From PVC group bacterium (GTDB taxonomy: Bacteria > Auribacterota > Erginobacteria > Erginobacterales > Erginobacteraceae), in NCBI GenBank assembly GCA_043804695.1, contig JAZDIV010000084.1:1-53160 (forward strand): DNA of 53,160 nucleotides, written 5' to 3'. The notes below the pieces were generated by a model that was not told the origin of the DNA, made no database searches, and was given only the letters and a program-made list of their open reading frames with translations. Both the position numbers and the translations under genes were made by a program. Shown one piece after another: positions 1 to 53,160 of the stretch (position 1 is its first letter; the number at the start of each line of letters is the position of its first letter).

Positions 1-230
1 TGTTAATTTCAATCTGATATTATTTGCATGATTGCCCGGAGAATTAATCGTTGTTTGACTTGGGATTAATTATTTGCTACTGTGAATAATCTGCGGCTGA
101 TGACCGGTTTTTGCCATCCGGTCGAAATAGAGATGAACACCCTCTCCGTGAGAACTCCAAACCAGCCTGACCGGTAACAGATAATGCCCCAGCACTGAAC
201 AGTGGAGACCTTAGCAAACAGGGCGGCGGT

Positions 231-1265
231 ATGGAAAGAAAAAGATTGATCAGATTGATCCTTAACGGTCTCTGGGGCTTGTTGGTCGTCGTTATTCTGC
301 TTCTCTTCTTCAAGAATCGCCTGGCCGGTCTCCCGGGTTTTTTGACCAAGCTGAAACGGGAGCCGCCGGCGATCGTATCCGGCTTCAAGCCCCGGGAAAT
401 GGCCGGCTTCAGCTGTTCTTTCCGGAGCCCGGAAGACCTGGCGATCTGGAAGACAAACGGGACCCGTCTCGAGCCGTCCGGCCCGCTCCTCGGAGCGAGC
501 GACAGCTGGGCGAAGGCGACATATTATCCGGCGGAGGTGCCCGGCCTGCTCTGGACGGATGAAACAATGGGGGTGATGGACTGGCGGCAGGCGGACGGCT
601 TCTCTTTCACGGCGTATAATCCCCAGTCCTGGCCCATCGATCTCAAGGTGAAAATCAAGGACGTTTCCGGGAACGTGTATCAAAAAAATGCGGTTCTCCC
701 TCCCCGGGAGCAGACAACGATCCGGATCCCGATGGCGGAGATCGCCACCCGGCTTGACCTGAGCCGGGTATCCTACCTCAATCTCTTTCTCTGGCAGCCG
801 TCAACCGAGACCGTCATCTATTACTCCGATCTCTCCTTTTCCTCCCCCGGTGCCCCCCGTTCTTCCTCTGCGCTGGTCAGGTTCATGGGGCTGGAGTTCC
901 CGGCCTCCGCCAGGAGCGGCGAGACCGTGGAAGGAGCATTTTATTTCATCGTCCACCAGCAGCTGTCGGGAGATAACATCCTCCTTCTCCGGCTGCGGCA
1001 GGGGGAAAGTCTCTTTCCGCTGGCCCGGCTGGACCCTCCCTTTCCCACCAGCAAATGGCGCCCCGGGCAGCTTGCCAAGATCGGTCCTTTGCCGATCACC
1101 ATCCCGGAGACGGTGCCGCCCGGCGTCTATCAGCTGGAGGCGGTTCTCGCCCAGCCGCTCCCCGATGACGGAGGCCCGGAGTATTTCTTCCAGTCCTATG
1201 ACAACCCGGAGATCGACGGCTTCGCGGTCAATGAAATAACCGTGACGGATGATGGGGGTACATGA
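231..1265 (+). CDS. Membrane-anchored hypothetical protein: carbohydrate-binding-like beta-sandwich module plus C-terminal Ig-like module; paralog of the next gene
   Basis: 344-aa ORF with an N-terminal hydrophobic helix. It shares a DW...D module and the C-terminal module (W..GQ...GP..I.IP...PPG.Y ... Y.NP.I.G..V..I.V) with 1398..2882. Confidence 0.7.
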   Translation: MERKRLIRLILNGLWGLLVVVILLLFFKNRLAGLPGFLTKLKREPPAIVSGFKPREMAGFSCSFRSPEDLAIWKTNGTRLEPSGPLLGASDSWAKATYYPAEVPGLLWTDETMGVMDWRQADGFSFTAYNPQSWPIDLKVKIKDVSGNVYQKNAVLPPREQTTIRIPMAEIATRLDLSRVSYLNLFLWQPSTETVIYYSDLSFSSPGAPRSSSALVRFMGLEFPASARSGETVEGAFYFIVHQQLSGDNILLLRLRQGESLFPLARLDPPFPTSKWRPGQLAKIGPLPITIPETVPPGVYQLEAVLAQPLPDDGGPEYFFQSYDNPEIDGFAVNEITVTDDGGT

Positions 1266-1271
1266 TAGCCT

Positions 1272-1312
1272 GAGCTTACTGAAAAGTAAGCTTTAAAATT
1301 TCGAACAGGGTC
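1272..1312 (-). mobile_element. Minimal 41-bp MITE-like remnant made of the two ends of the element at 50670..50908
   Basis: tttcgaacagggtcta is the exact reverse complement of tagaccctgttcgaaa (50668). gagcttact-gaaaag..taagct matches the reverse complement of 50881..50908. Confidence 0.6.
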
Positions 1313-1397
1313 TATCCTGTTCCCCGTCATTGAACAGGGGTGGGTATCCAGTTAGGGGTCATCACGTTATGGATAGCAACGCCATGTAAGGAGCCGC

Positions 1398-2882
1398 GTG
1401 AAAAACAAACTGTGCCTGATCGTATCGATCCCGGTCTTTTTAGCCCTGCTTGCCCCGGGGGAACTTTTGGCGGAGGAGTACGGGAGCCACAAGACGGAGA
1501 TCCGGGAGGGCGAGCCCCGGCTGGCCTTTGTCAGTTTCAATTTCCCGACGGAGATTGTCCAGGGGGAGCTGGTCTCCGCCAGCCTGTTCTTCAGGGCCAT
1601 AAAACCGCTGGAAAAACCGGAGAAGGTGTTTTTTCACCTGGTGAAACCGGGTCGGCAGGAGACCGTGTACAACGCGGACTTCTTCCCCCGGCATTCAACC
1701 CTTCTCTGGGATGTCAACCAGGTGGTGGAGGCGGGTCCTTTCGAGCTGGCCATCCCCGATAACCTGGAACCGGGAGAGTACGAGGTCCGGGCGGGACTGA
1801 TGGAGATCGTGAGAGAGGAGTCGCAGGTTCGCTATGTCCGGGAGCCCTATATCAACACCGGGATCAAGGATTTCGGCATCGGCAAGCTGACGGTGACCAA
1901 AACGGACGTCCCCGATGATCCCGGGCCGAGCGAATTTGACCTGGTCTCTTTCAACAACGAGCAGGATATTATCTTCTGGGAGACCCTGGGGGCCACGGTC
2001 GAGTTCTTTAAATATGACGATGAAGATGAGCAGAGTACCACCGCCGCCAAGGTCACGATCCTTCCCGGGCCAGGATACCCGGGCGTCATCCTGGAGAATG
2101 TCTTCCAGATCCTGCCCCGGTCCGGCGACTGGTCCCTCTATGACACTCTTCAGATGCAGTTCTTTGTCCCGGCCGAGGGGAAGGCGGCGGGATTCTTCCT
2201 CCAGATCACCGACTATTCAGGTCAGATGTTTCAGACCACGGTATCCCTTCTGCCGGGAAAAACCAGCACGATAGACCTGAGCATGGTCGACCTGAGCGGC
2301 AAGATCAACGTCTCCTCGATCATGCGGGTGAAGCTCTTTGTCATGGCTCCGTCGCATCCCGTTACCTTCTATATCTCCCGGTCGCGCCTCATTTCCCGGG
2401 GGATGCCGACGGGGAAGCCGGCGGTCACCTTTGTCCGCCTGGAGGCGCCCGAGAAGGTCAAGCGGGGCCAGCCCTTCCGGGTCCGGGGGGTGTTTAGCCT
2501 TGACCAGCCGGTCTTCCAGACGCACAAGATGTTTGTTCATGTCTACCGGGTGAACGATGGCGCGGGGCGCGTGATGACGGACGCCCACCTCACTCCCCCG
2601 ATCAGGGGGTGGGGGCTGAATCAGGAGGTCGGGGTCGATTCGGCTCCGCTGCTGATCAGGCCCGACGCGCCCCCCGGCACGTACGTGGTCAGGATGGGGC
2701 TCTACCTGATCGCTTATACAGACGGGGGCGGGTATGTCAAGATCGATGACTGGAATGCCTACGGGGGGAAGGAAGAAGTCATCAATGTCATGCAGTCGGA
2801 CGGCCCCATCGACTACATCAAGCAGCCCTACACCAATCCCGATATCCAGGGCTGGGAGGTCGGGACCATCGCCGTTGAATGA
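1398..2882 (+). CDS. Secreted hypothetical protein with Ig-like / CBM-like / Ig-like (A-B-A) architecture
   Basis: GTG start after aaggag RBS; signal peptide ending LLA-EE; internal duplication (YVREPYINTGIKDFGIGKLTVT vs YIKQPYTNPDIQGWEVGTIAVE). Confidence 0.75.
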   Translation: MKNKLCLIVSIPVFLALLAPGELLAEEYGSHKTEIREGEPRLAFVSFNFPTEIVQGELVSASLFFRAIKPLEKPEKVFFHLVKPGRQETVYNADFFPRHSTLLWDVNQVVEAGPFELAIPDNLEPGEYEVRAGLMEIVREESQVRYVREPYINTGIKDFGIGKLTVTKTDVPDDPGPSEFDLVSFNNEQDIIFWETLGATVEFFKYDDEDEQSTTAAKVTILPGPGYPGVILENVFQILPRSGDWSLYDTLQMQFFVPAEGKAAGFFLQITDYSGQMFQTTVSLLPGKTSTIDLSMVDLSGKINVSSIMRVKLFVMAPSHPVTFYISRSRLISRGMPTGKPAVTFVRLEAPEKVKRGQPFRVRGVFSLDQPVFQTHKMFVHVYRVNDGAGRVMTDAHLTPPIRGWGLNQEVGVDSAPLLIRPDAPPGTYVVRMGLYLIAYTDGGGYVKIDDWNAYGGKEEVINVMQSDGPIDYIKQPYTNPDIQGWEVGTIAVE

Positions 2883-2890
2883 GATTTATA

Positions 2891-2973
2891 AATTAGCGCC
2901 TGCGGCGCTAATTATCAAGTAGTACTTTTAAAAGTGTTCTTATCATAAATATGCGCCGAAGGCGCACATTTAT
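2891..2973. repeat. Two GNA-triloop hairpins
   Basis: aattagcgcc-TGC-ggcgctaatt (2891..2913) and ataaatatgcgcc-GAA-ggcgcacatttat (2945..2973). Confidence 0.7.
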
Positions 2974-2987
2974 AGGGGGGGATCGCG

Positions 2988-3839
2988 GTGCGGAATCGCC
3001 GGTGCAAGATGCTGGTCATCGGCGCCGTAGCCGTCGCGGCGGCGGCCGCCGTTTTCTGGTTTATCCTTTTTGACGCCCTGGTCCTGGAGCCGAACTGGAT
3101 CGTGGTGGAACGGGTGGTGATTGAGGACGAGGTTCTGGCCCGGGCTCTGGGCGGCCTCGCCATCGCCCAGATCTCCGACCTGCACCTCCGGGGTAAACTG
3201 GGGTTCCGGGAGGAAGAACTGATCCGGAAACTCAACCGGCTTTCCCCCGATATCATCGTCTTCACCGGCGACCTGGTGGAAGACGGAACCGCGGCGCCGC
3301 TGGCGGCCGAGTTTATCCGCCGGCTTAAGCCCGCGTTATGGTGCTACGGGATCCTGGGGAATGCCGACCGCAGGTATCTCTCGGGGGAAACCTACCGGGA
3401 AAACTGGAAGCGTTCCGGCCTCTCCCTGATCGGAGGGAAATGCCTGCCGATGGGAGGAAAGGGGGAGGGGATTTTCTGGCTGGGAGGGATCGACTTCCCC
3501 GGTTACGAAGCGCCGGGGATGGAGGAGGAGATCGACCGGATTATGGAGGAAGTCCCTCCCGGGGCGCCGCTGATCTTTCTCTCCTATGATCCCGACCTGG
3601 CGCCGCTCCTGATCCGGAAAGGCGCCGACCTGGTCCTCTCCGGCGACACGCACGGCGGCCTGATCGGACTCCCCGGATGGCCGAAGATCTTTCATCGTTT
3701 TTTCCGCCGGACCTCTTTCATCCGGGGGCTCTTTGCCATCGACGGGGGAATCCTCTATGTCAACCGGGGCATCGCTCCCAAGGGACTGCCTCTCCGGTTT
3801 CTCTGTCCGCCGGAGATAACCCTGTTCCAATTTAAATGA
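2988..3839 (+). CDS. YkuE/YaeI-like metallophosphoesterase with substituted metal ligands
   Basis: N-terminal TM helix; SDLH and TGD motifs present, but GNAD, SYDPD and GDTHGG replace GNHD, H.PD and GHTHGG; C-terminal VNRG...R..CPPEI motif. Confidence 0.85.
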   Translation: MRNRRCKMLVIGAVAVAAAAAVFWFILFDALVLEPNWIVVERVVIEDEVLARALGGLAIAQISDLHLRGKLGFREEELIRKLNRLSPDIIVFTGDLVEDGTAAPLAAEFIRRLKPALWCYGILGNADRRYLSGETYRENWKRSGLSLIGGKCLPMGGKGEGIFWLGGIDFPGYEAPGMEEEIDRIMEEVPPGAPLIFLSYDPDLAPLLIRKGADLVLSGDTHGGLIGLPGWPKIFHRFFRRTSFIRGLFAIDGGILYVNRGIAPKGLPLRFLCPPEITLFQFK

Positions 3840-3893
3840 GCGAGCTGCGCTCGCTAATTTACTGTTTCGCTTCCGTTGGCAGTCCGGAACGTC

Positions 3894-3930
3894 CTGATCA
3901 CTGATCACTGATTACTGATTACTGATTACT
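3894..3930. repeat. 7-nt periodic repeat (CTGATYA)x5, pyrimidine arm only
   Basis: ctgatca ctgatca ctgatta ctgatta ctgatta ct. Confidence 0.9.
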
Positions 3931-3970
3931 TCTTTCCCCGAGATAGCTTTTTAGCCCATAAAAACGGAAT

Positions 3971-4762
3971 ATGGCCACAATGACCAGAATCCCCGTCCTC
4001 ATGTATCACAGCGTCAGCGATTCGGAGGAGTACGGCGGATTGCCGTCCTCCTGCCGGCCGATCGGCTACCGGTTGACGGTCAGCGGCTTCGAAGATCATC
4101 TGGCCGGTTTGCGGGAGGGGGGCTGGAGCACCGTCTCCCTGGCCGGCCTCGCGGCCGCCCGGGAGGGGAGGGGAGAGCTCCCCGGGAAGCCGGTTGTGCT
4201 CACCTTTGATGACGGGTATGCCGACAACGCGCAGGCGGTTCTTCCCCGCCTGCTGGCCTGTGGTTTTCGAGCGACCTTCTTTCTCAGCGTGTCGTCTCTG
4301 GGGGAGCCGGGGATGATGGATTTCCCGGCGGCCGCGCGTCTGCTGGATGCCGGCATGGAGATCGGCTCCCACGGGATGGGCCACCGGCTCTTATCCGGCC
4401 TGGCTGAACCGGCGCTCCGCTGGGAACTGGATGAATCCCGCCGGCGCCTGGGCGATGGACTCGGGACCGGGATAGATTTCTTCTCTCTTCCCCGCGGTTT
4501 CCTGCCGCCGTCCCTTCCGGAACTGGCGCGCGCCGCCGGCTATCGCGGCCTCTGCACCTCCCGTCCGGGGTTTTATACCGGGAGAACCGACCCGTTTGAC
4601 ATCCCCCGGTTCCCGGTGAGATCCCGGTGGGGGCGCCGGGAGCTGGAGGGGGTTCTGACCGGCCGCGGATGGGACTGCCGGAGGATCATGGCCGCCGAGA
4701 AGATCCGTTCCCTGCTCAGGAGGCGTTTCCGCTTTACCGTTTTTGCCGGGCAAAAACGGTAA
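3971..4762 (+). CDS. Polysaccharide deacetylase (NodB/CE4 family)
   Basis: PVLMYH, LTFDDG, EIGSHGMGH motifs. Confidence 0.9.
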   Translation: MATMTRIPVLMYHSVSDSEEYGGLPSSCRPIGYRLTVSGFEDHLAGLREGGWSTVSLAGLAAAREGRGELPGKPVVLTFDDGYADNAQAVLPRLLACGFRATFFLSVSSLGEPGMMDFPAAARLLDAGMEIGSHGMGHRLLSGLAEPALRWELDESRRRLGDGLGTGIDFFSLPRGFLPPSLPELARAAGYRGLCTSRPGFYTGRTDPFDIPRFPVRSRWGRRELEGVLTGRGWDCRRIMAAEKIRSLLRRRFRFTVFAGQKR

Positions 4763-4803
4763 CGGGGGATTTTTACCGAGTTAAATTATGGACATGAACC
4801 TGT

Positions 4804-5673
4804 ATGGATTGTACACCGGAAGCAACGACTGACCGGCCGGGGACCGGGGCCTGGAAGAAGGCTGCTCCAGCGGTGCTCCTGGCCCTGGTTTTAATTGTTG
4901 TCTTCTGGCCGACGCTCCGCTGGATGAACGAACGGTTCTTCGAGGAGAACTCGTATTACGGCCACGGCTGGCTGATCGCGGCGGCGATCGGCTTCTTGCT
5001 TTACCAGCGCCGGGGAGCGATTACCCGTCAACCGGCTCGTCCGAGCTGGCGGGGCCTGGCGGTGGCGGCCGGGGGGCTGTTGCTTCACCTGGTCGCCCAA
5101 TTTTTCGGGGTTAACTTTCTCTCCGCGGCGTCCCTCCCCGTTGTTGTCATCGGCCTGGTCCTTGCTCACTGGGGGCCGCGCCGGGCCCGGTGTTTCATCG
5201 GTCCGCTTTTTCTCTGTGTCTTCATGATCCCGCTCCCGGGGATCTGGATCATCTCAATCGCGTTCCGTCTCAAGCTTTACTCGGCCGCCGCCGGGGTCGC
5301 CCTGGCCAGAGCCCTGGGGATTGCCATCGTCCGCAACGGGATCGAGATCTATCTCCCCGCCGCCCCGCCCGGAGAAGTGCTCACCATCGGCGATCCCTGC
5401 AGCGGCCTGAGATCACTGATCTCCTTCGGAGCTCTGGGGGGATTTTTCTTTTTTCTTTTCCCCCTTTCTCTCCTCCGGCGGTCGGCGATTTTCCTGACGG
5501 CGGTGCTTCTCGCTCCGCTCAGCAACATTCTCCGGGTGGTCGGTCTGATCGTTCTTCGTCAGACGATCGGGCCCGGGGTGCTGAGGGGCCCCTGGCACGT
5601 AATCCTGGGAGTGCTGATATTCTTTCTCTGTTTTTTCATTTTTCTTCAGGTGGTGAGATGGCTGCTCCGTTGA
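4804..5673 (+). CDS. Exosortase (EpsH/Xrt family)
   Basis: Multi-TM protein; YGHGWL, catalytic CSGLRSL, N.LRV and WH motifs. Confidence 0.9.
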   Translation: MDCTPEATTDRPGTGAWKKAAPAVLLALVLIVVFWPTLRWMNERFFEENSYYGHGWLIAAAIGFLLYQRRGAITRQPARPSWRGLAVAAGGLLLHLVAQFFGVNFLSAASLPVVVIGLVLAHWGPRRARCFIGPLFLCVFMIPLPGIWIISIAFRLKLYSAAAGVALARALGIAIVRNGIEIYLPAAPPGEVLTIGDPCSGLRSLISFGALGGFFFFLFPLSLLRRSAIFLTAVLLAPLSNILRVVGLIVLRQTIGPGVLRGPWHVILGVLIFFLCFFIFLQVVRWLLR

Positions 5674-6314
5674 CCCCGAGACGCGCGTACATCATCAGTC
5701 TGGCGCTCCTGCTGATCGGCGCCGGGCTGATCGCGCTCTTTCGGGCGGGGTCGGGTGAAAGGGGCCCGGCCGGGGGCCTGGCCCGCCTGCCGCTGCGGAT
5801 TGACGGCTGGATCGGGCGGGAGATACCGGTCCCGGATCGGGAGAGGGCCTTTCTGGGGACGGAGAACGTTATCCTCCGGCAATACCGCCAGGGGGGGGAT
5901 GCGGTCAACCTCTACATTCTGGAATGCTCATCCAACCGGGCTTCTTTTCACCCCCCCGAGTACTGCTATGTCGGCGGCCGGACCGAGATGGCGGAAAAGG
6001 GGATGAGAACGATCCGGTATGACGGGAAAACGATCACCGCCCATCGTTTCGTCTTTCTCGGGCCCCGGGGCCGAAGCCTGGTGTATTACTGGTACAGCTT
6101 CGGAGGGAGGTTTTTGGCCGACTATTACCGGCAGCAGCTGCATGTTGTCGCTTCCATCATTTTCGGCCGCCCACAGCCCGCTCTCCTGATCAGAATGTCC
6201 GTGGAGGGGACGTTTGAGATGGACAGGGGGGAGGCGGCGATCGCGGCTTTTGTCCGGGAGGCGATGCCGGCGGTGACGGAGTTCCTGCGGGAGGAGCAGG
6301 AAAGGGATCAGTGA
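5658..6314 (+). CDS. epsI: EpsI-family exosortase-associated protein
   Basis: Likely start is the ATG at 5658, overlapping the exosortase stop; LP.RIDGW.G, FHPPEYCY.G and VYYWY motifs. Confidence 0.85.
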   Translation: MAAPLTPRRAYIISLALLLIGAGLIALFRAGSGERGPAGGLARLPLRIDGWIGREIPVPDRERAFLGTENVILRQYRQGGDAVNLYILECSSNRASFHPPEYCYVGGRTEMAEKGMRTIRYDGKTITAHRFVFLGPRGRSLVYYWYSFGGRFLADYYRQQLHVVASIIFGRPQPALLIRMSVEGTFEMDRGEAAIAAFVREAMPAVTEFLREEQERDQ

Positions 6315-6442
6315 TCAGTGGTCAGCGATCGGCCATCAGTGATTCCGGGCGGTGGGCGGTCAGCAGTGTTTTAAAGGTAAGCGGCTATCGGTGAGCAGTA
6401 AGCGGTGGAATCAGCGGATACTGCTTACCGCTCACTGCTTAC
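6306..6442. repeat. 7-nt periodic inverted repeat between convergent genes
   Basis: gatcagt/ggtaagc/ggtgagc-type units, then tactgcttaccgctcactgcttac, which is the exact reverse complement of 22582..22605. Confidence 0.8.
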
Positions 6443-6446
6443 AGTT

Positions 6447-7847
6447 TTACTTCACTCCTTTCCCCCGGATCACCACCCCCACGGTCTTGAGCACGATCAG
6501 CACGTCGAGGGCCAGGCACATGTTCTCCAGATAAAAGATGTCGTAGAGCAGTTTTTCCCGGTGTTCGCCGACGGTGGCCGAGTATCCATAGGTAACCTGC
6601 GCCCAGCCCGTGATCCCCGGTTTCGCCTCCAGCCGTTCGGCGTAAAAAGGTATTTTTTCCATCAGCTCCTTCACGAAATAAGGCCGCTCCGGCCGGGGTC
6701 CGACGATGCTCATCTCATTGATGAAGACGTTGTACAGCTGCGGGAGTTCGTCCAGGCGAAACCGGCGGAGAAACCTTCCCACCGGCGTGATCCGCGGGTC
6801 GTCCGGCTCGGCGAACGACGGTCCCCGGTCTTCGCTCCCGACAAACATGGTCCGGAATTTATAGATGATGAAGGGGTCCCCGTGACGGCCGGCCCGTTCC
6901 TGCCGGTAGAGGACCGGTCCCGGGGATGTCGCTTTCACGACCGCGGCGATCAGCAGAAGAATCGGCGAGAAAGCGATCAGCCCGATGATGGCGGCGGCCG
7001 TGTCGAGGAGCCTCTTCAGGTCCTTATACCAGGACACCCGGTGGGAGATGGGGCTGATCAGGGGGACCCGCTCCGTGGGGCTGGTCGCCATCGAGCCGAT
7101 GACCGCCTCATAGAGGCTGGGGACAATCCGGAAGACGACATCGGTCTGGTTGAACTGGGTAAAGATGGCGAGGATCATCTCCTTGGGCATCTGGCTGGCA
7201 ATCACGACCTCGTCGATGACATGGCTGTCGATGATCCGGGGGATGTCCTCCACGGTCCCCAGGAGGAAGGGGTTGCCGGGATGCCGGTCGGCCTCCCGGC
7301 TCACGCTGATGAATCCGACCAGATGGCGGGAGATGTGGGCTTCCCGGAGGAGGCGGGTGGCCAGCCGCTGGGCCTCGTGGTCGGTCCCGATGATCAGCGT
7401 GTTGGAGATGAAGTAGTTCTTTCCCATGATCAGGTTGATCAACCGTTTGGTGATGAGGCGCCAGACGATGATCAGCGGGATGGTGATCAGGTAGGAGTAA
7501 AAGATCACCATCCGGGGGTAGGCGAACGCCCGGAAGAGAAAAGCGGCCACGATGATGATCAGCGTGCCGGCGGTCGTGGCCTTGATGACGCTGAGGACGA
7601 TGTCGTAGGTGGTCTTGAACTTCGGCTTGTCGTAGAGGCCGTAGATGTAAAAACAGAGGAGCCGGAGGACGAGGATCGGAAGGAGTATCTTCAGGTAGGC
7701 GGCGAAGTTCACGCGGGGAAAAGGCCCCGCCGCGCGCCCGAAACGGATGACGAACGCGGCGATATCGGCGCCGAAGACCAGGGCCGCATCCATCACCAGG
7801 GAGCCGGCGACCAGCAGGATCTTGGAGGGAAATTCAGGCTTATTCAT
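6447..7847 (-). CDS. Undecaprenyl-phosphate sugar-1-phosphate transferase (WcaJ/WbaP family priming transferase)
   Basis: N-terminal TMs, CoA-binding-like middle domain, KFRTM, DPRIT.VG.FLRR.RLDELPQ, GPRPE and PGITGWAQ motifs; start taken at MNKPEF. Confidence 0.93.
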   Translation of the reverse strand: MNKPEFPSKILLVAGSLVMDAALVFGADIAAFVIRFGRAAGPFPRVNFAAYLKILLPILVLRLLCFYIYGLYDKPKFKTTYDIVLSVIKATTAGTLIIIVAAFLFRAFAYPRMVIFYSYLITIPLIIVWRLITKRLINLIMGKNYFISNTLIIGTDHEAQRLATRLLREAHISRHLVGFISVSREADRHPGNPFLLGTVEDIPRIIDSHVIDEVVIASQMPKEMILAIFTQFNQTDVVFRIVPSLYEAVIGSMATSPTERVPLISPISHRVSWYKDLKRLLDTAAAIIGLIAFSPILLLIAAVVKATSPGPVLYRQERAGRHGDPFIIYKFRTMFVGSEDRGPSFAEPDDPRITPVGRFLRRFRLDELPQLYNVFINEMSIVGPRPERPYFVKELMEKIPFYAERLEAKPGITGWAQVTYGYSATVGEHREKLLYDIFYLENMCLALDVLIVLKTVGVVIRGKGVK

Positions 7848-8805
7848 TGAGGAAGACGGCAAATCCTTTCCGTAAATTCCGGTGCGTCTTCCGGGCGTCG
7901 ATATCGGCCACCGTCATGTCGGGGAGGATCCTGGTTGCCACCACCTGCCCGATCTCCCGGTCGCGGTCCATGACCCGGAACCGGTCCCCCGTTTTCGCCC
8001 CGTCGCTCTCCCCCCGGTTGAGGACGACGAAAGCGTATTCCGGGTTGACTTTTAAAATCACGCCCTGGAGGGAGGATATGGCCGCCCGGCTGTTCTTGAC
8101 CACCAGCCCGGGCATCTCGACCGCGCCGGAGGAACCGGCTTGCTCCTGGATCTGAAAGAGCCGATCTTGAAGGCTTTTTTTATCTTCCAGCAGGCTCTCG
8201 ATCTTTCCGAATAGCCGTTTTTCCGTTTCCCGGTCCTCCCGTACGGCCGCCTGGAGTTCGGAGATGGTCTCCTGCTCGGCTTTCAGCCGGTTTTCCAGGG
8301 TCCGGGTGTACGAGTGGGTGGTTTCAATCTGTTTCTTCAGGTCGTTCTGGTCCGCCTGCAGGGTGGTGACCTGGCCCTTCAGCTGTTCCCGGACGGCTGC
8401 GGTCTCCTTCAGATCATTGGCGGTGTCGTTGAGCTCCCTGATCTTGTCGGCCAGGTTCTGCTCCAGTCCCGCCAGCTGTTCTTCGATCAGCTTTAGGGTT
8501 CCCCTCTCTTCCGCGAGCTTCCGGGACTGGGAGCGGGCATGAGCGAAGAGGGCGATCAGGCCCACCGCGAGGAGACCGATGACGACCGGCATGATCAAAC
8601 GGCTCCGGCCGGCCCGGCCGCGGGGGATGAAGCCGAAAAGAGCTTTCCGGCGCGGGTGTTCGCTCCCGTGGCTGTTCTCGGCCGCCGGCGCGGTGTCCGG
8701 GGACGGGGTGCTCCCGGGGGACCCGGCCTTTTCTCCCGGGATGGCTTTCGTGATTTCAGGCGCGTTCCCGCCGGTTGGTTGGCCTGTGGCCTCGTCCACC
8801 ATCAT
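7840..8805 (-). CDS. Single-pass membrane protein with long coiled coil and C-terminal beta-barrel domain
   Basis: TM helix, heptad-rich ~130-aa region, C-terminal G.ILKVN...FVVLNRG..DG...GD motif; aaggag RBS; stop overlaps the start of the priming transferase. Confidence 0.75.
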   Translation of the reverse strand: MMVDEATGQPTGGNAPEITKAIPGEKAGSPGSTPSPDTAPAAENSHGSEHPRRKALFGFIPRGRAGRSRLIMPVVIGLLAVGLIALFAHARSQSRKLAEERGTLKLIEEQLAGLEQNLADKIRELNDTANDLKETAAVREQLKGQVTTLQADQNDLKKQIETTHSYTRTLENRLKAEQETISELQAAVREDRETEKRLFGKIESLLEDKKSLQDRLFQIQEQAGSSGAVEMPGLVVKNSRAAISSLQGVILKVNPEYAFVVLNRGESDGAKTGDRFRVMDRDREIGQVVATRILPDMTVADIDARKTHRNLRKGFAVFLNE

Positions 8806-8848
8806 GAACTCTCCTTCTCTGACGGTTCATTTATTTGATGAGAGGGGA

Positions 8849-8888
8849 ATGGTAAATTTCTTGAACTGGAGGCGTCAAGTGGTATATT
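8849..8888. promoter_or_regulatory. Putative overlapping divergent sigma-70 promoters
   Basis: Plus strand TTGAAC-16-TATATT with upstream TG; minus strand TTGACG-18-TACCAT; located between divergent genes. Confidence 0.4.
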
Positions 8889-8918
8889 GTACCTTTCCCC
8901 GGTAAAGTCGAGGAAAAA

Positions 8919-10046
8919 ATGAAGATAGTGTTCCTGCTCTCAGTTCTTTTTATCGGCTACACCTACCTGGGGTATCCCCTGGTGCTTTTTTTCGCGGGAA
9001 GACGCCAAAGACCGACCACGCCCGTCCCTCCGGCGGCCGGTTGTCCTTCGGTCAGCCTTCTGATCCCGGTCTACAATGAAGAGGCGGTTATCGAGAAGAA
9101 ACTGGAAAACGCTCTCCGCCTCGATTATCCGCCGGAGAAGCTGGAGATCGTGGTCGCCGCCGACGGCTGCAGCGACCGGACCGTCGAACGGGTCCGCCCC
9201 TACCTCTCCCGCGGCGTCCGCCTGCTGGAGTATGCCGGGCACCGGGGCAAGATGGCCGCCATCAACCGGTCGGTCCCCCGGCTTTCAGGAGAGATCGTCG
9301 TCTTCACCGACGCCAGCGTCGTCTTCCCGAAAGATGCCCTGACGTTTCTTCTCCCCGGGTTTTCCGACCCATCGGTGGGTACCGTGAGCGGGGCCCTGGT
9401 CCTGAAAGAAGAAAAGGAGGCCGGGGGGGAGCTCCCGGTTGACTGGTACTGGCGGCTGGAGAAGTTTGTCCGCGAACGGGAGAGCCGCTGGTATTCCTGC
9501 ATCAGCGCGACCGGCGCGATCTACGCCATCCGCCGGGAGCTCATTTCCGAGCTTCCCGAAGACACCATCCTCGATGATCTTCTGATCCCCCTGGGGCCGC
9601 TCCGGCGCGGGTACCGGATTCTCTTCGAGGGGAGGGCTGTGGCCTACGAGGAAGGCTATGCCGGTCTTGCAATGGAGTTCCGGCGCAAGGTGAGGACGCT
9701 GGCCGGCAACTACCAATCCTTCGCCCGGGCCTCCTGGGCGCTTCTCCCCGGGAAGTCGCCGGTCGCCTTCCAGATGATCTCCCACAAGCTCTTTCGCCTG
9801 CTGGTGCCGTTCGCCCTTCTGGGGATGCTTCTGGCCGCCGCCGCCGGCCCGACCGCCCTGCGCCCTTTTCTCTGCCTGCAGGTTCTCTTCTATGGTCTGG
9901 CGGGCGGCGGTCTCCTCCTGACCCGGCGGGGCCGGCGTCCCGGCAAGATCTTTTCGGTGCCCCTGGTCTTCTGTCTTCTCAATGGCGCCGCCCTGAAGGC
10001 GTTTTTTGTCTATTTTTTCCAGAGGAAGAACCCGGTGTGGCGATGA
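8919..10046 (+). CDS. Glycosyltransferase family 2 (CESA-like)
   Basis: IPVYNEE, DGCSD, GK..A.N, FTDA, DD and R..R motifs; C-terminal TMs. Confidence 0.92.
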   Translation: MKIVFLLSVLFIGYTYLGYPLVLFFAGRRQRPTTPVPPAAGCPSVSLLIPVYNEEAVIEKKLENALRLDYPPEKLEIVVAADGCSDRTVERVRPYLSRGVRLLEYAGHRGKMAAINRSVPRLSGEIVVFTDASVVFPKDALTFLLPGFSDPSVGTVSGALVLKEEKEAGGELPVDWYWRLEKFVRERESRWYSCISATGAIYAIRRELISELPEDTILDDLLIPLGPLRRGYRILFEGRAVAYEEGYAGLAMEFRRKVRTLAGNYQSFARASWALLPGKSPVAFQMISHKLFRLLVPFALLGMLLAAAAGPTALRPFLCLQVLFYGLAGGGLLLTRRGRRPGKIFSVPLVFCLLNGAALKAFFVYFFQRKNPVWR

Positions 10047-10089
10047 CCGCCTTTTTGCTGGACTATTTCGTTCTGTTATACTATGAACA

Positions 10090-10116
10090 TCTTATTTTTC
10101 CTGCGGAAAAATAAGA
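10090..10116. repeat. GNA-triloop hairpin
   Basis: tcttatttttcc-TGC-ggaaaaataaga, a perfect 12-bp stem. Confidence 0.7.
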
Positions 10117-10246
10117 ATGCTGGAGAAATCATCGTTATGACATGAACTGTTGGTTTTTACTAATCCTATAAATCATCACCGATTTAAATTCGTTATAGCA
10201 AAATGTGATTAATATAAATTTGCGAGCGCAGCGAGCTAATTTAGAT

Positions 10247-11401
10247 ATGAATGAGACCTGGAAAAAGAAGCTGTTTTTACTACTCCGGCTCTCCATCAGT
10301 TTCGGCCTGATCGCCTATATCTTTTACAAGATCAGCGCCAAGCACAGATTGAGCGATCTGGTCACGTATTTCTCCGACGCACATTACTGGTGGTTGCTGG
10401 GGGCCGCCATCCTCCTGCTCGGCCTTTTAGGAGCAGGCTCTTTCCGGTGGGGGATGCTTCTGACCGCCCAGGGGGTGCGCCTGAGCCATCTCAGTGTTTT
10501 TATGTATTACATGATGGGCATGTTTTTTAATAATTTTCTGCCCAGTACCGTGGGGGGGGACTTCGTCAAGGCCTACTATCTCTCCCGGGCGACCGGGAAG
10601 ACCGCCGGCTCGTTCATCTCCGTGCTGATCGACCGGCTGATGGGGATGGGAGGTCTCTGCGTGGTGGCGGTCGCCGCCTGCCTGCTCGGGGGAACGGATC
10701 TCTATCAGAACCCGGCTACCCACCCCTATGCCCTCCCGATCTTTTTGATTGTGGGAGGTGTTTCAGCCGCTCTCGTCATCTTCTTTCTGCTGGTCTTTAA
10801 TGACAGGGTGATGAATTTCTTCTTGAAGTTGTCCCGCCCCGGCACATCCGATCGGGCTCGGACAGAAGTTTTCCAACCATCAACGTTCAAAGAACGAATC
10901 CGTACATTCAAGAAACATTTTTTAAATTTATTGCGGAAGATTGGTGATAAGATTAAAGAATTCCACCAGGCGGTGTATATTTATAAAGGGCATGGAAAGG
11001 TTCTGGGGCAGACGCTTCTTATCTCAACCGGGATCTGGGTGGTGATTATCTTTGTCTCCTGGATGGTTTTTATGGCTTTTCACTCCGGGCAGTTGCCGGT
11101 TCCGCCCGGAAAGATCCCTTCGATCCCGGTCCGGTATTTTTTTCTTTTTCTCCCGGTGATCTCGGTCATCATGTCGCTCCCGATCTCCTTTGCCGGAATC
11201 GGCACCCGGGAGATGGGCTTTATCATCTTCTTCAGCACGCTGCCGGGAATCAAGGAACTGGACGCGCTGATCATCTCACTGACCTTTTACTTTGTCTACC
11301 TGACCGTCTCACTGCTCGGCGGCGTCATCTACATCTTTAAGGACAAATTGCATTTCCACCGGGAAGCCGTGGCTGAATCCGCCACCCCGGATCAAATGTA
11401 A
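10247..11401 (+). CDS. Lysylphosphatidylglycerol-synthase-TM / UPF0104 flippase-like membrane protein
   Basis: RW..LL, FFNNFLPS.VGGD..K, S...DRL.G and LPIS.AGIG.RE motifs; start taken at MNETWKK. Confidence 0.88.
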   Translation: MNETWKKKLFLLLRLSISFGLIAYIFYKISAKHRLSDLVTYFSDAHYWWLLGAAILLLGLLGAGSFRWGMLLTAQGVRLSHLSVFMYYMMGMFFNNFLPSTVGGDFVKAYYLSRATGKTAGSFISVLIDRLMGMGGLCVVAVAACLLGGTDLYQNPATHPYALPIFLIVGGVSAALVIFFLLVFNDRVMNFFLKLSRPGTSDRARTEVFQPSTFKERIRTFKKHFLNLLRKIGDKIKEFHQAVYIYKGHGKVLGQTLLISTGIWVVIIFVSWMVFMAFHSGQLPVPPGKIPSIPVRYFFLFLPVISVIMSLPISFAGIGTREMGFIIFFSTLPGIKELDALIISLTFYFVYLTVSLLGGVIYIFKDKLHFHREAVAESATPDQM

Positions 11402-11427
11402 TTACAATGCCCAAAGGAGCTTGCGAC

Positions 11428-12159
11428 ATGAAAGGAGTTATTCTGGCCGGAGGGCTGGGAACCCGCCTGGCGCCCCTCACCAAGATAACCAACAAGCATC
11501 TTCTGCCGATTTACGACAAGCCGATGATCTATTACCCCATCCAGACGCTGGTCAATGCCGGTATCGAGGATATCATGATCGTGACCGGGGGAAATAACGC
11601 CGGCGATTTTTTACGGCTTCTCGGGAACGGGAAGGAGTTCGGACTCAAGGGGCTCCGCTACGCCTACCAGGAAGGGGAGGGCGGCATCGCCGATGCGCTC
11701 AGCCTGGCCGAGCACTTCACTGAAAGGGAGAAGATACTGGTCATGCTCGGGGACAACGTGATTGAGAAGAATATCATTAAGCCGGTGCAGGCTTTCAGAG
11801 AACAGGCGTCCGGCGCCCGGATTCTTCTGAAAGAGGTGCCCAACCCCCAGGACTACGGGGTCGCCGTTCTGGAGGGTGACCGGGTGGTGAAGATAATCGA
11901 AAAACCGAAAGAGCCACCCACCAGTTACGCGGTGATCGGTATTTACATGTACGACGGCCGGGTGTTCGATATGATCAAAAACCTGTCGCCTTCCGACCGG
12001 GGAGAACTGGAAATCACCGACGTCAACAACATGTACATCGAAGCCGGCTCCATGTCATACGATCTCCTGGACGGTTGGTGGGCGGACGCCGGCTCCTCCA
12101 TCGAGGGCTGCTTCCGGGTCAACCGGATGGTGGCGGAAGGAGGAGCCAACAAGGTATAA
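11428..12159 (+). CDS. rfbA: Glucose-1-phosphate thymidylyltransferase (short SpsI-like form)
   Basis: MKGVILAGGLGTRLAPLT..NKHLLP.YDKPMIYYP and RGELEITD motifs; aaggag RBS. Confidence 0.92.
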   Translation: MKGVILAGGLGTRLAPLTKITNKHLLPIYDKPMIYYPIQTLVNAGIEDIMIVTGGNNAGDFLRLLGNGKEFGLKGLRYAYQEGEGGIADALSLAEHFTEREKILVMLGDNVIEKNIIKPVQAFREQASGARILLKEVPNPQDYGVAVLEGDRVVKIIEKPKEPPTSYAVIGIYMYDGRVFDMIKNLSPSDRGELEITDVNNMYIEAGSMSYDLLDGWWADAGSSIEGCFRVNRMVAEGGANKV

Positions 12160-12181
12160 TTTTTGCGAGGCAAAAATTATA
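12155..12181. terminator. Hairpin at the rfbA stop (possible terminator)
   Basis: tataatttttgc-GAG-gcaaaaattata, a perfect 12-bp stem. Confidence 0.5.
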
Positions 12182-12391
12182 GTTTTGAACAATGACAAAG
12201 ATTAAATGAACAGCCAGACGAAAAGATATTGATTTTATCAAATTCAAAGGCCTTGAATTACAGCCAAAGGTCTATTTCTACCGGCTGAGCTAACATGATA
12301 AACAACATGTTGTCCTTCCGGAGAAGAAAAAGTAGAGTGCTGTAGCCGCATAACCGGGATTACTATATGTAACGTGTTGAACGATAATTGA

Positions 12392-12442
12392 TAACCCGGA
12401 TTATTCAGGAAAATTGAAAATTTTCCTGAATAATCCGGGTTA
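12392..12442. repeat. Perfect 24-bp inverted repeat with GAA loop abutting the rfbB RBS
   Basis: taacccggattattcaggaaaatt-GAA-aattttcctgaataatccgggtta. Confidence 0.9.
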
Positions 12443-12452
12443 AGGAGAAGGA

Positions 12453-13460
12453 ATGAGGAGAAAGATATTAGTAACCGGGGGGGCCGGCTTCATCGGCTCG
12501 AATTTTATTCATTACCTGGCCGAACATTATCCCGGCGACACGATTATCAACCTGGATAAACTGACCTACGCCGGCAATCTCGACAACCTGAAGGAGATGG
12601 CAGGGAAGCCGGGGTACCGCTTTGTCCGGGGCGATATCTCGGATCCCGCGGTGGTTGAAGGGATTTTCCGGGAAGGACTGAACGTGGTGGTCAACTTCGC
12701 CGCCGAGACCCACGTGGACCGGTCGATCGGGAACCCGGATGATTTCATCCGGACGGACGTGTACGGGACCTATGTCTTGCTCGAGGCGGCCCGGCATAAC
12801 GGCGTGGAATGCTTCGTCCAGATCTCGACCGACGAGGTGTACGGGTCCGTGGAAGAAGGCTTCAGCCGGGAGACCGACCCCCTGATGCCCCGCAACCCGT
12901 ATGCCGCCAGCAAGGCGGGAGCCGACCGGCTGGCGTACTCCTACTTCGCCACCTACGGTCTCCCGGTCTTCATTACCCGGGCGTCCAATAATTTCGGGCC
13001 TTATCAGTACCCTGAAAAAGTCATCCCGCTTTTCGTCACCAACGCCCTCGATGATATCCCGCTCCCCCTCTACGGCGACGGTCTGAACATCCGGGACTGG
13101 CTCTTCGTGGGAGATCACTGCAGCGCGATCGATCTCTTGATCTCGAGGGGCAAGCGGGGGGAGGTTTACAATATTGGCGGCGGGAACCTGCTCACCAACC
13201 GTGAACTGACGGCCCGGATACTTGATTATCTCGGTCTCCCCGAGACCCTGATCCGGCGGGTCCGGGACCGGGAGGGGCACGACCGCCGGTATGCCCTCGA
13301 CTCCTCCAAACTCAAGGCGCTGGGCTGGTCCCCGGCCGCGGATTTTAAAAGTGAGCTGGATGTCACGATCGACTGGTACCGGAATAACCGGTGGTGGTGG
13401 GAGAAGATCAAGAGCGGCGAGTTCAAGGAGTATTATAAGGAACAATACGGGAACCGATGA
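12453..13460 (+). CDS. rfbB: dTDP-glucose 4,6-dehydratase
   Basis: VTGGAGFIG, DKLTYAGN, AAETHVDRSI, STDEVYG, YAASK and HDRRY motifs. Confidence 0.96.
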   Translation: MRRKILVTGGAGFIGSNFIHYLAEHYPGDTIINLDKLTYAGNLDNLKEMAGKPGYRFVRGDISDPAVVEGIFREGLNVVVNFAAETHVDRSIGNPDDFIRTDVYGTYVLLEAARHNGVECFVQISTDEVYGSVEEGFSRETDPLMPRNPYAASKAGADRLAYSYFATYGLPVFITRASNNFGPYQYPEKVIPLFVTNALDDIPLPLYGDGLNIRDWLFVGDHCSAIDLLISRGKRGEVYNIGGGNLLTNRELTARILDYLGLPETLIRRVRDREGHDRRYALDSSKLKALGWSPAADFKSELDVTIDWYRNNRWWWEKIKSGEFKEYYKEQYGNR

Positions 13461-13463
13461 AAA

Positions 13464-13512
13464 TAGGCAGTGGGCAGTGGGCAGTAGGCAGTAGGCAGTA
13501 GGCAGTAAGCAG
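13464..13512. repeat. 7-nt periodic repeat (TRRGCAG)x7
   Basis: taggcag tgggcag tgggcag taggcag taggcag taggcag taagcag. Confidence 0.92.
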
Positions 13513-13575
13513 CGAGGCCCGGGTCATTCGAGTTTTGCCATCGGGGATGTGACATTCTTTCGGATTCCGTCATTC

Positions 13576-13605
13576 TCCGCCGGAGGCGGATCCGCCTCCG
13601 GCGGA
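13576..13605. repeat. 30-bp double-hairpin element (perfect palindrome)
   Basis: tccgcc-GGA-ggcgga tccgcc-TCC-ggcgga; a related copy is at 50836..50865. Confidence 0.85.
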
Positions 13606-13664
13606 GGACCCGTCATTGTAATGATGCTTTTATCGAAATGTAATGGTAGCCGGGGCGTTATCTG

Positions 13665-14522
13665 ATGCCGCCGGAGTTGTCCATTCTGGTAATCGGATCC
13701 GGGGGCTTGCTGGGGCAGGCGTGTATGGGGGGCCTCGGTCTGCCGGGCGGGGTCGGGGGGGTGGATATTGATGCCTGCGACATCACTCAGCCGGTGCGGA
13801 TTGAGGAAACACTCGACTCTTTTCAACCCGATTGGGTCGTCAATACCGCGGCCTGCACCGATGTTGACGGATGTGAGGGAAACCGGGCCCTGGCCTGGGC
13901 GGTCAACGCCCGGGGAGCCGGGAATCTGGCCCGTGCCTGTTCCCGGCGGGATATCGGGCTGATCCAGATCAGCACTGATTTTATCTTCGACGGATGGAAC
14001 GAAGAGCCGTACCGGGAAGACGCCGCCGCCGCGCCGCTGAGCGTTTACGGGGCGAGCAAATGGGGAGGGGAAGAGGAGGTGAGAAGCGCGGGGGGGCGTC
14101 ATCTGATTGTCCGGACGTCCTGGCTTTTCGGCCGCGGGGGGAAAAACTTCCCCGACACCATTCTCAACGCCGCCCGCTCCGCCCACCTGTTGAGGGTGGT
14201 CTCTGATCAGCGGGGAGCCCCCACCTACGCCCCGGACCTGGCGGCGGCGATCGGGGAGCTGATCCGGAAGGACGCGCTTGGAACCGTCCATGTCACCAAC
14301 CGGGGCAGCTGCTCCTGGTATGAGTACGCGCTCTTTGTGCTGGCGGCAGCCGGACGGAGCACCCGGGCAATCCCCATTACCTCGGAGGAGCTGGCCCGTC
14401 CGGCCGCGCGTCCGAAATATTCCGTCCTCTCCCTGGAGCGATACGAGCGGATCACCGGCCGGAGAATGCGGCCCTGGCAGGAAACGGTCCGGGAGTATCT
14501 CAGCATGGAGCAGGGGGCATAG
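13665..14522 (+). CDS. rfbD: dTDP-4-dehydrorhamnose reductase
   Basis: G.GGLLG, N.AA.TDVD.CE, ISTDF.FDG, YG.SK..GE and DQ.G.PT motifs. Confidence 0.94.
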   Translation: MPPELSILVIGSGGLLGQACMGGLGLPGGVGGVDIDACDITQPVRIEETLDSFQPDWVVNTAACTDVDGCEGNRALAWAVNARGAGNLARACSRRDIGLIQISTDFIFDGWNEEPYREDAAAAPLSVYGASKWGGEEEVRSAGGRHLIVRTSWLFGRGGKNFPDTILNAARSAHLLRVVSDQRGAPTYAPDLAAAIGELIRKDALGTVHVTNRGSCSWYEYALFVLAAAGRSTRAIPITSEELARPAARPKYSVLSLERYERITGRRMRPWQETVREYLSMEQGA

Positions 14523-14565
14523 GGTTCAGGGTTCACGGGTCAGGGGTCAGGGTTCAGGGGTCAGG
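14521..14565. repeat. 7-nt periodic repeat (AGGGKTC)x6
   Basis: agggttc agggttc acgggtc aggggtc agggttc aggggtc. Confidence 0.9.
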
Positions 14566-14865
14566 CGGTGGCCCGGGGGCGCAATCCTCTTTCATCACAT
14601 TTGATTATCTGTTAGATCAAGAGATAAGGTATAATCATTGAACGTTGAACGCGATCGGGTGCTGAGGCAAAAGACATAAATCATCTTTAATCACATTCGA
14701 TCGTCTGTTGTATAAAGGGGGCGAGGCGGGGTGAACTCTTGCGTTTTTTGTCGAAGATCCTGAGTTTATCGAAGGGCGCTTTTTTGCGGCTAATAAAAGA
14801 GGGCGAGGCAGGGGGCCTGAGCTCTGTTCGTTTGTATAATGGATGGTTTTTAAAGGAGGGAAAAC

Positions 14866-15087
14866 ATGATCGACAAGGAACTTCTCGAGATTCTGGCCTG
14901 TCCGGCCTGCAAGTCGGGGCTGCGGTACGATGAGGCAAACCAGAAGCTGATCTGCCTGGATGAGAACCGGGATGCCCGCGAGTTCAAACGCGGCGAGCCG
15001 TGCGGCCTTATCTATTCCATCAAGGATGACATCCCGATCATGCTGATCGAGGAGGCGGAAAAGCCGGGCGAGATGAGTAATCAATAG
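14866..15087 (+). CDS. Trm112-like (YcaR/UPF0434) small protein
   Basis: MIDKELLEILACPACK...Y.IKDDIPIMLIEEA; aaggagg RBS. Confidence 0.9.
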   Translation: MIDKELLEILACPACKSGLRYDEANQKLICLDENRDAREFKRGEPCGLIYSIKDDIPIMLIEEAEKPGEMSNQ

Positions 15088-15127
15088 GCAAGTCCCGATC
15101 AAAAAATGTATCGGTTGATTGGACAGA

Positions 15128-15282
15128 GGATATCGGGAGGGCGGAGAAAGGAGATCAGGATATCAGGGGATCAGTGGGAAGGACATCAGAAGATCAGGGG
15201 ATCGGGTGGGGGCCGGCCGGCGCCTGATAATAACCTGGTTCCCTGATCTTCTTTCCACAGGTATACTGATAACCTGATATCC
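15128..15282. repeat. 8-nt periodic inverted repeat
   Basis: gagatcag gatatcag gggatcag ... followed by cctgataa, cctggttc, cctgatct, cctgatatcc. Confidence 0.75.
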
Positions 15283-15295
15283 ATTTTTAACAAAC

Positions 15296-15808
15296 ATGAA
15301 TACGGCTTTGAAGATTCTGGTTATCCACGGCCCGAACCTCCAGCTGCTGGGAGGACGGGAGCCGGACGTGTACGGGGCCGTTACCCTGGATGAGATCAAC
15401 CGGAGACTGGAGGCGGAAGCCGTTCAGGCGGGTGCCGAGCTCCGGATTGTCCAGTCCAACCACGAAGGGGAGATCATCGATTTGATCGGCGGTTCGGCCA
15501 AAACCGCCGACGCGATCCTGATCAACCCGGCCGGGTACACCCATACCAGCGTTGCCATCCGGGACGCCCTGGCCGTGGTTGCCATCCCGGCGGTCGAGGT
15601 GCACCTGTCCAATATTTACCGCCGGGAGGAATTCCGGCGGCAGTCATTGATCGCCCCGGCCGTCGCCGGGCAGGTCGCCGGTTTCGGGGTCGACAGTTAT
15701 CTGCTCGGGCTGCGGGCCGCGATCGGCCTGGCCCGGCGGAAGGGCGGGGCGGCCGGCATCCGTTTCCCCTTCTTCCCCGGGGGGCCCCGCCTCCGGGGGG
15801 TGTTCTGA
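15296..15808 (+). CDS. aroQ: Type II 3-dehydroquinate dehydratase
   Basis: [29 protein letters not shown] and EVHLSN...REEFR motifs. Confidence 0.96.
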
Positions 15809-15823
15809 AACCGGACCGGCAGG

Positions 15824-16948
15824 ATGAATTGTATGACCTTTGATCACGCCGTCCGTCTGGAGAAAATCAGGAAATCATTCCGGAGCCGGTCTCTGGATTC
15901 CATCCTGATCTCCGGGAAGGAGAACATCTATTATCTGAGTGGTTTTACCGGCGCGGACAGCTGGCTGCTGATCGCCGGGAACCGGTCTTTCCTGATCACC
16001 GATTTCCGGTACCGCGAGCAGGCGGAGGCGGAAGTCGCGCCGATGTGTGAAACGCGGGAGCGGTCCGCCGGTTCTCTGGCGGCGGCCGTCGCCGGTCTCT
16101 GCCGGGAGCTGCGCCTGCGGAGAATCGGATGTGAAGAGCACCGGCTGAGCTGCGCCGACTTCCGGCGGCTGCAAAAGGAGCTCGGCGGCAGAGAGCTGCT
16201 GCCGGCCGGCCCCCGGGTGGAGAATCTCCGGATGATCAAGGATCCGGAGGAGATCGCTCTCCTCCGCCAGTCCGGGCGCCGGACCGCCCGTCTTCTGGGA
16301 CGGGCCGCGAAAGCGGAGGCGGAGGGATTGACCGAAACCGCCCTGGCCGCCCGGCTGTCCGCCGGGTTTCTGAAACAGGGCGGGCAGGCTGCCTTCCCGC
16401 CGATCGTGGCGGGGGGGTCCCGCAGTTCGCGGCCCCACGCCGCCCCGTCGGATTTTCCGCTTCGCGCGGGGATGATCCTCCTGGTCGATCTGGGGGGCCG
16501 CTGGGAGTTTTATAATGCCGACATGACCAGGACATTTGTTCTGGGCGATTTTCCCCGGCGGTTCAAATCCATCTACCGGGCCGTCCTCTCCGCGCAGAAA
16601 AGGGCGCTCGCGGCCATCAGGCCGGGGATGCGGGCTTCCCTGATCGATAAGTCGGCGCGGGACTTTCTGGCCCGAAAAGGGTATGGTTCCTCTTTCGGCC
16701 ACAGCCTGGGACACGGGGTGGGGCTCGAGGTCCATGAAGGCCCGGCCATCAGCGCCGCCTCCCGGGAGGTGCTGGCGGAAGGGATGGTGTTCACCGTTGA
16801 GCCCGGTGTCTATATCCCCGGATGGGGGGGTATCCGGATCGAAGACACGGTGCTGGTGACCGCCGCCGGATGCGAGATACTGACCGATTGTCCCAGGGAT
16901 CTGGGTAGCTGCTGTCTGGAAGCAAGACGGGGAAAAAGTAATCAGTAA
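15824..16948 (+). CDS. Xaa-Pro aminopeptidase (M24B)
   Basis: Creatinase-like N-terminal domain; DLG...Y.ADMTRT, HSLGHGVGLEVHE and TVEPG...G.RIED motifs. Confidence 0.93.
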   Translation: MNCMTFDHAVRLEKIRKSFRSRSLDSILISGKENIYYLSGFTGADSWLLIAGNRSFLITDFRYREQAEAEVAPMCETRERSAGSLAAAVAGLCRELRLRRIGCEEHRLSCADFRRLQKELGGRELLPAGPRVENLRMIKDPEEIALLRQSGRRTARLLGRAAKAEAEGLTETALAARLSAGFLKQGGQAAFPPIVAGGSRSSRPHAAPSDFPLRAGMILLVDLGGRWEFYNADMTRTFVLGDFPRRFKSIYRAVLSAQKRALAAIRPGMRASLIDKSARDFLARKGYGSSFGHSLGHGVGLEVHEGPAISAASREVLAEGMVFTVEPGVYIPGWGGIRIEDTVLVTAAGCEILTDCPRDLGSCCLEARRGKSNQ

Positions 16949-17117
16949 TCGGTAATTGGTGATCAGTGCTTCGCTTGACGCGAAATCATAATTACGGAAT
17001 ACGGATTACGGGTTGCCGATCACGAATCGCGATGACCGGCCACTGATTACCGATTACTGATTACCGATTACCGATTACTGATTATTGGTCACAGAGTACC
17101 GCTCACTGCCAACTGCC
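16937..17117. repeat. 7-nt periodic inverted repeat
   Basis: agtaatc agtaatc ggtaatt ggtgatc, then a long ttaccga/ttactga/tcactg run ending before the pfk RBS. Confidence 0.9.
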
Positions 17118-17137
17118 ATACTAAGGGAGGTCTGCTT

Positions 17138-18460
17138 ATGATTAAACGTATCATCGTCGGAGAATCGGGCGGCCCGACCCCGGTAATCGACTGGGAAGTC
17201 TCCGGGGTTGTCGAGGCCGCCCAGATGGCGGGGATAGAGGTCTACGGGATGATCAACGGACTGGAAGGGGTTCTCAATGCAGATATTGAAGGCAACATTG
17301 TGGATCTCACCGGGGTAGACCACATGGCTCTGGCCTTCAACGGCCCCGGCGCCGGTCTCCGGACTACCCGGATCAAGCCGACCGCTGAACAGTACCGGAT
17401 CATCGCCCGCAATCTCGAAGCTTTCGGCATTGACGGTGTGGTCTATATCGGCGGCAACGACAGCGCCGCCCAGCTCCAGGGCCTGACCGCCGTGAGCGGT
17501 GTCAGGGCCATCCACGCCATCAAGACGGTGGACAACGATCTCCCGGTCACTCATCACTGCCCGGGATACGGTTCAGCCGCTCTCTACAATGCGATCGCCC
17601 TGAAAAACGTGAACAATGATTTTTCCTCCTACAAGGCATGGGGCAACTTCGACCGCGGGGGGAGGGTGGTGAAGTCACTGAGCGTTGCCCCGGTGGTCAT
17701 CTACCAGGTGATGGGACGCAAAGCCGGCTGGCTGGCCCAGGGAACCGCCTTCGCCCGGGTCGACCCCAAGGGGGACATGATCCCCAACTATCCGCCGCAG
17801 ATAATCCTGAGCAAGGAAATCACCTTCGATAAGCAGGAGTTTCTCGACTCGCTCGCCGGCGTGCTCGACCGCGTGGGGTCCGGGGTGGTGGTTGTCCAGG
17901 AGGATCTGACCGATCGGGCAACCGGTCGGGCTCTGGCCGAGATCCACGCGGAGAAAGTGGTGATTGACGCTCACGGCAACATTCAACACGGGCGGGCCGG
18001 GTCCTTCGCCCCCTGCATCTTCCTGGCCCGGCTGATCAAGGCCGAACTGAAGGTTGACTCCATTCTCGGCGAAATCAAGGACGCGGTCCTGGCCCCCCAG
18101 CATATTCAGCGGAGCTATGTCATGTCTCCGCCGGACGCTTCCGATGCCTTCCGGGTCGGCTTTGCCGCGGTCCGCGCCCTGCTTGACGGCGAGGACCGCA
18201 AGTCCGTCATCCTGAAGCGGGAGAACGGCCGGACGGCGACCGGCCTGACCGACCTGGCGAATATCGCCGGCAGGGAAAAATCGGTCCCCCTCTCCCTGAT
18301 CAACGGGCTCCACGGGCCCACCCAGGAGTTTATCGACGAGTACCTCTACCTGATCGGCGGTCCGATGGCCATCCCGCACTACTCATCGCATTACTTCAAG
18401 TCTGTCTCCGTGCCGGAGGAGGTCCGGAAGCACCCCTACCTGAAACCCGAGGTGAAATGA
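17138..18460 (+). CDS. Phosphofructokinase, probably PPi-dependent
   Basis: SGGPT, GGNDS, KTVDNDL and MGR.AGW motifs; Asp and Lys occupy the two PPi-diagnostic positions. Confidence 0.85.
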   Translation: MIKRIIVGESGGPTPVIDWEVSGVVEAAQMAGIEVYGMINGLEGVLNADIEGNIVDLTGVDHMALAFNGPGAGLRTTRIKPTAEQYRIIARNLEAFGIDGVVYIGGNDSAAQLQGLTAVSGVRAIHAIKTVDNDLPVTHHCPGYGSAALYNAIALKNVNNDFSSYKAWGNFDRGGRVVKSLSVAPVVIYQVMGRKAGWLAQGTAFARVDPKGDMIPNYPPQIILSKEITFDKQEFLDSLAGVLDRVGSGVVVVQEDLTDRATGRALAEIHAEKVVIDAHGNIQHGRAGSFAPCIFLARLIKAELKVDSILGEIKDAVLAPQHIQRSYVMSPPDASDAFRVGFAAVRALLDGEDRKSVILKRENGRTATGLTDLANIAGREKSVPLSLINGLHGPTQEFIDEYLYLIGGPMAIPHYSSHYFKSVSVPEEVRKHPYLKPEVK

Positions 18461-19029
18461 TCATGGAGGAAAAAATCTTGAGCTCCCTGCGGGAAGCCGC
18501 CGGGGTCATCAACCGGCTGGAAGCGCAGGTCCCGCTGCTGGCGGCCGGGGCCCGGATGGTTATCGGCTGCCTGAAGGGCGGGGGGAAGATTCTGCTCTGC
18601 GGCAACGGCGGGAGCGCCGCCGACTCCCAGCATATCGCCGCCGAGCTGGTGGGGCGCTTCCGGCGGGAAAGGAGGGCCCTGCCGGCGATATCCCTCAGCA
18701 CCGACACCTCGATCCTGACCGCGCTCGCCAACGATTATTCCTTTGACAGTGTTTTTTCCCGTCAGGTGGAGGCGCTCGGCCGGCCGGGTGATCTGCTGCT
18801 GGTGATCTCTACCAGCGGGAACTCCCGCAACCTTCTCCGGGCGGTCCGGGCGGCGAAAGCGGGCGGTCTGGGGACCTTGGCGCTCCTGGGAAAGGACGGG
18901 GGAAAAGTTGCCGGGGAGGTCGATCTGGCTGTCATCGTGCCCTCTTCGGATACCGCCCGGATTCAGGAAGCCCAGGCCGTCATCTACCACGGTATCTGCG
19001 ATCTGGCGGAAGAGGCTTTCAGCGGATGA
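18457..19029 (+). CDS. gmhA: D-sedoheptulose-7-phosphate isomerase
   Basis: CGNGGSAADSQH.AAEL, ANDY, ISTSGNS and RIQE motifs. Confidence 0.95.
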   Translation: MIMEEKILSSLREAAGVINRLEAQVPLLAAGARMVIGCLKGGGKILLCGNGGSAADSQHIAAELVGRFRRERRALPAISLSTDTSILTALANDYSFDSVFSRQVEALGRPGDLLLVISTSGNSRNLLRAVRAAKAGGLGTLALLGKDGGKVAGEVDLAVIVPSSDTARIQEAQAVIYHGICDLAEEAFSG

Positions 19030-19520
19030 GGGAAAAGATAATAACCCCCGCGGAGCTGGTTCCGCTCCTGGCCCGCCGGAAGCGGGAAGGGAAGCGGATA
19101 GTCTTCACCAACGGGTGCTTCGATTTGCTGCACATCGGGCACGTCCGGTATCTCGGGAAGGCAAAAGCAGAGGGAGACATCCTGGTCCTCGGTCTCAACA
19201 GCGACCGTTCGGTGCGGGGGCTGAAAGGAGCGGGCCGTCCCCTCGTCCCCGAACAGGAGCGGGCCGAACTGCTGGCCGCCCTCTCGATGATTGACTACGT
19301 CGTCATCTTTGATGAGCCGACGCCGCTCGGGCTGATCAAAGAGATCGCCCCCGATGTCCTGGTCAAGGGGGGCGACTGGAAACGGGAGGATATCGCGGGG
19401 GGAAAGGAGGTCAAGGCCTCCGGCGGCCGGGTGGTGGTGGTGCCCCTGATCCCCGGCCGGTCGACCAGCAATCTGATCGGGGAAATCATGCAGAGGTCCC
19501 GGGCCGGGGTTGAGATTTAA
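19026..19520 (+). CDS. rfaE2: D-glycero-beta-D-manno-heptose-1-phosphate adenylyltransferase (stand-alone HldE domain II)
   Basis: VFTNGCFDLLH.GHV.YL, GLNSD.SV..LKG..RP, LVKGGD and STS motifs. Confidence 0.93.
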   Translation: MREKIITPAELVPLLARRKREGKRIVFTNGCFDLLHIGHVRYLGKAKAEGDILVLGLNSDRSVRGLKGAGRPLVPEQERAELLAALSMIDYVVIFDEPTPLGLIKEIAPDVLVKGGDWKREDIAGGKEVKASGGRVVVVPLIPGRSTSNLIGEIMQRSRAGVEI

Positions 19521-19551
19521 CTCCCGCTTCGCGATCAATTCGCCGGATTCA

Positions 19552-21300
19552 ATGATCAGGAAGATCCCGGTCAAAATGGAATATCTGGTGGCGCTGCTGG
19601 CTCTCGCGGCCGGTCTTTATTCTCAGTCATCGGCGATAGTCAATGCCTACGTGATTAACGATGATGCCATGCAGCATATTTACTGGATGCGCCAGTTCCA
19701 GAGCCCCGGGTTATTTAAAGATGATCTCCTGACGGAAAATGCCCGGCACTGGCTGCCCTGGGGATTAATTTTTTTCTATTACGCGGGTTCTTTTCTCATT
19801 GATCCGGTGATGATCAGCAAACTGGCGCCTTTATTCCTGTTCCCCCTTTCGTCGGCGTTTGCATACGGACTGGTAAAGCGTATCACCGGCAGCCGGTATA
19901 TCAGTTTCCTGGCTGCCGTTATCTTTATCTTCACGGCGACATTTTTTCAATCAATGATCGGCGGTCATCCCCGCGCCTTCGGATTTCCGCTTTTGATCAT
20001 GTTTCTTTATTATCTGGTCACAAAGCGGTATCCCGCCGCCGCGGTTGTGATGATAGCGCAAAGTCTGTTTTATCCGGTGGTGTTCCTGCTGTCGTCACTG
20101 ACCTGTCTGTGTACTTTTATTCAGAGAAAAGATAAAAAAATCATTATTGATCGCTCGCGGACCAGGGCGCTGTTTTTCGGGGGGGCGATCCTGGCCGGGT
20201 GTTCTCTTCTGATCGGTGAATATGCGGTTTCGGATAATCCCCGGCTGGGGTCTTTGATTACCCGGGAGGCTGCCGCCGGCCGACCGGAAAATTATGAAAA
20301 GGGGCGTTTCCGGATAATGCCGATCAGCCCGTTATTCGAGCAGGTAAAATATAATTTAAAAGAGAGCATTTTCGGATACCGGATGATCGAATATCTTAAG
20401 GAACGTGCCGTGATGTCCGGCGTGGTGCGGAAATATGAAGAGATTGTCGAACCCCGGAGACCGGGATTGTCGGTTACAGATGAGATAGCCCTGGTCATAT
20501 TCATCTTCTTGCTGGCGGCGGGGATCGGGAAAAAAATCCGCTTTCCTCCGGAAATATATTATCTCCTCTTCTCGGGCATTGTGCTCTACTGGTTATCGAG
20601 CCTGGTATTGTTCAAGTTATACCGGCCCGAGCGATACGTGGAGTATTCGTTCCGGATAGCCGGGTTGATATTTTTTTCGGTCATCAGCGGCCGCCTGATC
20701 GAGGGGATCAGACAGCCAAAAGTCAAAACATTTTTCCGGGCAGTGCCGATTGTTCTGGCTTGCTTGTTTTTTCGGGCCAACCGGGGCCTGGCTTTGACGG
20801 ATCTTTCTTCCAACCGGGAACTGTATGAATATCTGCGCGGCCTGCCTGAAGAGGCGATGATCGCCGCCCATCCCTGTCTGGCCGACGGCGTCCCGCTCTT
20901 CAGTCGGAAAAAAGTATTTATTAACTTTGAGCTGTCCAACCCGTGGTATGGCGGATACTGGGAGACAATCAGGAAACGGACTTTGGCTTTTTTTGACGCC
21001 TACTATTCCGAAAACCCGGCGGCGGTCTATCAGTTTTGCCGGCAGAACGAGATAGATTATGTTATGGTGGACGAAAAACATTTCCAGAAGGATTATCTTG
21101 ATGATGGGAAGGTATATTTTGAGCCTTTCCAGGGTTACATCTCCCGTCTGGTGAAGGAGAGGAAGAATTTCATCCTTCCCCGGATGGAGGAAAAAGACCT
21201 GCTCTTTCACAAAAACGGAATCACGGTGATCCACCGGGATGCTTTTGGAGATCGGCATGACTTTAATCGGAGAAGCGAAAAAGGGCAACTCGACAGCTGA
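19552..21300 (+). CDS. Multi-pass membrane protein, GT-C-fold glycosyltransferase-like; start uncertain
   Basis: Many TMs; DD..QH acidic motif after TM1; soluble C-terminal domain ending IDYVMVD; visibly AT-richer than its flanks. Confidence 0.65.
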   Translation: MIRKIPVKMEYLVALLALAAGLYSQSSAIVNAYVINDDAMQHIYWMRQFQSPGLFKDDLLTENARHWLPWGLIFFYYAGSFLIDPVMISKLAPLFLFPLSSAFAYGLVKRITGSRYISFLAAVIFIFTATFFQSMIGGHPRAFGFPLLIMFLYYLVTKRYPAAAVVMIAQSLFYPVVFLLSSLTCLCTFIQRKDKKIIIDRSRTRALFFGGAILAGCSLLIGEYAVSDNPRLGSLITREAAAGRPENYEKGRFRIMPISPLFEQVKYNLKESIFGYRMIEYLKERAVMSGVVRKYEEIVEPRRPGLSVTDEIALVIFIFLLAAGIGKKIRFPPEIYYLLFSGIVLYWLSSLVLFKLYRPERYVEYSFRIAGLIFFSVISGRLIEGIRQPKVKTFFRAVPIVLACLFFRANRGLALTDLSSNRELYEYLRGLPEEAMIAAHPCLADGVPLFSRKKVFINFELSNPWYGGYWETIRKRTLAFFDAYYSENPAAVYQFCRQNEIDYVMVDEKHFQKDYLDDGKVYFEPFQGYISRLVKERKNFILPRMEEKDLLFHKNGITVIHRDAFGDRHDFNRRSEKGQLDS

Positions 21301-22537
21301 GGTGGAGGCGGTGGCGCGGGCGGAAGACATCCGGGCCGAAGTGATTCTGGAGGGCCTCGTCTCGGGGACCATCGTGGTGCCGGCAAATCGGGCGCGGAAG
21401 GCGGCCCGGCCCTGCGGAATCGGGAAGGGGCTCCGGGTCAAGATCAACGCGAATATCGGCACCTCGCGGCAGAAAATTGATTTCGAGGCCGAGCTGGAAA
21501 AAGTCCGGGTGGCGGCCGCCGCCGGGGCCGACACCGTGATGGACCTCTCCACCGGGGGAGACATCCGGTTGCTCCGGGAGAAAGTCCTCCGGGCGTCCCC
21601 GGTCCCGGTGGGGACCGTCCCCATCTATGAAGCGGCGATCGCGGCCGGCGAAAGGGAGGGCCGGATCGTGGCGATGACGGGGGACGGCATGCTGGGGGCG
21701 ATCGAGGGGCAGGCCCGGCAGGGGGTGGATTACATGACGATTCACGCCGGCGTCACCCGGCGGACGCTGGAGGCTCTGAAGCAGGCGCCCCGTCTCCTGG
21801 GCGCGGTCAGCCGGGGCGGCTCTTTTCTTCTGGAGTGGATGGCGGTCAACGGGAGGGAGAACCCCCTCTACGAGCGTTTCGACGAGGTGCTGGAGATCGC
21901 CCGTCGCCACGAGATCACTCTCAGCCTCGGTGACGGGCTCCGTCCGGGCTGCCTGGCGGACGCCACCGACCGTCCCCAGATCCAGGAGTTGATCATTTTA
22001 GGGGAGCTGGCCGACCGCTGTCGGGAAGCGGAGGTCCAGGTCATGATCGAAGGGCCGGGACACATCCCGCTCGACCAGATCGCCGAGAACGTCCGGCTGG
22101 AAAAATCCCTCTGCCGGGGCGCCCCGTTTTATGTTCTGGGGCCGCTGGTCACCGATGTCGCCCCCGGGTACGATCACATCACCTGCGCGATCGGGGGAGC
22201 GCTGGCCGCTTACCAGGGGGCGGATTTTCTCTGTTACGTGACTCCCTCGGAACACCTCGGGCTGCCCTCGGTCGATGATGTCAAAGAGGGGGTGATCGCC
22301 GCCCGGATCGCGGCCCACGCCGCCGATGTCGCCCGTGGTCTTCCGGGCGCCCGCGCCTGGGATGATCGGATGTCCCGCTGCCGCAAGGAGAGAAACTGGA
22401 GGGGCCAGATCGAGGCCGCTCTCGATCCCGACCAGGCCCGGCGGTACCTGGGAGACATCGAAGGCAAGGAGGACTATTGCTCGATGTGCAGCGAGTACTG
22501 CGCGATCAAGATCCTGGAAGAGTACCTGAAGGGATAA
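21257..22537 (+). CDS. thiC: Phosphomethylpyrimidine synthase ThiC (short form; Bza paralog not excluded)
   Basis: K.NANIGTS, MDLSTGG, GTVPIY, SRGGS, GDGLRPG, EGPGH, YDHI, EHL.LP and CSMC...C motifs. Confidence 0.9.
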   Translation: MTLIGEAKKGNSTAEVEAVARAEDIRAEVILEGLVSGTIVVPANRARKAARPCGIGKGLRVKINANIGTSRQKIDFEAELEKVRVAAAAGADTVMDLSTGGDIRLLREKVLRASPVPVGTVPIYEAAIAAGEREGRIVAMTGDGMLGAIEGQARQGVDYMTIHAGVTRRTLEALKQAPRLLGAVSRGGSFLLEWMAVNGRENPLYERFDEVLEIARRHEITLSLGDGLRPGCLADATDRPQIQELIILGELADRCREAEVQVMIEGPGHIPLDQIAENVRLEKSLCRGAPFYVLGPLVTDVAPGYDHITCAIGGALAAYQGADFLCYVTPSEHLGLPSVDDVKEGVIAARIAAHAADVARGLPGARAWDDRMSRCRKERNWRGQIEAALDPDQARRYLGDIEGKEDYCSMCSEYCAIKILEEYLKG

Positions 22538-22580
22538 GGGGGAGGGAATGACGAAGATAATGAAGGAGAGTTTAAAAATA

Positions 22581-22643
22581 GGTAAGCAGTGAGCGGTAAG
22601 CAGTAATCAGTGAGCGGTCGCTGCCGGGGCACCGTTTACTGTT
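22581..22643. repeat. 7-nt periodic inverted repeat
   Basis: ggtaagc agtgagc ggtaagc agtaatc agtgagc ... caccgtt tactgtt. Confidence 0.85.
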
Positions 22644-22694
22644 AGTCCCACGGATATCATTTAAGATCATTATAACATTGAGGAGAAGGATGAT

Positions 22695-23594
22695 ATGTCT
22701 GTCCTGGTGGTCGGCTCGGTGGCATTTGACACGGTGACGACGCCCTTCGGGCGCCAGGAGAAGATTCTGGGCGGATCCGCCACCTATTTCTCCTATTCCT
22801 GCAGCTTCTTCGCCCCGGTCAACCTGGTGGCGGTGGTCGGCCGGGATTTCCCCCCCCGCTACCGGGAATTGCTGGAGAAAAAAGGGATCAACCTGGAAGG
22901 GCTCCAGGTCCGCGAGGGCCGGACATTCCACTGGGGAGGCTCCTACCGCTACGACATGAGCGAAGCGGAGACGGAGTTCACCGATCTCAATGTCTTTCAG
23001 GAGTTCCATCCCGAGCTTCCTCCGTCGTATCGCTCGAGCGAGTACCTTCTGCTGGCCAATATCGACCCCGGCCTGCAGCTGGAGGTTCTGGCGCAGGCGG
23101 AAAATCCCCGGCTGGTCGTCGGCGACACCATGAACCTCTGGATCGAGTTGAAGAAGGACGCGGTCCGGGCGGTGGTTGAAAAACTCGATATCCTGATCAT
23201 CAATGACGCCGAGGCCCGGCAGTTTACCGGCGAGGTCAGCCTGAAACGCGCCGCGGACCGGATCCTGGCGCTCGGTCCCCGGTTTGTGGTGATCAAGAAG
23301 GGCGAGCACGGCGCCCTGCTCTTCTCCCCGGGAGAGGTATTTTCCGCCCCCGGGCTGCCCCTGGAGACGGTGGTCGATCCGACCGGGGCCGGGGACACGT
23401 TTGCCGGCGGTTTCGTTGGGTACCTGGCGAAAACGGGGGAAATGACCGCCGCCGCCCTGCGGAAAGCCGTGATTTACGGCAGCGTCATGGCCTCGTTCGC
23501 GGTCGAGGATTTCAGTCTGGAACGCTTGAAAAGTGTCCGGTGGGATGATATAAAGAGCCGTTATCGGGAGTTCAAAGCTCTTACTTCTTTTTGA
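22695..23594 (+). CDS. PfkB-family carbohydrate/nucleoside kinase
   Basis: GSVAFD, GGSATY, IND.E, KKGEHG and DPTGAGDTF motifs. Confidence 0.93.
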   Translation: MSVLVVGSVAFDTVTTPFGRQEKILGGSATYFSYSCSFFAPVNLVAVVGRDFPPRYRELLEKKGINLEGLQVREGRTFHWGGSYRYDMSEAETEFTDLNVFQEFHPELPPSYRSSEYLLLANIDPGLQLEVLAQAENPRLVVGDTMNLWIELKKDAVRAVVEKLDILIINDAEARQFTGEVSLKRAADRILALGPRFVVIKKGEHGALLFSPGEVFSAPGLPLETVVDPTGAGDTFAGGFVGYLAKTGEMTAAALRKAVIYGSVMASFAVEDFSLERLKSVRWDDIKSRYREFKALTSF

Positions 23595-23621
23595 GCCCTT
23601 CTCCGAAGGGCTCAAAAAGAA
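23585..23621. terminator. Perfect 17-bp hairpin over the pfkB stop (bidirectional terminator-like)
   Basis: ttctttttgagcccttc-TCC-gaagggctcaaaaagaa. Confidence 0.6.
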
Positions 23622-23627
23622 TAATAT

Positions 23628-23698
23628 GCGGGTGTTGCTCAATGGCAGAGCTCCAGCTTCCCAAGCTGGCCACGAGGGTTCGATTCCCTTCACCCGCT
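23628..23698 (+). tRNA. tRNA-Gly(CCC), CCA not encoded
   Basis: Acceptor stem gcgggtg/cacccgc, D arm gctc..gagc, anticodon arm ccagc-ttCCCaa-gctgg, T loop ttcgatt. Confidence 0.95.
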
Positions 23699-23753
23699 TT
23701 TCATTTTCCTGGCGGAAAATGAAAAGACGAAAAACCCTTCCGGAAACAGTGCT

Positions 23754-24272
23754 ATGGCGAAGACAGAAGACGATCTGAAGGGACGGCATCACACGCTGTG
23801 GGCGCCCTGGCGGATCGCCTATATCCTGGAGGAGAAAGAGAACGGCTGCCTCTTCTGTCGGAAGGCCGCCAGCCGCGACGACGTCGCCGATTACATCATT
23901 GCCCGGAGCAGTCACAGCTTCGCCCTCCTGAATGTTTTTCCCTATAACAGCGGCCATCTGATGGTCGCTCCCTGCCGGCATACGGCCGAACTGGAAAATC
24001 TTCAGCCGGAAGAGACCGCCGATCTCGCGGGTCTGGTTCAGCGCGCCGTGCGGGCCCTGAAGATTTCCCTGGAACCGGAGGGGTTCAACGTCGGGATCAA
24101 CCTGGGCCGGGCCGCCGGCGCCGGCGTGATCGACCATCTGCACATCCATGTCGTGCCCCGGTGGCAGGGAGATACCAATTTCATGCCCGTCATCGCCAAT
24201 ACCGGTGTGGTCCCAGAAGCGCTGGCGGCGACCCTCGCAACCCTCCGTGCCGCGTTCGCCGCCGGCGAGTGA
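23754..24272 (+). CDS. HIT-family hydrolase (Ap4A hydrolase-like)
   Basis: LWAPWR, C.FC, LN.FPY..GH and HLHIHVVPRW motifs. Confidence 0.93.
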   Translation: MAKTEDDLKGRHHTLWAPWRIAYILEEKENGCLFCRKAASRDDVADYIIARSSHSFALLNVFPYNSGHLMVAPCRHTAELENLQPEETADLAGLVQRAVRALKISLEPEGFNVGINLGRAAGAGVIDHLHIHVVPRWQGDTNFMPVIANTGVVPEALAATLATLRAAFAAGE

Positions 24273-24493
24273 GCGCCCCGGCGGGAACGGCATCGTGATC
24301 CGAATAATCGGGGATCGGTTCCGGCTTGACAGACACCGGCCGCGGGCTTATTATCGCCGTATCATTTTGTCCGGTAGTCCTGTTTCGGAATGTCAATAAT
24401 GCGTTACAATTAGCGTTCGGGCGTGAATTGTTGGACTTGAACTAAACCAACCAGGATAATCAATTTTATTTTACCTGAATAGGTGTGATTATC

Positions 24494-24520
24494 TACATTA
24501 GCGCCGAAGGCGCTAATGTA
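24494..24520. repeat. GNA-triloop hairpin
   Basis: tacattagcgcc-GAA-ggcgctaatgta, a perfect 12-bp stem. Confidence 0.75.
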
Positions 24521-24581
24521 TAAAAATGCGATTGATGGAAAAAAAGCGGCGAAGCCGCTCATTCTGTCGAGGAGAATTGAC

Positions 24582-25145
24582 ATGATGGCAAATGCATGCA
24601 CTGCCCGCCGCTCTCTGCTGCGGGCCGCCCTGGCAGCGGTTGGTCTGGCGTTTCTTCTTCTTAACGGTTCCGCCCCCGCCGCCGTGCCGGCCGCTGAAAC
24701 GATCGTGCGGACCAGGGCCATCGGAGAGACGGGGGATGTGGACAGCTTCCTTCTTGATGTTGTCCCCGGCTGGCCGGGCTGGAGCCGCCGGTACTGGACC
24801 GACAAGGAGCTGTGGGGCAATCAGGGATACATTATCGGCGGTCCCCGCGCCCGGATGATCGGCGAAGGCCCCCTGGCTGCGGGCCTGACCGAGGAGATCA
24901 CCGCTATTATCGAACCGCCCGCGGTGCCGGAGCCGCCCCTGGAAAAGACCGATCTCGATATTGCCGGCGAAAAGCCGGCCACCCACCGGGTGGTCAAAGG
25001 GGAATGCCTCTGGTTTATCGCCGGGTATGACCGGATCTACGGCAATCCCCTGCAATGGCCGCTCATCTACAAGGCTAATACCGATAAGATCAAGAACCCG
25101 GATCTGATCTATCCCGGCCAGGTTTTCATCATCCCCCGTGACTGA
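24582..25145 (+). CDS. Exported LysM-domain protein
   Basis: Signal peptide with RRSLL; C-terminal H.V.KGE.LW.IA....YG....W..IY.AN...I.NPDLIYPGQ. Confidence 0.88.
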   Translation: MMANACTARRSLLRAALAAVGLAFLLLNGSAPAAVPAAETIVRTRAIGETGDVDSFLLDVVPGWPGWSRRYWTDKELWGNQGYIIGGPRARMIGEGPLAAGLTEEITAIIEPPAVPEPPLEKTDLDIAGEKPATHRVVKGECLWFIAGYDRIYGNPLQWPLIYKANTDKIKNPDLIYPGQVFIIPRD

Positions 25146-25177
25146 AACCGTCCTCCCCTTTCAGCGGGGGGACGGTT
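25146..25177 (+). terminator. GC-rich hairpin after the LysM gene
   Basis: aaccgtcc...ggacggtt stem immediately after the stop codon. Confidence 0.4.
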
Positions 25178-25227
25178 GCAATCGCCTGTTTAAAATTTCG
25201 CCCCGCCGGGGGCGGGGCTAAATTTTA

Positions 25228-26187
25228 ATGAAGATCACCCTTAATTTCCGGACCCCCCGGCTGGTGAGCGATCTCTTCGCCCGGGAAGAAAAGAACCTCC
25301 TTCTCCTGGGAACGACCCTCGGCGTCCAGGCGGTGGCCCGGGATAATTTTATCCGTCTCTCCGGGCCGGAACCCGCGGTAGCCCGGGCCCGGAAGCTGCT
25401 GGGGGAGCTGGCCGCGATCATTGCCGCCGGCCGGCCTCTCACCGGAGAGGAATTCCGGCGCATCCTGAAAACGTCGGCGGAGGACCGGGAGGTCTCCATC
25501 GAGGATATCTACGGGGAGAAGATCGAGGTGTCTTCCCGGCAGGGCTTTGTCCGTCCCCAGACCGTCAATCAGAAAAAATATGTCGACGCGATCAGGAACC
25601 ACGACGCGGTCTTCGCGATCGGGCCGGCGGGGACCGGGAAGACCTACCTGGCGATGGCGCTGGCGGTCTCCTCATTATTGAAAGGGGAGGTCAAGCGTCT
25701 GATCCTGACCCGGCCCGCCCTGGAAGCCGGCGAAAAGCTGGGTTTTCTCCCGGGAGACCTCTATCAGAAAATCCTGCCGTATCTCCGTCCGCTCTATGAC
25801 GCGCTCTATGATCTGATGGACGGAGAACGGATCCGGAAATACGAGGCTGACGGGGTGATTGAAGTGGCGCCCCTGGCGTTTATGAGGGGCAGGACGCTCA
25901 ACAGCGCCTTCATCATTCTCGACGAAGCTCAGAACACCACCCCGGAGCAGATGAAGATGTTTTTGACCCGTCTCGGGTTCAACTCCCGGGCGGTCATCAC
26001 CGGCGACATAACCCAGATCGATCTCCCCTCCGGCCAGGTCTCCGGATTGAACCTGGTGCGGGAAATCCTGAAAGATATCCCCGAGATCCCCTTTGTCTAT
26101 CTTTCCCGGGAGGATGTGGTCCGCCACCCCCTGGTGCAAAAAATTGTGCAGGCCTATGAGCGGGCTGAACAGCAGCGCGGATCATGA
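25228..26187 (+). CDS. phoH: PhoH-like ATPase (YbeZ)
   Basis: GPAGTGKT, RPA.EAGE.LGFLPG, MRGRT, DEAQN and VVRH motifs. Confidence 0.95.
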   Translation: MKITLNFRTPRLVSDLFAREEKNLLLLGTTLGVQAVARDNFIRLSGPEPAVARARKLLGELAAIIAAGRPLTGEEFRRILKTSAEDREVSIEDIYGEKIEVSSRQGFVRPQTVNQKKYVDAIRNHDAVFAIGPAGTGKTYLAMALAVSSLLKGEVKRLILTRPALEAGEKLGFLPGDLYQKILPYLRPLYDALYDLMDGERIRKYEADGVIEVAPLAFMRGRTLNSAFIILDEAQNTTPEQMKMFLTRLGFNSRAVITGDITQIDLPSGQVSGLNLVREILKDIPEIPFVYLSREDVVRHPLVQKIVQAYERAEQQRGS

Positions 26188-28412
26188 TCAGGATATCTTT
26201 GAAAAATACCCTTCCCGGCGCGCGGTTCCCGGGTAAGCGGCGCCGGCGGGCGGGGGGCGGAAAGGGGGACCGTCCGCCCGGGAGCGGGGTCTCCGGGAGA
26301 TGGATACTGGGGGCGGCCGTTTTCGCGGCGAGCGTTTTGATCATTTCCTGGCGGGGGATGCCGCTGAGCGTCCCCGTCATCGGCCAGACCTCCGAGCGGG
26401 ATGTGGTGGCGGCGTGCGGCTTCCTTTACCCGGACCAGATCAAGACCGCGCAGGCCCGCGCGGCCGCGGAAGACCGGCAGCCGGTCGCCTATGCCGTCGT
26501 CCCGGCCGTCCCGGAGGAGAAGAGGGAGCGCGTCAAGGATTTTTTCGGCGGCTTATCGGGCGTCGGTCCCGCCGCGCCGATCGGGCTTTTGTTTTCCCCC
26601 CCCCGCCGGATCCTCTCGATTTTCCTGAAGACCGTTCTCTCGCCGGATGATGAAGAAAGACTGCTCCTCCTTCTGGAAAAGTCGTATCGGAACGGAGTCA
26701 TCTCCCCGGATATCAAGCGCACGCTGCTCAACACCCGTCAGGAGCAGGTGGTGCTGGTCGGCCGATCGGCGGGTGCCGCGGAGGAGGTTTTTCTGGCCGC
26801 CATCCCCGCCGTCGACGCCGCCCGGCAGGAAGCGGTCAGGGAGATCGAGGAAAAGTCCCCCTCCCGGCGCCCCTTCCGGGCGGAGCTGGAAGAGCTGGTC
26901 TCTTTCCTGATCCAGCCCGATCTGGAGTTTGATCCGGGCCAGACCGAAGAGCTTCGGGCGGCGGCGCTCCGGAGCGTTCCGGTCGTCATGACCGCGGTCG
27001 AAAAAGGGGACACGATCATCCGGCAGGGGGAGAAGGTGCGGCCGCTTCATGTCCAGAAATTCCGCTCTTATCAGGAAGAGTTCTACCGTCTCCAGCCGCC
27101 GATCGCTCTTTTTTATTATATGTTCGGCACCGGCCTCCTGGTTCTTCTCCTCGCCCTGATCACCGCGTATTTCCTGGACCGCTATCACCGGGCGGTCAGC
27201 CGGAGCGGCTCGCGGCTGCTCATGATCTGCGCCGTGGTGGTGCTGATCCTGGTCTTTGCCCGCGGGCTCCGCCAGGTCGTCTGGATTCTTCCCCCCGGCC
27301 TGATGGAGGGCGTCCGCTTTGTCTCGCCGGTCGCGATCGGGTCCCTGCTCCTCTGTCTCCTGTTCGAGGCGCGGGTGGCGATTTTTTTCCCCCTGATCCT
27401 TTCTTTCCTGACCGCGCTGATTCTGGGGGGGGATCTCGGATATATGCTGGTCGGCGTTATCGGGGGGACCGCGGGCGTCGTCGGCCTGAGCGGCGCCCGC
27501 CGGCGGATCGATCTGTTCCGGGCGGGGGTGGTGGCGGCGGCGGCCGGGGCCCTGACGGTTGTCGCCCTCGGGATCTCCCGGGGGCTGCCGCCGCTGGTGT
27601 TCTTCAGCCAGGGGGCGGGGGCGGCGGCGGCGGGGATCCTCTCCGCTTTTATCGCCCTGGTCGTCCTGGGGCTCTTCGAATGGATTTTCCGGGTCTCATC
27701 CGATATCGAGCTTCTGGAGTTGTCCGACCTCAACCACCCCCTTCTCCGGAGGTTGATGGTCTGCGCCCCCGGGACCTACCATCACAGCCTGATGGTGGCC
27801 ACGCTGGCGGAAGGCGCCGCCGAGGAGGTCGGGGCCAACTCCCTCCTGGCCCGGGCCAGCGCCTACTTTCATGATGTCGGGAAGATCGGCAAGCCGGAGT
27901 ACTTTTCCGAGAATGAAATCTCGGAGACCAGCCGGCACGATGACTTGATCCCGAGCATGAGCAGCCTGATCCTGATCTCCCACGTCAAGGAGGGGGCGGC
28001 CCTGGCCCGCCAGCACAAGCTGGACCGGCGGATTGTCGCCAACATCGAGCAGCATCACGGGACCAGCCGGATCTCTTATTTCTACGACCGGGCCGAGCGG
28101 GCCCGGCAGCCGAATGCCGGCGTTCCGGAAGAAAATTATCGCTATCCCGGCCCGAAGCCGGCCAGCCGCGAAGCGGCGATCATCATGCTCGCCGATGCCG
28201 CCGAGGCGGCGTCGGTATCGCTCGACCGTCCCACCCCCGCCCGGTTGGAAGCCCTGATCAAGAACATCGTCCGGGAGCGGCTGGTGGACGGCCAGTTTGA
28301 TGAATGCCGCCTGACCCTGGCCGACCTGAAGATAATTGAAGAAAGTTTTGTCCGCAGCCTCTCCGCCCGGTATCATACCCGCGTCAAGTATCCGGAGGGG
28401 AACGGGGAATAG
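26184..28412 (+). CDS. 7TM-HD phosphohydrolase (PgpH-like, putative c-di-AMP phosphodiesterase)
   Basis: Extracellular domain, 7 TMs, APGTYHHS, HDVGK, QHHGT, YPGPKP and LAD motifs; conserved position between phoH and ybeY. Confidence 0.9.
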   Translation: MIRISLKNTLPGARFPGKRRRRAGGGKGDRPPGSGVSGRWILGAAVFAASVLIISWRGMPLSVPVIGQTSERDVVAACGFLYPDQIKTAQARAAAEDRQPVAYAVVPAVPEEKRERVKDFFGGLSGVGPAAPIGLLFSPPRRILSIFLKTVLSPDDEERLLLLLEKSYRNGVISPDIKRTLLNTRQEQVVLVGRSAGAAEEVFLAAIPAVDAARQEAVREIEEKSPSRRPFRAELEELVSFLIQPDLEFDPGQTEELRAAALRSVPVVMTAVEKGDTIIRQGEKVRPLHVQKFRSYQEEFYRLQPPIALFYYMFGTGLLVLLLALITAYFLDRYHRAVSRSGSRLLMICAVVVLILVFARGLRQVVWILPPGLMEGVRFVSPVAIGSLLLCLLFEARVAIFFPLILSFLTALILGGDLGYMLVGVIGGTAGVVGLSGARRRIDLFRAGVVAAAAGALTVVALGISRGLPPLVFFSQGAGAAAAGILSAFIALVVLGLFEWIFRVSSDIELLELSDLNHPLLRRLMVCAPGTYHHSLMVATLAEGAAEEVGANSLLARASAYFHDVGKIGKPEYFSENEISETSRHDDLIPSMSSLILISHVKEGAALARQHKLDRRIVANIEQHHGTSRISYFYDRAERARQPNAGVPEENYRYPGPKPASREAAIIMLADAAEAASVSLDRPTPARLEALIKNIVRERLVDGQFDECRLTLADLKIIEESFVRSLSARYHTRVKYPEGNGE

Positions 28413-28470
28413 GGAATAGGGAATAGGGAATGGGGAATAGGGAATGGCGCAATCCAATCCCTACTCCCCA
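28398..28470. repeat. 7-nt periodic repeat (GGGAAYR)x7 with short complementary arm
   Basis: gggaacg gggaata x3 gggaatg gggaata gggaatg ... tccctactcccca; supplies the upstream TAG stop. Confidence 0.9.
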
Positions 28471-28476
28471 AAAACA

Positions 28477-28941
28477 ATGTCCTATACCATCAGAATAATC
28501 AACCGGCAACGCCGTCTTAGCCTTGATCGGGGGGGGGTCGAATCATTGGCCGGGTGGGTTCTCGGTCGGGAAGGCCGCCGGGAGGGGGAGGTCAGCCTGG
28601 TTTTCCTGAACGACGCCGGCATCCGGGAACTGAACCGGCGCTATCTGGGCCGGGATTATCCAACCGATGTTCTCTCCTTTCCCCAGAATGAGGGCCCGGC
28701 TGTTCCGCTCCATCCCTGGTTCCTGGGCGACGTGGTGCTGTCCACCGGGCGGGTGGTCCGCCAGGCCCCGGATCACGGGCAGTCCGCGGAGGACGAGCTC
28801 GCTCTCTGCCTGATTCACGGGGTGCTTCATCTCCTCGGTTACCGGGACCGCCCGGCCGGTTGCCGCCGGAAAATGAGCCGGAGAGAAGAACAGCTTCTCC
28901 GGGCCTGGAAAAGGAAGAAGCGATGGTCCCTCATAAACTGA
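28477..28941 (+). CDS. ybeY: rRNA maturation endonuclease YbeY
   Basis: LN..Y...D.PTDVLSF, LGDV and HGVLHLLGY motifs. Confidence 0.92.
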   Translation: MSYTIRIINRQRRLSLDRGGVESLAGWVLGREGRREGEVSLVFLNDAGIRELNRRYLGRDYPTDVLSFPQNEGPAVPLHPWFLGDVVLSTGRVVRQAPDHGQSAEDELALCLIHGVLHLLGYRDRPAGCRRKMSRREEQLLRAWKRKKRWSLIN

Positions 28942-29630
28942 TCGACAGTTTCAACGCCGCCGTTGAAGGAATCGTCTATGTCCTGAAAACCCAGAGGAAC
29001 ATGAGGATTCACTTCGTCGCCGCGGCCCTGGTCTTGATTTTAAGCATAACCCTGAAGATGGCCGTCTGGGATCTGCTTTTCCTTCTCTCGGCGATCGTCC
29101 TGGTCCTTCTGACGGAGATGGTCAACACCGCGATCGAGCTGACAATCGATCTGATCAAGGACACCTACCACCCCCTGGCCCGGGCGGTCAAGGACGTGGG
29201 GGCGGGAGCGGTTTTCATTGTCTCCCTCTACGCGGTCTGCGTCGGGTATCTGGTCTTCTTTAAAAAGGGATACCTGCTCGGGCCGCTCACGATCTCGCTC
29301 GAGGCGATCCGGGGTTCGGACTGGCATCTCGCCTTCGTCTCCCTGGCCGTGGTCGCCATCCTGACGGTCATCGTCAAGGTCCTTCTCCAGCGGGGAACCC
29401 CCTTCCGGGGAGGCCTTCCCAGCGTGCACGCGGCGGCGTCTTTTTCGATCTTTGCCCTCACGGCCCTGATCCCGGAGACGCCGCCGGTCATCGTGGTTCT
29501 GGTCTTCTGCCTGGCGTTTCTGGTCGCCCAGTCGCGCATTGCCAGCCGGGTTCACAGCATCTCCGAAGTGGTCTTCGGGGCGCTCTGGGGGATGAGCCTG
29601 ACGTACGTCCTCTATAAGCTTTTTACGTAA
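28923..29630 (+). CDS. dgkA: Diacylglycerol/undecaprenol kinase fused to a PAP2-like domain
   Basis: SF..A..G....QRNM.IH, E..NTAIE and KDV.AGAV motifs; C-terminal GG.PS.H and SR....HS motifs. Confidence 0.88.
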   Translation: MVPHKLIDSFNAAVEGIVYVLKTQRNMRIHFVAAALVLILSITLKMAVWDLLFLLSAIVLVLLTEMVNTAIELTIDLIKDTYHPLARAVKDVGAGAVFIVSLYAVCVGYLVFFKKGYLLGPLTISLEAIRGSDWHLAFVSLAVVAILTVIVKVLLQRGTPFRGGLPSVHAAASFSIFALTALIPETPPVIVVLVFCLAFLVAQSRIASRVHSISEVVFGALWGMSLTYVLYKLFT

Positions 29631-29654
29631 TATTTTTTCTTCGAAAAAATAATA

Positions 29655-29830
29655 AAAGTTACGACCGAAGGGAGCTAATTTACTGCTTCGGAATGTCAAT
29701 AATTATTAGCCACCAAGACACCAAGGCACCAAGAAAAGCGGGGAAAGGGCAAAATACTCACCTTATTTGCTTTTTTCTTAGTGTCTTGGTGTCTTAGTGG
29801 CAAAAGTTGCGAGCGCAGCGAGCTAATTTA
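29655..29830. repeat. 8-nt periodic inverted repeat (29709..29801) bracketed by two copies of an AAAGTT...GAGCTAATTTA motif
   Basis: gccaccaagacaccaaggcaccaagaaaa pairs 26/29 with ttttcttagtgtcttggtgtcttagtggc; motif copies at 29655..29682 and 29803..29830. Confidence 0.85.
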
Positions 29831-29843
29831 TAAGGAAGATCAT

Positions 29844-30608
29844 GTGGCCCCGCAGAAAACCAAAGGGATCGTACTGAAGAGTCGTGATTACACGGAGACC
29901 AGCAAGCTGGTCAGCATCCTCTCCCCCGACGGGGGTCTTCTCAGGACCCTGGCCAAGGGGTCCCGCCGCCCGGCCAGTCCCCTGCGCGGCAAGCTGGAAG
30001 TTTTTAACTACGGCGATCTGATCTTTTATCCCAGCCGGACGAGCGACCTGCACATCCTGGCTCAATTCGATGTCATCGAGCACTTTCCGGCCGCCCGCGC
30101 CACGCTGGAGCGGTCGGCACTCTTCCAATATCTTGCCGAGCTGGCCGCTTCCGCCGCCTACGGGGAGGAAAACAGCCGGGAGCTTTTTAAGCTTCTGCTC
30201 CATACTCTTCAAAACGCCGCCGTGATCAACGCTATTCCCCCGTCCCGCCTCTGGTTCGAGATCCGCTATCTGAACCTCCTGGGGGTTCTGCCTCCGTTTG
30301 ACCGTTGTTCCCGGTGCCGAGGAGCGCTGGGGGACGGCGTCCGGTTTTTCCTGCCGGAATTGCACTGGCTCTGCCCCGGTTGCGGACAAAAATACGCCGC
30401 CGCCGTCCTCATCGAACCGGGCGTGATGTCCGCCATCCGGTACATTAACAAAAGCGGTCTTGTTCAGGTGGTGAACCTCAGGCTCTCCGAACGGCAGTCT
30501 TCCATCGCGGACCGGCTTCTCTGTTATCTCGTTGACAGTACGGTGGATAAAAAGTTAAAGTCCAGGCGATTTCTTGACCAGATTAGTAATAAAGTTTTTA
30601 CGGAGTAA
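29844..30608 (+). CDS. recO: DNA repair protein RecO
   Basis: GIVL...DY.E.S, AKG.R and Zn-finger C..C...C..C motifs; lies upstream of glyQ; GTG start after aaggaag. Confidence 0.92.
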
Positions 30609-30618
30609 AAATTTTAAA

Positions 30619-31472
<854 letters not shown>

Positions 31473-31476
<4 letters not shown>

Positions 31477-33572
31477 CGGTGGAAAAGCAAAATTTCCTCC
31501 TTGAGATCGGGACCGAAGAACTCCCCGCCGCGTATATACAGCCGGCCCTGGCTCAACTTCGAAAATGGGGGGAGAAATGGGGTCCCCCCTCCGCGGTTAT
31601 TGTCCGGGGAACCCCCCGGAGATTGTTTTTGTTCATAAAAAATCTTCCCCGGTTTGAAAGCGAGACAGTTTTCGGTCCTCCTCTGGAGCGGGCGAAGGAC
31701 GAGAACGGTGCCTGGAATAAAAATGCGTCCGGTTTTGCCCGCAGCCAGGGGAAAACGGTTGATGATCTGCGGACGGGCATCAAAAACGGGAAAAAATATC
31801 TGAAACTGGAGGTCCGGGTTGACCGGCAACGGGTTTTGCGCGATGAGTCGATCAAACTCCTCAGTTCTCTTGTTTTTCCCAAAACGATGCACTGGGTTCC
31901 CGGCAACACCTTCAGCTTCGCCCGTCCCATCCGCTGGCTGGTTTTTCTATGGGGAACGTCCCTGATGGATGTGCAGGTGGCCGGGATACAGTCCGGCCGA
32001 CAGACCCGCGGCCACCGTTTTTTCGGAGACGACCGTATCCGGCTGTCTTCGGCCGATGAGAAAGCCTACCGGCGCGTGTTACGGAACCAGTATGTACTGG
32101 TGGATCCGGCCGAGAGAAGGAAGAAGCTGGTGTCAGGGCTTCTCAAAAAGCAGGAGAAATTCCGGCCGGGGATCGGGGAGGCCGACCTCGATGCCGAACT
32201 ACTGGACGAAGTCTGCAATCTGGTGGAATATCCCCGGGTAATGGTCGGAGATTTTGACGAGTCTTTTTTAACGATCCCCTCTCAGGTGCTGATCACGGTG
32301 ATGAAGTCACATCAGCGGTATTTCCCGGTCCGTGATGCCGGCGGACGTTTGCTGCCGAAATTTATTGTCGTCGCCGACGGGCCGTTTAAAAAGACCGGTC
32401 CCATCCGGAAGAATAACGAACGGGTTCTGCGGGCCCGTCTTGCCGATGCTGAGTTTTTCTGGAATGAGGATATGAAGCGGTCTCTGGAAGACCGGATTAT
32501 TGATCTGCCGGGGATGGTATTCCACGCCCGACTCGGCAGTTATTTCGAGAAGGCCTGGAGAATCGAGCGCTTGGCACTGTTTATTGCTGAGCAGTTGGGT
32601 TTTTCGAAGAATCAGATTGACGATGTGAGACGAGCTGCACAACTGTGCAAGAGCGATCTCACCACAGCCATGGTGACTGAATTCACTGAACTCCAGGGGA
32701 CAATGGGAATGGAGTATTCCCGGAAGCAGGGAGAGAAGGAGGAAGTCTCCCGGGCCATATACGAGCATTATCTCCCTCGGTCGGCGGAAGATACGCTGCC
32801 GGAAACGAAACCCGGCACAGTTCTGGCACTTGCTGATAAGCTCGATACAGTAGTGGCTTTTCTGAGTATCGGTATCACCCCCTCTGGATCTCAGGATCCC
32901 TATGGTTTGAGGCGTCAGGCTCAAGGCATCATCCGCCTTCTGGGGGAGAAAAAACTTTCTCTCCGTTTCGATATATTGGCAGCAAAAGCCGTCGAAGGGC
33001 TCAAACTGGAAAATTCAAAGGAGAAAGAAGTAACTCAGCAGGTTCTTGATTTTTTTAAGACCAGGCTGGAGGCATATCTGGAAGCTCGCGATGTGCCGTC
33101 CGACGTGGTCCAGGCAGTGCTGACCACAGGGTGGTTCGATATTCAGGATCTCTCCGTTCGGATTAAAATGCTTCAAGACCTTGCGGAGACGAAGATGCTG
33201 CTGGCCGCGGCGACGATCGTTGAGCGGACGGCCAATATCATTCGGCCGGCGAAGCTGTCCGGCGCTGAGGAAGTCAGGGAAGACCTCCTCCGGGAGCGGT
33301 CCGAACGCGATCTGTACCGGGCCTATGGCGGATCGGTCTCCCGGATCGCGCAGCTGATTGACAGTAAAGACTACCGGGAGGCGACCCGGGAGTACGCGGA
33401 AAGCTTCTCCCGGCCGCTGAGCGCCTTTTTCGACCAGGTGATGGTGAACGTGAACGACGAAGATCAGCGGAAAAACCGGATGATCCTTTTAAGCCGGATC
33501 AACCGCGTCTACACGGAGAAAGTGGCGGACCTGGCTCTTCTTCAGTTCGAACGGGGGGAGCATATTGTATAA
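31473..33572 (+). CDS. glyS: Glycine-tRNA ligase beta subunit
   Basis: [38 protein letters not shown] and DPYGLRR motifs. Confidence 0.96.
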
Positions 33573-33781
33573 TGACAAGAACTGAATGACGGATGACGAA
33601 AAAATGACACGAAAGGCAGTAAGCGGTAAACGGTAAGCGGTAAGCGGTAATCAGTGAGCGGTAGCCTGTCCGCTGTTTACTGATCACTGATCACTGATCA
33701 CCGATTACTGATCACCGATTACTGATCACTGATTACTCGGTGTTTTTTTAACCACCGGTTATCAATCACCGTTTACCGTTT
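33570..33781. repeat. Compound periodic repeat: AATGAC-type units then a 7-nt inverted pair
   Basis: agtaagc ggtaaac ggtaagc ggtaagc ggtaatc agtgagc ... tcactga tcactga tcaccga ttactga tcaccga ttactga tcactga. Confidence 0.9.
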
Positions 33782-33793
33782 CGGGAGGCTACC

Positions 33794-36550
33794 ATGACCA
33801 AGTACGTCTATTTTTTTGGAGGAGGGAAAGCGGAGGGGAAGGCGGCGATGAAGTGGCTGCTCGGCGGCAAGGGCGCCAACCTGGCCGAGATGGCAAACAC
33901 CGGCCTGCCGGTCCCGCCCGGGTTCACGATCAGCACCGAAGCCTGTGCCTATTATTCATCCCACCGGCACGCCTACCCGGCGGGGATGCTTTCCCAGGTG
34001 AAAAAAAACCCGGGGCGATTGGAAAAACTGATGGGCAAGAAGCTCGGCGCTCCCCGTGATCCCCTGCTGGTCTCGGTCCGTTCCGGCGCCGCGTCTTCGA
34101 TGCCGGGGATGATGGACACCGTCCTCAATCTCGGGATGAATGACCGTTCGGTCCTGGGGTTCATCGAGAAGACCGGCCACGCGCGGACCGGTTGGGACAG
34201 CTATCGCCGGTTCATCGACATGTTCGGCGATGTCGTCATGGGCCCGTCCACCGGCCTCACCCACGATGACTTCGAGGTTGTGCTCTCCCGGGTCAAGAAG
34301 AAGTATGGCGCCCGGGTCGACACCGACCTCACCGCCGACCAGCTCCGGGAACTGGTCGGCCTCTATGAGAAGGTCTATCAAAAGCGGGTCAGAAAGCCCT
34401 TCCCCCAGGACCCGATGGAACAGCTGACCCTGACCATCAACGCCGTCTTCGGCTCCTGGGATTCCGATCGGGCCGTCAAGTACCGGCAGATCAACAAGAT
34501 CACCGGGCTGAAGGGGACCGCGGTCAATATCCAGGCGATGGTCTTCGGCAACATGGGAGAGACCTCGGGGACCGGGGTCGGCTTCACCCGCAACCCGGCC
34601 ACCGGCGACCGCCGGCCGATGGGCGAATACCTGATCAACGCCCAGGGCGAGGACGTCGTCGCCGGCATCCGCACCCCCTCCGCCATCGCCGAGATGCCGA
34701 AGGAGAAAAATCCGGTCTGGCGGCGGGTCTACCGGGAGTTGATGGCCATCATGAAGAAGCTGGAGGAGCACTACCGCGATGTGCAGGATGTCGAGTTCAC
34801 CGTCCAGGAGGGTAAACTGTTCATGCTCCAGACCCGGACCGGGAAGAGAACCGGTCTGGCCGCGGTCAAGACGGCCTGCGACATGGTGAGGGAGAAGCTG
34901 ATCACCCCCCGCCGGGCGATCAGCCGGATCGAGGGCGACCATCTTGCCCAGCTCCTCTTCCCGATCTTCAATCCGAAGGATGAGGCGGCCGCCCGGAAAA
35001 AGGGGCTGGACCGGGCTTACGGGCTCCCGGCCGGTCCCGGTGCCGCCGCCGGCCGGGTGGTTTTCACGGCCGGGGAGGCGGAGAGGATATGCGGGCTGGA
35101 TCCGTCCGCCCGCCTGGTTCTGGTCCGCCGGGAGACCAGCCCGGAGGACGTGGGAGGGATGTGGGCCGCCCAGGGGGTGCTCACCAGCACCGGCGGGATG
35201 ACCAGCCATGCGGCCGTGGTCGCACGCGGGTGGGGAAAATGCTGCGTGGCCGGGGCGGGCACGGTCACCGTCGATTCCCAAAAGAAGCAGTTCGAGATCG
35301 GCGGCATCCTGGTCAGGGAGGGGCAGTACATCAGCCTGAACGGCTCGACCGGCGCCATCTACTGCGACCATCAAAAGGGGGTCGACATCCCGACCACCGC
35401 CTCCCCCGTGGTCGCCGCCGTTGTGGATGGGGCCGCCTGGGCCCGGAAACACCCCATCTATAAGATGTACCGGCGGATCAGCGGCTGGGCGGACGAGTTC
35501 CGGAAAATGGGGGTGCGGACCAATGCCGACACGCCCCCGGACGCCGCCGCCGCCCGGGCTTTCGGTGCGGAGGGCATCGGCCTCTGCCGGACGGAGCACA
35601 TGTTCTTCGAGAGCGACCGGATCCTGGCCGTCCGCGAGTTTATCCTGGCGGAAGATGAAGAGAGCCGCCGGAAGGCGATCGGGAAGCTGCTCCCCTACCA
35701 GCGTAAGGACTTTGAGGGGATCTTTAAGGCGATGAAGGGCCTCCCGGTCACCATCCGCCTCCTCGATCCTCCCCTCCATGAATTTGTCCCCCACGAGGAA
35801 AAAGAACAGAAGGAGGTGGCCAAAGCCCTGGGCGTCCCCCTGCGGAAGGTCGCGGAGCGCGTCCGGGCCCTCCGCGAGATGAACCCGATGCTCGGCCATC
35901 GCGGCTGCCGGCTCTCCATCTCCTTTCCGGAGCTCTGCCTGATGCAGACCCGGGCGATCATCGAGGCCGCCTGCGCGATGGCGAAGAAAGGGATGACGGT
36001 GCTCCCGGAGATCATGATCCCCCTGGTGGGGACCAGCGAGGAGTTCGATTACCTGGAAGAGATCATCCGGGCCACCGCGGATGAGATCATAAAGCGGAAA
36101 AAAGTAAAAGTCACCTACCTGGTGGGGACGATGATTGAAATCCCCCGGGCCTGCCTGGTGGCCGATGCCATCGCCCGGAAAGCCCAGTTTTTCAGCTTTG
36201 GCACCAATGACCTGACCCAGATGACGTACGGCTACAGCCGGGATGACGCCGGCGTTTTTCTGCCCGATTACCTGGAGAAAAAAATCCTCCCCGGCGATCC
36301 GTTTCAGGCCCTTGACCAGGAAGGGGTCGGCCGGCTGGTCAGGATAGGCATCGAACGCGGCCGTTCGGTGCGGCCGGATCTCAAGGTGGGGATCTGCGGC
36401 GAGCACGGCGGGGAGCCGGGTTCGGTCAAGTTCTGCTACCGGGTGGGGATGAACTATGTCAGCTGCTCCCCCTTCCGGGTGCCGATCGCCCGGCTGGCGG
36501 CGGCCCAGGCGGCGATCGAGGAGGAAGAGCAAAAGAAGGCAAAAAAATGA
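33794..36550 (+). CDS. ppdK: Pyruvate, phosphate dikinase
   Basis: GGKGANL.EM, SVRSGA..SMPGMMDT, GGMTSHAAVVARG, FGTNDLTQ and GICGEHGG motifs. Confidence 0.97.
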   Translation: MTKYVYFFGGGKAEGKAAMKWLLGGKGANLAEMANTGLPVPPGFTISTEACAYYSSHRHAYPAGMLSQVKKNPGRLEKLMGKKLGAPRDPLLVSVRSGAASSMPGMMDTVLNLGMNDRSVLGFIEKTGHARTGWDSYRRFIDMFGDVVMGPSTGLTHDDFEVVLSRVKKKYGARVDTDLTADQLRELVGLYEKVYQKRVRKPFPQDPMEQLTLTINAVFGSWDSDRAVKYRQINKITGLKGTAVNIQAMVFGNMGETSGTGVGFTRNPATGDRRPMGEYLINAQGEDVVAGIRTPSAIAEMPKEKNPVWRRVYRELMAIMKKLEEHYRDVQDVEFTVQEGKLFMLQTRTGKRTGLAAVKTACDMVREKLITPRRAISRIEGDHLAQLLFPIFNPKDEAAARKKGLDRAYGLPAGPGAAAGRVVFTAGEAERICGLDPSARLVLVRRETSPEDVGGMWAAQGVLTSTGGMTSHAAVVARGWGKCCVAGAGTVTVDSQKKQFEIGGILVREGQYISLNGSTGAIYCDHQKGVDIPTTASPVVAAVVDGAAWARKHPIYKMYRRISGWADEFRKMGVRTNADTPPDAAAARAFGAEGIGLCRTEHMFFESDRILAVREFILAEDEESRRKAIGKLLPYQRKDFEGIFKAMKGLPVTIRLLDPPLHEFVPHEEKEQKEVAKALGVPLRKVAERVRALREMNPMLGHRGCRLSISFPELCLMQTRAIIEAACAMAKKGMTVLPEIMIPLVGTSEEFDYLEEIIRATADEIIKRKKVKVTYLVGTMIEIPRACLVADAIARKAQFFSFGTNDLTQMTYGYSRDDAGVFLPDYLEKKILPGDPFQALDQEGVGRLVRIGIERGRSVRPDLKVGICGEHGGEPGSVKFCYRVGMNYVSCSPFRVPIARLAAAQAAIEEEEQKKAKK

Positions 36551-36615
36551 TCGGGCCGCCGGGTCCCGCCGCCGTCGTTGGGCGGCGGGGCCCCGCTGCC
36601 GACCGGGGAGTCAGC

Positions 36616-37500
36616 ATGGCCGACTCGTCCAGCAAGAAAAAAATCTCTCTGTCCGGCGACCGGCAGATCCGGGCCATCCGGATTTACCTCCGGGAAATCG
36701 GCGAGATTTCTCTTCTCAGCCGGGAGGAGGAAAAGTGCCTGGCCGGGGAGCTGGCCCGGGGTGACGAGGAGGCCCGCAAGCAGATGATCCGGGCCAACCT
36801 GCGGCTGGTGGTGAAGATCGCCAAGAAGTACGAACATCTGGGGCTCCCCCTCCTGGACCTGATCGAGGAGGGGAACCTGGGACTGATCAAGGGGGTCGAC
36901 CGGTACGATTTGTCCCGGGGCACCAAGCTCAGCACTTATGCTGCCTGGTGGATCAAGCAGTCGATCATGAGGGCCCTGGCCAACAAGGGAAAGATGATTC
37001 GCATCCCCGTCTACATGCAGGAGAAGGTAAACACCTTCAGGAAGAACGTCAATCGGCTGAGCCAGCAGCTGGGGCGGCATCCCTCCAACGACGAGATCTC
37101 CGAGAAACTGGATTTGACCCTAAGGGAGATCGATCACCTGGAAGAAGTGGCCCGGGTGCCGAGTTCTCTCGACGCCGCCCTCGACCGGAACGGGGCGGGG
37201 AAGCTGGCCGATATGATCGAGGACACCGAAACGGTGGCGCCGGACCGGGCGGTCGACACCGCCGATCTCCACCAGGGGCTGCTCTACCTGATTACGGAGC
37301 TTCCGGAGCGGGAAAAGGCGATCCTGGAGATGCGTTTCGGCCTGGGGGGCAAGGAGGCCCGGACCCTCTCCGCCATCGGAAAGAAGTTCGGCATCAGCCG
37401 GGAGCGGGTCCGCCAGATCATTAACAAGGCTATCCGGAGGCTGCGTCAGATCATCGGGGAGCGTGATCTGGATATGAACGAGTTCAATCGCAACCGTTAA
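36616..37500 (+). CDS. Sigma-70 factor of the RpoD/RpoS type, lacking region 1.1
   Basis: YLREIG, ANLRLVV.IAKKY, DLIEEGN.GL, TYAAWWI.Q and SRERVRQI motifs; ggggag RBS. Confidence 0.9.
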   Translation: MADSSSKKKISLSGDRQIRAIRIYLREIGEISLLSREEEKCLAGELARGDEEARKQMIRANLRLVVKIAKKYEHLGLPLLDLIEEGNLGLIKGVDRYDLSRGTKLSTYAAWWIKQSIMRALANKGKMIRIPVYMQEKVNTFRKNVNRLSQQLGRHPSNDEISEKLDLTLREIDHLEEVARVPSSLDAALDRNGAGKLADMIEDTETVAPDRAVDTADLHQGLLYLITELPEREKAILEMRFGLGGKEARTLSAIGKKFGISRERVRQIINKAIRRLRQIIGERDLDMNEFNRNR

Positions 37501-37527
37501 TACTTCATCGCCGCGCGGGAGGTTTTC

Positions 37528-38049
37528 ATGAGCAAAGAAGATTTGCGCAACGCTATTCGCGACATACCCGATTTCCCCGAAAAAGGGGTGATCTTCAAGG
37601 ACATCACCACCCTGCTCAAGGAAGGACGCCTCTTTCGGGAGTCGGTTGATCTGATGGCGGACGGGTTCGCCGGGAAAGGGATCGACCTGGTGGTATGCGT
37701 GGAGGCGCGCGGGTTCATTTTCGGGTCCGCCCTCGCCTACAAGCTGGGCGCCGGCGTGGTCCCGGTCCGGAAGGAAGGGAAGCTGCCGCACAAGACCAGG
37801 AAGGTCAGCTATTCGCTCGAGTACGGATCCGCCACGGTGGAGATCCACGAGGATGCCGTTGCCCCGGGGAGCCGGGTCCTGATTGTCGACGACCTGCTGG
37901 CGACGGGGGGGACGCTGGCGGCGGCGGTCGACCTGGTCCGCCAGCACGGCGGGATCATCGAGGCGGTGGCGGTGCTGATCGAGCTCGATTTCCTGAACGG
38001 CCGGGAAAAACTGAAAGACGTTCCGGTGTGGTCCTTGATTCATTATTAA
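37528..38049 (+). CDS. apt: Adenine phosphoribosyltransferase
   Basis: PDFP..GV.F.DIT, EARGF, RK.GKLP, LEYG and VDDLLATGGT motifs. Confidence 0.96.
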   Translation: MSKEDLRNAIRDIPDFPEKGVIFKDITTLLKEGRLFRESVDLMADGFAGKGIDLVVCVEARGFIFGSALAYKLGAGVVPVRKEGKLPHKTRKVSYSLEYGSATVEIHEDAVAPGSRVLIVDDLLATGGTLAAAVDLVRQHGGIIEAVAVLIELDFLNGREKLKDVPVWSLIHY

Positions 38050-38148
38050 GGTAAGTCAATCCTGTCGGTATTCATATCGGGTTTTATCAATTACTCCTTT
38101 TTTCAATTCTCGGGCTACTTATTAGTCGGTCCATAATTGTATGGATGT

Positions 38149-38253
38149 GTCATTGCGAGGAGCGTAGCGACGAAGCAATCCTAACTCTATGCACAACAAG
38201 AGATTGCTTCCCGCCACGCTTTGCTCGCGGCTTCGGCTAACGCTCGCAATGAC
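38149..38253. repeat. Palindromic repeat element (GTCATTGCGAG...CTCGCAATGAC type) with an extra ~25-nt segment in the right arm
   Basis: Termini gtcattgcgag/ctcgcaatgac; inner pair gaagcaatc/gattgcttc. Confidence 0.75.
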
Positions 38254-38337
38254 CACAATCGTTGATGTAAATACTATAATGGTCGGACTAATAACAGTTC
38301 CATTCATGCGGATTTCATTACAGGAGATTACAGAATA

Positions 38338-39660
38338 ATGTCTATTTTCAAGGCCTATGACATCCGGGGGGTTGTCCCGGAGGAGATCAACGAGGACATC
38401 GCCTACCGGATCGGCAGCGCGTTGGCCCGGTTCCTGAAAGCCCGTTCCATCGTCGCCGGCCGTGACATGAGGATCAGCTCCCCCGACCTCGCCGCCGCCG
38501 CCCGGAAGGGGATCCGGGACGTCGGGGCGGACGTGGTCGATATCGGCCTCTGCTCGACCCCGGCCTGCTACTTCGCCGTCGCTCGGGGAGGGTACGGGGG
38601 GGCGCTGATGGTGACCGCCTCCCACAACCCTTCCCGTTACAACGGCTTCAAGCTCTGCCGGGAGCAGGCCATCCCCCTCAGCTATGAAACCGGGGTCGAG
38701 GAGATCGAGATCCTCTGCGGGCAGGGAAAAACGGCCAGTGCCGTTCGCGCGGGCCGGGAGATCGAGCGGGACATCACGACGGACTACGTCGCCCACATCC
38801 TGAACTTCGCCCAGTACATCCGGCCGCTCACGGTCGCCGTCGACGCCGGCAACGGGATGGCGGGGAAGTATCTCCCCCTCATCTTCGAAAAGCTCCCCTG
38901 CCGGCTGATCCCCCTCTACCTGGAGCCGGACGGGAGCTTCCCCCACCACGATGCCGATCCACTCCGGGAAAAGAACTTGGCCGACCTGAAAAAGCTGGTG
39001 GTGAAGGAGGGCGCCGACCTGGGGGCGGCCTTTGACGGGGACGCTGACCGGGTGGCGTTCGTTGACGAGAAGGGCCGGACCATCGCCAACGACCTGACCA
39101 CGGCCCTGATCGCCCGGGAGACTCTGGACCGCTGGCCCGGCGCGACGATCATCTACGATCTGCGGTCATCCCGGGTGGTCCCGGAGGAGGTCGAGAAGGC
39201 GGGGGGGCGGGCGCTGGAGTCGCGGGTGGGGCACTCCTACATCAAGGAGCATATGCGGGAGCAGAACGCGGTCTTCGGCGGCGAGCTCTCCGGGCATTAT
39301 TACTTCCGGGAAAACTTCTACGCCGACAACGCCGAGATTGCCCTGATCAAGATCCTCAATTTAATCAGCTCCCGGCAGGAGCCGCTCTCCCGGCTCGTCG
39401 CTCCGCTCCGCCGCTACGCCGCCACCGGCGAGATCAACTTCCGGGTCGGGGACAAGGACGCGAAGATCGAGGAGCTGGCGGAAGTGTTCTCCGACGGCGA
39501 GGTTTATTTTCTGGACGGCGTCTCCGTCCGCTACCCGGACTGGTGGTTCAATGTCCGCAAGTCCAACACCGAACCGTTCCTGCGCCTCAATCTGGAAGCC
39601 CGGACCCCGGAGCTGATGGAAAAATCCAGGGAGAGGGTGGAAGCCGTTATTAGCAGATAA
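38338..39660 (+). CDS. Phosphomannomutase/phosphoglucomutase
   Basis: IFKAYDIRG, TASHNP, FDGDADR, GELSGH and R.SNTEP motifs. Confidence 0.95.
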   Translation: MSIFKAYDIRGVVPEEINEDIAYRIGSALARFLKARSIVAGRDMRISSPDLAAAARKGIRDVGADVVDIGLCSTPACYFAVARGGYGGALMVTASHNPSRYNGFKLCREQAIPLSYETGVEEIEILCGQGKTASAVRAGREIERDITTDYVAHILNFAQYIRPLTVAVDAGNGMAGKYLPLIFEKLPCRLIPLYLEPDGSFPHHDADPLREKNLADLKKLVVKEGADLGAAFDGDADRVAFVDEKGRTIANDLTTALIARETLDRWPGATIIYDLRSSRVVPEEVEKAGGRALESRVGHSYIKEHMREQNAVFGGELSGHYYFRENFYADNAEIALIKILNLISSRQEPLSRLVAPLRRYAATGEINFRVGDKDAKIEELAEVFSDGEVYFLDGVSVRYPDWWFNVRKSNTEPFLRLNLEARTPELMEKSRERVEAVISR

Positions 39661-39752
39661 GTGATCGGTAATCAGTAATCAGTAATCGGTGATCGGTTGG
39701 CCTGTTCCTGGTGTTTTTTTACCGTTTACTGATAACCGATCACTGATTACTG
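39660..39752. repeat. 7-nt periodic inverted repeat filling the pmm-uppP spacer
   Basis: agtgatc ggtaatc agtaatc agtaatc ggtgatc ... ttaccgt ttactga taaccga tcactga ttactg. Confidence 0.9.
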
Positions 39753-39758
39753 TCCTAG

Positions 39759-40568
39759 ATGAATGTAATAGAAGCCATTATCCTGGGCGTGGTTCAGGGC
39801 CTGAGCGAGTTCCTCCCCGTCTCCAGCTCCGGTCACCTGGTGCTGGCGGAAAAGCTGCTCGGGCTCCCGGAGGAGAATGTCCGCTTCGCGATCATGGTTC
39901 ACCTGGGAACTCTCCTGGCGGTGATCATCGCCTACCGCGGGCAGGTCCGGAGGCTGCTGGGCGGTCTGTTCCGGGGCAGGGTGCGGTATCGGCACGGCCG
40001 CTGGCGGTTTTCAAATCCCGACACCCGTCTGGTCTGCCTCCTGGCTCTTGCCACCATCCCGGCGGCGGTGGCGGGTGCGGCGGTGGGGGGATGGATTAAA
40101 GCTCTCTTCTTTCACCCTCTCGCGGTGGGGATCTGCCTGGCGGTGACCGGGCTGGTCCTCTTCGGTCTCCGTTTCGTGCGGGGGAGGGAAGGCGCCCCGA
40201 CCTTCCGGCGGGCCCTGATCATTGGCCTGGCCCAGGCGGCGGCGATCCTCCCGGGCATCTCCCGCTCGGGCCTGACGATCTCGGCCGGGATCTACTCGGG
40301 CCTCGAGCGAACCCGGGCCGCCGATTTCTCCTTTCTCCTCGCGATCCCGGTCATCCTGGGCGCGGGTCTGCTCGAAATCGGGGGTATGGTAACGAACGGC
40401 GTCACCCTGTCCGAGGTCGTCTCCCTGCTCGCCGGGAGCGCCGCCGCCGCCGTCTCCGGTTACCTGGCGATCCGGTTTCTTCTGAAGATAATCCAGAAGG
40501 GAAAACTCCATTACTTTGCCTACTACTGCTGGCTGGCCGCCCTGGTCGTCATCATCCTCAGTGTCTGA
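39759..40568 (+). CDS. uppP: Undecaprenyl-diphosphatase
   Basis: QGLSEFLPVSSSGHL and PGISRSG.T motifs. Confidence 0.95.
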   Translation: MNVIEAIILGVVQGLSEFLPVSSSGHLVLAEKLLGLPEENVRFAIMVHLGTLLAVIIAYRGQVRRLLGGLFRGRVRYRHGRWRFSNPDTRLVCLLALATIPAAVAGAAVGGWIKALFFHPLAVGICLAVTGLVLFGLRFVRGREGAPTFRRALIIGLAQAAAILPGISRSGLTISAGIYSGLERTRAADFSFLLAIPVILGAGLLEIGGMVTNGVTLSEVVSLLAGSAAAAVSGYLAIRFLLKIIQKGKLHYFAYYCWLAALVVIILSV

Positions 40569-40590
40569 GGGGAGAACCAATGTGGAGTAG

Positions 40591-40747
40591 TTCACCCCCG
40601 GTGAGTTTATCTCACCGGAGTGAAAGTTTGATGGCTAACTCCCGCCCAAAAAATAAAATCGGCCCCTGCCGCTTCACGCGGCAGGGGAGAAAGTTTAAGC
40701 GGAATAGCCGATGAACTCATTCACCTGCCACATGAAGTGGCAGGGGT
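40591..40747. repeat. Cluster of three REP-like hairpins related to 53035..53160
   Basis: ccggtgag/ctcaccgg; cccctgccgc/gcggcagggg; 40699..40747 is an imperfect reverse complement of 53054..53100. Confidence 0.75.
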
Positions 40748-40757
40748 GTAATAGATA

Positions 40758-41633
40758 ATGAGACTAGAACCTTTATTAGAGGTTGCTATTCCTGGTGTTC
40801 AACTTTTCGACCGGGGGAAGATCCGGGATATCTTCGCGGCCGGGAAAAATATCCTGGTCGTGACCACCGACCGGGTCTACCTCTTCGAACGGGTCTGGCC
40901 TCAGGGGCTGCCCGGTAAGGGGAGGGTACTGACCGCGCTCTCGCTCCGGACGTTCGCGGCCGTCCGCGACCTGGTCCCGAGCTACGTCATCACTGACCGG
41001 GCGGAAGACTATCCGCCGCCTTTTAACCGTTTCGCGGACCTCCTGGCCGGCCGGAGCTATCTCACCGGAAAAGTCGCTCCCATACGGGTGGAGTGCGTGG
41101 TCCGGGGGTATCTCTACGGGCAGGCCTGGAAAGCCTATCGGGCAGGAGACCGCTCCTGGCTGCCCCCGCTCCCTTCGGGGTTAGAGTTGGCGGCGGAGCT
41201 TCCGGGCCCCGTCTTCACTCCGGCCCGGAAGAGCCGGACCGGCCAGGACGAAAACCTGGGACGGCGGGAGCTGGCCGGCCTGACGGGGGAGGGGAGGGCG
41301 GAAGAACTGGAGCGGCTCAGTCTCGCGGTCTATGGGAGGATGCGCGGGATCTTCGCGCAAGCCAGGTTAATCCTCGCCGACACCAAGTTCGAGTTCGGCG
41401 AGAAAGACGGCCGCCTCCTCCTCATCAACGAAGCCTGCACCCCCGACTGCTCCCGGATTTGGAAGGAGGCGGAGTATCGGTCCGGCCGAATCCAGGATCC
41501 CTGGGACAAAGAAATCCTGGAGAACTACCTGGGGGAAAAGGGCTGGCTCCCCGGTAATCCCCCTCTCCATCTTCCCTTCGATGTGTTACAGCGAGCCCGG
41601 GAACGGTTCGCCGAACTCGCCTCCCTGATCTGA
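40758..41633 (+). CDS. SAICAR-synthase (PurC)-like protein with divergent active-site motifs
   Basis: GKIRD, ECVVRGY, FTP, ADTKFEFG and TPD.SR.W retained; several canonical residues changed. Confidence 0.8.
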   Translation: MRLEPLLEVAIPGVQLFDRGKIRDIFAAGKNILVVTTDRVYLFERVWPQGLPGKGRVLTALSLRTFAAVRDLVPSYVITDRAEDYPPPFNRFADLLAGRSYLTGKVAPIRVECVVRGYLYGQAWKAYRAGDRSWLPPLPSGLELAAELPGPVFTPARKSRTGQDENLGRRELAGLTGEGRAEELERLSLAVYGRMRGIFAQARLILADTKFEFGEKDGRLLLINEACTPDCSRIWKEAEYRSGRIQDPWDKEILENYLGEKGWLPGNPPLHLPFDVLQRARERFAELASLI

Positions 41634-41643
41634 ACAAAGCATA

Positions 41644-42738
41644 TCAATCACAGGATTCGAGGTCACGAAGAGTGCTGCCATTGTACGGGCCGCCTGCACC
41701 GCTCAGATCCTCCACATGGCAGGAGGAGAGGTTGTGACAGGTGTTGAACCCGTAATCGGTGGTGCCCTCCCCGTCGACCATGCAGGCGCTCAGATAGTAG
41801 CTGGTGGCAAAGCCGCTGAGTATATTGTTGTTGGACTGACAGGCGGCAACGGTGATGCAGCTTGAGAATCCCACCGAGGTGGCGCCGGCCCCGTCCACGA
41901 CGCAGCTGGAAAGGTTCCGGCAGCTGACGAACCCGGCCGTGCCGCAGTTGTAGGCGGAGCAGTTGGTCAGCCGCGAGGTAGGGACCAGCCCGCTCCCGTA
42001 GAAGCCGAAGCCGCCGGCGTTCCGGACCACACAGTTGACGAAGCTCACGTAAGTGGCATTGCTGCTGTACTGAAAACCGTAGCTCAGGCTGTCGACCGAA
42101 CGGCAGTTCTCGACGGTCGCGTAGGTGTCGTCGATATAAACGGTTCCCCTGGCCGGGGAGGTATCCCCGCCCCCCTGGAACCGCAATTCCTCCAGGTGGC
42201 AGTTGGGGCCAGCGACGCTCAGGTAATCGCCGTCACCCGCGAACTGGATGATCGTTGAGTTACTCTCGCCGACGATGTGCTTGATATTGTCGGGGACGTT
42301 GATCACCTCGCTCACGGTGTAGGTGCCGGCGGGGATGAAGACGCTGTTGTGTGAAGTGCTCTCCAGCGCCGCCACCAGGTCGGCCCCGTCATTCGGTTTG
42401 ACCACGTAGTCATAGAGACGCTGCCCGCCCCCTCCGGCGACCGCCGTGTCCGAGGACCCGCCGAAGTAAATCCGGCTTACCCCCCGGATCGCCCACAACC
42501 CGGCCGATTTCCGGAAGACCCCGATCTCCGCGATCCCATCGCCGGTGTAGTCGCCGGCGGCGGGAGTGTCCGACGATCCGCCGAAATACACCCGGGTCAC
42601 CCCCCGGATCGCCCACAGCCCGGCCGTCGGCCGGAAGATGGCGATGTCATCCCGGGAGTCCCCGTCGAAGTCCGCCGGGGGTGCGGCGCCGGCGGCAACG
42701 AAAAAGAGGATGGCGGTTGCGGTCAGTATCTGCTTCAT
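41644..42738 (-). CDS. Exported protein: two FG-GAP-like 40-aa repeats plus a Cys-rich right-handed beta-helix domain
   Basis: aaggaggtg RBS and signal peptide; D(F/Y).GD....I..FR..AGLWAIRGV.R.YFGGSSD twice; then IPAGTY...I.G and beta-helix-like repeats. Confidence 0.75.
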   Translation of the reverse strand: MKQILTATAILFFVAAGAAPPADFDGDSRDDIAIFRPTAGLWAIRGVTRVYFGGSSDTPAAGDYTGDGIAEIGVFRKSAGLWAIRGVSRIYFGGSSDTAVAGGGGQRLYDYVVKPNDGADLVAALESTSHNSVFIPAGTYTVSEVINVPDNIKHIVGESNSTIIQFAGDGDYLSVAGPNCHLEELRFQGGGDTSPARGTVYIDDTYATVENCRSVDSLSYGFQYSSNATYVSFVNCVVRNAGGFGFYGSGLVPTSRLTNCSAYNCGTAGFVSCRNLSSCVVDGAGATSVGFSSCITVAACQSNNNILSGFATSYYLSACMVDGEGTTDYGFNTCHNLSSCHVEDLSGAGGPYNGSTLRDLESCD

Positions 42739-42807
42739 CTTCACCTCCTTCCGGCATTCTCTTGGCCGCCGGTGTGAGTTTATCTTGCCGCTTCGGAATT
42801 TCAAAAA

Positions 42808-42925
42808 CGGTAACGGTAAGGGTAACGATGCCCGTATCGGTGAGGGTAACGGTAACGGCCGCCTCGGTGGCGTACGTAACCGTAGCCGACAGACGAAACG
42901 GGCCGAGTCACCGTAACCGTCACCC
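42808..42925. repeat. 6-nt periodic inverted repeat
   Basis: cggtaa cggtaa gggtaa ... gggtaa cggtaa, then ccgtaa ccgtca-type units. Confidence 0.7.
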
Positions 42926-42981
42926 AGTTGCGCCGGAGGCGCTAAGTTCCTGTACGGAGAGTGTACAACACTGTCAAAAAA

Positions 42982-44106
42982 TCATGAAATATTTTTTTGA
43001 TAAATCCGGTATTTTTTATACAGCGTCCCCCCCATCATCTCGGCCGCCCGGATGACCAGGAGGTTGTCCTCCAGCAGCCAGGAGATCTCCGAGTCGATAT
43101 ACCCCAGGTCGCGGGCGGTCCGGGCCGACTCCAGGTAAAGGAGCCCGTCCAGGCCCTTTTTCTGGTACTCCTCCTCGATCCCGGCCATCATCAACCGGAC
43201 GGCGCTGATCTGCTTCCGCCCGAAAAGGAACCTGATCATCTGGAGCGGTCCCATCCTGCCGTTCATCTTCTTGATGATCTGGTTGTAGTCGGGCAGCACC
43301 AGGTAAAAACCGACCGCCTTTCCCCGGTACTCGGCGAAGTAGGCGAACTCGGGGACGACCAGCGGCTTGAGTTCTTTCGCCATCTGCTCGATCTCCGCTT
43401 TGGTAATGGGGACGAATCCCCAGTTCTTGCGCCAGGCCCGGTTATAGATGTCCCGGACCAGATCAAGCTCGGCGGAAAAATTTTTCATCCGGATGGTTCT
43501 GACGCTCAACCCCTTCTTCTTCAAAACGGCCGCCAGCTTCTCCAGGCGGGGGTTCATCTCCTGCGGGACCGGTATCCGGTAGGCCAGAAGATCTTTCGCT
43601 TTTTCCAGTCCGCAGCCCTCCAGGAGTGAATGGTAGTAGGGGAGGGTATAGGGCATCATGAACCGGGGCGGGGAGTCGTACCCCTCCAGGAGCAGCCCGC
43701 AGACGGCGTTGGTGGAGGGATTGAGCGGCCCGATCATCTTCTCCATGCCCCGGGCTTTCAGCCAACTCTCGGCGGCGGTGAAGAGGGCCCGGGCCGCCGC
43801 CGGGTCGTCGAAGCACTCGAAAAACCCGAAGTAACCGGTCTTCTCCCGGTGGTAGGCGATGAAATCCCGGTCCTCGATCGCCGCGATCCGGCCCGCGGGC
43901 TGATCGCCCCGGTAAGCGATGAAAAGGGCGCGGTCGGCGTGTTCCCAGAACGGATTGTGCCGGGGGGAAAAGAGCTTTTTGTCTTCCCGGATCAGGGGGG
44001 GGACCCAGTGAGGGCTGTTTCGATAGATGGGCCAGGGAAGGGTGAGGAATTGTTTTAAAGATTTTTTACTATCAACTTCCTTGATTCTGACAGGAGATGC
44101 TTCCAT
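42982..44106 (-). CDS. YghO-like GNAT acyltransferase; candidate bacterial ceramide synthase
   Basis: WVPPL, NPF..H, GRIAA, GYFGFFE, GP.NP..N...G.L..G, NWGF.P and E.SW.LEDN motifs; downstream of the SPT-like gene. Confidence 0.75.
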   Translation of the reverse strand: MEASPVRIKEVDSKKSLKQFLTLPWPIYRNSPHWVPPLIREDKKLFSPRHNPFWEHADRALFIAYRGDQPAGRIAAIEDRDFIAYHREKTGYFGFFECFDDPAAARALFTAAESWLKARGMEKMIGPLNPSTNAVCGLLLEGYDSPPRFMMPYTLPYYHSLLEGCGLEKAKDLLAYRIPVPQEMNPRLEKLAAVLKKKGLSVRTIRMKNFSAELDLVRDIYNRAWRKNWGFVPITKAEIEQMAKELKPLVVPEFAYFAEYRGKAVGFYLVLPDYNQIIKKMNGRMGPLQMIRFLFGRKQISAVRLMMAGIEEEYQKKGLDGLLYLESARTARDLGYIDSEISWLLEDNLLVIRAAEMMGGTLYKKYRIYQKNIS

Positions 44107-44118
44107 GATATAGACTTA

Positions 44119-44270
44119 TAATGAAGAAACCCGAATGACGAAACTCGAAAGAATGACGAAAACAGAATGACGAAACCCACCTGCCAAAACCTCGGCCGGC
44201 GGCTCATCGTGCTGGCCTGTTCGCCGCTCCGGCCGCTTTCGGATTTCGGGTTTCGGTATTCGGATTTTAG
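44119..44270. repeat. AATGACGAA / TTTCGG periodic inverted repeat
   Basis: gaatgacgaa three times, then tttcgga tttcggg tttcggt attcgga. Confidence 0.7.
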
Positions 44271-44328
44271 ATCGTCTCGCTTGATCAATATGGGAAAAAA
44301 GATATCTGCTCCGGGAGAACGTAGTTAC

Positions 44329-45510
44329 CTAAATAATACCCAGTTCCTTCCCTACTTTCTCAAAGGTCTCGAGGGCGAAGTCAAGCTGCCGGTCGGTGTG
44401 GGTGGCCATGAAACTGGTCCGGATCAAGGTCTGATCCGGCGGGACGGCGGGGGGGACGATCGGGTTGACGAAGATTCCGGCGTCGAAGAGAAACTTTCTC
44501 ATCAGGAACGCCTTCTCGAGATCGCCGATGATCAGGGGAATGATCGGGGTCTCGCTCTCCCCGGTATTGAACCCCCTGCTCCGGAACCCCTTCAGCATCT
44601 TCCGGGTGATCTCCCAGAGCCGTTCCCGCCGTTCCGGCTCTTCCTCGATGATATCGAGGCAGGCCATCACCGTCGCCACCGCCGCCGGAGGGAGGCTGGC
44701 GCTGAAGATCAGGGGGCGGGAGAAATGCTTCAGGTAGTGGATCACCGATTCGCTCCCCGCCACGCAACCCCCGATTGAGGCCAGCGATTTGGAGAAGGTT
44801 GTCATGATCAGGTCAACCTCATTCTCCAGCCCGAAGTGTTCCGCCGTTCCCCGCCCGGTTTTCCCCAGAACCCCGACCGAATGGGCGTCATCAACCAGGA
44901 CCCGGGCGCCGTATTCCCGGGCCAGTTCGACGATCTCCGGGAGACGGGCGATGTCCCCCTCCATGCTGAAGATCCCGTCGATCACGATCAGTTTTCCGTT
45001 ATCGGCGCCGCGGGAGAGGATCCGCTCCAGATCGTTCATGTCGTTATGGCTGAACTTTTTTATCTTCCCGAAGGCCAGGCGGGTGCCGTCGATGATGCTG
45101 GCGTGGTCGAGGCGGTCGATCAGAACGGTGTCGTTCTTGCCGACCAGCGCGGAGATGGTTCCGAGGTTGGTTTGAAAGCCGGTCGAATAGACCAGGGCGG
45201 CTTCCTTCCGGAAAAAGACGGCCAGCTTTTCCTCGAGTTCACGGTGGATATCAAGAGTGCCGTTCAGAAAGCGGGAACCGGCGCAGCCGGTGCCGTATTT
45301 CTCCAGCGCCGCGGCGGCGGCGGCCTTTACCCTCGGGTGGCAGGTCAAACCCAGGTAACTGTTGGAGCCGAGCATCAGGATTTTGCGCCCCTCGATCATG
45401 ACCTCGGTCTCCTGGGCGGAGGATATCTCGGTGAAGTAAGGATAAATCCCCATGGCCATGATCTCCCTGGCCCGGGTGAACTCGCTGCATTTGGTAAATA
45501 GATCGGCCAT
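44329..45510 (-). CDS. spt: Alpha-oxoamine synthase, serine palmitoyltransferase-like
   Basis: G.YPYF N-terminus; [26 protein letters not shown] motifs; PLP lysine in [11 protein letters not shown]. Confidence 0.75.
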
Positions 45511-45557
45511 AAAATTTTACTCCGTAAAATTTTAACGCGAATTTAGTCTGAACGAAT

Positions 45558-46550
45558 TTATAACCATCCCTTGGTCCGGTACCAGTCGACGGTCTCCCGG
45601 AGACCCCGGTTCAGGTCGTACCGGGGGTTGAATCCCAGTTCCTTCCGGGCCCGGCTGATGTTGCATACCCAGTAGTTGTGGCTCATCTCCCCGATTTTGT
45701 CCAGATAAAAAGCGGCCGGCGACCGGGGGAAAAGACCGGCCAGCAGCCGAACCCCCGCCCGGGCCGGTTCCCAGGGCACGGTCAGAGAGAACGATTTCTT
45801 CCCCAGGACGGCGGCCAGCAGGTCAAATGTTTCTCTCCAGGAATATTTGTTGCCATCCCCGATGAAGTAGGCGCGGAACTCCGGCGTCGAATTCTCGGCT
45901 GCCCGGAGGATCGCGTCCACCAGGTCGGCGACGTGGACGGCGCTGAAGATGTTGTCCGCCCGACCCGGCCGGAACCGCACCCCCCACCGGGCCAGCTTGA
46001 TCACCTGCAGCGTCTCCGCGTCCCGGGGTCCGTACACGGCGGCCGGGCGGAGTACGGCGATCGGCAGCCGGTCGCTGAAACGCTCCGCTTCCCGCTCGGC
46101 CGCCAGCTTGCTCTCCCCGTAGAGACTGACCGGCCGGGCCTCTTCTTCCTCGGTCAGGGGATGCCCGTCGGGACTCGGCCCGGCGGCGGAGAGGCTGCTC
46201 ACGTAAATGAACTGCCGCAGGTCTCCCGCCCGCTCGGCGGCGGCTTCCAGCAGGTTTTTCGTCCCCAGCCAGTTGGTCCGGAAATACTCGTCCCGGCTCC
46301 TGGCCTTGATCCGGCCGGCCAGGTGAAAGATCGCGGCGACCCCCCCGAGGCTTTTCTCCAGGGACCCCTTCTCCGTGAGATCCCCGACCGCCAGTTCCAG
46401 ACCCCTCCGGTCCAGCCGCTCCCGGGAGCTGGTCTCTCTGACCAAAGCCCGGACTTCCCATCCTTCCCGAAGGAGAGCTTCGATCAGGTGGCTTCCGATG
46501 AAACCGGATCCCCCCGTGACCAGCGCTTTGTTGTTTTTACTCATTGTCAT
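45558..46550 (-). CDS. Extended SDR (NAD-dependent epimerase/reductase); candidate ceramide or 3-keto-sphingolipid reductase
   Basis: TGGSGFIG, SS..A.G, YGESK and RP..VYGP motifs; first gene of the SDR-SPT-GNAT unit. Confidence 0.8.
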   Translation of the reverse strand: MTMSKNNKALVTGGSGFIGSHLIEALLREGWEVRALVRETSSRERLDRRGLELAVGDLTEKGSLEKSLGGVAAIFHLAGRIKARSRDEYFRTNWLGTKNLLEAAAERAGDLRQFIYVSSLSAAGPSPDGHPLTEEEEARPVSLYGESKLAAEREAERFSDRLPIAVLRPAAVYGPRDAETLQVIKLARWGVRFRPGRADNIFSAVHVADLVDAILRAAENSTPEFRAYFIGDGNKYSWRETFDLLAAVLGKKSFSLTVPWEPARAGVRLLAGLFPRSPAAFYLDKIGEMSHNYWVCNISRARKELGFNPRYDLNRGLRETVDWYRTKGWL

Positions 46551-46769
46551 TGATCAGCAATTCTGTTCCGAATCTGCCTGCTGTCGGGCAGATCGGGATA
46601 GAAGGTAGTACAAAAGCCGCCGCCGATCAAGGCAAAACGCTCTTGAGAACCGGGAATGACGGCAGTTTGCTCTTGCTCTTGCATCCGGTCCGCTGATATG
46701 GTATGGGTGAAGGTTTGGAATAATCTATTTTTCGGACGAGGAAATAATTTTTGCGGAGTAAAAACTGCA

Positions 46770-47411
46770 GTGAAAATAGTCCTGTTCGCCGCCATTTTCA
46801 TCGTGATCGGCCAGGCTGATTACATTGAAGTGTCCCCGGAGCGTCTCAGCAAGGACCCGGAGGAGTATATCGGCGTCCCGATCAAGTTCAAATGCCGTTT
46901 CCTCAAGGAGGATCCCACCTGGCTGAACGACGCCGATGTGCCCCGCCCGGCGGAAAAGTACGTCGGTTTCGTCGTGGAGGCCGGCGGCCGGATCTTCGCC
47001 CAGCTGTTCTTTCCCCGGGAGAGGGCCAAGGACCTGAAACGCTTCGCGAGCAAGGACCGGTTGATCATCTATGGCACGGTGTTCAGCGCCCGGTTTGACT
47101 TTCCCTGGATAGACGTGGACAAGATCTCCGAGGGCTGGGTCATCGGCGAGGAGCCCGAGCAGGTGAAGGATGAACGGATCAAGATGGCCCGGGAGTATGA
47201 GGATTTTTTAAAGGCCCGGAGCCGTATCCTGGAGGAGCTCGAGCTGGACGACGTCAGGGACATTTACAGCAAGCAGGAAGCGCTGATCGAACTCTTGCGG
47301 GATAAAAAGATTTTTACCGCCGAGGAGTTCGAACGGTATCTCTCCCGGCAGAAAGTGAAGCCCACCCCGGTCCCGGACTGGGAGTTGATTCTCCAGCGGG
47401 AAGAGCAATAA
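46770..47411 (+). CDS. Exported hypothetical protein (possible OB-fold plus helical C-terminus); start uncertain
   Basis: GTG start with signal-like VKIVLFAAIFIVIGQA; GC3-rich codons; P..Y.G..I.F.C.F ... G.V pattern. Confidence 0.6.
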   Translation: MKIVLFAAIFIVIGQADYIEVSPERLSKDPEEYIGVPIKFKCRFLKEDPTWLNDADVPRPAEKYVGFVVEAGGRIFAQLFFPRERAKDLKRFASKDRLIIYGTVFSARFDFPWIDVDKISEGWVIGEEPEQVKDERIKMAREYEDFLKARSRILEELELDDVRDIYSKQEALIELLRDKKIFTAEEFERYLSRQKVKPTPVPDWELILQREEQ

Positions 47412-47458
47412 CCTGGATTATTCATACATCGGGGTAATGGTATCAGTTCCCAGCCCGT

Positions 47459-48268
47459 ATGAATACCGACGTCTTCAGTTTTATCCTCGACTCCAGGCGT
47501 TCCGGCGAAGCGGTGGTTCTGGCGACTGTGGTCGGCAGCCGGGGATCGGTGCCGGCGGCGGCGGGAAGCAGGATGGCGGTGACGGCGTCGGCGACGGCGG
47601 GCACTGTCGGCGGTGGCGCCCTTGAGGCCCGGGTGATCGAGGAGGCTCGGAAGGCATTGACCGACAGAAAGTCATGGCTCCTTCATTTCAGCCTCGACGA
47701 CAGCGAGGCTGCCGATCTGGGAATGATCTGCGGCGGTGAGCAGGAAGTTTTCCTGGACGTTATCGAACCGTCCCCCCGTCTCCTGATCTTCGGGGGCGGC
47801 CACGTCGGGCGGGCTTTGGCGCGCGTGGCCGCCGCCGCCGGGTTTCCGGTCTCGGTTGTTGATGACCGGGACGAGTTTGTCGATCCCGCCCATTTCCCGG
47901 CCGGCTGCAGCCTGATCAGGATGCCGTTTGACGGGAACTGGGAGGGACTGGGGATATCCGCCGAGACCATGATCGTGATCCTCACCCGCGGGCACGCCTT
48001 TGACCGCCTCTGCCTGAAAAAGGCCGTCTCCACGGCCGCCCGTTACATCGGGATGATCGGGAGCCGGCGGAAGGTGGCCGAAACCCTGGCCGCCCTGGAA
48101 AAGGACGGCATCCCGGTGAAAGACGACGAGCGGGTGTACGCCCCGGTCGGCCTCGACCTGGGGGGGAGCTCCCCGGAAGAGATCGCGGTCAGCATTCTGG
48201 CGGAGATTGTCGCGGTCCGGTACGGAGGGACCGGCCGGCACCTGAGGGAGCCGGTGAAAAATTTTTGA
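47459..48268 (+). CDS. xdhC: XdhC/CoxI-family molybdoenzyme maturation protein
   Basis: GTVGGG.LE, MICGG, FGGGHV, TRGH..D, YIGMIGS and P.GLDLG..PEEIAVSI.AE motifs. Confidence 0.92.
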   Translation: MNTDVFSFILDSRRSGEAVVLATVVGSRGSVPAAAGSRMAVTASATAGTVGGGALEARVIEEARKALTDRKSWLLHFSLDDSEAADLGMICGGEQEVFLDVIEPSPRLLIFGGGHVGRALARVAAAAGFPVSVVDDRDEFVDPAHFPAGCSLIRMPFDGNWEGLGISAETMIVILTRGHAFDRLCLKKAVSTAARYIGMIGSRRKVAETLAALEKDGIPVKDDERVYAPVGLDLGGSSPEEIAVSILAEIVAVRYGGTGRHLREPVKNF

Positions 48269-48334
48269 TAAGTGGCATGAAATAACGCACCTTTTTATAC
48301 TTTTTACAGGTAAAAAGTAGCGAAGCTCAAATCC

Positions 48335-50608
48335 ATGACGGCGTTCAAATATATCGGCAAAAGAGTGCCCCGGATCGACGCCCGCGATAAGGTGACCGGG
48401 AAGACTGTCTACTCCACCGATCTCTTCCCGGAAGGCATGCTCCGGGCCCGGGTTCTCCGGAGCGGTCTTCCCCATGCCCGGATCCGCAAGCTCGACGTCT
48501 CCCGGGCCCGAAAACTCCCCGGGGTGGAGGCGGTCCTCACCCACGAAGACATCCCCGGCCACAACGGCTTCGGGATCGTGACACCCAACTGGCCGGTTCT
48601 CTGCGTGGACCGGGTCCGCTACCGCGGCGACGCCCTGGCCCTGGTCGCGGCCGTTGACGAAGAGACGGCGGAAGAGGCGCTCTCCCTGATCGAGGTGGAG
48701 TACGAACCGCTTCCGGTCATCGAAACCCCGGAAGAGGCGCTCCGGCCGGACGCCTTTCAAATCCACGAGGGCGGGAACATCCAGCACTCCATGGACATCC
48801 CCCCCAAGGGAGACGTGGAGAAGGGGCTCGGGGAGTCGGACATCGTCCTGGAGCAGACCTACCGCACCCAGTTCATGGAGCACGCCTACCTGGAGACGGA
48901 GGGTGGCGTGGCCGTGTATGATGAAGAGGAGGGGGTGATCACGGTTTGGTGCGGGGATCAGTACGCTTTCCGGGACCAGCTCCAGATCGCCCGCTCTCTC
49001 GACTGGGACCCGCTGAAGATCAGGGTGATCGGCTCCCCGACCGGAGGGGGTTTCGGGGGCAAGGACGAGATCAGCGTCCAGATTCACCTGGCCCTGCTCG
49101 CCTACCGCACCCGGAAGCCGGTCCGCCTTCACTGGAGCCGGGAGGAATCGATCGTGGCCGGCCCCAAGCGCCACGCCATGACATCCACCTTCCGGATCGG
49201 CGCCGGCAAGGACGGCCGGCTGCGGGCGATCGACGTCCGGGTGGTCTCCAACACCGGCGCCTACGATACCATCTCCGGGCCGATCCTGAACCTGGCCCTG
49301 GAATCGTCCCCGGGTCCCTACAAGTATCCCCATTCCCGTTTCCGGGGCGTCGGCGTCTATACCAATAACGCCATGGGCGGCGAATTCCGGGGTTTCGGGG
49401 CCCCCCAGGTGGTCTTCGGACTGGAGCAGGAGCTGGACAAGCTGGCCCGGCGGCTGAAGATGGATCCGATCGACCTGCGCCTCCTGAATGCCGTCGAGCA
49501 GGGCGATGTCTCGGCCATCGGACACCGGCTCCAGACCAGCACCGGCATCAAGGACACCCTGGAAGCCGCCCGCCGGACCGGCCTCTGGCAGAACCGGGAG
49601 CGGATCAAGGCCGAGCTGGCAGCCGCCGGCCGGCAGAAGAAATACGGGGTGGGGGTCGCGTCCGAATGGCACGCCGTCGGGCTGGGGGTGGGTCTGCCGG
49701 ACTTCGCGAATGTCGTGATCGAGATCGGCGAGGGGGGGGCGATCACCCTCCGGACCGGAGCGATCGAGATCGGGCAGGGGAACCTGACCGCCTATGCCCA
49801 GATCCTGGCGGAGGCCCTGGAATGCGACATCGGGAAGATCAGGGTCGTGCACGGCGACACCTTTGAGACCCCCGACTCGGGATCGGTGACCGCCTCCCGG
49901 TCCGTCCTCATCAACGGCAATGCCATCCTCGACGGGGTGAAGCGCTTGGAATCGATGCTGGTGGAGATCGCCTCCCGGAAGCTCGGCCTTCCGGAAGAAG
50001 ATCTTGAATACGCGGCCGGCCGGGTCTCTTCCCGCCGTTCGCCCGGCCCCGCCCTGACGCTCGAAGAACTGGCCGGCCCTGCCGCCTCCGCGGGCTCCCC
50101 GCTCACGGTCACGGGCGCCGCCGTCTTTGCCGTCTCCGACCGGGACTTTGGCGACGGGCTCCCCCACAATTACTATACCTACATCACCCAGATCGCCCTG
50201 GTCGGCGTGGATACCGGCACCGGCGAGGTCGAAGTCGTGAAGGTAATCTCCTGCCCGGAGATGGGCCGGGCCATCAACGTGGCGGGGGTGGAGGGGCAGT
50301 GCGAGGGAGGGGTGGTGATGGGGATCGGCTACACGCTTTTTGAGAACGTGGTGGTGGAGAAGGGAGAATTTAAAACAACCGGATTCTCCACCTACATCCT
50401 TCCCACCGCTCTCGACGTCCCCGAACAGGAAACGGTGATCGTGGAGAAGCCGGAGAAGAGCGGGCCTTACGGGGCCAAGGGGGTGGGCGAGGCCCCGACG
50501 GTCCCGGTCACCCCGGCCATCGTCAACGCGATTCACGACGCGGTCGGCATCCGCTTTGCAAAACTGCCCATCACCCCGGAGGATGTAGTCGAGAAATTAG
50601 GCGGGTAG
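48335..50608 (+). CDS. Xanthine-dehydrogenase-family molybdopterin-binding subunit
   Basis: KVTG...Y, HA.LE, GGGFGGK, FRGFG.PQ, E.GQG and AKGVGE motifs. Confidence 0.93.
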   Translation: MTAFKYIGKRVPRIDARDKVTGKTVYSTDLFPEGMLRARVLRSGLPHARIRKLDVSRARKLPGVEAVLTHEDIPGHNGFGIVTPNWPVLCVDRVRYRGDALALVAAVDEETAEEALSLIEVEYEPLPVIETPEEALRPDAFQIHEGGNIQHSMDIPPKGDVEKGLGESDIVLEQTYRTQFMEHAYLETEGGVAVYDEEEGVITVWCGDQYAFRDQLQIARSLDWDPLKIRVIGSPTGGGFGGKDEISVQIHLALLAYRTRKPVRLHWSREESIVAGPKRHAMTSTFRIGAGKDGRLRAIDVRVVSNTGAYDTISGPILNLALESSPGPYKYPHSRFRGVGVYTNNAMGGEFRGFGAPQVVFGLEQELDKLARRLKMDPIDLRLLNAVEQGDVSAIGHRLQTSTGIKDTLEAARRTGLWQNRERIKAELAAAGRQKKYGVGVASEWHAVGLGVGLPDFANVVIEIGEGGAITLRTGAIEIGQGNLTAYAQILAEALECDIGKIRVVHGDTFETPDSGSVTASRSVLINGNAILDGVKRLESMLVEIASRKLGLPEEDLEYAAGRVSSRRSPGPALTLEELAGPAASAGSPLTVTGAAVFAVSDRDFGDGLPHNYYTYITQIALVGVDTGTGEVEVVKVISCPEMGRAINVAGVEGQCEGGVVMGIGYTLFENVVVEKGEFKTTGFSTYILPTALDVPEQETVIVEKPEKSGPYGAKGVGEAPTVPVTPAIVNAIHDAVGIRFAKLPITPEDVVEKLGG

Positions 50609-50669
50609 GGGCGAGCCCCCTTTTCGCTTTCTTGGACAGGACGATTAAGGGAAAAATACGGCATAATTA

Positions 50670-50908
50670 GACCCTGTTCGAAAATGTTTTCGAGCAGGAA
50701 ATCCTAAATTCTACTATCGAAATCCTAAATAAATCCAAAATCCAAATGACCAAATATCCAAATATCGCGATGCTTGGCGAAAGTGTTTTGAATTTGTGAT
50801 TTTGGTCATTTGAGATTATTTAGGATTTAGTATTTTCCGCCAGAGGCGGATCAGCCTTTGGCTGAAGATATTAGGATTTGAGAGCTTATGAGCTTTTCGA
50901 GTAAGCTC
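50670..50908. mobile_element. MITE-like element with imperfect TIRs and TA flanks, carrying a nested periodic repeat and a double hairpin
   Basis: TA|gaccctgttcgaaaa ... ttttcgagtaagctc|TA; non-coding; both ends recur at 1272..1312. Confidence 0.6.
50836..50865. repeat. 30-bp double-hairpin element
   Basis: tccgcc-AGA-ggcgga tcagcc-TTT-ggctga. Confidence 0.85.
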
Positions 50909-50919
50909 TAATTAATCAT

Positions 50920-50945
50920 GTAGGGGCGAACCCCCGTGTTCGCCC
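50920..50945 (+). repeat. GTAG-type REP sequence, with a degenerate copy at 50605..50627
   Basis: GTAG followed by the gggcgaac...gttcgccc hairpin. Confidence 0.7.
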
Positions 50946-50966
50946 GATCGGAATCATCACATTGCC

Positions 50967-51458
50967 ATGGATGAGGTCACCATACAGTTTCAACTGAACG
51001 GGGAAGAAGTCAGCGTTACCGCGCCGCCCTTCTTCACCCTCCTCCGGCTGCTCCGGGAACGGCTCGGCCTGACCGGGGCCAAGCCCGGCTGCGAGCGGGG
51101 GGAGTGCGGGGCCTGCACCGTTCTTCTCGACGGGGAGCCGGTCGCCTCCTGCCTGGTCCTCGCTCCCCAGGTGGAAGGGAGGGCGGTCGAGACGATTGAG
51201 GGGATTTCCGACGGGGAACGTCTTCATCCGCTCCAGGAAGCCTTCATTGAGGAGAGCGCGGTTCAGTGTGGCTACTGCATACCGGGGATGATCATGTCCG
51301 CCAAAGCGCTTCTGGACCGGAACCTCAACCCCGCCCGGGACGAGATCAAGCGGGCCTTATCGGGGAACCTCTGCCGCTGCACCGGCTACACCAAGATCAT
51401 CCAGGCGGTGGAGGCGGCCGCCGCGAAGATCAGGGATCAGGGAGGAGGGGCGGCGTGA
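50967..51458 (+). CDS. [2Fe-2S] small subunit (CoxS/XdhC-type)
   Basis: GC..GECGACTV..DG...SC, QCGYC.PG and NLCRCTGY motifs. Confidence 0.95.
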   Translation: MDEVTIQFQLNGEEVSVTAPPFFTLLRLLRERLGLTGAKPGCERGECGACTVLLDGEPVASCLVLAPQVEGRAVETIEGISDGERLHPLQEAFIEESAVQCGYCIPGMIMSAKALLDRNLNPARDEIKRALSGNLCRCTGYTKIIQAVEAAAAKIRDQGGGAA

Positions 51459-51460
51459 CC

Positions 51461-52315
51461 ATGCGATTCGATTATCTTCGGGCCGGGAGCGTCGAAGAGG
51501 CCCTGGAGCTGCTGCGGGAGAACGATGGGGACTGCCGGGTCCTGGCGGGGGGGACCGATCTGCTGGTGATGATCCAGGAAAAGCTTGTCTCCCCCCGGGC
51601 CGTGCTTGACATCAGCGGCCTGGAGGAGCTGAAAGGGATAGAAGAGAGCGGCGGCCGGATCCGGGTGGGGGCGCTGGCTTCCCACGCCCGGATCGCCGGT
51701 TCCGCGGTGCTGGAGAAGAAGGCGGCTCCCCTGGTCCAAAGCTGCGCCGAGGTCGGCTCTCCCCAGATCCGCGCCCTCGGCACCATCGGGGGCAACCTGG
51801 TGATGGCGTCCCCCTCGGGGGATGCCATCCCCGCGCTCTTTGTCCTGGGAGCGTCGGTCATTCTGAAAAGCAGCCGGGGGGAACGCGCGGTTCCGATCGA
51901 GGAGTTTTTTACGGGGGTGAAGAGGTCTGTCCGCCGTCCGGATGAGCTTTTGACCGCCGTTGTCTTCCCGGCGCCGGCACCGTCGGATCGCGGCTTTTTC
52001 AAGAAGCTGGGGCAGCGGAAAGCCCTCGCCATCTCCAAGGTCTCGACCGCCGCGCTCCTCTCCTTCCGGGGGGGGGGTGTCGAAAAGATCCGGGTCGCCC
52101 TGGGTGCGGTCGCTCCCACCGTCATCCGCGCTCCCCGGACCGAGTCGTTCCTCGCCGGTCATAAGCTCACGGCGGACCCGATCGAAGAGGCCGCCCGGAT
52201 CTGCGCGGAGGAGTCCCGGGCCATTACCGACCTTCGTTCCAGCGCGGTTTACCGGAACCGGATGGCCGGCCTCCTCCTGGCCCGCGGGCTGGAAGAACTG
52301 GTGGAAGAGAACTGA
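51461..52315 (+). CDS. FAD-binding medium subunit (CoxM/XdhB-type)
   Basis: LAGGTDL, QIR..GTIGGNL..ASP.GD and K...RKA motifs. Confidence 0.93.
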   Translation: MRFDYLRAGSVEEALELLRENDGDCRVLAGGTDLLVMIQEKLVSPRAVLDISGLEELKGIEESGGRIRVGALASHARIAGSAVLEKKAAPLVQSCAEVGSPQIRALGTIGGNLVMASPSGDAIPALFVLGASVILKSSRGERAVPIEEFFTGVKRSVRRPDELLTAVVFPAPAPSDRGFFKKLGQRKALAISKVSTAALLSFRGGGVEKIRVALGAVAPTVIRAPRTESFLAGHKLTADPIEEAARICAEESRAITDLRSSAVYRNRMAGLLLARGLEELVEEN

Positions 52316-52347
52316 GCGGCTTGCGCCCCCGAGTATTTTTTTATCAT

Positions 52348-52377
52348 CCGACCGATCGGTCCGATCCGACCGATCCC
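52348..52377. repeat. 9-nt periodic repeat (CCGATC core)
   Basis: ccga ccgatcggt ccgatccga ccgatcc. Confidence 0.6.
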
Positions 52378-52386
52378 AAAAGCACT

Positions 52387-53031
52387 ATGATGGCGGGAAA
52401 TAAAATAAAACGCCCGGTCTACGCCATCATCCTGGCGGCCGGGGAGTCCCGCCGCTGCGCCCCCCGGAACAAGCTCCTTCTTCCCTTCGGCGGAAAAACC
52501 ATCCTGGAAACGTCGGTCCGGAACGTTCTCGCGTCCCGGGTCGTCGGCGTGGTTGTGATTCTCGGCCACCAGGCGGACGTTGCCGCCGGCCTCCTGCGGG
52601 GACTGTCCTGCCGGATGGTCGTCAATCCCGATTATCCCTCCGGGATGGGGAGCTCGGTGATCGCGGGGATCGACTACTGGCACAGCCTCGACGACCTTGC
52701 TTCCGATGCCGGCTTCCTCTTTGCCCTGGGTGACCAGCCCTGTATCCCCCCCGCCGTCATCGACGAGGTAATCCGGACTTACCGGGAGAAGGGGGCACAA
52801 ATCGTGGTCCCCGTCTGTAATGGGCGGAGAGGGCACCCCTCGATCTTTCACCGGCAGTACGCTGACGAGATCCGGGAGGTGGCCGGCAGGTGGGGCGCCC
52901 GCGAGGTCTTGCGCCGCCACCCGGACGACATTGTCAGCGTGGAGGTCGCCTCGGAGGCGGTCCTCCTCGACATCGACACTCCGGATGATTACACCGGTAT
53001 GGTCAACCAATTTCCTGAAGCGACCGGCTAA
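52387..53031 (+). CDS. mocA: Molybdenum cofactor cytidylyltransferase (MocA-like)
   Basis: ILAAG.S.R...K.LL, GM.SS, LGDQP, GHP..F and DIDTPDDY motifs; next to an MCD-type enzyme. Confidence 0.85.
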   Translation: MMAGNKIKRPVYAIILAAGESRRCAPRNKLLLPFGGKTILETSVRNVLASRVVGVVVILGHQADVAAGLLRGLSCRMVVNPDYPSGMGSSVIAGIDYWHSLDDLASDAGFLFALGDQPCIPPAVIDEVIRTYREKGAQIVVPVCNGRRGHPSIFHRQYADEIREVAGRWGAREVLRRHPDDIVSVEVASEAVLLDIDTPDDYTGMVNQFPEATG

Positions 53032-53034
53032 ACC

Positions 53035-53160
53035 CCGTCTCCTCTTTCCTCAGACCCCTGCCGCTTACGCGGCAGGTGAATCAGTTCACAAGCTATTCGC
53101 GCCGTCTCCTTTTTCTTCAGACCCCCGCGGCTTCATGCCGCGGGTGAATCAGTTCACAAG
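53035..53160. repeat. Tandem 67-nt-period REP-like units, possibly continuing past the window edge
   Basis: ccgtctcct...tcagacccc-[hairpin]-gtgaatcagttcacaag at 53035 and 53102. Confidence 0.85.

Follow-up and report, generated by a model that had tools for sequence, protein, structure and literature searches.

Short-period repeat arrays in the intergenic spacers of a PVC group bacterium: probable arms of gene-less foldback cassettes

A stretch of 53,160 nucleotides from a PVC group bacterium (contig JAZDIV010000084.1), hereafter called the window, contains 15 spacers filled with degenerate repeats of short period, and the question is what these repeats are. The preliminary description regarded them as a possible system of empty cassettes. 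We have followed them through the window, the rest of the genome, syntenic relatives and other phyla.

Short-period arrays, their pairing and their position

Short-period arrays were confirmed at all 15 sites, every one of them located between protein genes. Tandem Repeats Finder (TRF) placed the start of the array no more than 2 nt from the position originally given at 12 of the sites, while positions 15128, 33570 and 50698 lie 20–50 nt 5' of the TRF arrays at 15149, 33619 and 50720, the units there being degenerate. All the units previously named (RGTRAKC, TRRGCAG, AGGGKTC, GGGAATR, CACCAAGR and AATGACGAA) were found in the window (Table 1), and TRF also detected super-periods of 14 and 21 nt within the arrays. 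By our own, crude gene calls (coding fraction 77%), intergenic DNA makes up 672,724 nt of the genome; counting arrays of at least three copies in it, we obtained 236 arrays of period 7, 115 of period 8 and 78 of period 9, and none of these periods in each of three dinucleotide-preserving shuffles of that DNA. The enrichment on which the preliminary description had staked its case is clearly present. On the same calls, period-7 arrays number 240 in intergenic versus 30 in coding DNA. The arms have median copy numbers of 4.1 and 4.3 units, and as many as 190 distinct canonical units occur within this one genome.

Table 1. Arrays, hairpins and dispersed elements in the window
Position	Strand	Feature	Details
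3840-3875		Small hairpin and TAATTTA module	Precedes array 3894..3930
3894..3930		Single pyrimidine-type array, CTGATYA x5.3 (TRF)	5' of gene starting at 3971
6306..6343		Purine-type array, AGTGATC rotation x5.4	Overlaps 3' end of DUF3485 gene (5190-6314)
6368..6446		Hairpin, GGTAAGC-type arms	Convergent spacer; inverted-repeat score 36, shuffle maximum 25; second arm holds 24-mer 6419-6442
13464..13512		Single purine-type array, TRGGCAG x7	3 nt past stop of dTDP-glucose dehydratase gene
14521..14565		Single purine-type array, AGGGKTC x6.4	Begins on rmlD stop codon; 21-nt super-period
15138..15290		Whole dispersed gene-less element	8-nt AGGAGATC-type arm and its complement around a GC loop; 22 copies, 38 HSPs on 19 contigs; computed fold -73.4 kcal/mol, z -8.2
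16937..17084		Hairpin	AGTAATC-type arm over peptidase gene end, 78-nt loop, GATTACY arm before pfk
22582..22615		Purine-type array, GTAAGCA x4.9	Partner of just ~1.5 units (22632-22643); inverted repeat does not exceed shuffles
28398..28470		Hairpin	GGGAATR x7 arm containing stop of HDIG-domain gene; complementary arm short
29658..29835	+	Whole dispersed gene-less element	Polar end modules; arms CACCAAGR x3 (29711-29734) and complement (29776-29799); 202 HSPs on 72 contigs; z -7.6
33582..33737		glyS-ppdK spacer	Degenerate AATGACGRA units, then hairpin with GGTAAGC x6.4 and ACTGATC x8.4 arms; computed fold -46.4 (+ strand) and -46.3 (- strand), z -5.4
39657..39752		Hairpin, pmm-uppP spacer	RGTRATC x5 arm from stop codon, complement before uppP; z -6.3
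42805..42952	+	Whole dispersed gene-less element	GGTAACG-type arms and end modules; 31 copies among the matches listed
44120..44267		Weak pair	Array of AATGACGAA type, complementary in part to an array of TTTCGGA; inverted-repeat score 28, shuffle maximum 37
50665..50910		Whole dispersed gene-less element	AAATCCW arms, A-rich arm leading; 111 HSPs on 67 contigs
52346..52376		9-nt array, ATCCGACCG x3.4	Self-complementary via GATC; ahead of next gene

With regard to pairing, the more purine-rich arm leads in all ten window pairs, and among the 125 close inverted pairs (less than 200 nt apart) in the genome the purine-rich arm leads in 119 and the pyrimidine-rich arm in 2, with 4 ties. The polarity that had been proposed is thus upheld and is not random; moreover, since it reads identically from either strand, it represents a genuine handedness. 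The AAATCC family is A-rich instead of purine-rich. Six of the sites given (3894, 6306, 13464, 14521, 22582 and 52346) are single arrays with no significant inverted partner, and the pair at 44120-44267 is weak. For nine window hairpins the inverted-repeat scores beat every shuffle, their terminal inverted repeats forming a long stem. The 24-mer common to 6419-6442 and 22582-22605 matches exactly, as described, but as a reverse complement and not as a direct copy.

The arrays also have a defined relation to the neighbouring genes. Overlap with the upstream stop codon was found at 14521, 28398 and 39660 in the window, as earlier noted, and 21 of the 78 purine-type single arrays of the genome lie no more than 3 nt from the upstream stop. 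Purine-type single arrays are placed by the upstream stop in 65 versus 13 cases, the corresponding figures for the pyrimidine type being 20 versus 28. Selfish spread alone is insufficient to explain this position rule and the purine-first handedness. Elements with end modules share the orientation of the genes (24 versus 4 and 10 versus 1), a co-orientation that could reflect a function.

Cassettes with a gene and copies without

The preliminary description stated that similar arms flank small four-helix-bundle and GxxExxY genes in other genomes, and this link holds. The one GxxExxY (PF13366) gene of the present genome and the six of its four-helix-bundle (PF05635) genes that were inspected all lie, by eye, between inverted short-unit arms (both arms called by TRF at five of the seven), and each of the seven arm units recurs in 12–83 gene-less arrays on 10–38 contigs. 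Across many phyla, 73 PF05635 loci had full flanks, and 46 of these are bracketed by complementary arrays (period 7 in 42, purine-first in 40), compared to none of 66 when the flanks were displaced by 600 nt. At locus L040, in a Lysobacterales genome, accB and accC are separated by a PF05635 gene with CGGGAAT arms around it. Within the same phylum, arms were present at 19 of 27 four-helix-bundle genes (control 1 of 24) and at 13 of 28 GxxExxY genes (control 1 of 27), the latter being purine-first in all 13 cases. In this phylum the period differs between the cargo genes, being 7 for four-helix-bundle genes (17 of 19) and 8–9 for GxxExxY genes (13 of 13).

The window contains gene-less members only: none of its 15 sites has a PF05635 gene in the loop, whereas six other loci of the genome do. 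Three of its elements share their arms with cassettes elsewhere in the genome, as CACCAAGR (29711-29799) is also the arm unit of the GxxExxY cassette on contig C127, AAATCCW (50665..50910) is also the unit of a four-helix-bundle cassette on C83, and the arms of 42805..42952 match a four-helix-bundle cassette on C121. Four window elements (15138, 29658, 42805 and 50665) occur as 13–34 full gene-less copies each with conserved loops, and these dispersed elements are, like MITEs, multi-copy, non-coding and bounded by inverted repeats. Since the gene-less copies retain conserved loops and end modules, they appear to have spread as gene-less units. In contrast, RGTRAKC-type loci have the arms alone in common, and as each has a loop and a unit order of its own, some of them may have arisen in place. 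A hairpin module ending in TAATTTA flanks many copies on both sides, which may represent stacking of elements. Another palindromic repeat module lies inside five wide pairs, and on C70 a tRNA gene is found inside one pair.

When compared with relatives, the same spacers show presence, absence or a different unit. For 7 of the 15 window sites, an array-free spacer of 0–37 nt is present in one or more of four syntenic relatives (37 nt in the same-genus relative G001 for the spacer of 42805..42952), and the arrays that relatives do have at window sites are often built from different units. Dispersal, which had been favoured over slippage, is therefore supported by the full copies and by presence and absence among relatives, but the 14- and 21-nt super-periods indicate that slippage contributes too.

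Weighing the explanations

We consider it probable, at roughly 0.6, that the arrays belong to a family of small selfish 'foldback' cassettes, either as their paired arms or as single arms left over from them. Such a cassette would consist of two inverted arrays, each of about four 7–9-nt units and with the purine-rich arm first, around a loop that in full members would hold one small gene, either a PF05635 four-helix-bundle gene (Avd-like, 'S23p') or a PF13366 GxxExxY nuclease-fold gene. The arrays are then best read as non-autonomous copies, some of them half-copies, of cassettes with the same build as 23S rRNA intervening sequences (IVS), with local slippage in addition.

It is rather unlikely that the arrays are host-selected RNA elements, i.e. 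intercistronic stem-loops that protect the mRNA on their 5' side, set cistrons apart or adjust how strongly the following gene is translated, like the REP stem-loops in E. coli operons. The stability of the computed stems is indeed very high, averaging -46 kcal/mol across 92 loci (z-scores of -4.1 to -8.2 for window hairpins), and the hairpins lie in operon spacers at median distances of 38 nt past the stop and 55 nt ahead of the start. The position rule of the single arrays relative to transcription and the co-orientation of end-module elements also agree with such a role, as does the translational regulation proposed for TAACTGA repeats ending just 5' of start codons (PMC4679880). However, the antisense strand folds as well as the sense strand (sense more stable at 49 loci, less at 43; p = 0.42), divergent and convergent spacers are occupied at about the background rate (10 and 13 of 115 hairpins versus 190 and 173 of 1554 spacers), and the corresponding housekeeping spacers of relatives measure 0–37 nt. 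The hairpins match no Rfam family, and a T-run (T4+) follows the stem at just 23 of the 92 loci; this figure and the 10 hairpins in divergent spacers led us to reject intrinsic terminators.

Arrays of binding sites on DNA or RNA for a nucleoid protein, a regulator or the cargo protein, or else G-quadruplex repeats, are likewise an unlikely explanation. The typical number of about four units per arm and the way the period tracks the cargo in this phylum would fit; IHF/HU sites have been proposed for the paired 7–9-nt repeats of Geobacter metallireducens, the class 1–3 'global regulator sites' (PMC2700814), and quadruplex formation by GGGAATC repeats has been described in vitro (PMC4692102). On the other hand, only 18 of 467 arrays genome-wide, and 2 of 14 in the window, could form a quadruplex (at least four tracts of at least three G), and 190 canonical units are far above the plausible number of host regulators.

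Improbable, too, is the reading originally put forward, that the loop is a receptive integration site that gains or has lost small genes. Identical arms do occur with and without a gene, loops do hold other items (the palindromic modules and the tRNA gene), and the rnfG-rnfE spacer, outside the window, is occupied by a GxxExxY cassette in three relatives, where the present genome has just an array lacking a gene. However, the units differ at rnfG-rnfE, and no orthologous position was found at which one set of arms holds a gene in one genome and none in another. The GxxExxY and four-helix-bundle genes found in four syntenic relatives (GxxExxY genes being searched in three) all lie outside the region that corresponds to the window, so that none of the 15 window sites has cargo there. 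The gene-less copies, moreover, have conserved loops of their own, and of seven tyrosine-recombinase matches none was above the cut-off for an integron-type integrase, as was the case in all 14 control genomes. The idea of empty cassettes thus stands for the link of the arms to cassettes but not for a vacated or receptive status.

Pure local slippage, meaning microsatellite-like growth in unconstrained DNA with no dispersal, is highly improbable and was rejected as sole explanation, as it would account for the 14- and 21-nt higher-order periods, the unique unit orders of RGTRAKC loci and, by analogy, the strain differences in Coxiella copy number (PMC4990558), but not for whole elements with identical loops on 19–72 contigs, complementary arm pairs of fixed handedness, or a design that recurs around two particular gene families in different phyla, against near-zero controls.

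Relation to known repeats and intervening sequences

REP/BIME mosaics and REPINs with RAYT transposases are abundant intergenic hairpins with mosaic stacking, and their gene-less copies far exceed the coding ones. The present arrays resemble them in abundance, in stacking with other modules and in the gene-less majority, but differ in that the arms are tandem short-unit arrays of many unrelated unit families and go with genes other than Y1 transposases. A REPIN/RAYT system was rejected, none of the six Y1-transposase-like matches being bracketed by inverted arrays; one truncated group-II-type reverse transcriptase was also without flanking arrays. Foldback elements share the long inverted arms of short tandem sub-repeats and the mostly non-coding copies; for the present elements no clear target-site duplication, transposase (parent or other) or moving copy was seen, and full members carry a gene of 110–150 aa. 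Integron cassettes (attC) are similarly small promoter-poor genes bounded by imperfect hairpins and stacked as units, but here the arms lie on both sides of the gene and the copies are scattered through operons and not collected in a single array. With the sites scattered and no integrase over the cut-off, integron cassettes were rejected.

Repeats of this kind are already in print, from Calothrix (heptanucleotide repeats, cited in PMC4692102), Geobacter, Xanthomonas (GGGAATC) and Nostoc (GGGGAYT; PMC4692102), Beggiatoaceae (TAACTGA, also in Cyanobacteria and Bacteroidetes; PMC4679880) and Coxiella. As far as the available parts of these accounts go, the published heptamer, octamer and nonamer repeats are intergenic tandem units of 7–9 nt, about 3–5 per site, with paired sites on opposite strands at variable spacing, and with the G-rich strand after a stop codon or its complement before a start (PMC4692102). 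The present arrays likewise have strongly intergenic 7–9-nt units, the purine/G-rich strand after the stop and convergent pairs, and some units are near-identical (GGGAATR at 28398; ACTGATT, one base off a rotation of TAACTGA). Unlike here, the published readings are regulator sites, quadruplexes and translational signals, and those parts of the accounts contain no link to PF05635 or GxxExxY genes; our literature searches yielded no paper that draws the cassette link.

The design of the proposed foldback cassettes would be that of ORF-bearing 23S IVS, here placed between protein genes. In the IVS of Coxiella burnetii and Leptospira, terminal inverted repeats likewise form a long stem around a small PF05635 (S23p) gene. 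The Coxiella IVS has a 5' arm of tandem purine-rich heptamers (GACAGAT; PMC4990558) that vary in number among strains and sit in a stem cut by RNase III, and it is considered selfish and horizontally acquired. Unlike IVS, the window copies lack a gene and lie between protein genes, none being inserted in a 23S or 16S rRNA helix, and a genome contains hundreds of the elements, many of which have additional polar modules at their ends. The lineage also differs from IVS hosts in that it seems to be without RNase III, the IVS-excising enzyme, as model searches found none in 14 of 14 genomes of the order (this one and 13 others). The 23S gene on C48 does carry, where helix 45 is located, a tandem hairpin with 9-nt units.

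Taken as foldback cassettes, the gene-less copies would be spread by factors acting in trans, after which replication slippage would lengthen, shorten and diversify their arms. Copies would persist only in harmless places, i.e. spacers, and would therefore accumulate in the gap that separates one stop codon from the following start. Their transcripts would fold into very stable stems which, cut by RNase III elsewhere, probably persist in this lineage.

Short-period arrays and their handedness

The preliminary description had placed degenerate repeats in fifteen intergenic spacers of the window, and Tandem Repeats Finder (TRF) called short-period arrays at or beside 15 of these 15 places, six of which hold single arrays. 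The genes next to these places are ordinary housekeeping genes (glyS, ppdK, phosphomannomutase, uppP, an rmlB-like gene, rmlD, a Xaa-Pro peptidase, phosphofructokinase and recO), in agreement with the spacers that it had named. The window forms one complete contig, C84, of 53,160 nt. Throughout the genome (G000; 2.97 Mb in 155 contigs, 58% GC), arrays of at least 3 copies scoring at least 40 peaked sharply at periods 7, 8 and 9 (201, 102 and 83 arrays), against 29 at period 6 and 8 at period 10. As judged by our own crude gene calls, in which the coding fraction is 77%, intergenic and coding arrays numbered 240 vs 30 for period 7, 118 vs 9 for period 8 and 78 vs 17 for period 9. When the intergenic DNA (672,724 nt) was shuffled three times with its dinucleotide content preserved, no arrays appeared at periods 7-9, which confirms the enrichment over shuffled DNA. 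A 24-mer said to be shared by two window sites is indeed present at both, but its copies are inverted rather than direct. Two further repeats were seen in the window. A GC-rich palindromic module (CCGCCGGAGGCGGATC-type) at 13575-13606 and 50838-50868 is dispersed, with 15 or more HSPs at other places in G000, and the contig end (53035-53160) carries a 67-nt unit repeated 1.9 times, in which paired changes between the copies keep a GC stem complementary.

With regard to polarity, 286 of the 730 arrays examined had a reverse-complement partner no more than 1.5 kb away. When the two arms lay less than 200 nt apart, the purine arm came first in 119 of 125 pairs genome-wide; two pairs were pyrimidine-first, and the four ties all belonged to the A-rich AAATCCT family. 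Since this order is identical read from either strand, it represents a true handedness, and the polarity first noticed in the window holds for the whole genome. Within the window, nine hairpins outscored every shuffle and a tenth was weak, the more purine-rich arm leading in 10/10. Pairs 550-1500 nt apart had the reverse order in 12 of 16 cases; they enclose ordinary genes, which marks them as outer arms belonging to two adjacent hairpins.

The 125 hairpin loci (mean folding energy -46 kcal/mol over 92 loci) were found between tandem (92), convergent (13) and divergent (10) genes and at contig ends (10), a distribution roughly proportional to the spacers available (1191 tandem, 173 convergent and 190 divergent). 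Purine-type single arrays were concentrated near the upstream stop codon (65 vs 13), and pyrimidine-type ones less so (20 vs 28; Fisher p = 2e-6); 21 of the 78 purine-type single arrays touch the stop codon itself. The same positional rule is described for the Xanthomonas GGGAATC repeats in PMC4692102. Several explanations of the arrays were tried and rejected. Selection on a strand-specific RNA is not supported by the stability of sense versus antisense folds (49 vs 43, p = 0.42). A terminator role would fit stems followed by T-runs, found after just 23 of 92, and the hairpins also occupy divergent and convergent spacers. Quadruplexes, formable by just 18 of 467 arrays, fail as a general explanation, and 7-8-nt units do not serve to place stops in all three frames, as 147 of 414 arrays do so compared with 228 of 414 shuffled units. 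No Rfam family matches the arrays, no integron integrase scored above the cut-off in G000, and neither a Y1 transposase nor a reverse transcriptase was seen beside arrays in this genome. A telomerase-like origin of the arms found no support, the only reverse transcriptase of G000 being a truncated group-II type.

Small cargo genes between inverted arms

The preliminary description had linked similar arms, in other genomes, with small four-helix-bundle and GxxExxY genes. G000 contains one GxxExxY gene (TIGR04256, PF13366) and nine four-helix-bundle matches (TIGR02436, PF05635), six of which are frames of 120-150 residues, one of these carrying three stop codons. The other three matches are weak and partial and fall within longer frames. 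The proposed link proved accurate for all seven genes inspected, namely the GxxExxY gene and the six frames: each lies between inverted short-unit arrays, the leading arm being purine-rich or A-rich. At five of these loci both arms were called by TRF; at the other two, where arms are short or degenerate, they were identified by eye. The upstream arm was not longer than the downstream arm around cargo genes (23 vs 19, p = 0.14). Arrays without a gene also use each of the seven arm units, 12-83 arrays per unit spread over 10-38 other contigs, and four window elements have the unit of a gene-bearing cassette (see table). At one locus (L020, G000:C70:900-2200), two CACCAAGA arms, ordered as elsewhere, flank some 400 nt in which a tRNA gene (647-732, minus strand) takes the place of a cargo gene. 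A second palindromic module (CATTGCGAG...GAAGCAATC plus complement) is nested in the loops of five array pairs, and is present in relatives' spacers too, e.g. in G006, a genome of the same order.

Coordinates of window elements with cassette units, of loops with a nested module and of the 23S rRNA gene in G000
Feature	Contig	Positions	Strand	Remark
Window element	C84	42805-42952		unit of the C121 cassette
Window element	C84	29711-29799		unit of the C127 cassette
Window element	C84	50698-50835		unit of the C83 cassette
Window element	C84	28398-28470		unit of the C101 cassette
Loop	C114	36900-37360		CATTGCGAG...GAAGCAATC module
Loop	C143	11590-12040		CATTGCGAG...GAAGCAATC module
Loop	C147	15940-16330		CATTGCGAG...GAAGCAATC module
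Loop	C56	26590-26930		CATTGCGAG...GAAGCAATC module
Loop	C127	50900-51200		CATTGCGAG...GAAGCAATC module
23S rRNA gene	C48	34463-37531	minus	helix-45 hairpin

The design extends well beyond this genome. A search with one G000 protein as query and one genome per species produced 80 PF05635 loci, from Acidobacteriota, Bacteroidota, Gemmatimonadota, Saccharibacteria, Elusimicrobiota, Chloroflexota, Actinomycetota, Planctomycetota, Gammaproteobacteria and a Nostoc. Complementary tandem arrays stood on both sides at 46 of the 73 loci with 300 nt on each side, compared with 0 of 66 when the flanks were shifted 600 nt outward; the period was 7 in 42 of the armed loci and 8 in four, and 40 were purine-first. 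Among 61 genomes sampled from the window's phylum, 39 had four-helix-bundle genes and 36 had GxxExxY genes. Complementary arms were found at 19 of 27 four-helix-bundle loci (control 1/24), with period 7 in 17 and the purine arm first in 14 but not in five. For GxxExxY, 13 of 28 loci were armed (control 1/27), with period 9 in 11 and period 8 in two, all 13 purine-first. The period thus tracks the cargo within this phylum, where relatives are not independent, and we do not claim a general rule. In viral contigs, the search for GxxExxY gave one weak match of 17 residues, which was set aside.

The repeats themselves are already known. Tandem repeats of eight, nine or seven nucleotides, paired across the two strands, are listed for Geobacter metallireducens, with IHF/HU binding proposed (Aklujkar et al. 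2009, PMC2700814); Xanthomonas genomes are described as carrying 70-75 convergent pairs of quadruplex-forming GGGAATC repeats each, and Nostoc as having quadruplex-forming GGGGAYT repeats, with Calothrix heptanucleotides cited alongside (Rehm et al. 2015, PMC4692102); and TAACTGA repeats as preceding start codons in Beggiatoaceae, Cyanobacteria and Bacteroidetes, with 'no mechanism' seen for their spread (MacGregor 2015, PMC4679880). According to Warrier et al. [quoted passage not shown] The available portions of these four papers never tie intergenic repeats to PF05635 or GxxExxY genes, and our literature search on GxxExxY, on PF05635 and its names, and on combinations of these did not find the link between repeats and cassettes. 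A concrete link is provided by a Lysobacterales genome (L040), in which a PF05635 gene between accB and accC has CGGGAAT and ATTCCCC arrays on either side, connecting the published GGGAATC-type repeats with the PF05635 cassette. As far as we could find, four results are not yet in print: this link to cassettes, the statistics on handedness, the recurrent gain of elements at orthologous spacers and the absence of RNase III.

Gene-less copies and orthologous spacers

The proposal that the window sites are vacated or receptive was examined in four collinear relatives, one from the same genus (G001) and three from the same family. No four-helix-bundle gene of the four falls in the region syntenic to the window, and no GxxExxY gene does so in the three of the same family; no evidence was found that the window sites are vacated. 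At 7 of the 15 sites (13461, 14523, 15088, 22538, 29631, 42805 and 52316) at least one relative has an array-free spacer of 0-37 nt, and at three of these (13461, 22538 and 29631) G001 or G005, a genome of the same order, has GGAGTGATG- or GCGATCCCGAT-type hairpins. The arrays and hairpins of relatives at other sites use different units, indicating that the same spacers were filled repeatedly and independently. A 580-nt glyS-ppdK spacer of G001, considered as a cassette, is actually an AT-rich C-terminal extension of glyS (L002 937-3420) of about 130 residues, which fills the 'spacer' before ppdK. At window 19510-21300, a 596-residue ORF without a Pfam family is absent from 4/4 relatives, where the collinear place measures 74-266 nt.

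Four window elements are whole dispersed gene-less copies with conserved loops, represented by 38-202 HSPs on 19-72 contigs and by 13-34 near-full copies. Two of these families have polar ends: an AT-rich module of 17 nt lies at one end and, at the other, a GC hairpin with a GNA loop, finishing in TAATTTA. Copies of these two families are co-oriented with the genes around them (24 vs 4 and 10 vs 1), unlike those of the bare hairpin family (4 vs 5). Outside the window, a GxxExxY cassette occupies the rnfG-rnfE spacer of three relatives (G002, G005 and G006), where G000 has just a gene-less 10-mer array; this comparison favours the proposal, although the unit differs. The original suggestion was half right: the window repeats are members of the cassette family, as its gene-less propagating copies and half-copies, but they are not demonstrably emptied or waiting sites.

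RNase III and the role of the cargo proteins

RNase III was sought because IVS stems are its substrates. With the NCBIfam model TIGR02191, none of the 14 genomes from the window's order (G000 and 13 relatives, completeness 75-97%) gave a match, against 15 of 17 from other families of the phylum; the Pfam RNase III domains PF14622 and PF00636 had no match in G000 and four close relatives. Cleavage by RNase III therefore cannot be what maintains the elements in this order, and the stems in this lineage are probably not processed in the classical way. That loss of the enzyme caused the hairpin abundance is not supported, as array density tracks it uncleanly: ppdK regions contain about 2.6 arrays per 10 kb in genomes of the order, which lack it, and 1.64 in genomes that have it, where 6 of 11 have none and one (G030) has 8.5. 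The 23S rRNA gene of G000 carries a hairpin of about 40 nt made of tandem 9-nt units at the helix-45 position (G000:C48:36231-36268), the classical place of IVS insertion.

At least five reports, on unrelated bacteria, have described intergenic 7-9-nt repeats, and each offered its own local explanation (sites for regulators, quadruplexes, signals for translation or a quirk of an rRNA spacer). PF05635 and GxxExxY are, to our knowledge, among the commonest 'hypothetical' small bacterial gene families, and we know of no role for either. Taken together, the data join the repeats and both gene families as one kind of hairpin cassette, with a fixed handedness, gene-less forms far outnumbering gene-bearing ones, and the same operon spacers gaining elements repeatedly and independently. 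If this holds, annotation pipelines could treat such repeats as mobile DNA to be masked, and no longer predict regulators from them. A separate lead, on how cells tolerate double-stranded RNA, is the apparent loss of RNase III in a whole order whose genomes abound in long transcribed hairpins.

The role of the cargo proteins becomes testable as binding or cutting of their own arms. We consider it unlikely, at perhaps one chance in five, that they are mobility or maintenance factors, each reading its own arm units and mobilising gene-less copies in trans. In the window's phylum these units are 7 nt long for the Avd-like four-helix bundle and 8-9 nt for the GxxExxY nuclease. If the proteins do mobilise, the purine-first handedness would be the footprint of the insertion chemistry, one explanation would cover the 23S IVS, the cyanobacterial and Xanthomonas heptamers and the Geobacter and Beggiatoaceae repeats, and the cassettes would form a class of bacterial transposable elements that is very widespread and has no known transposase.
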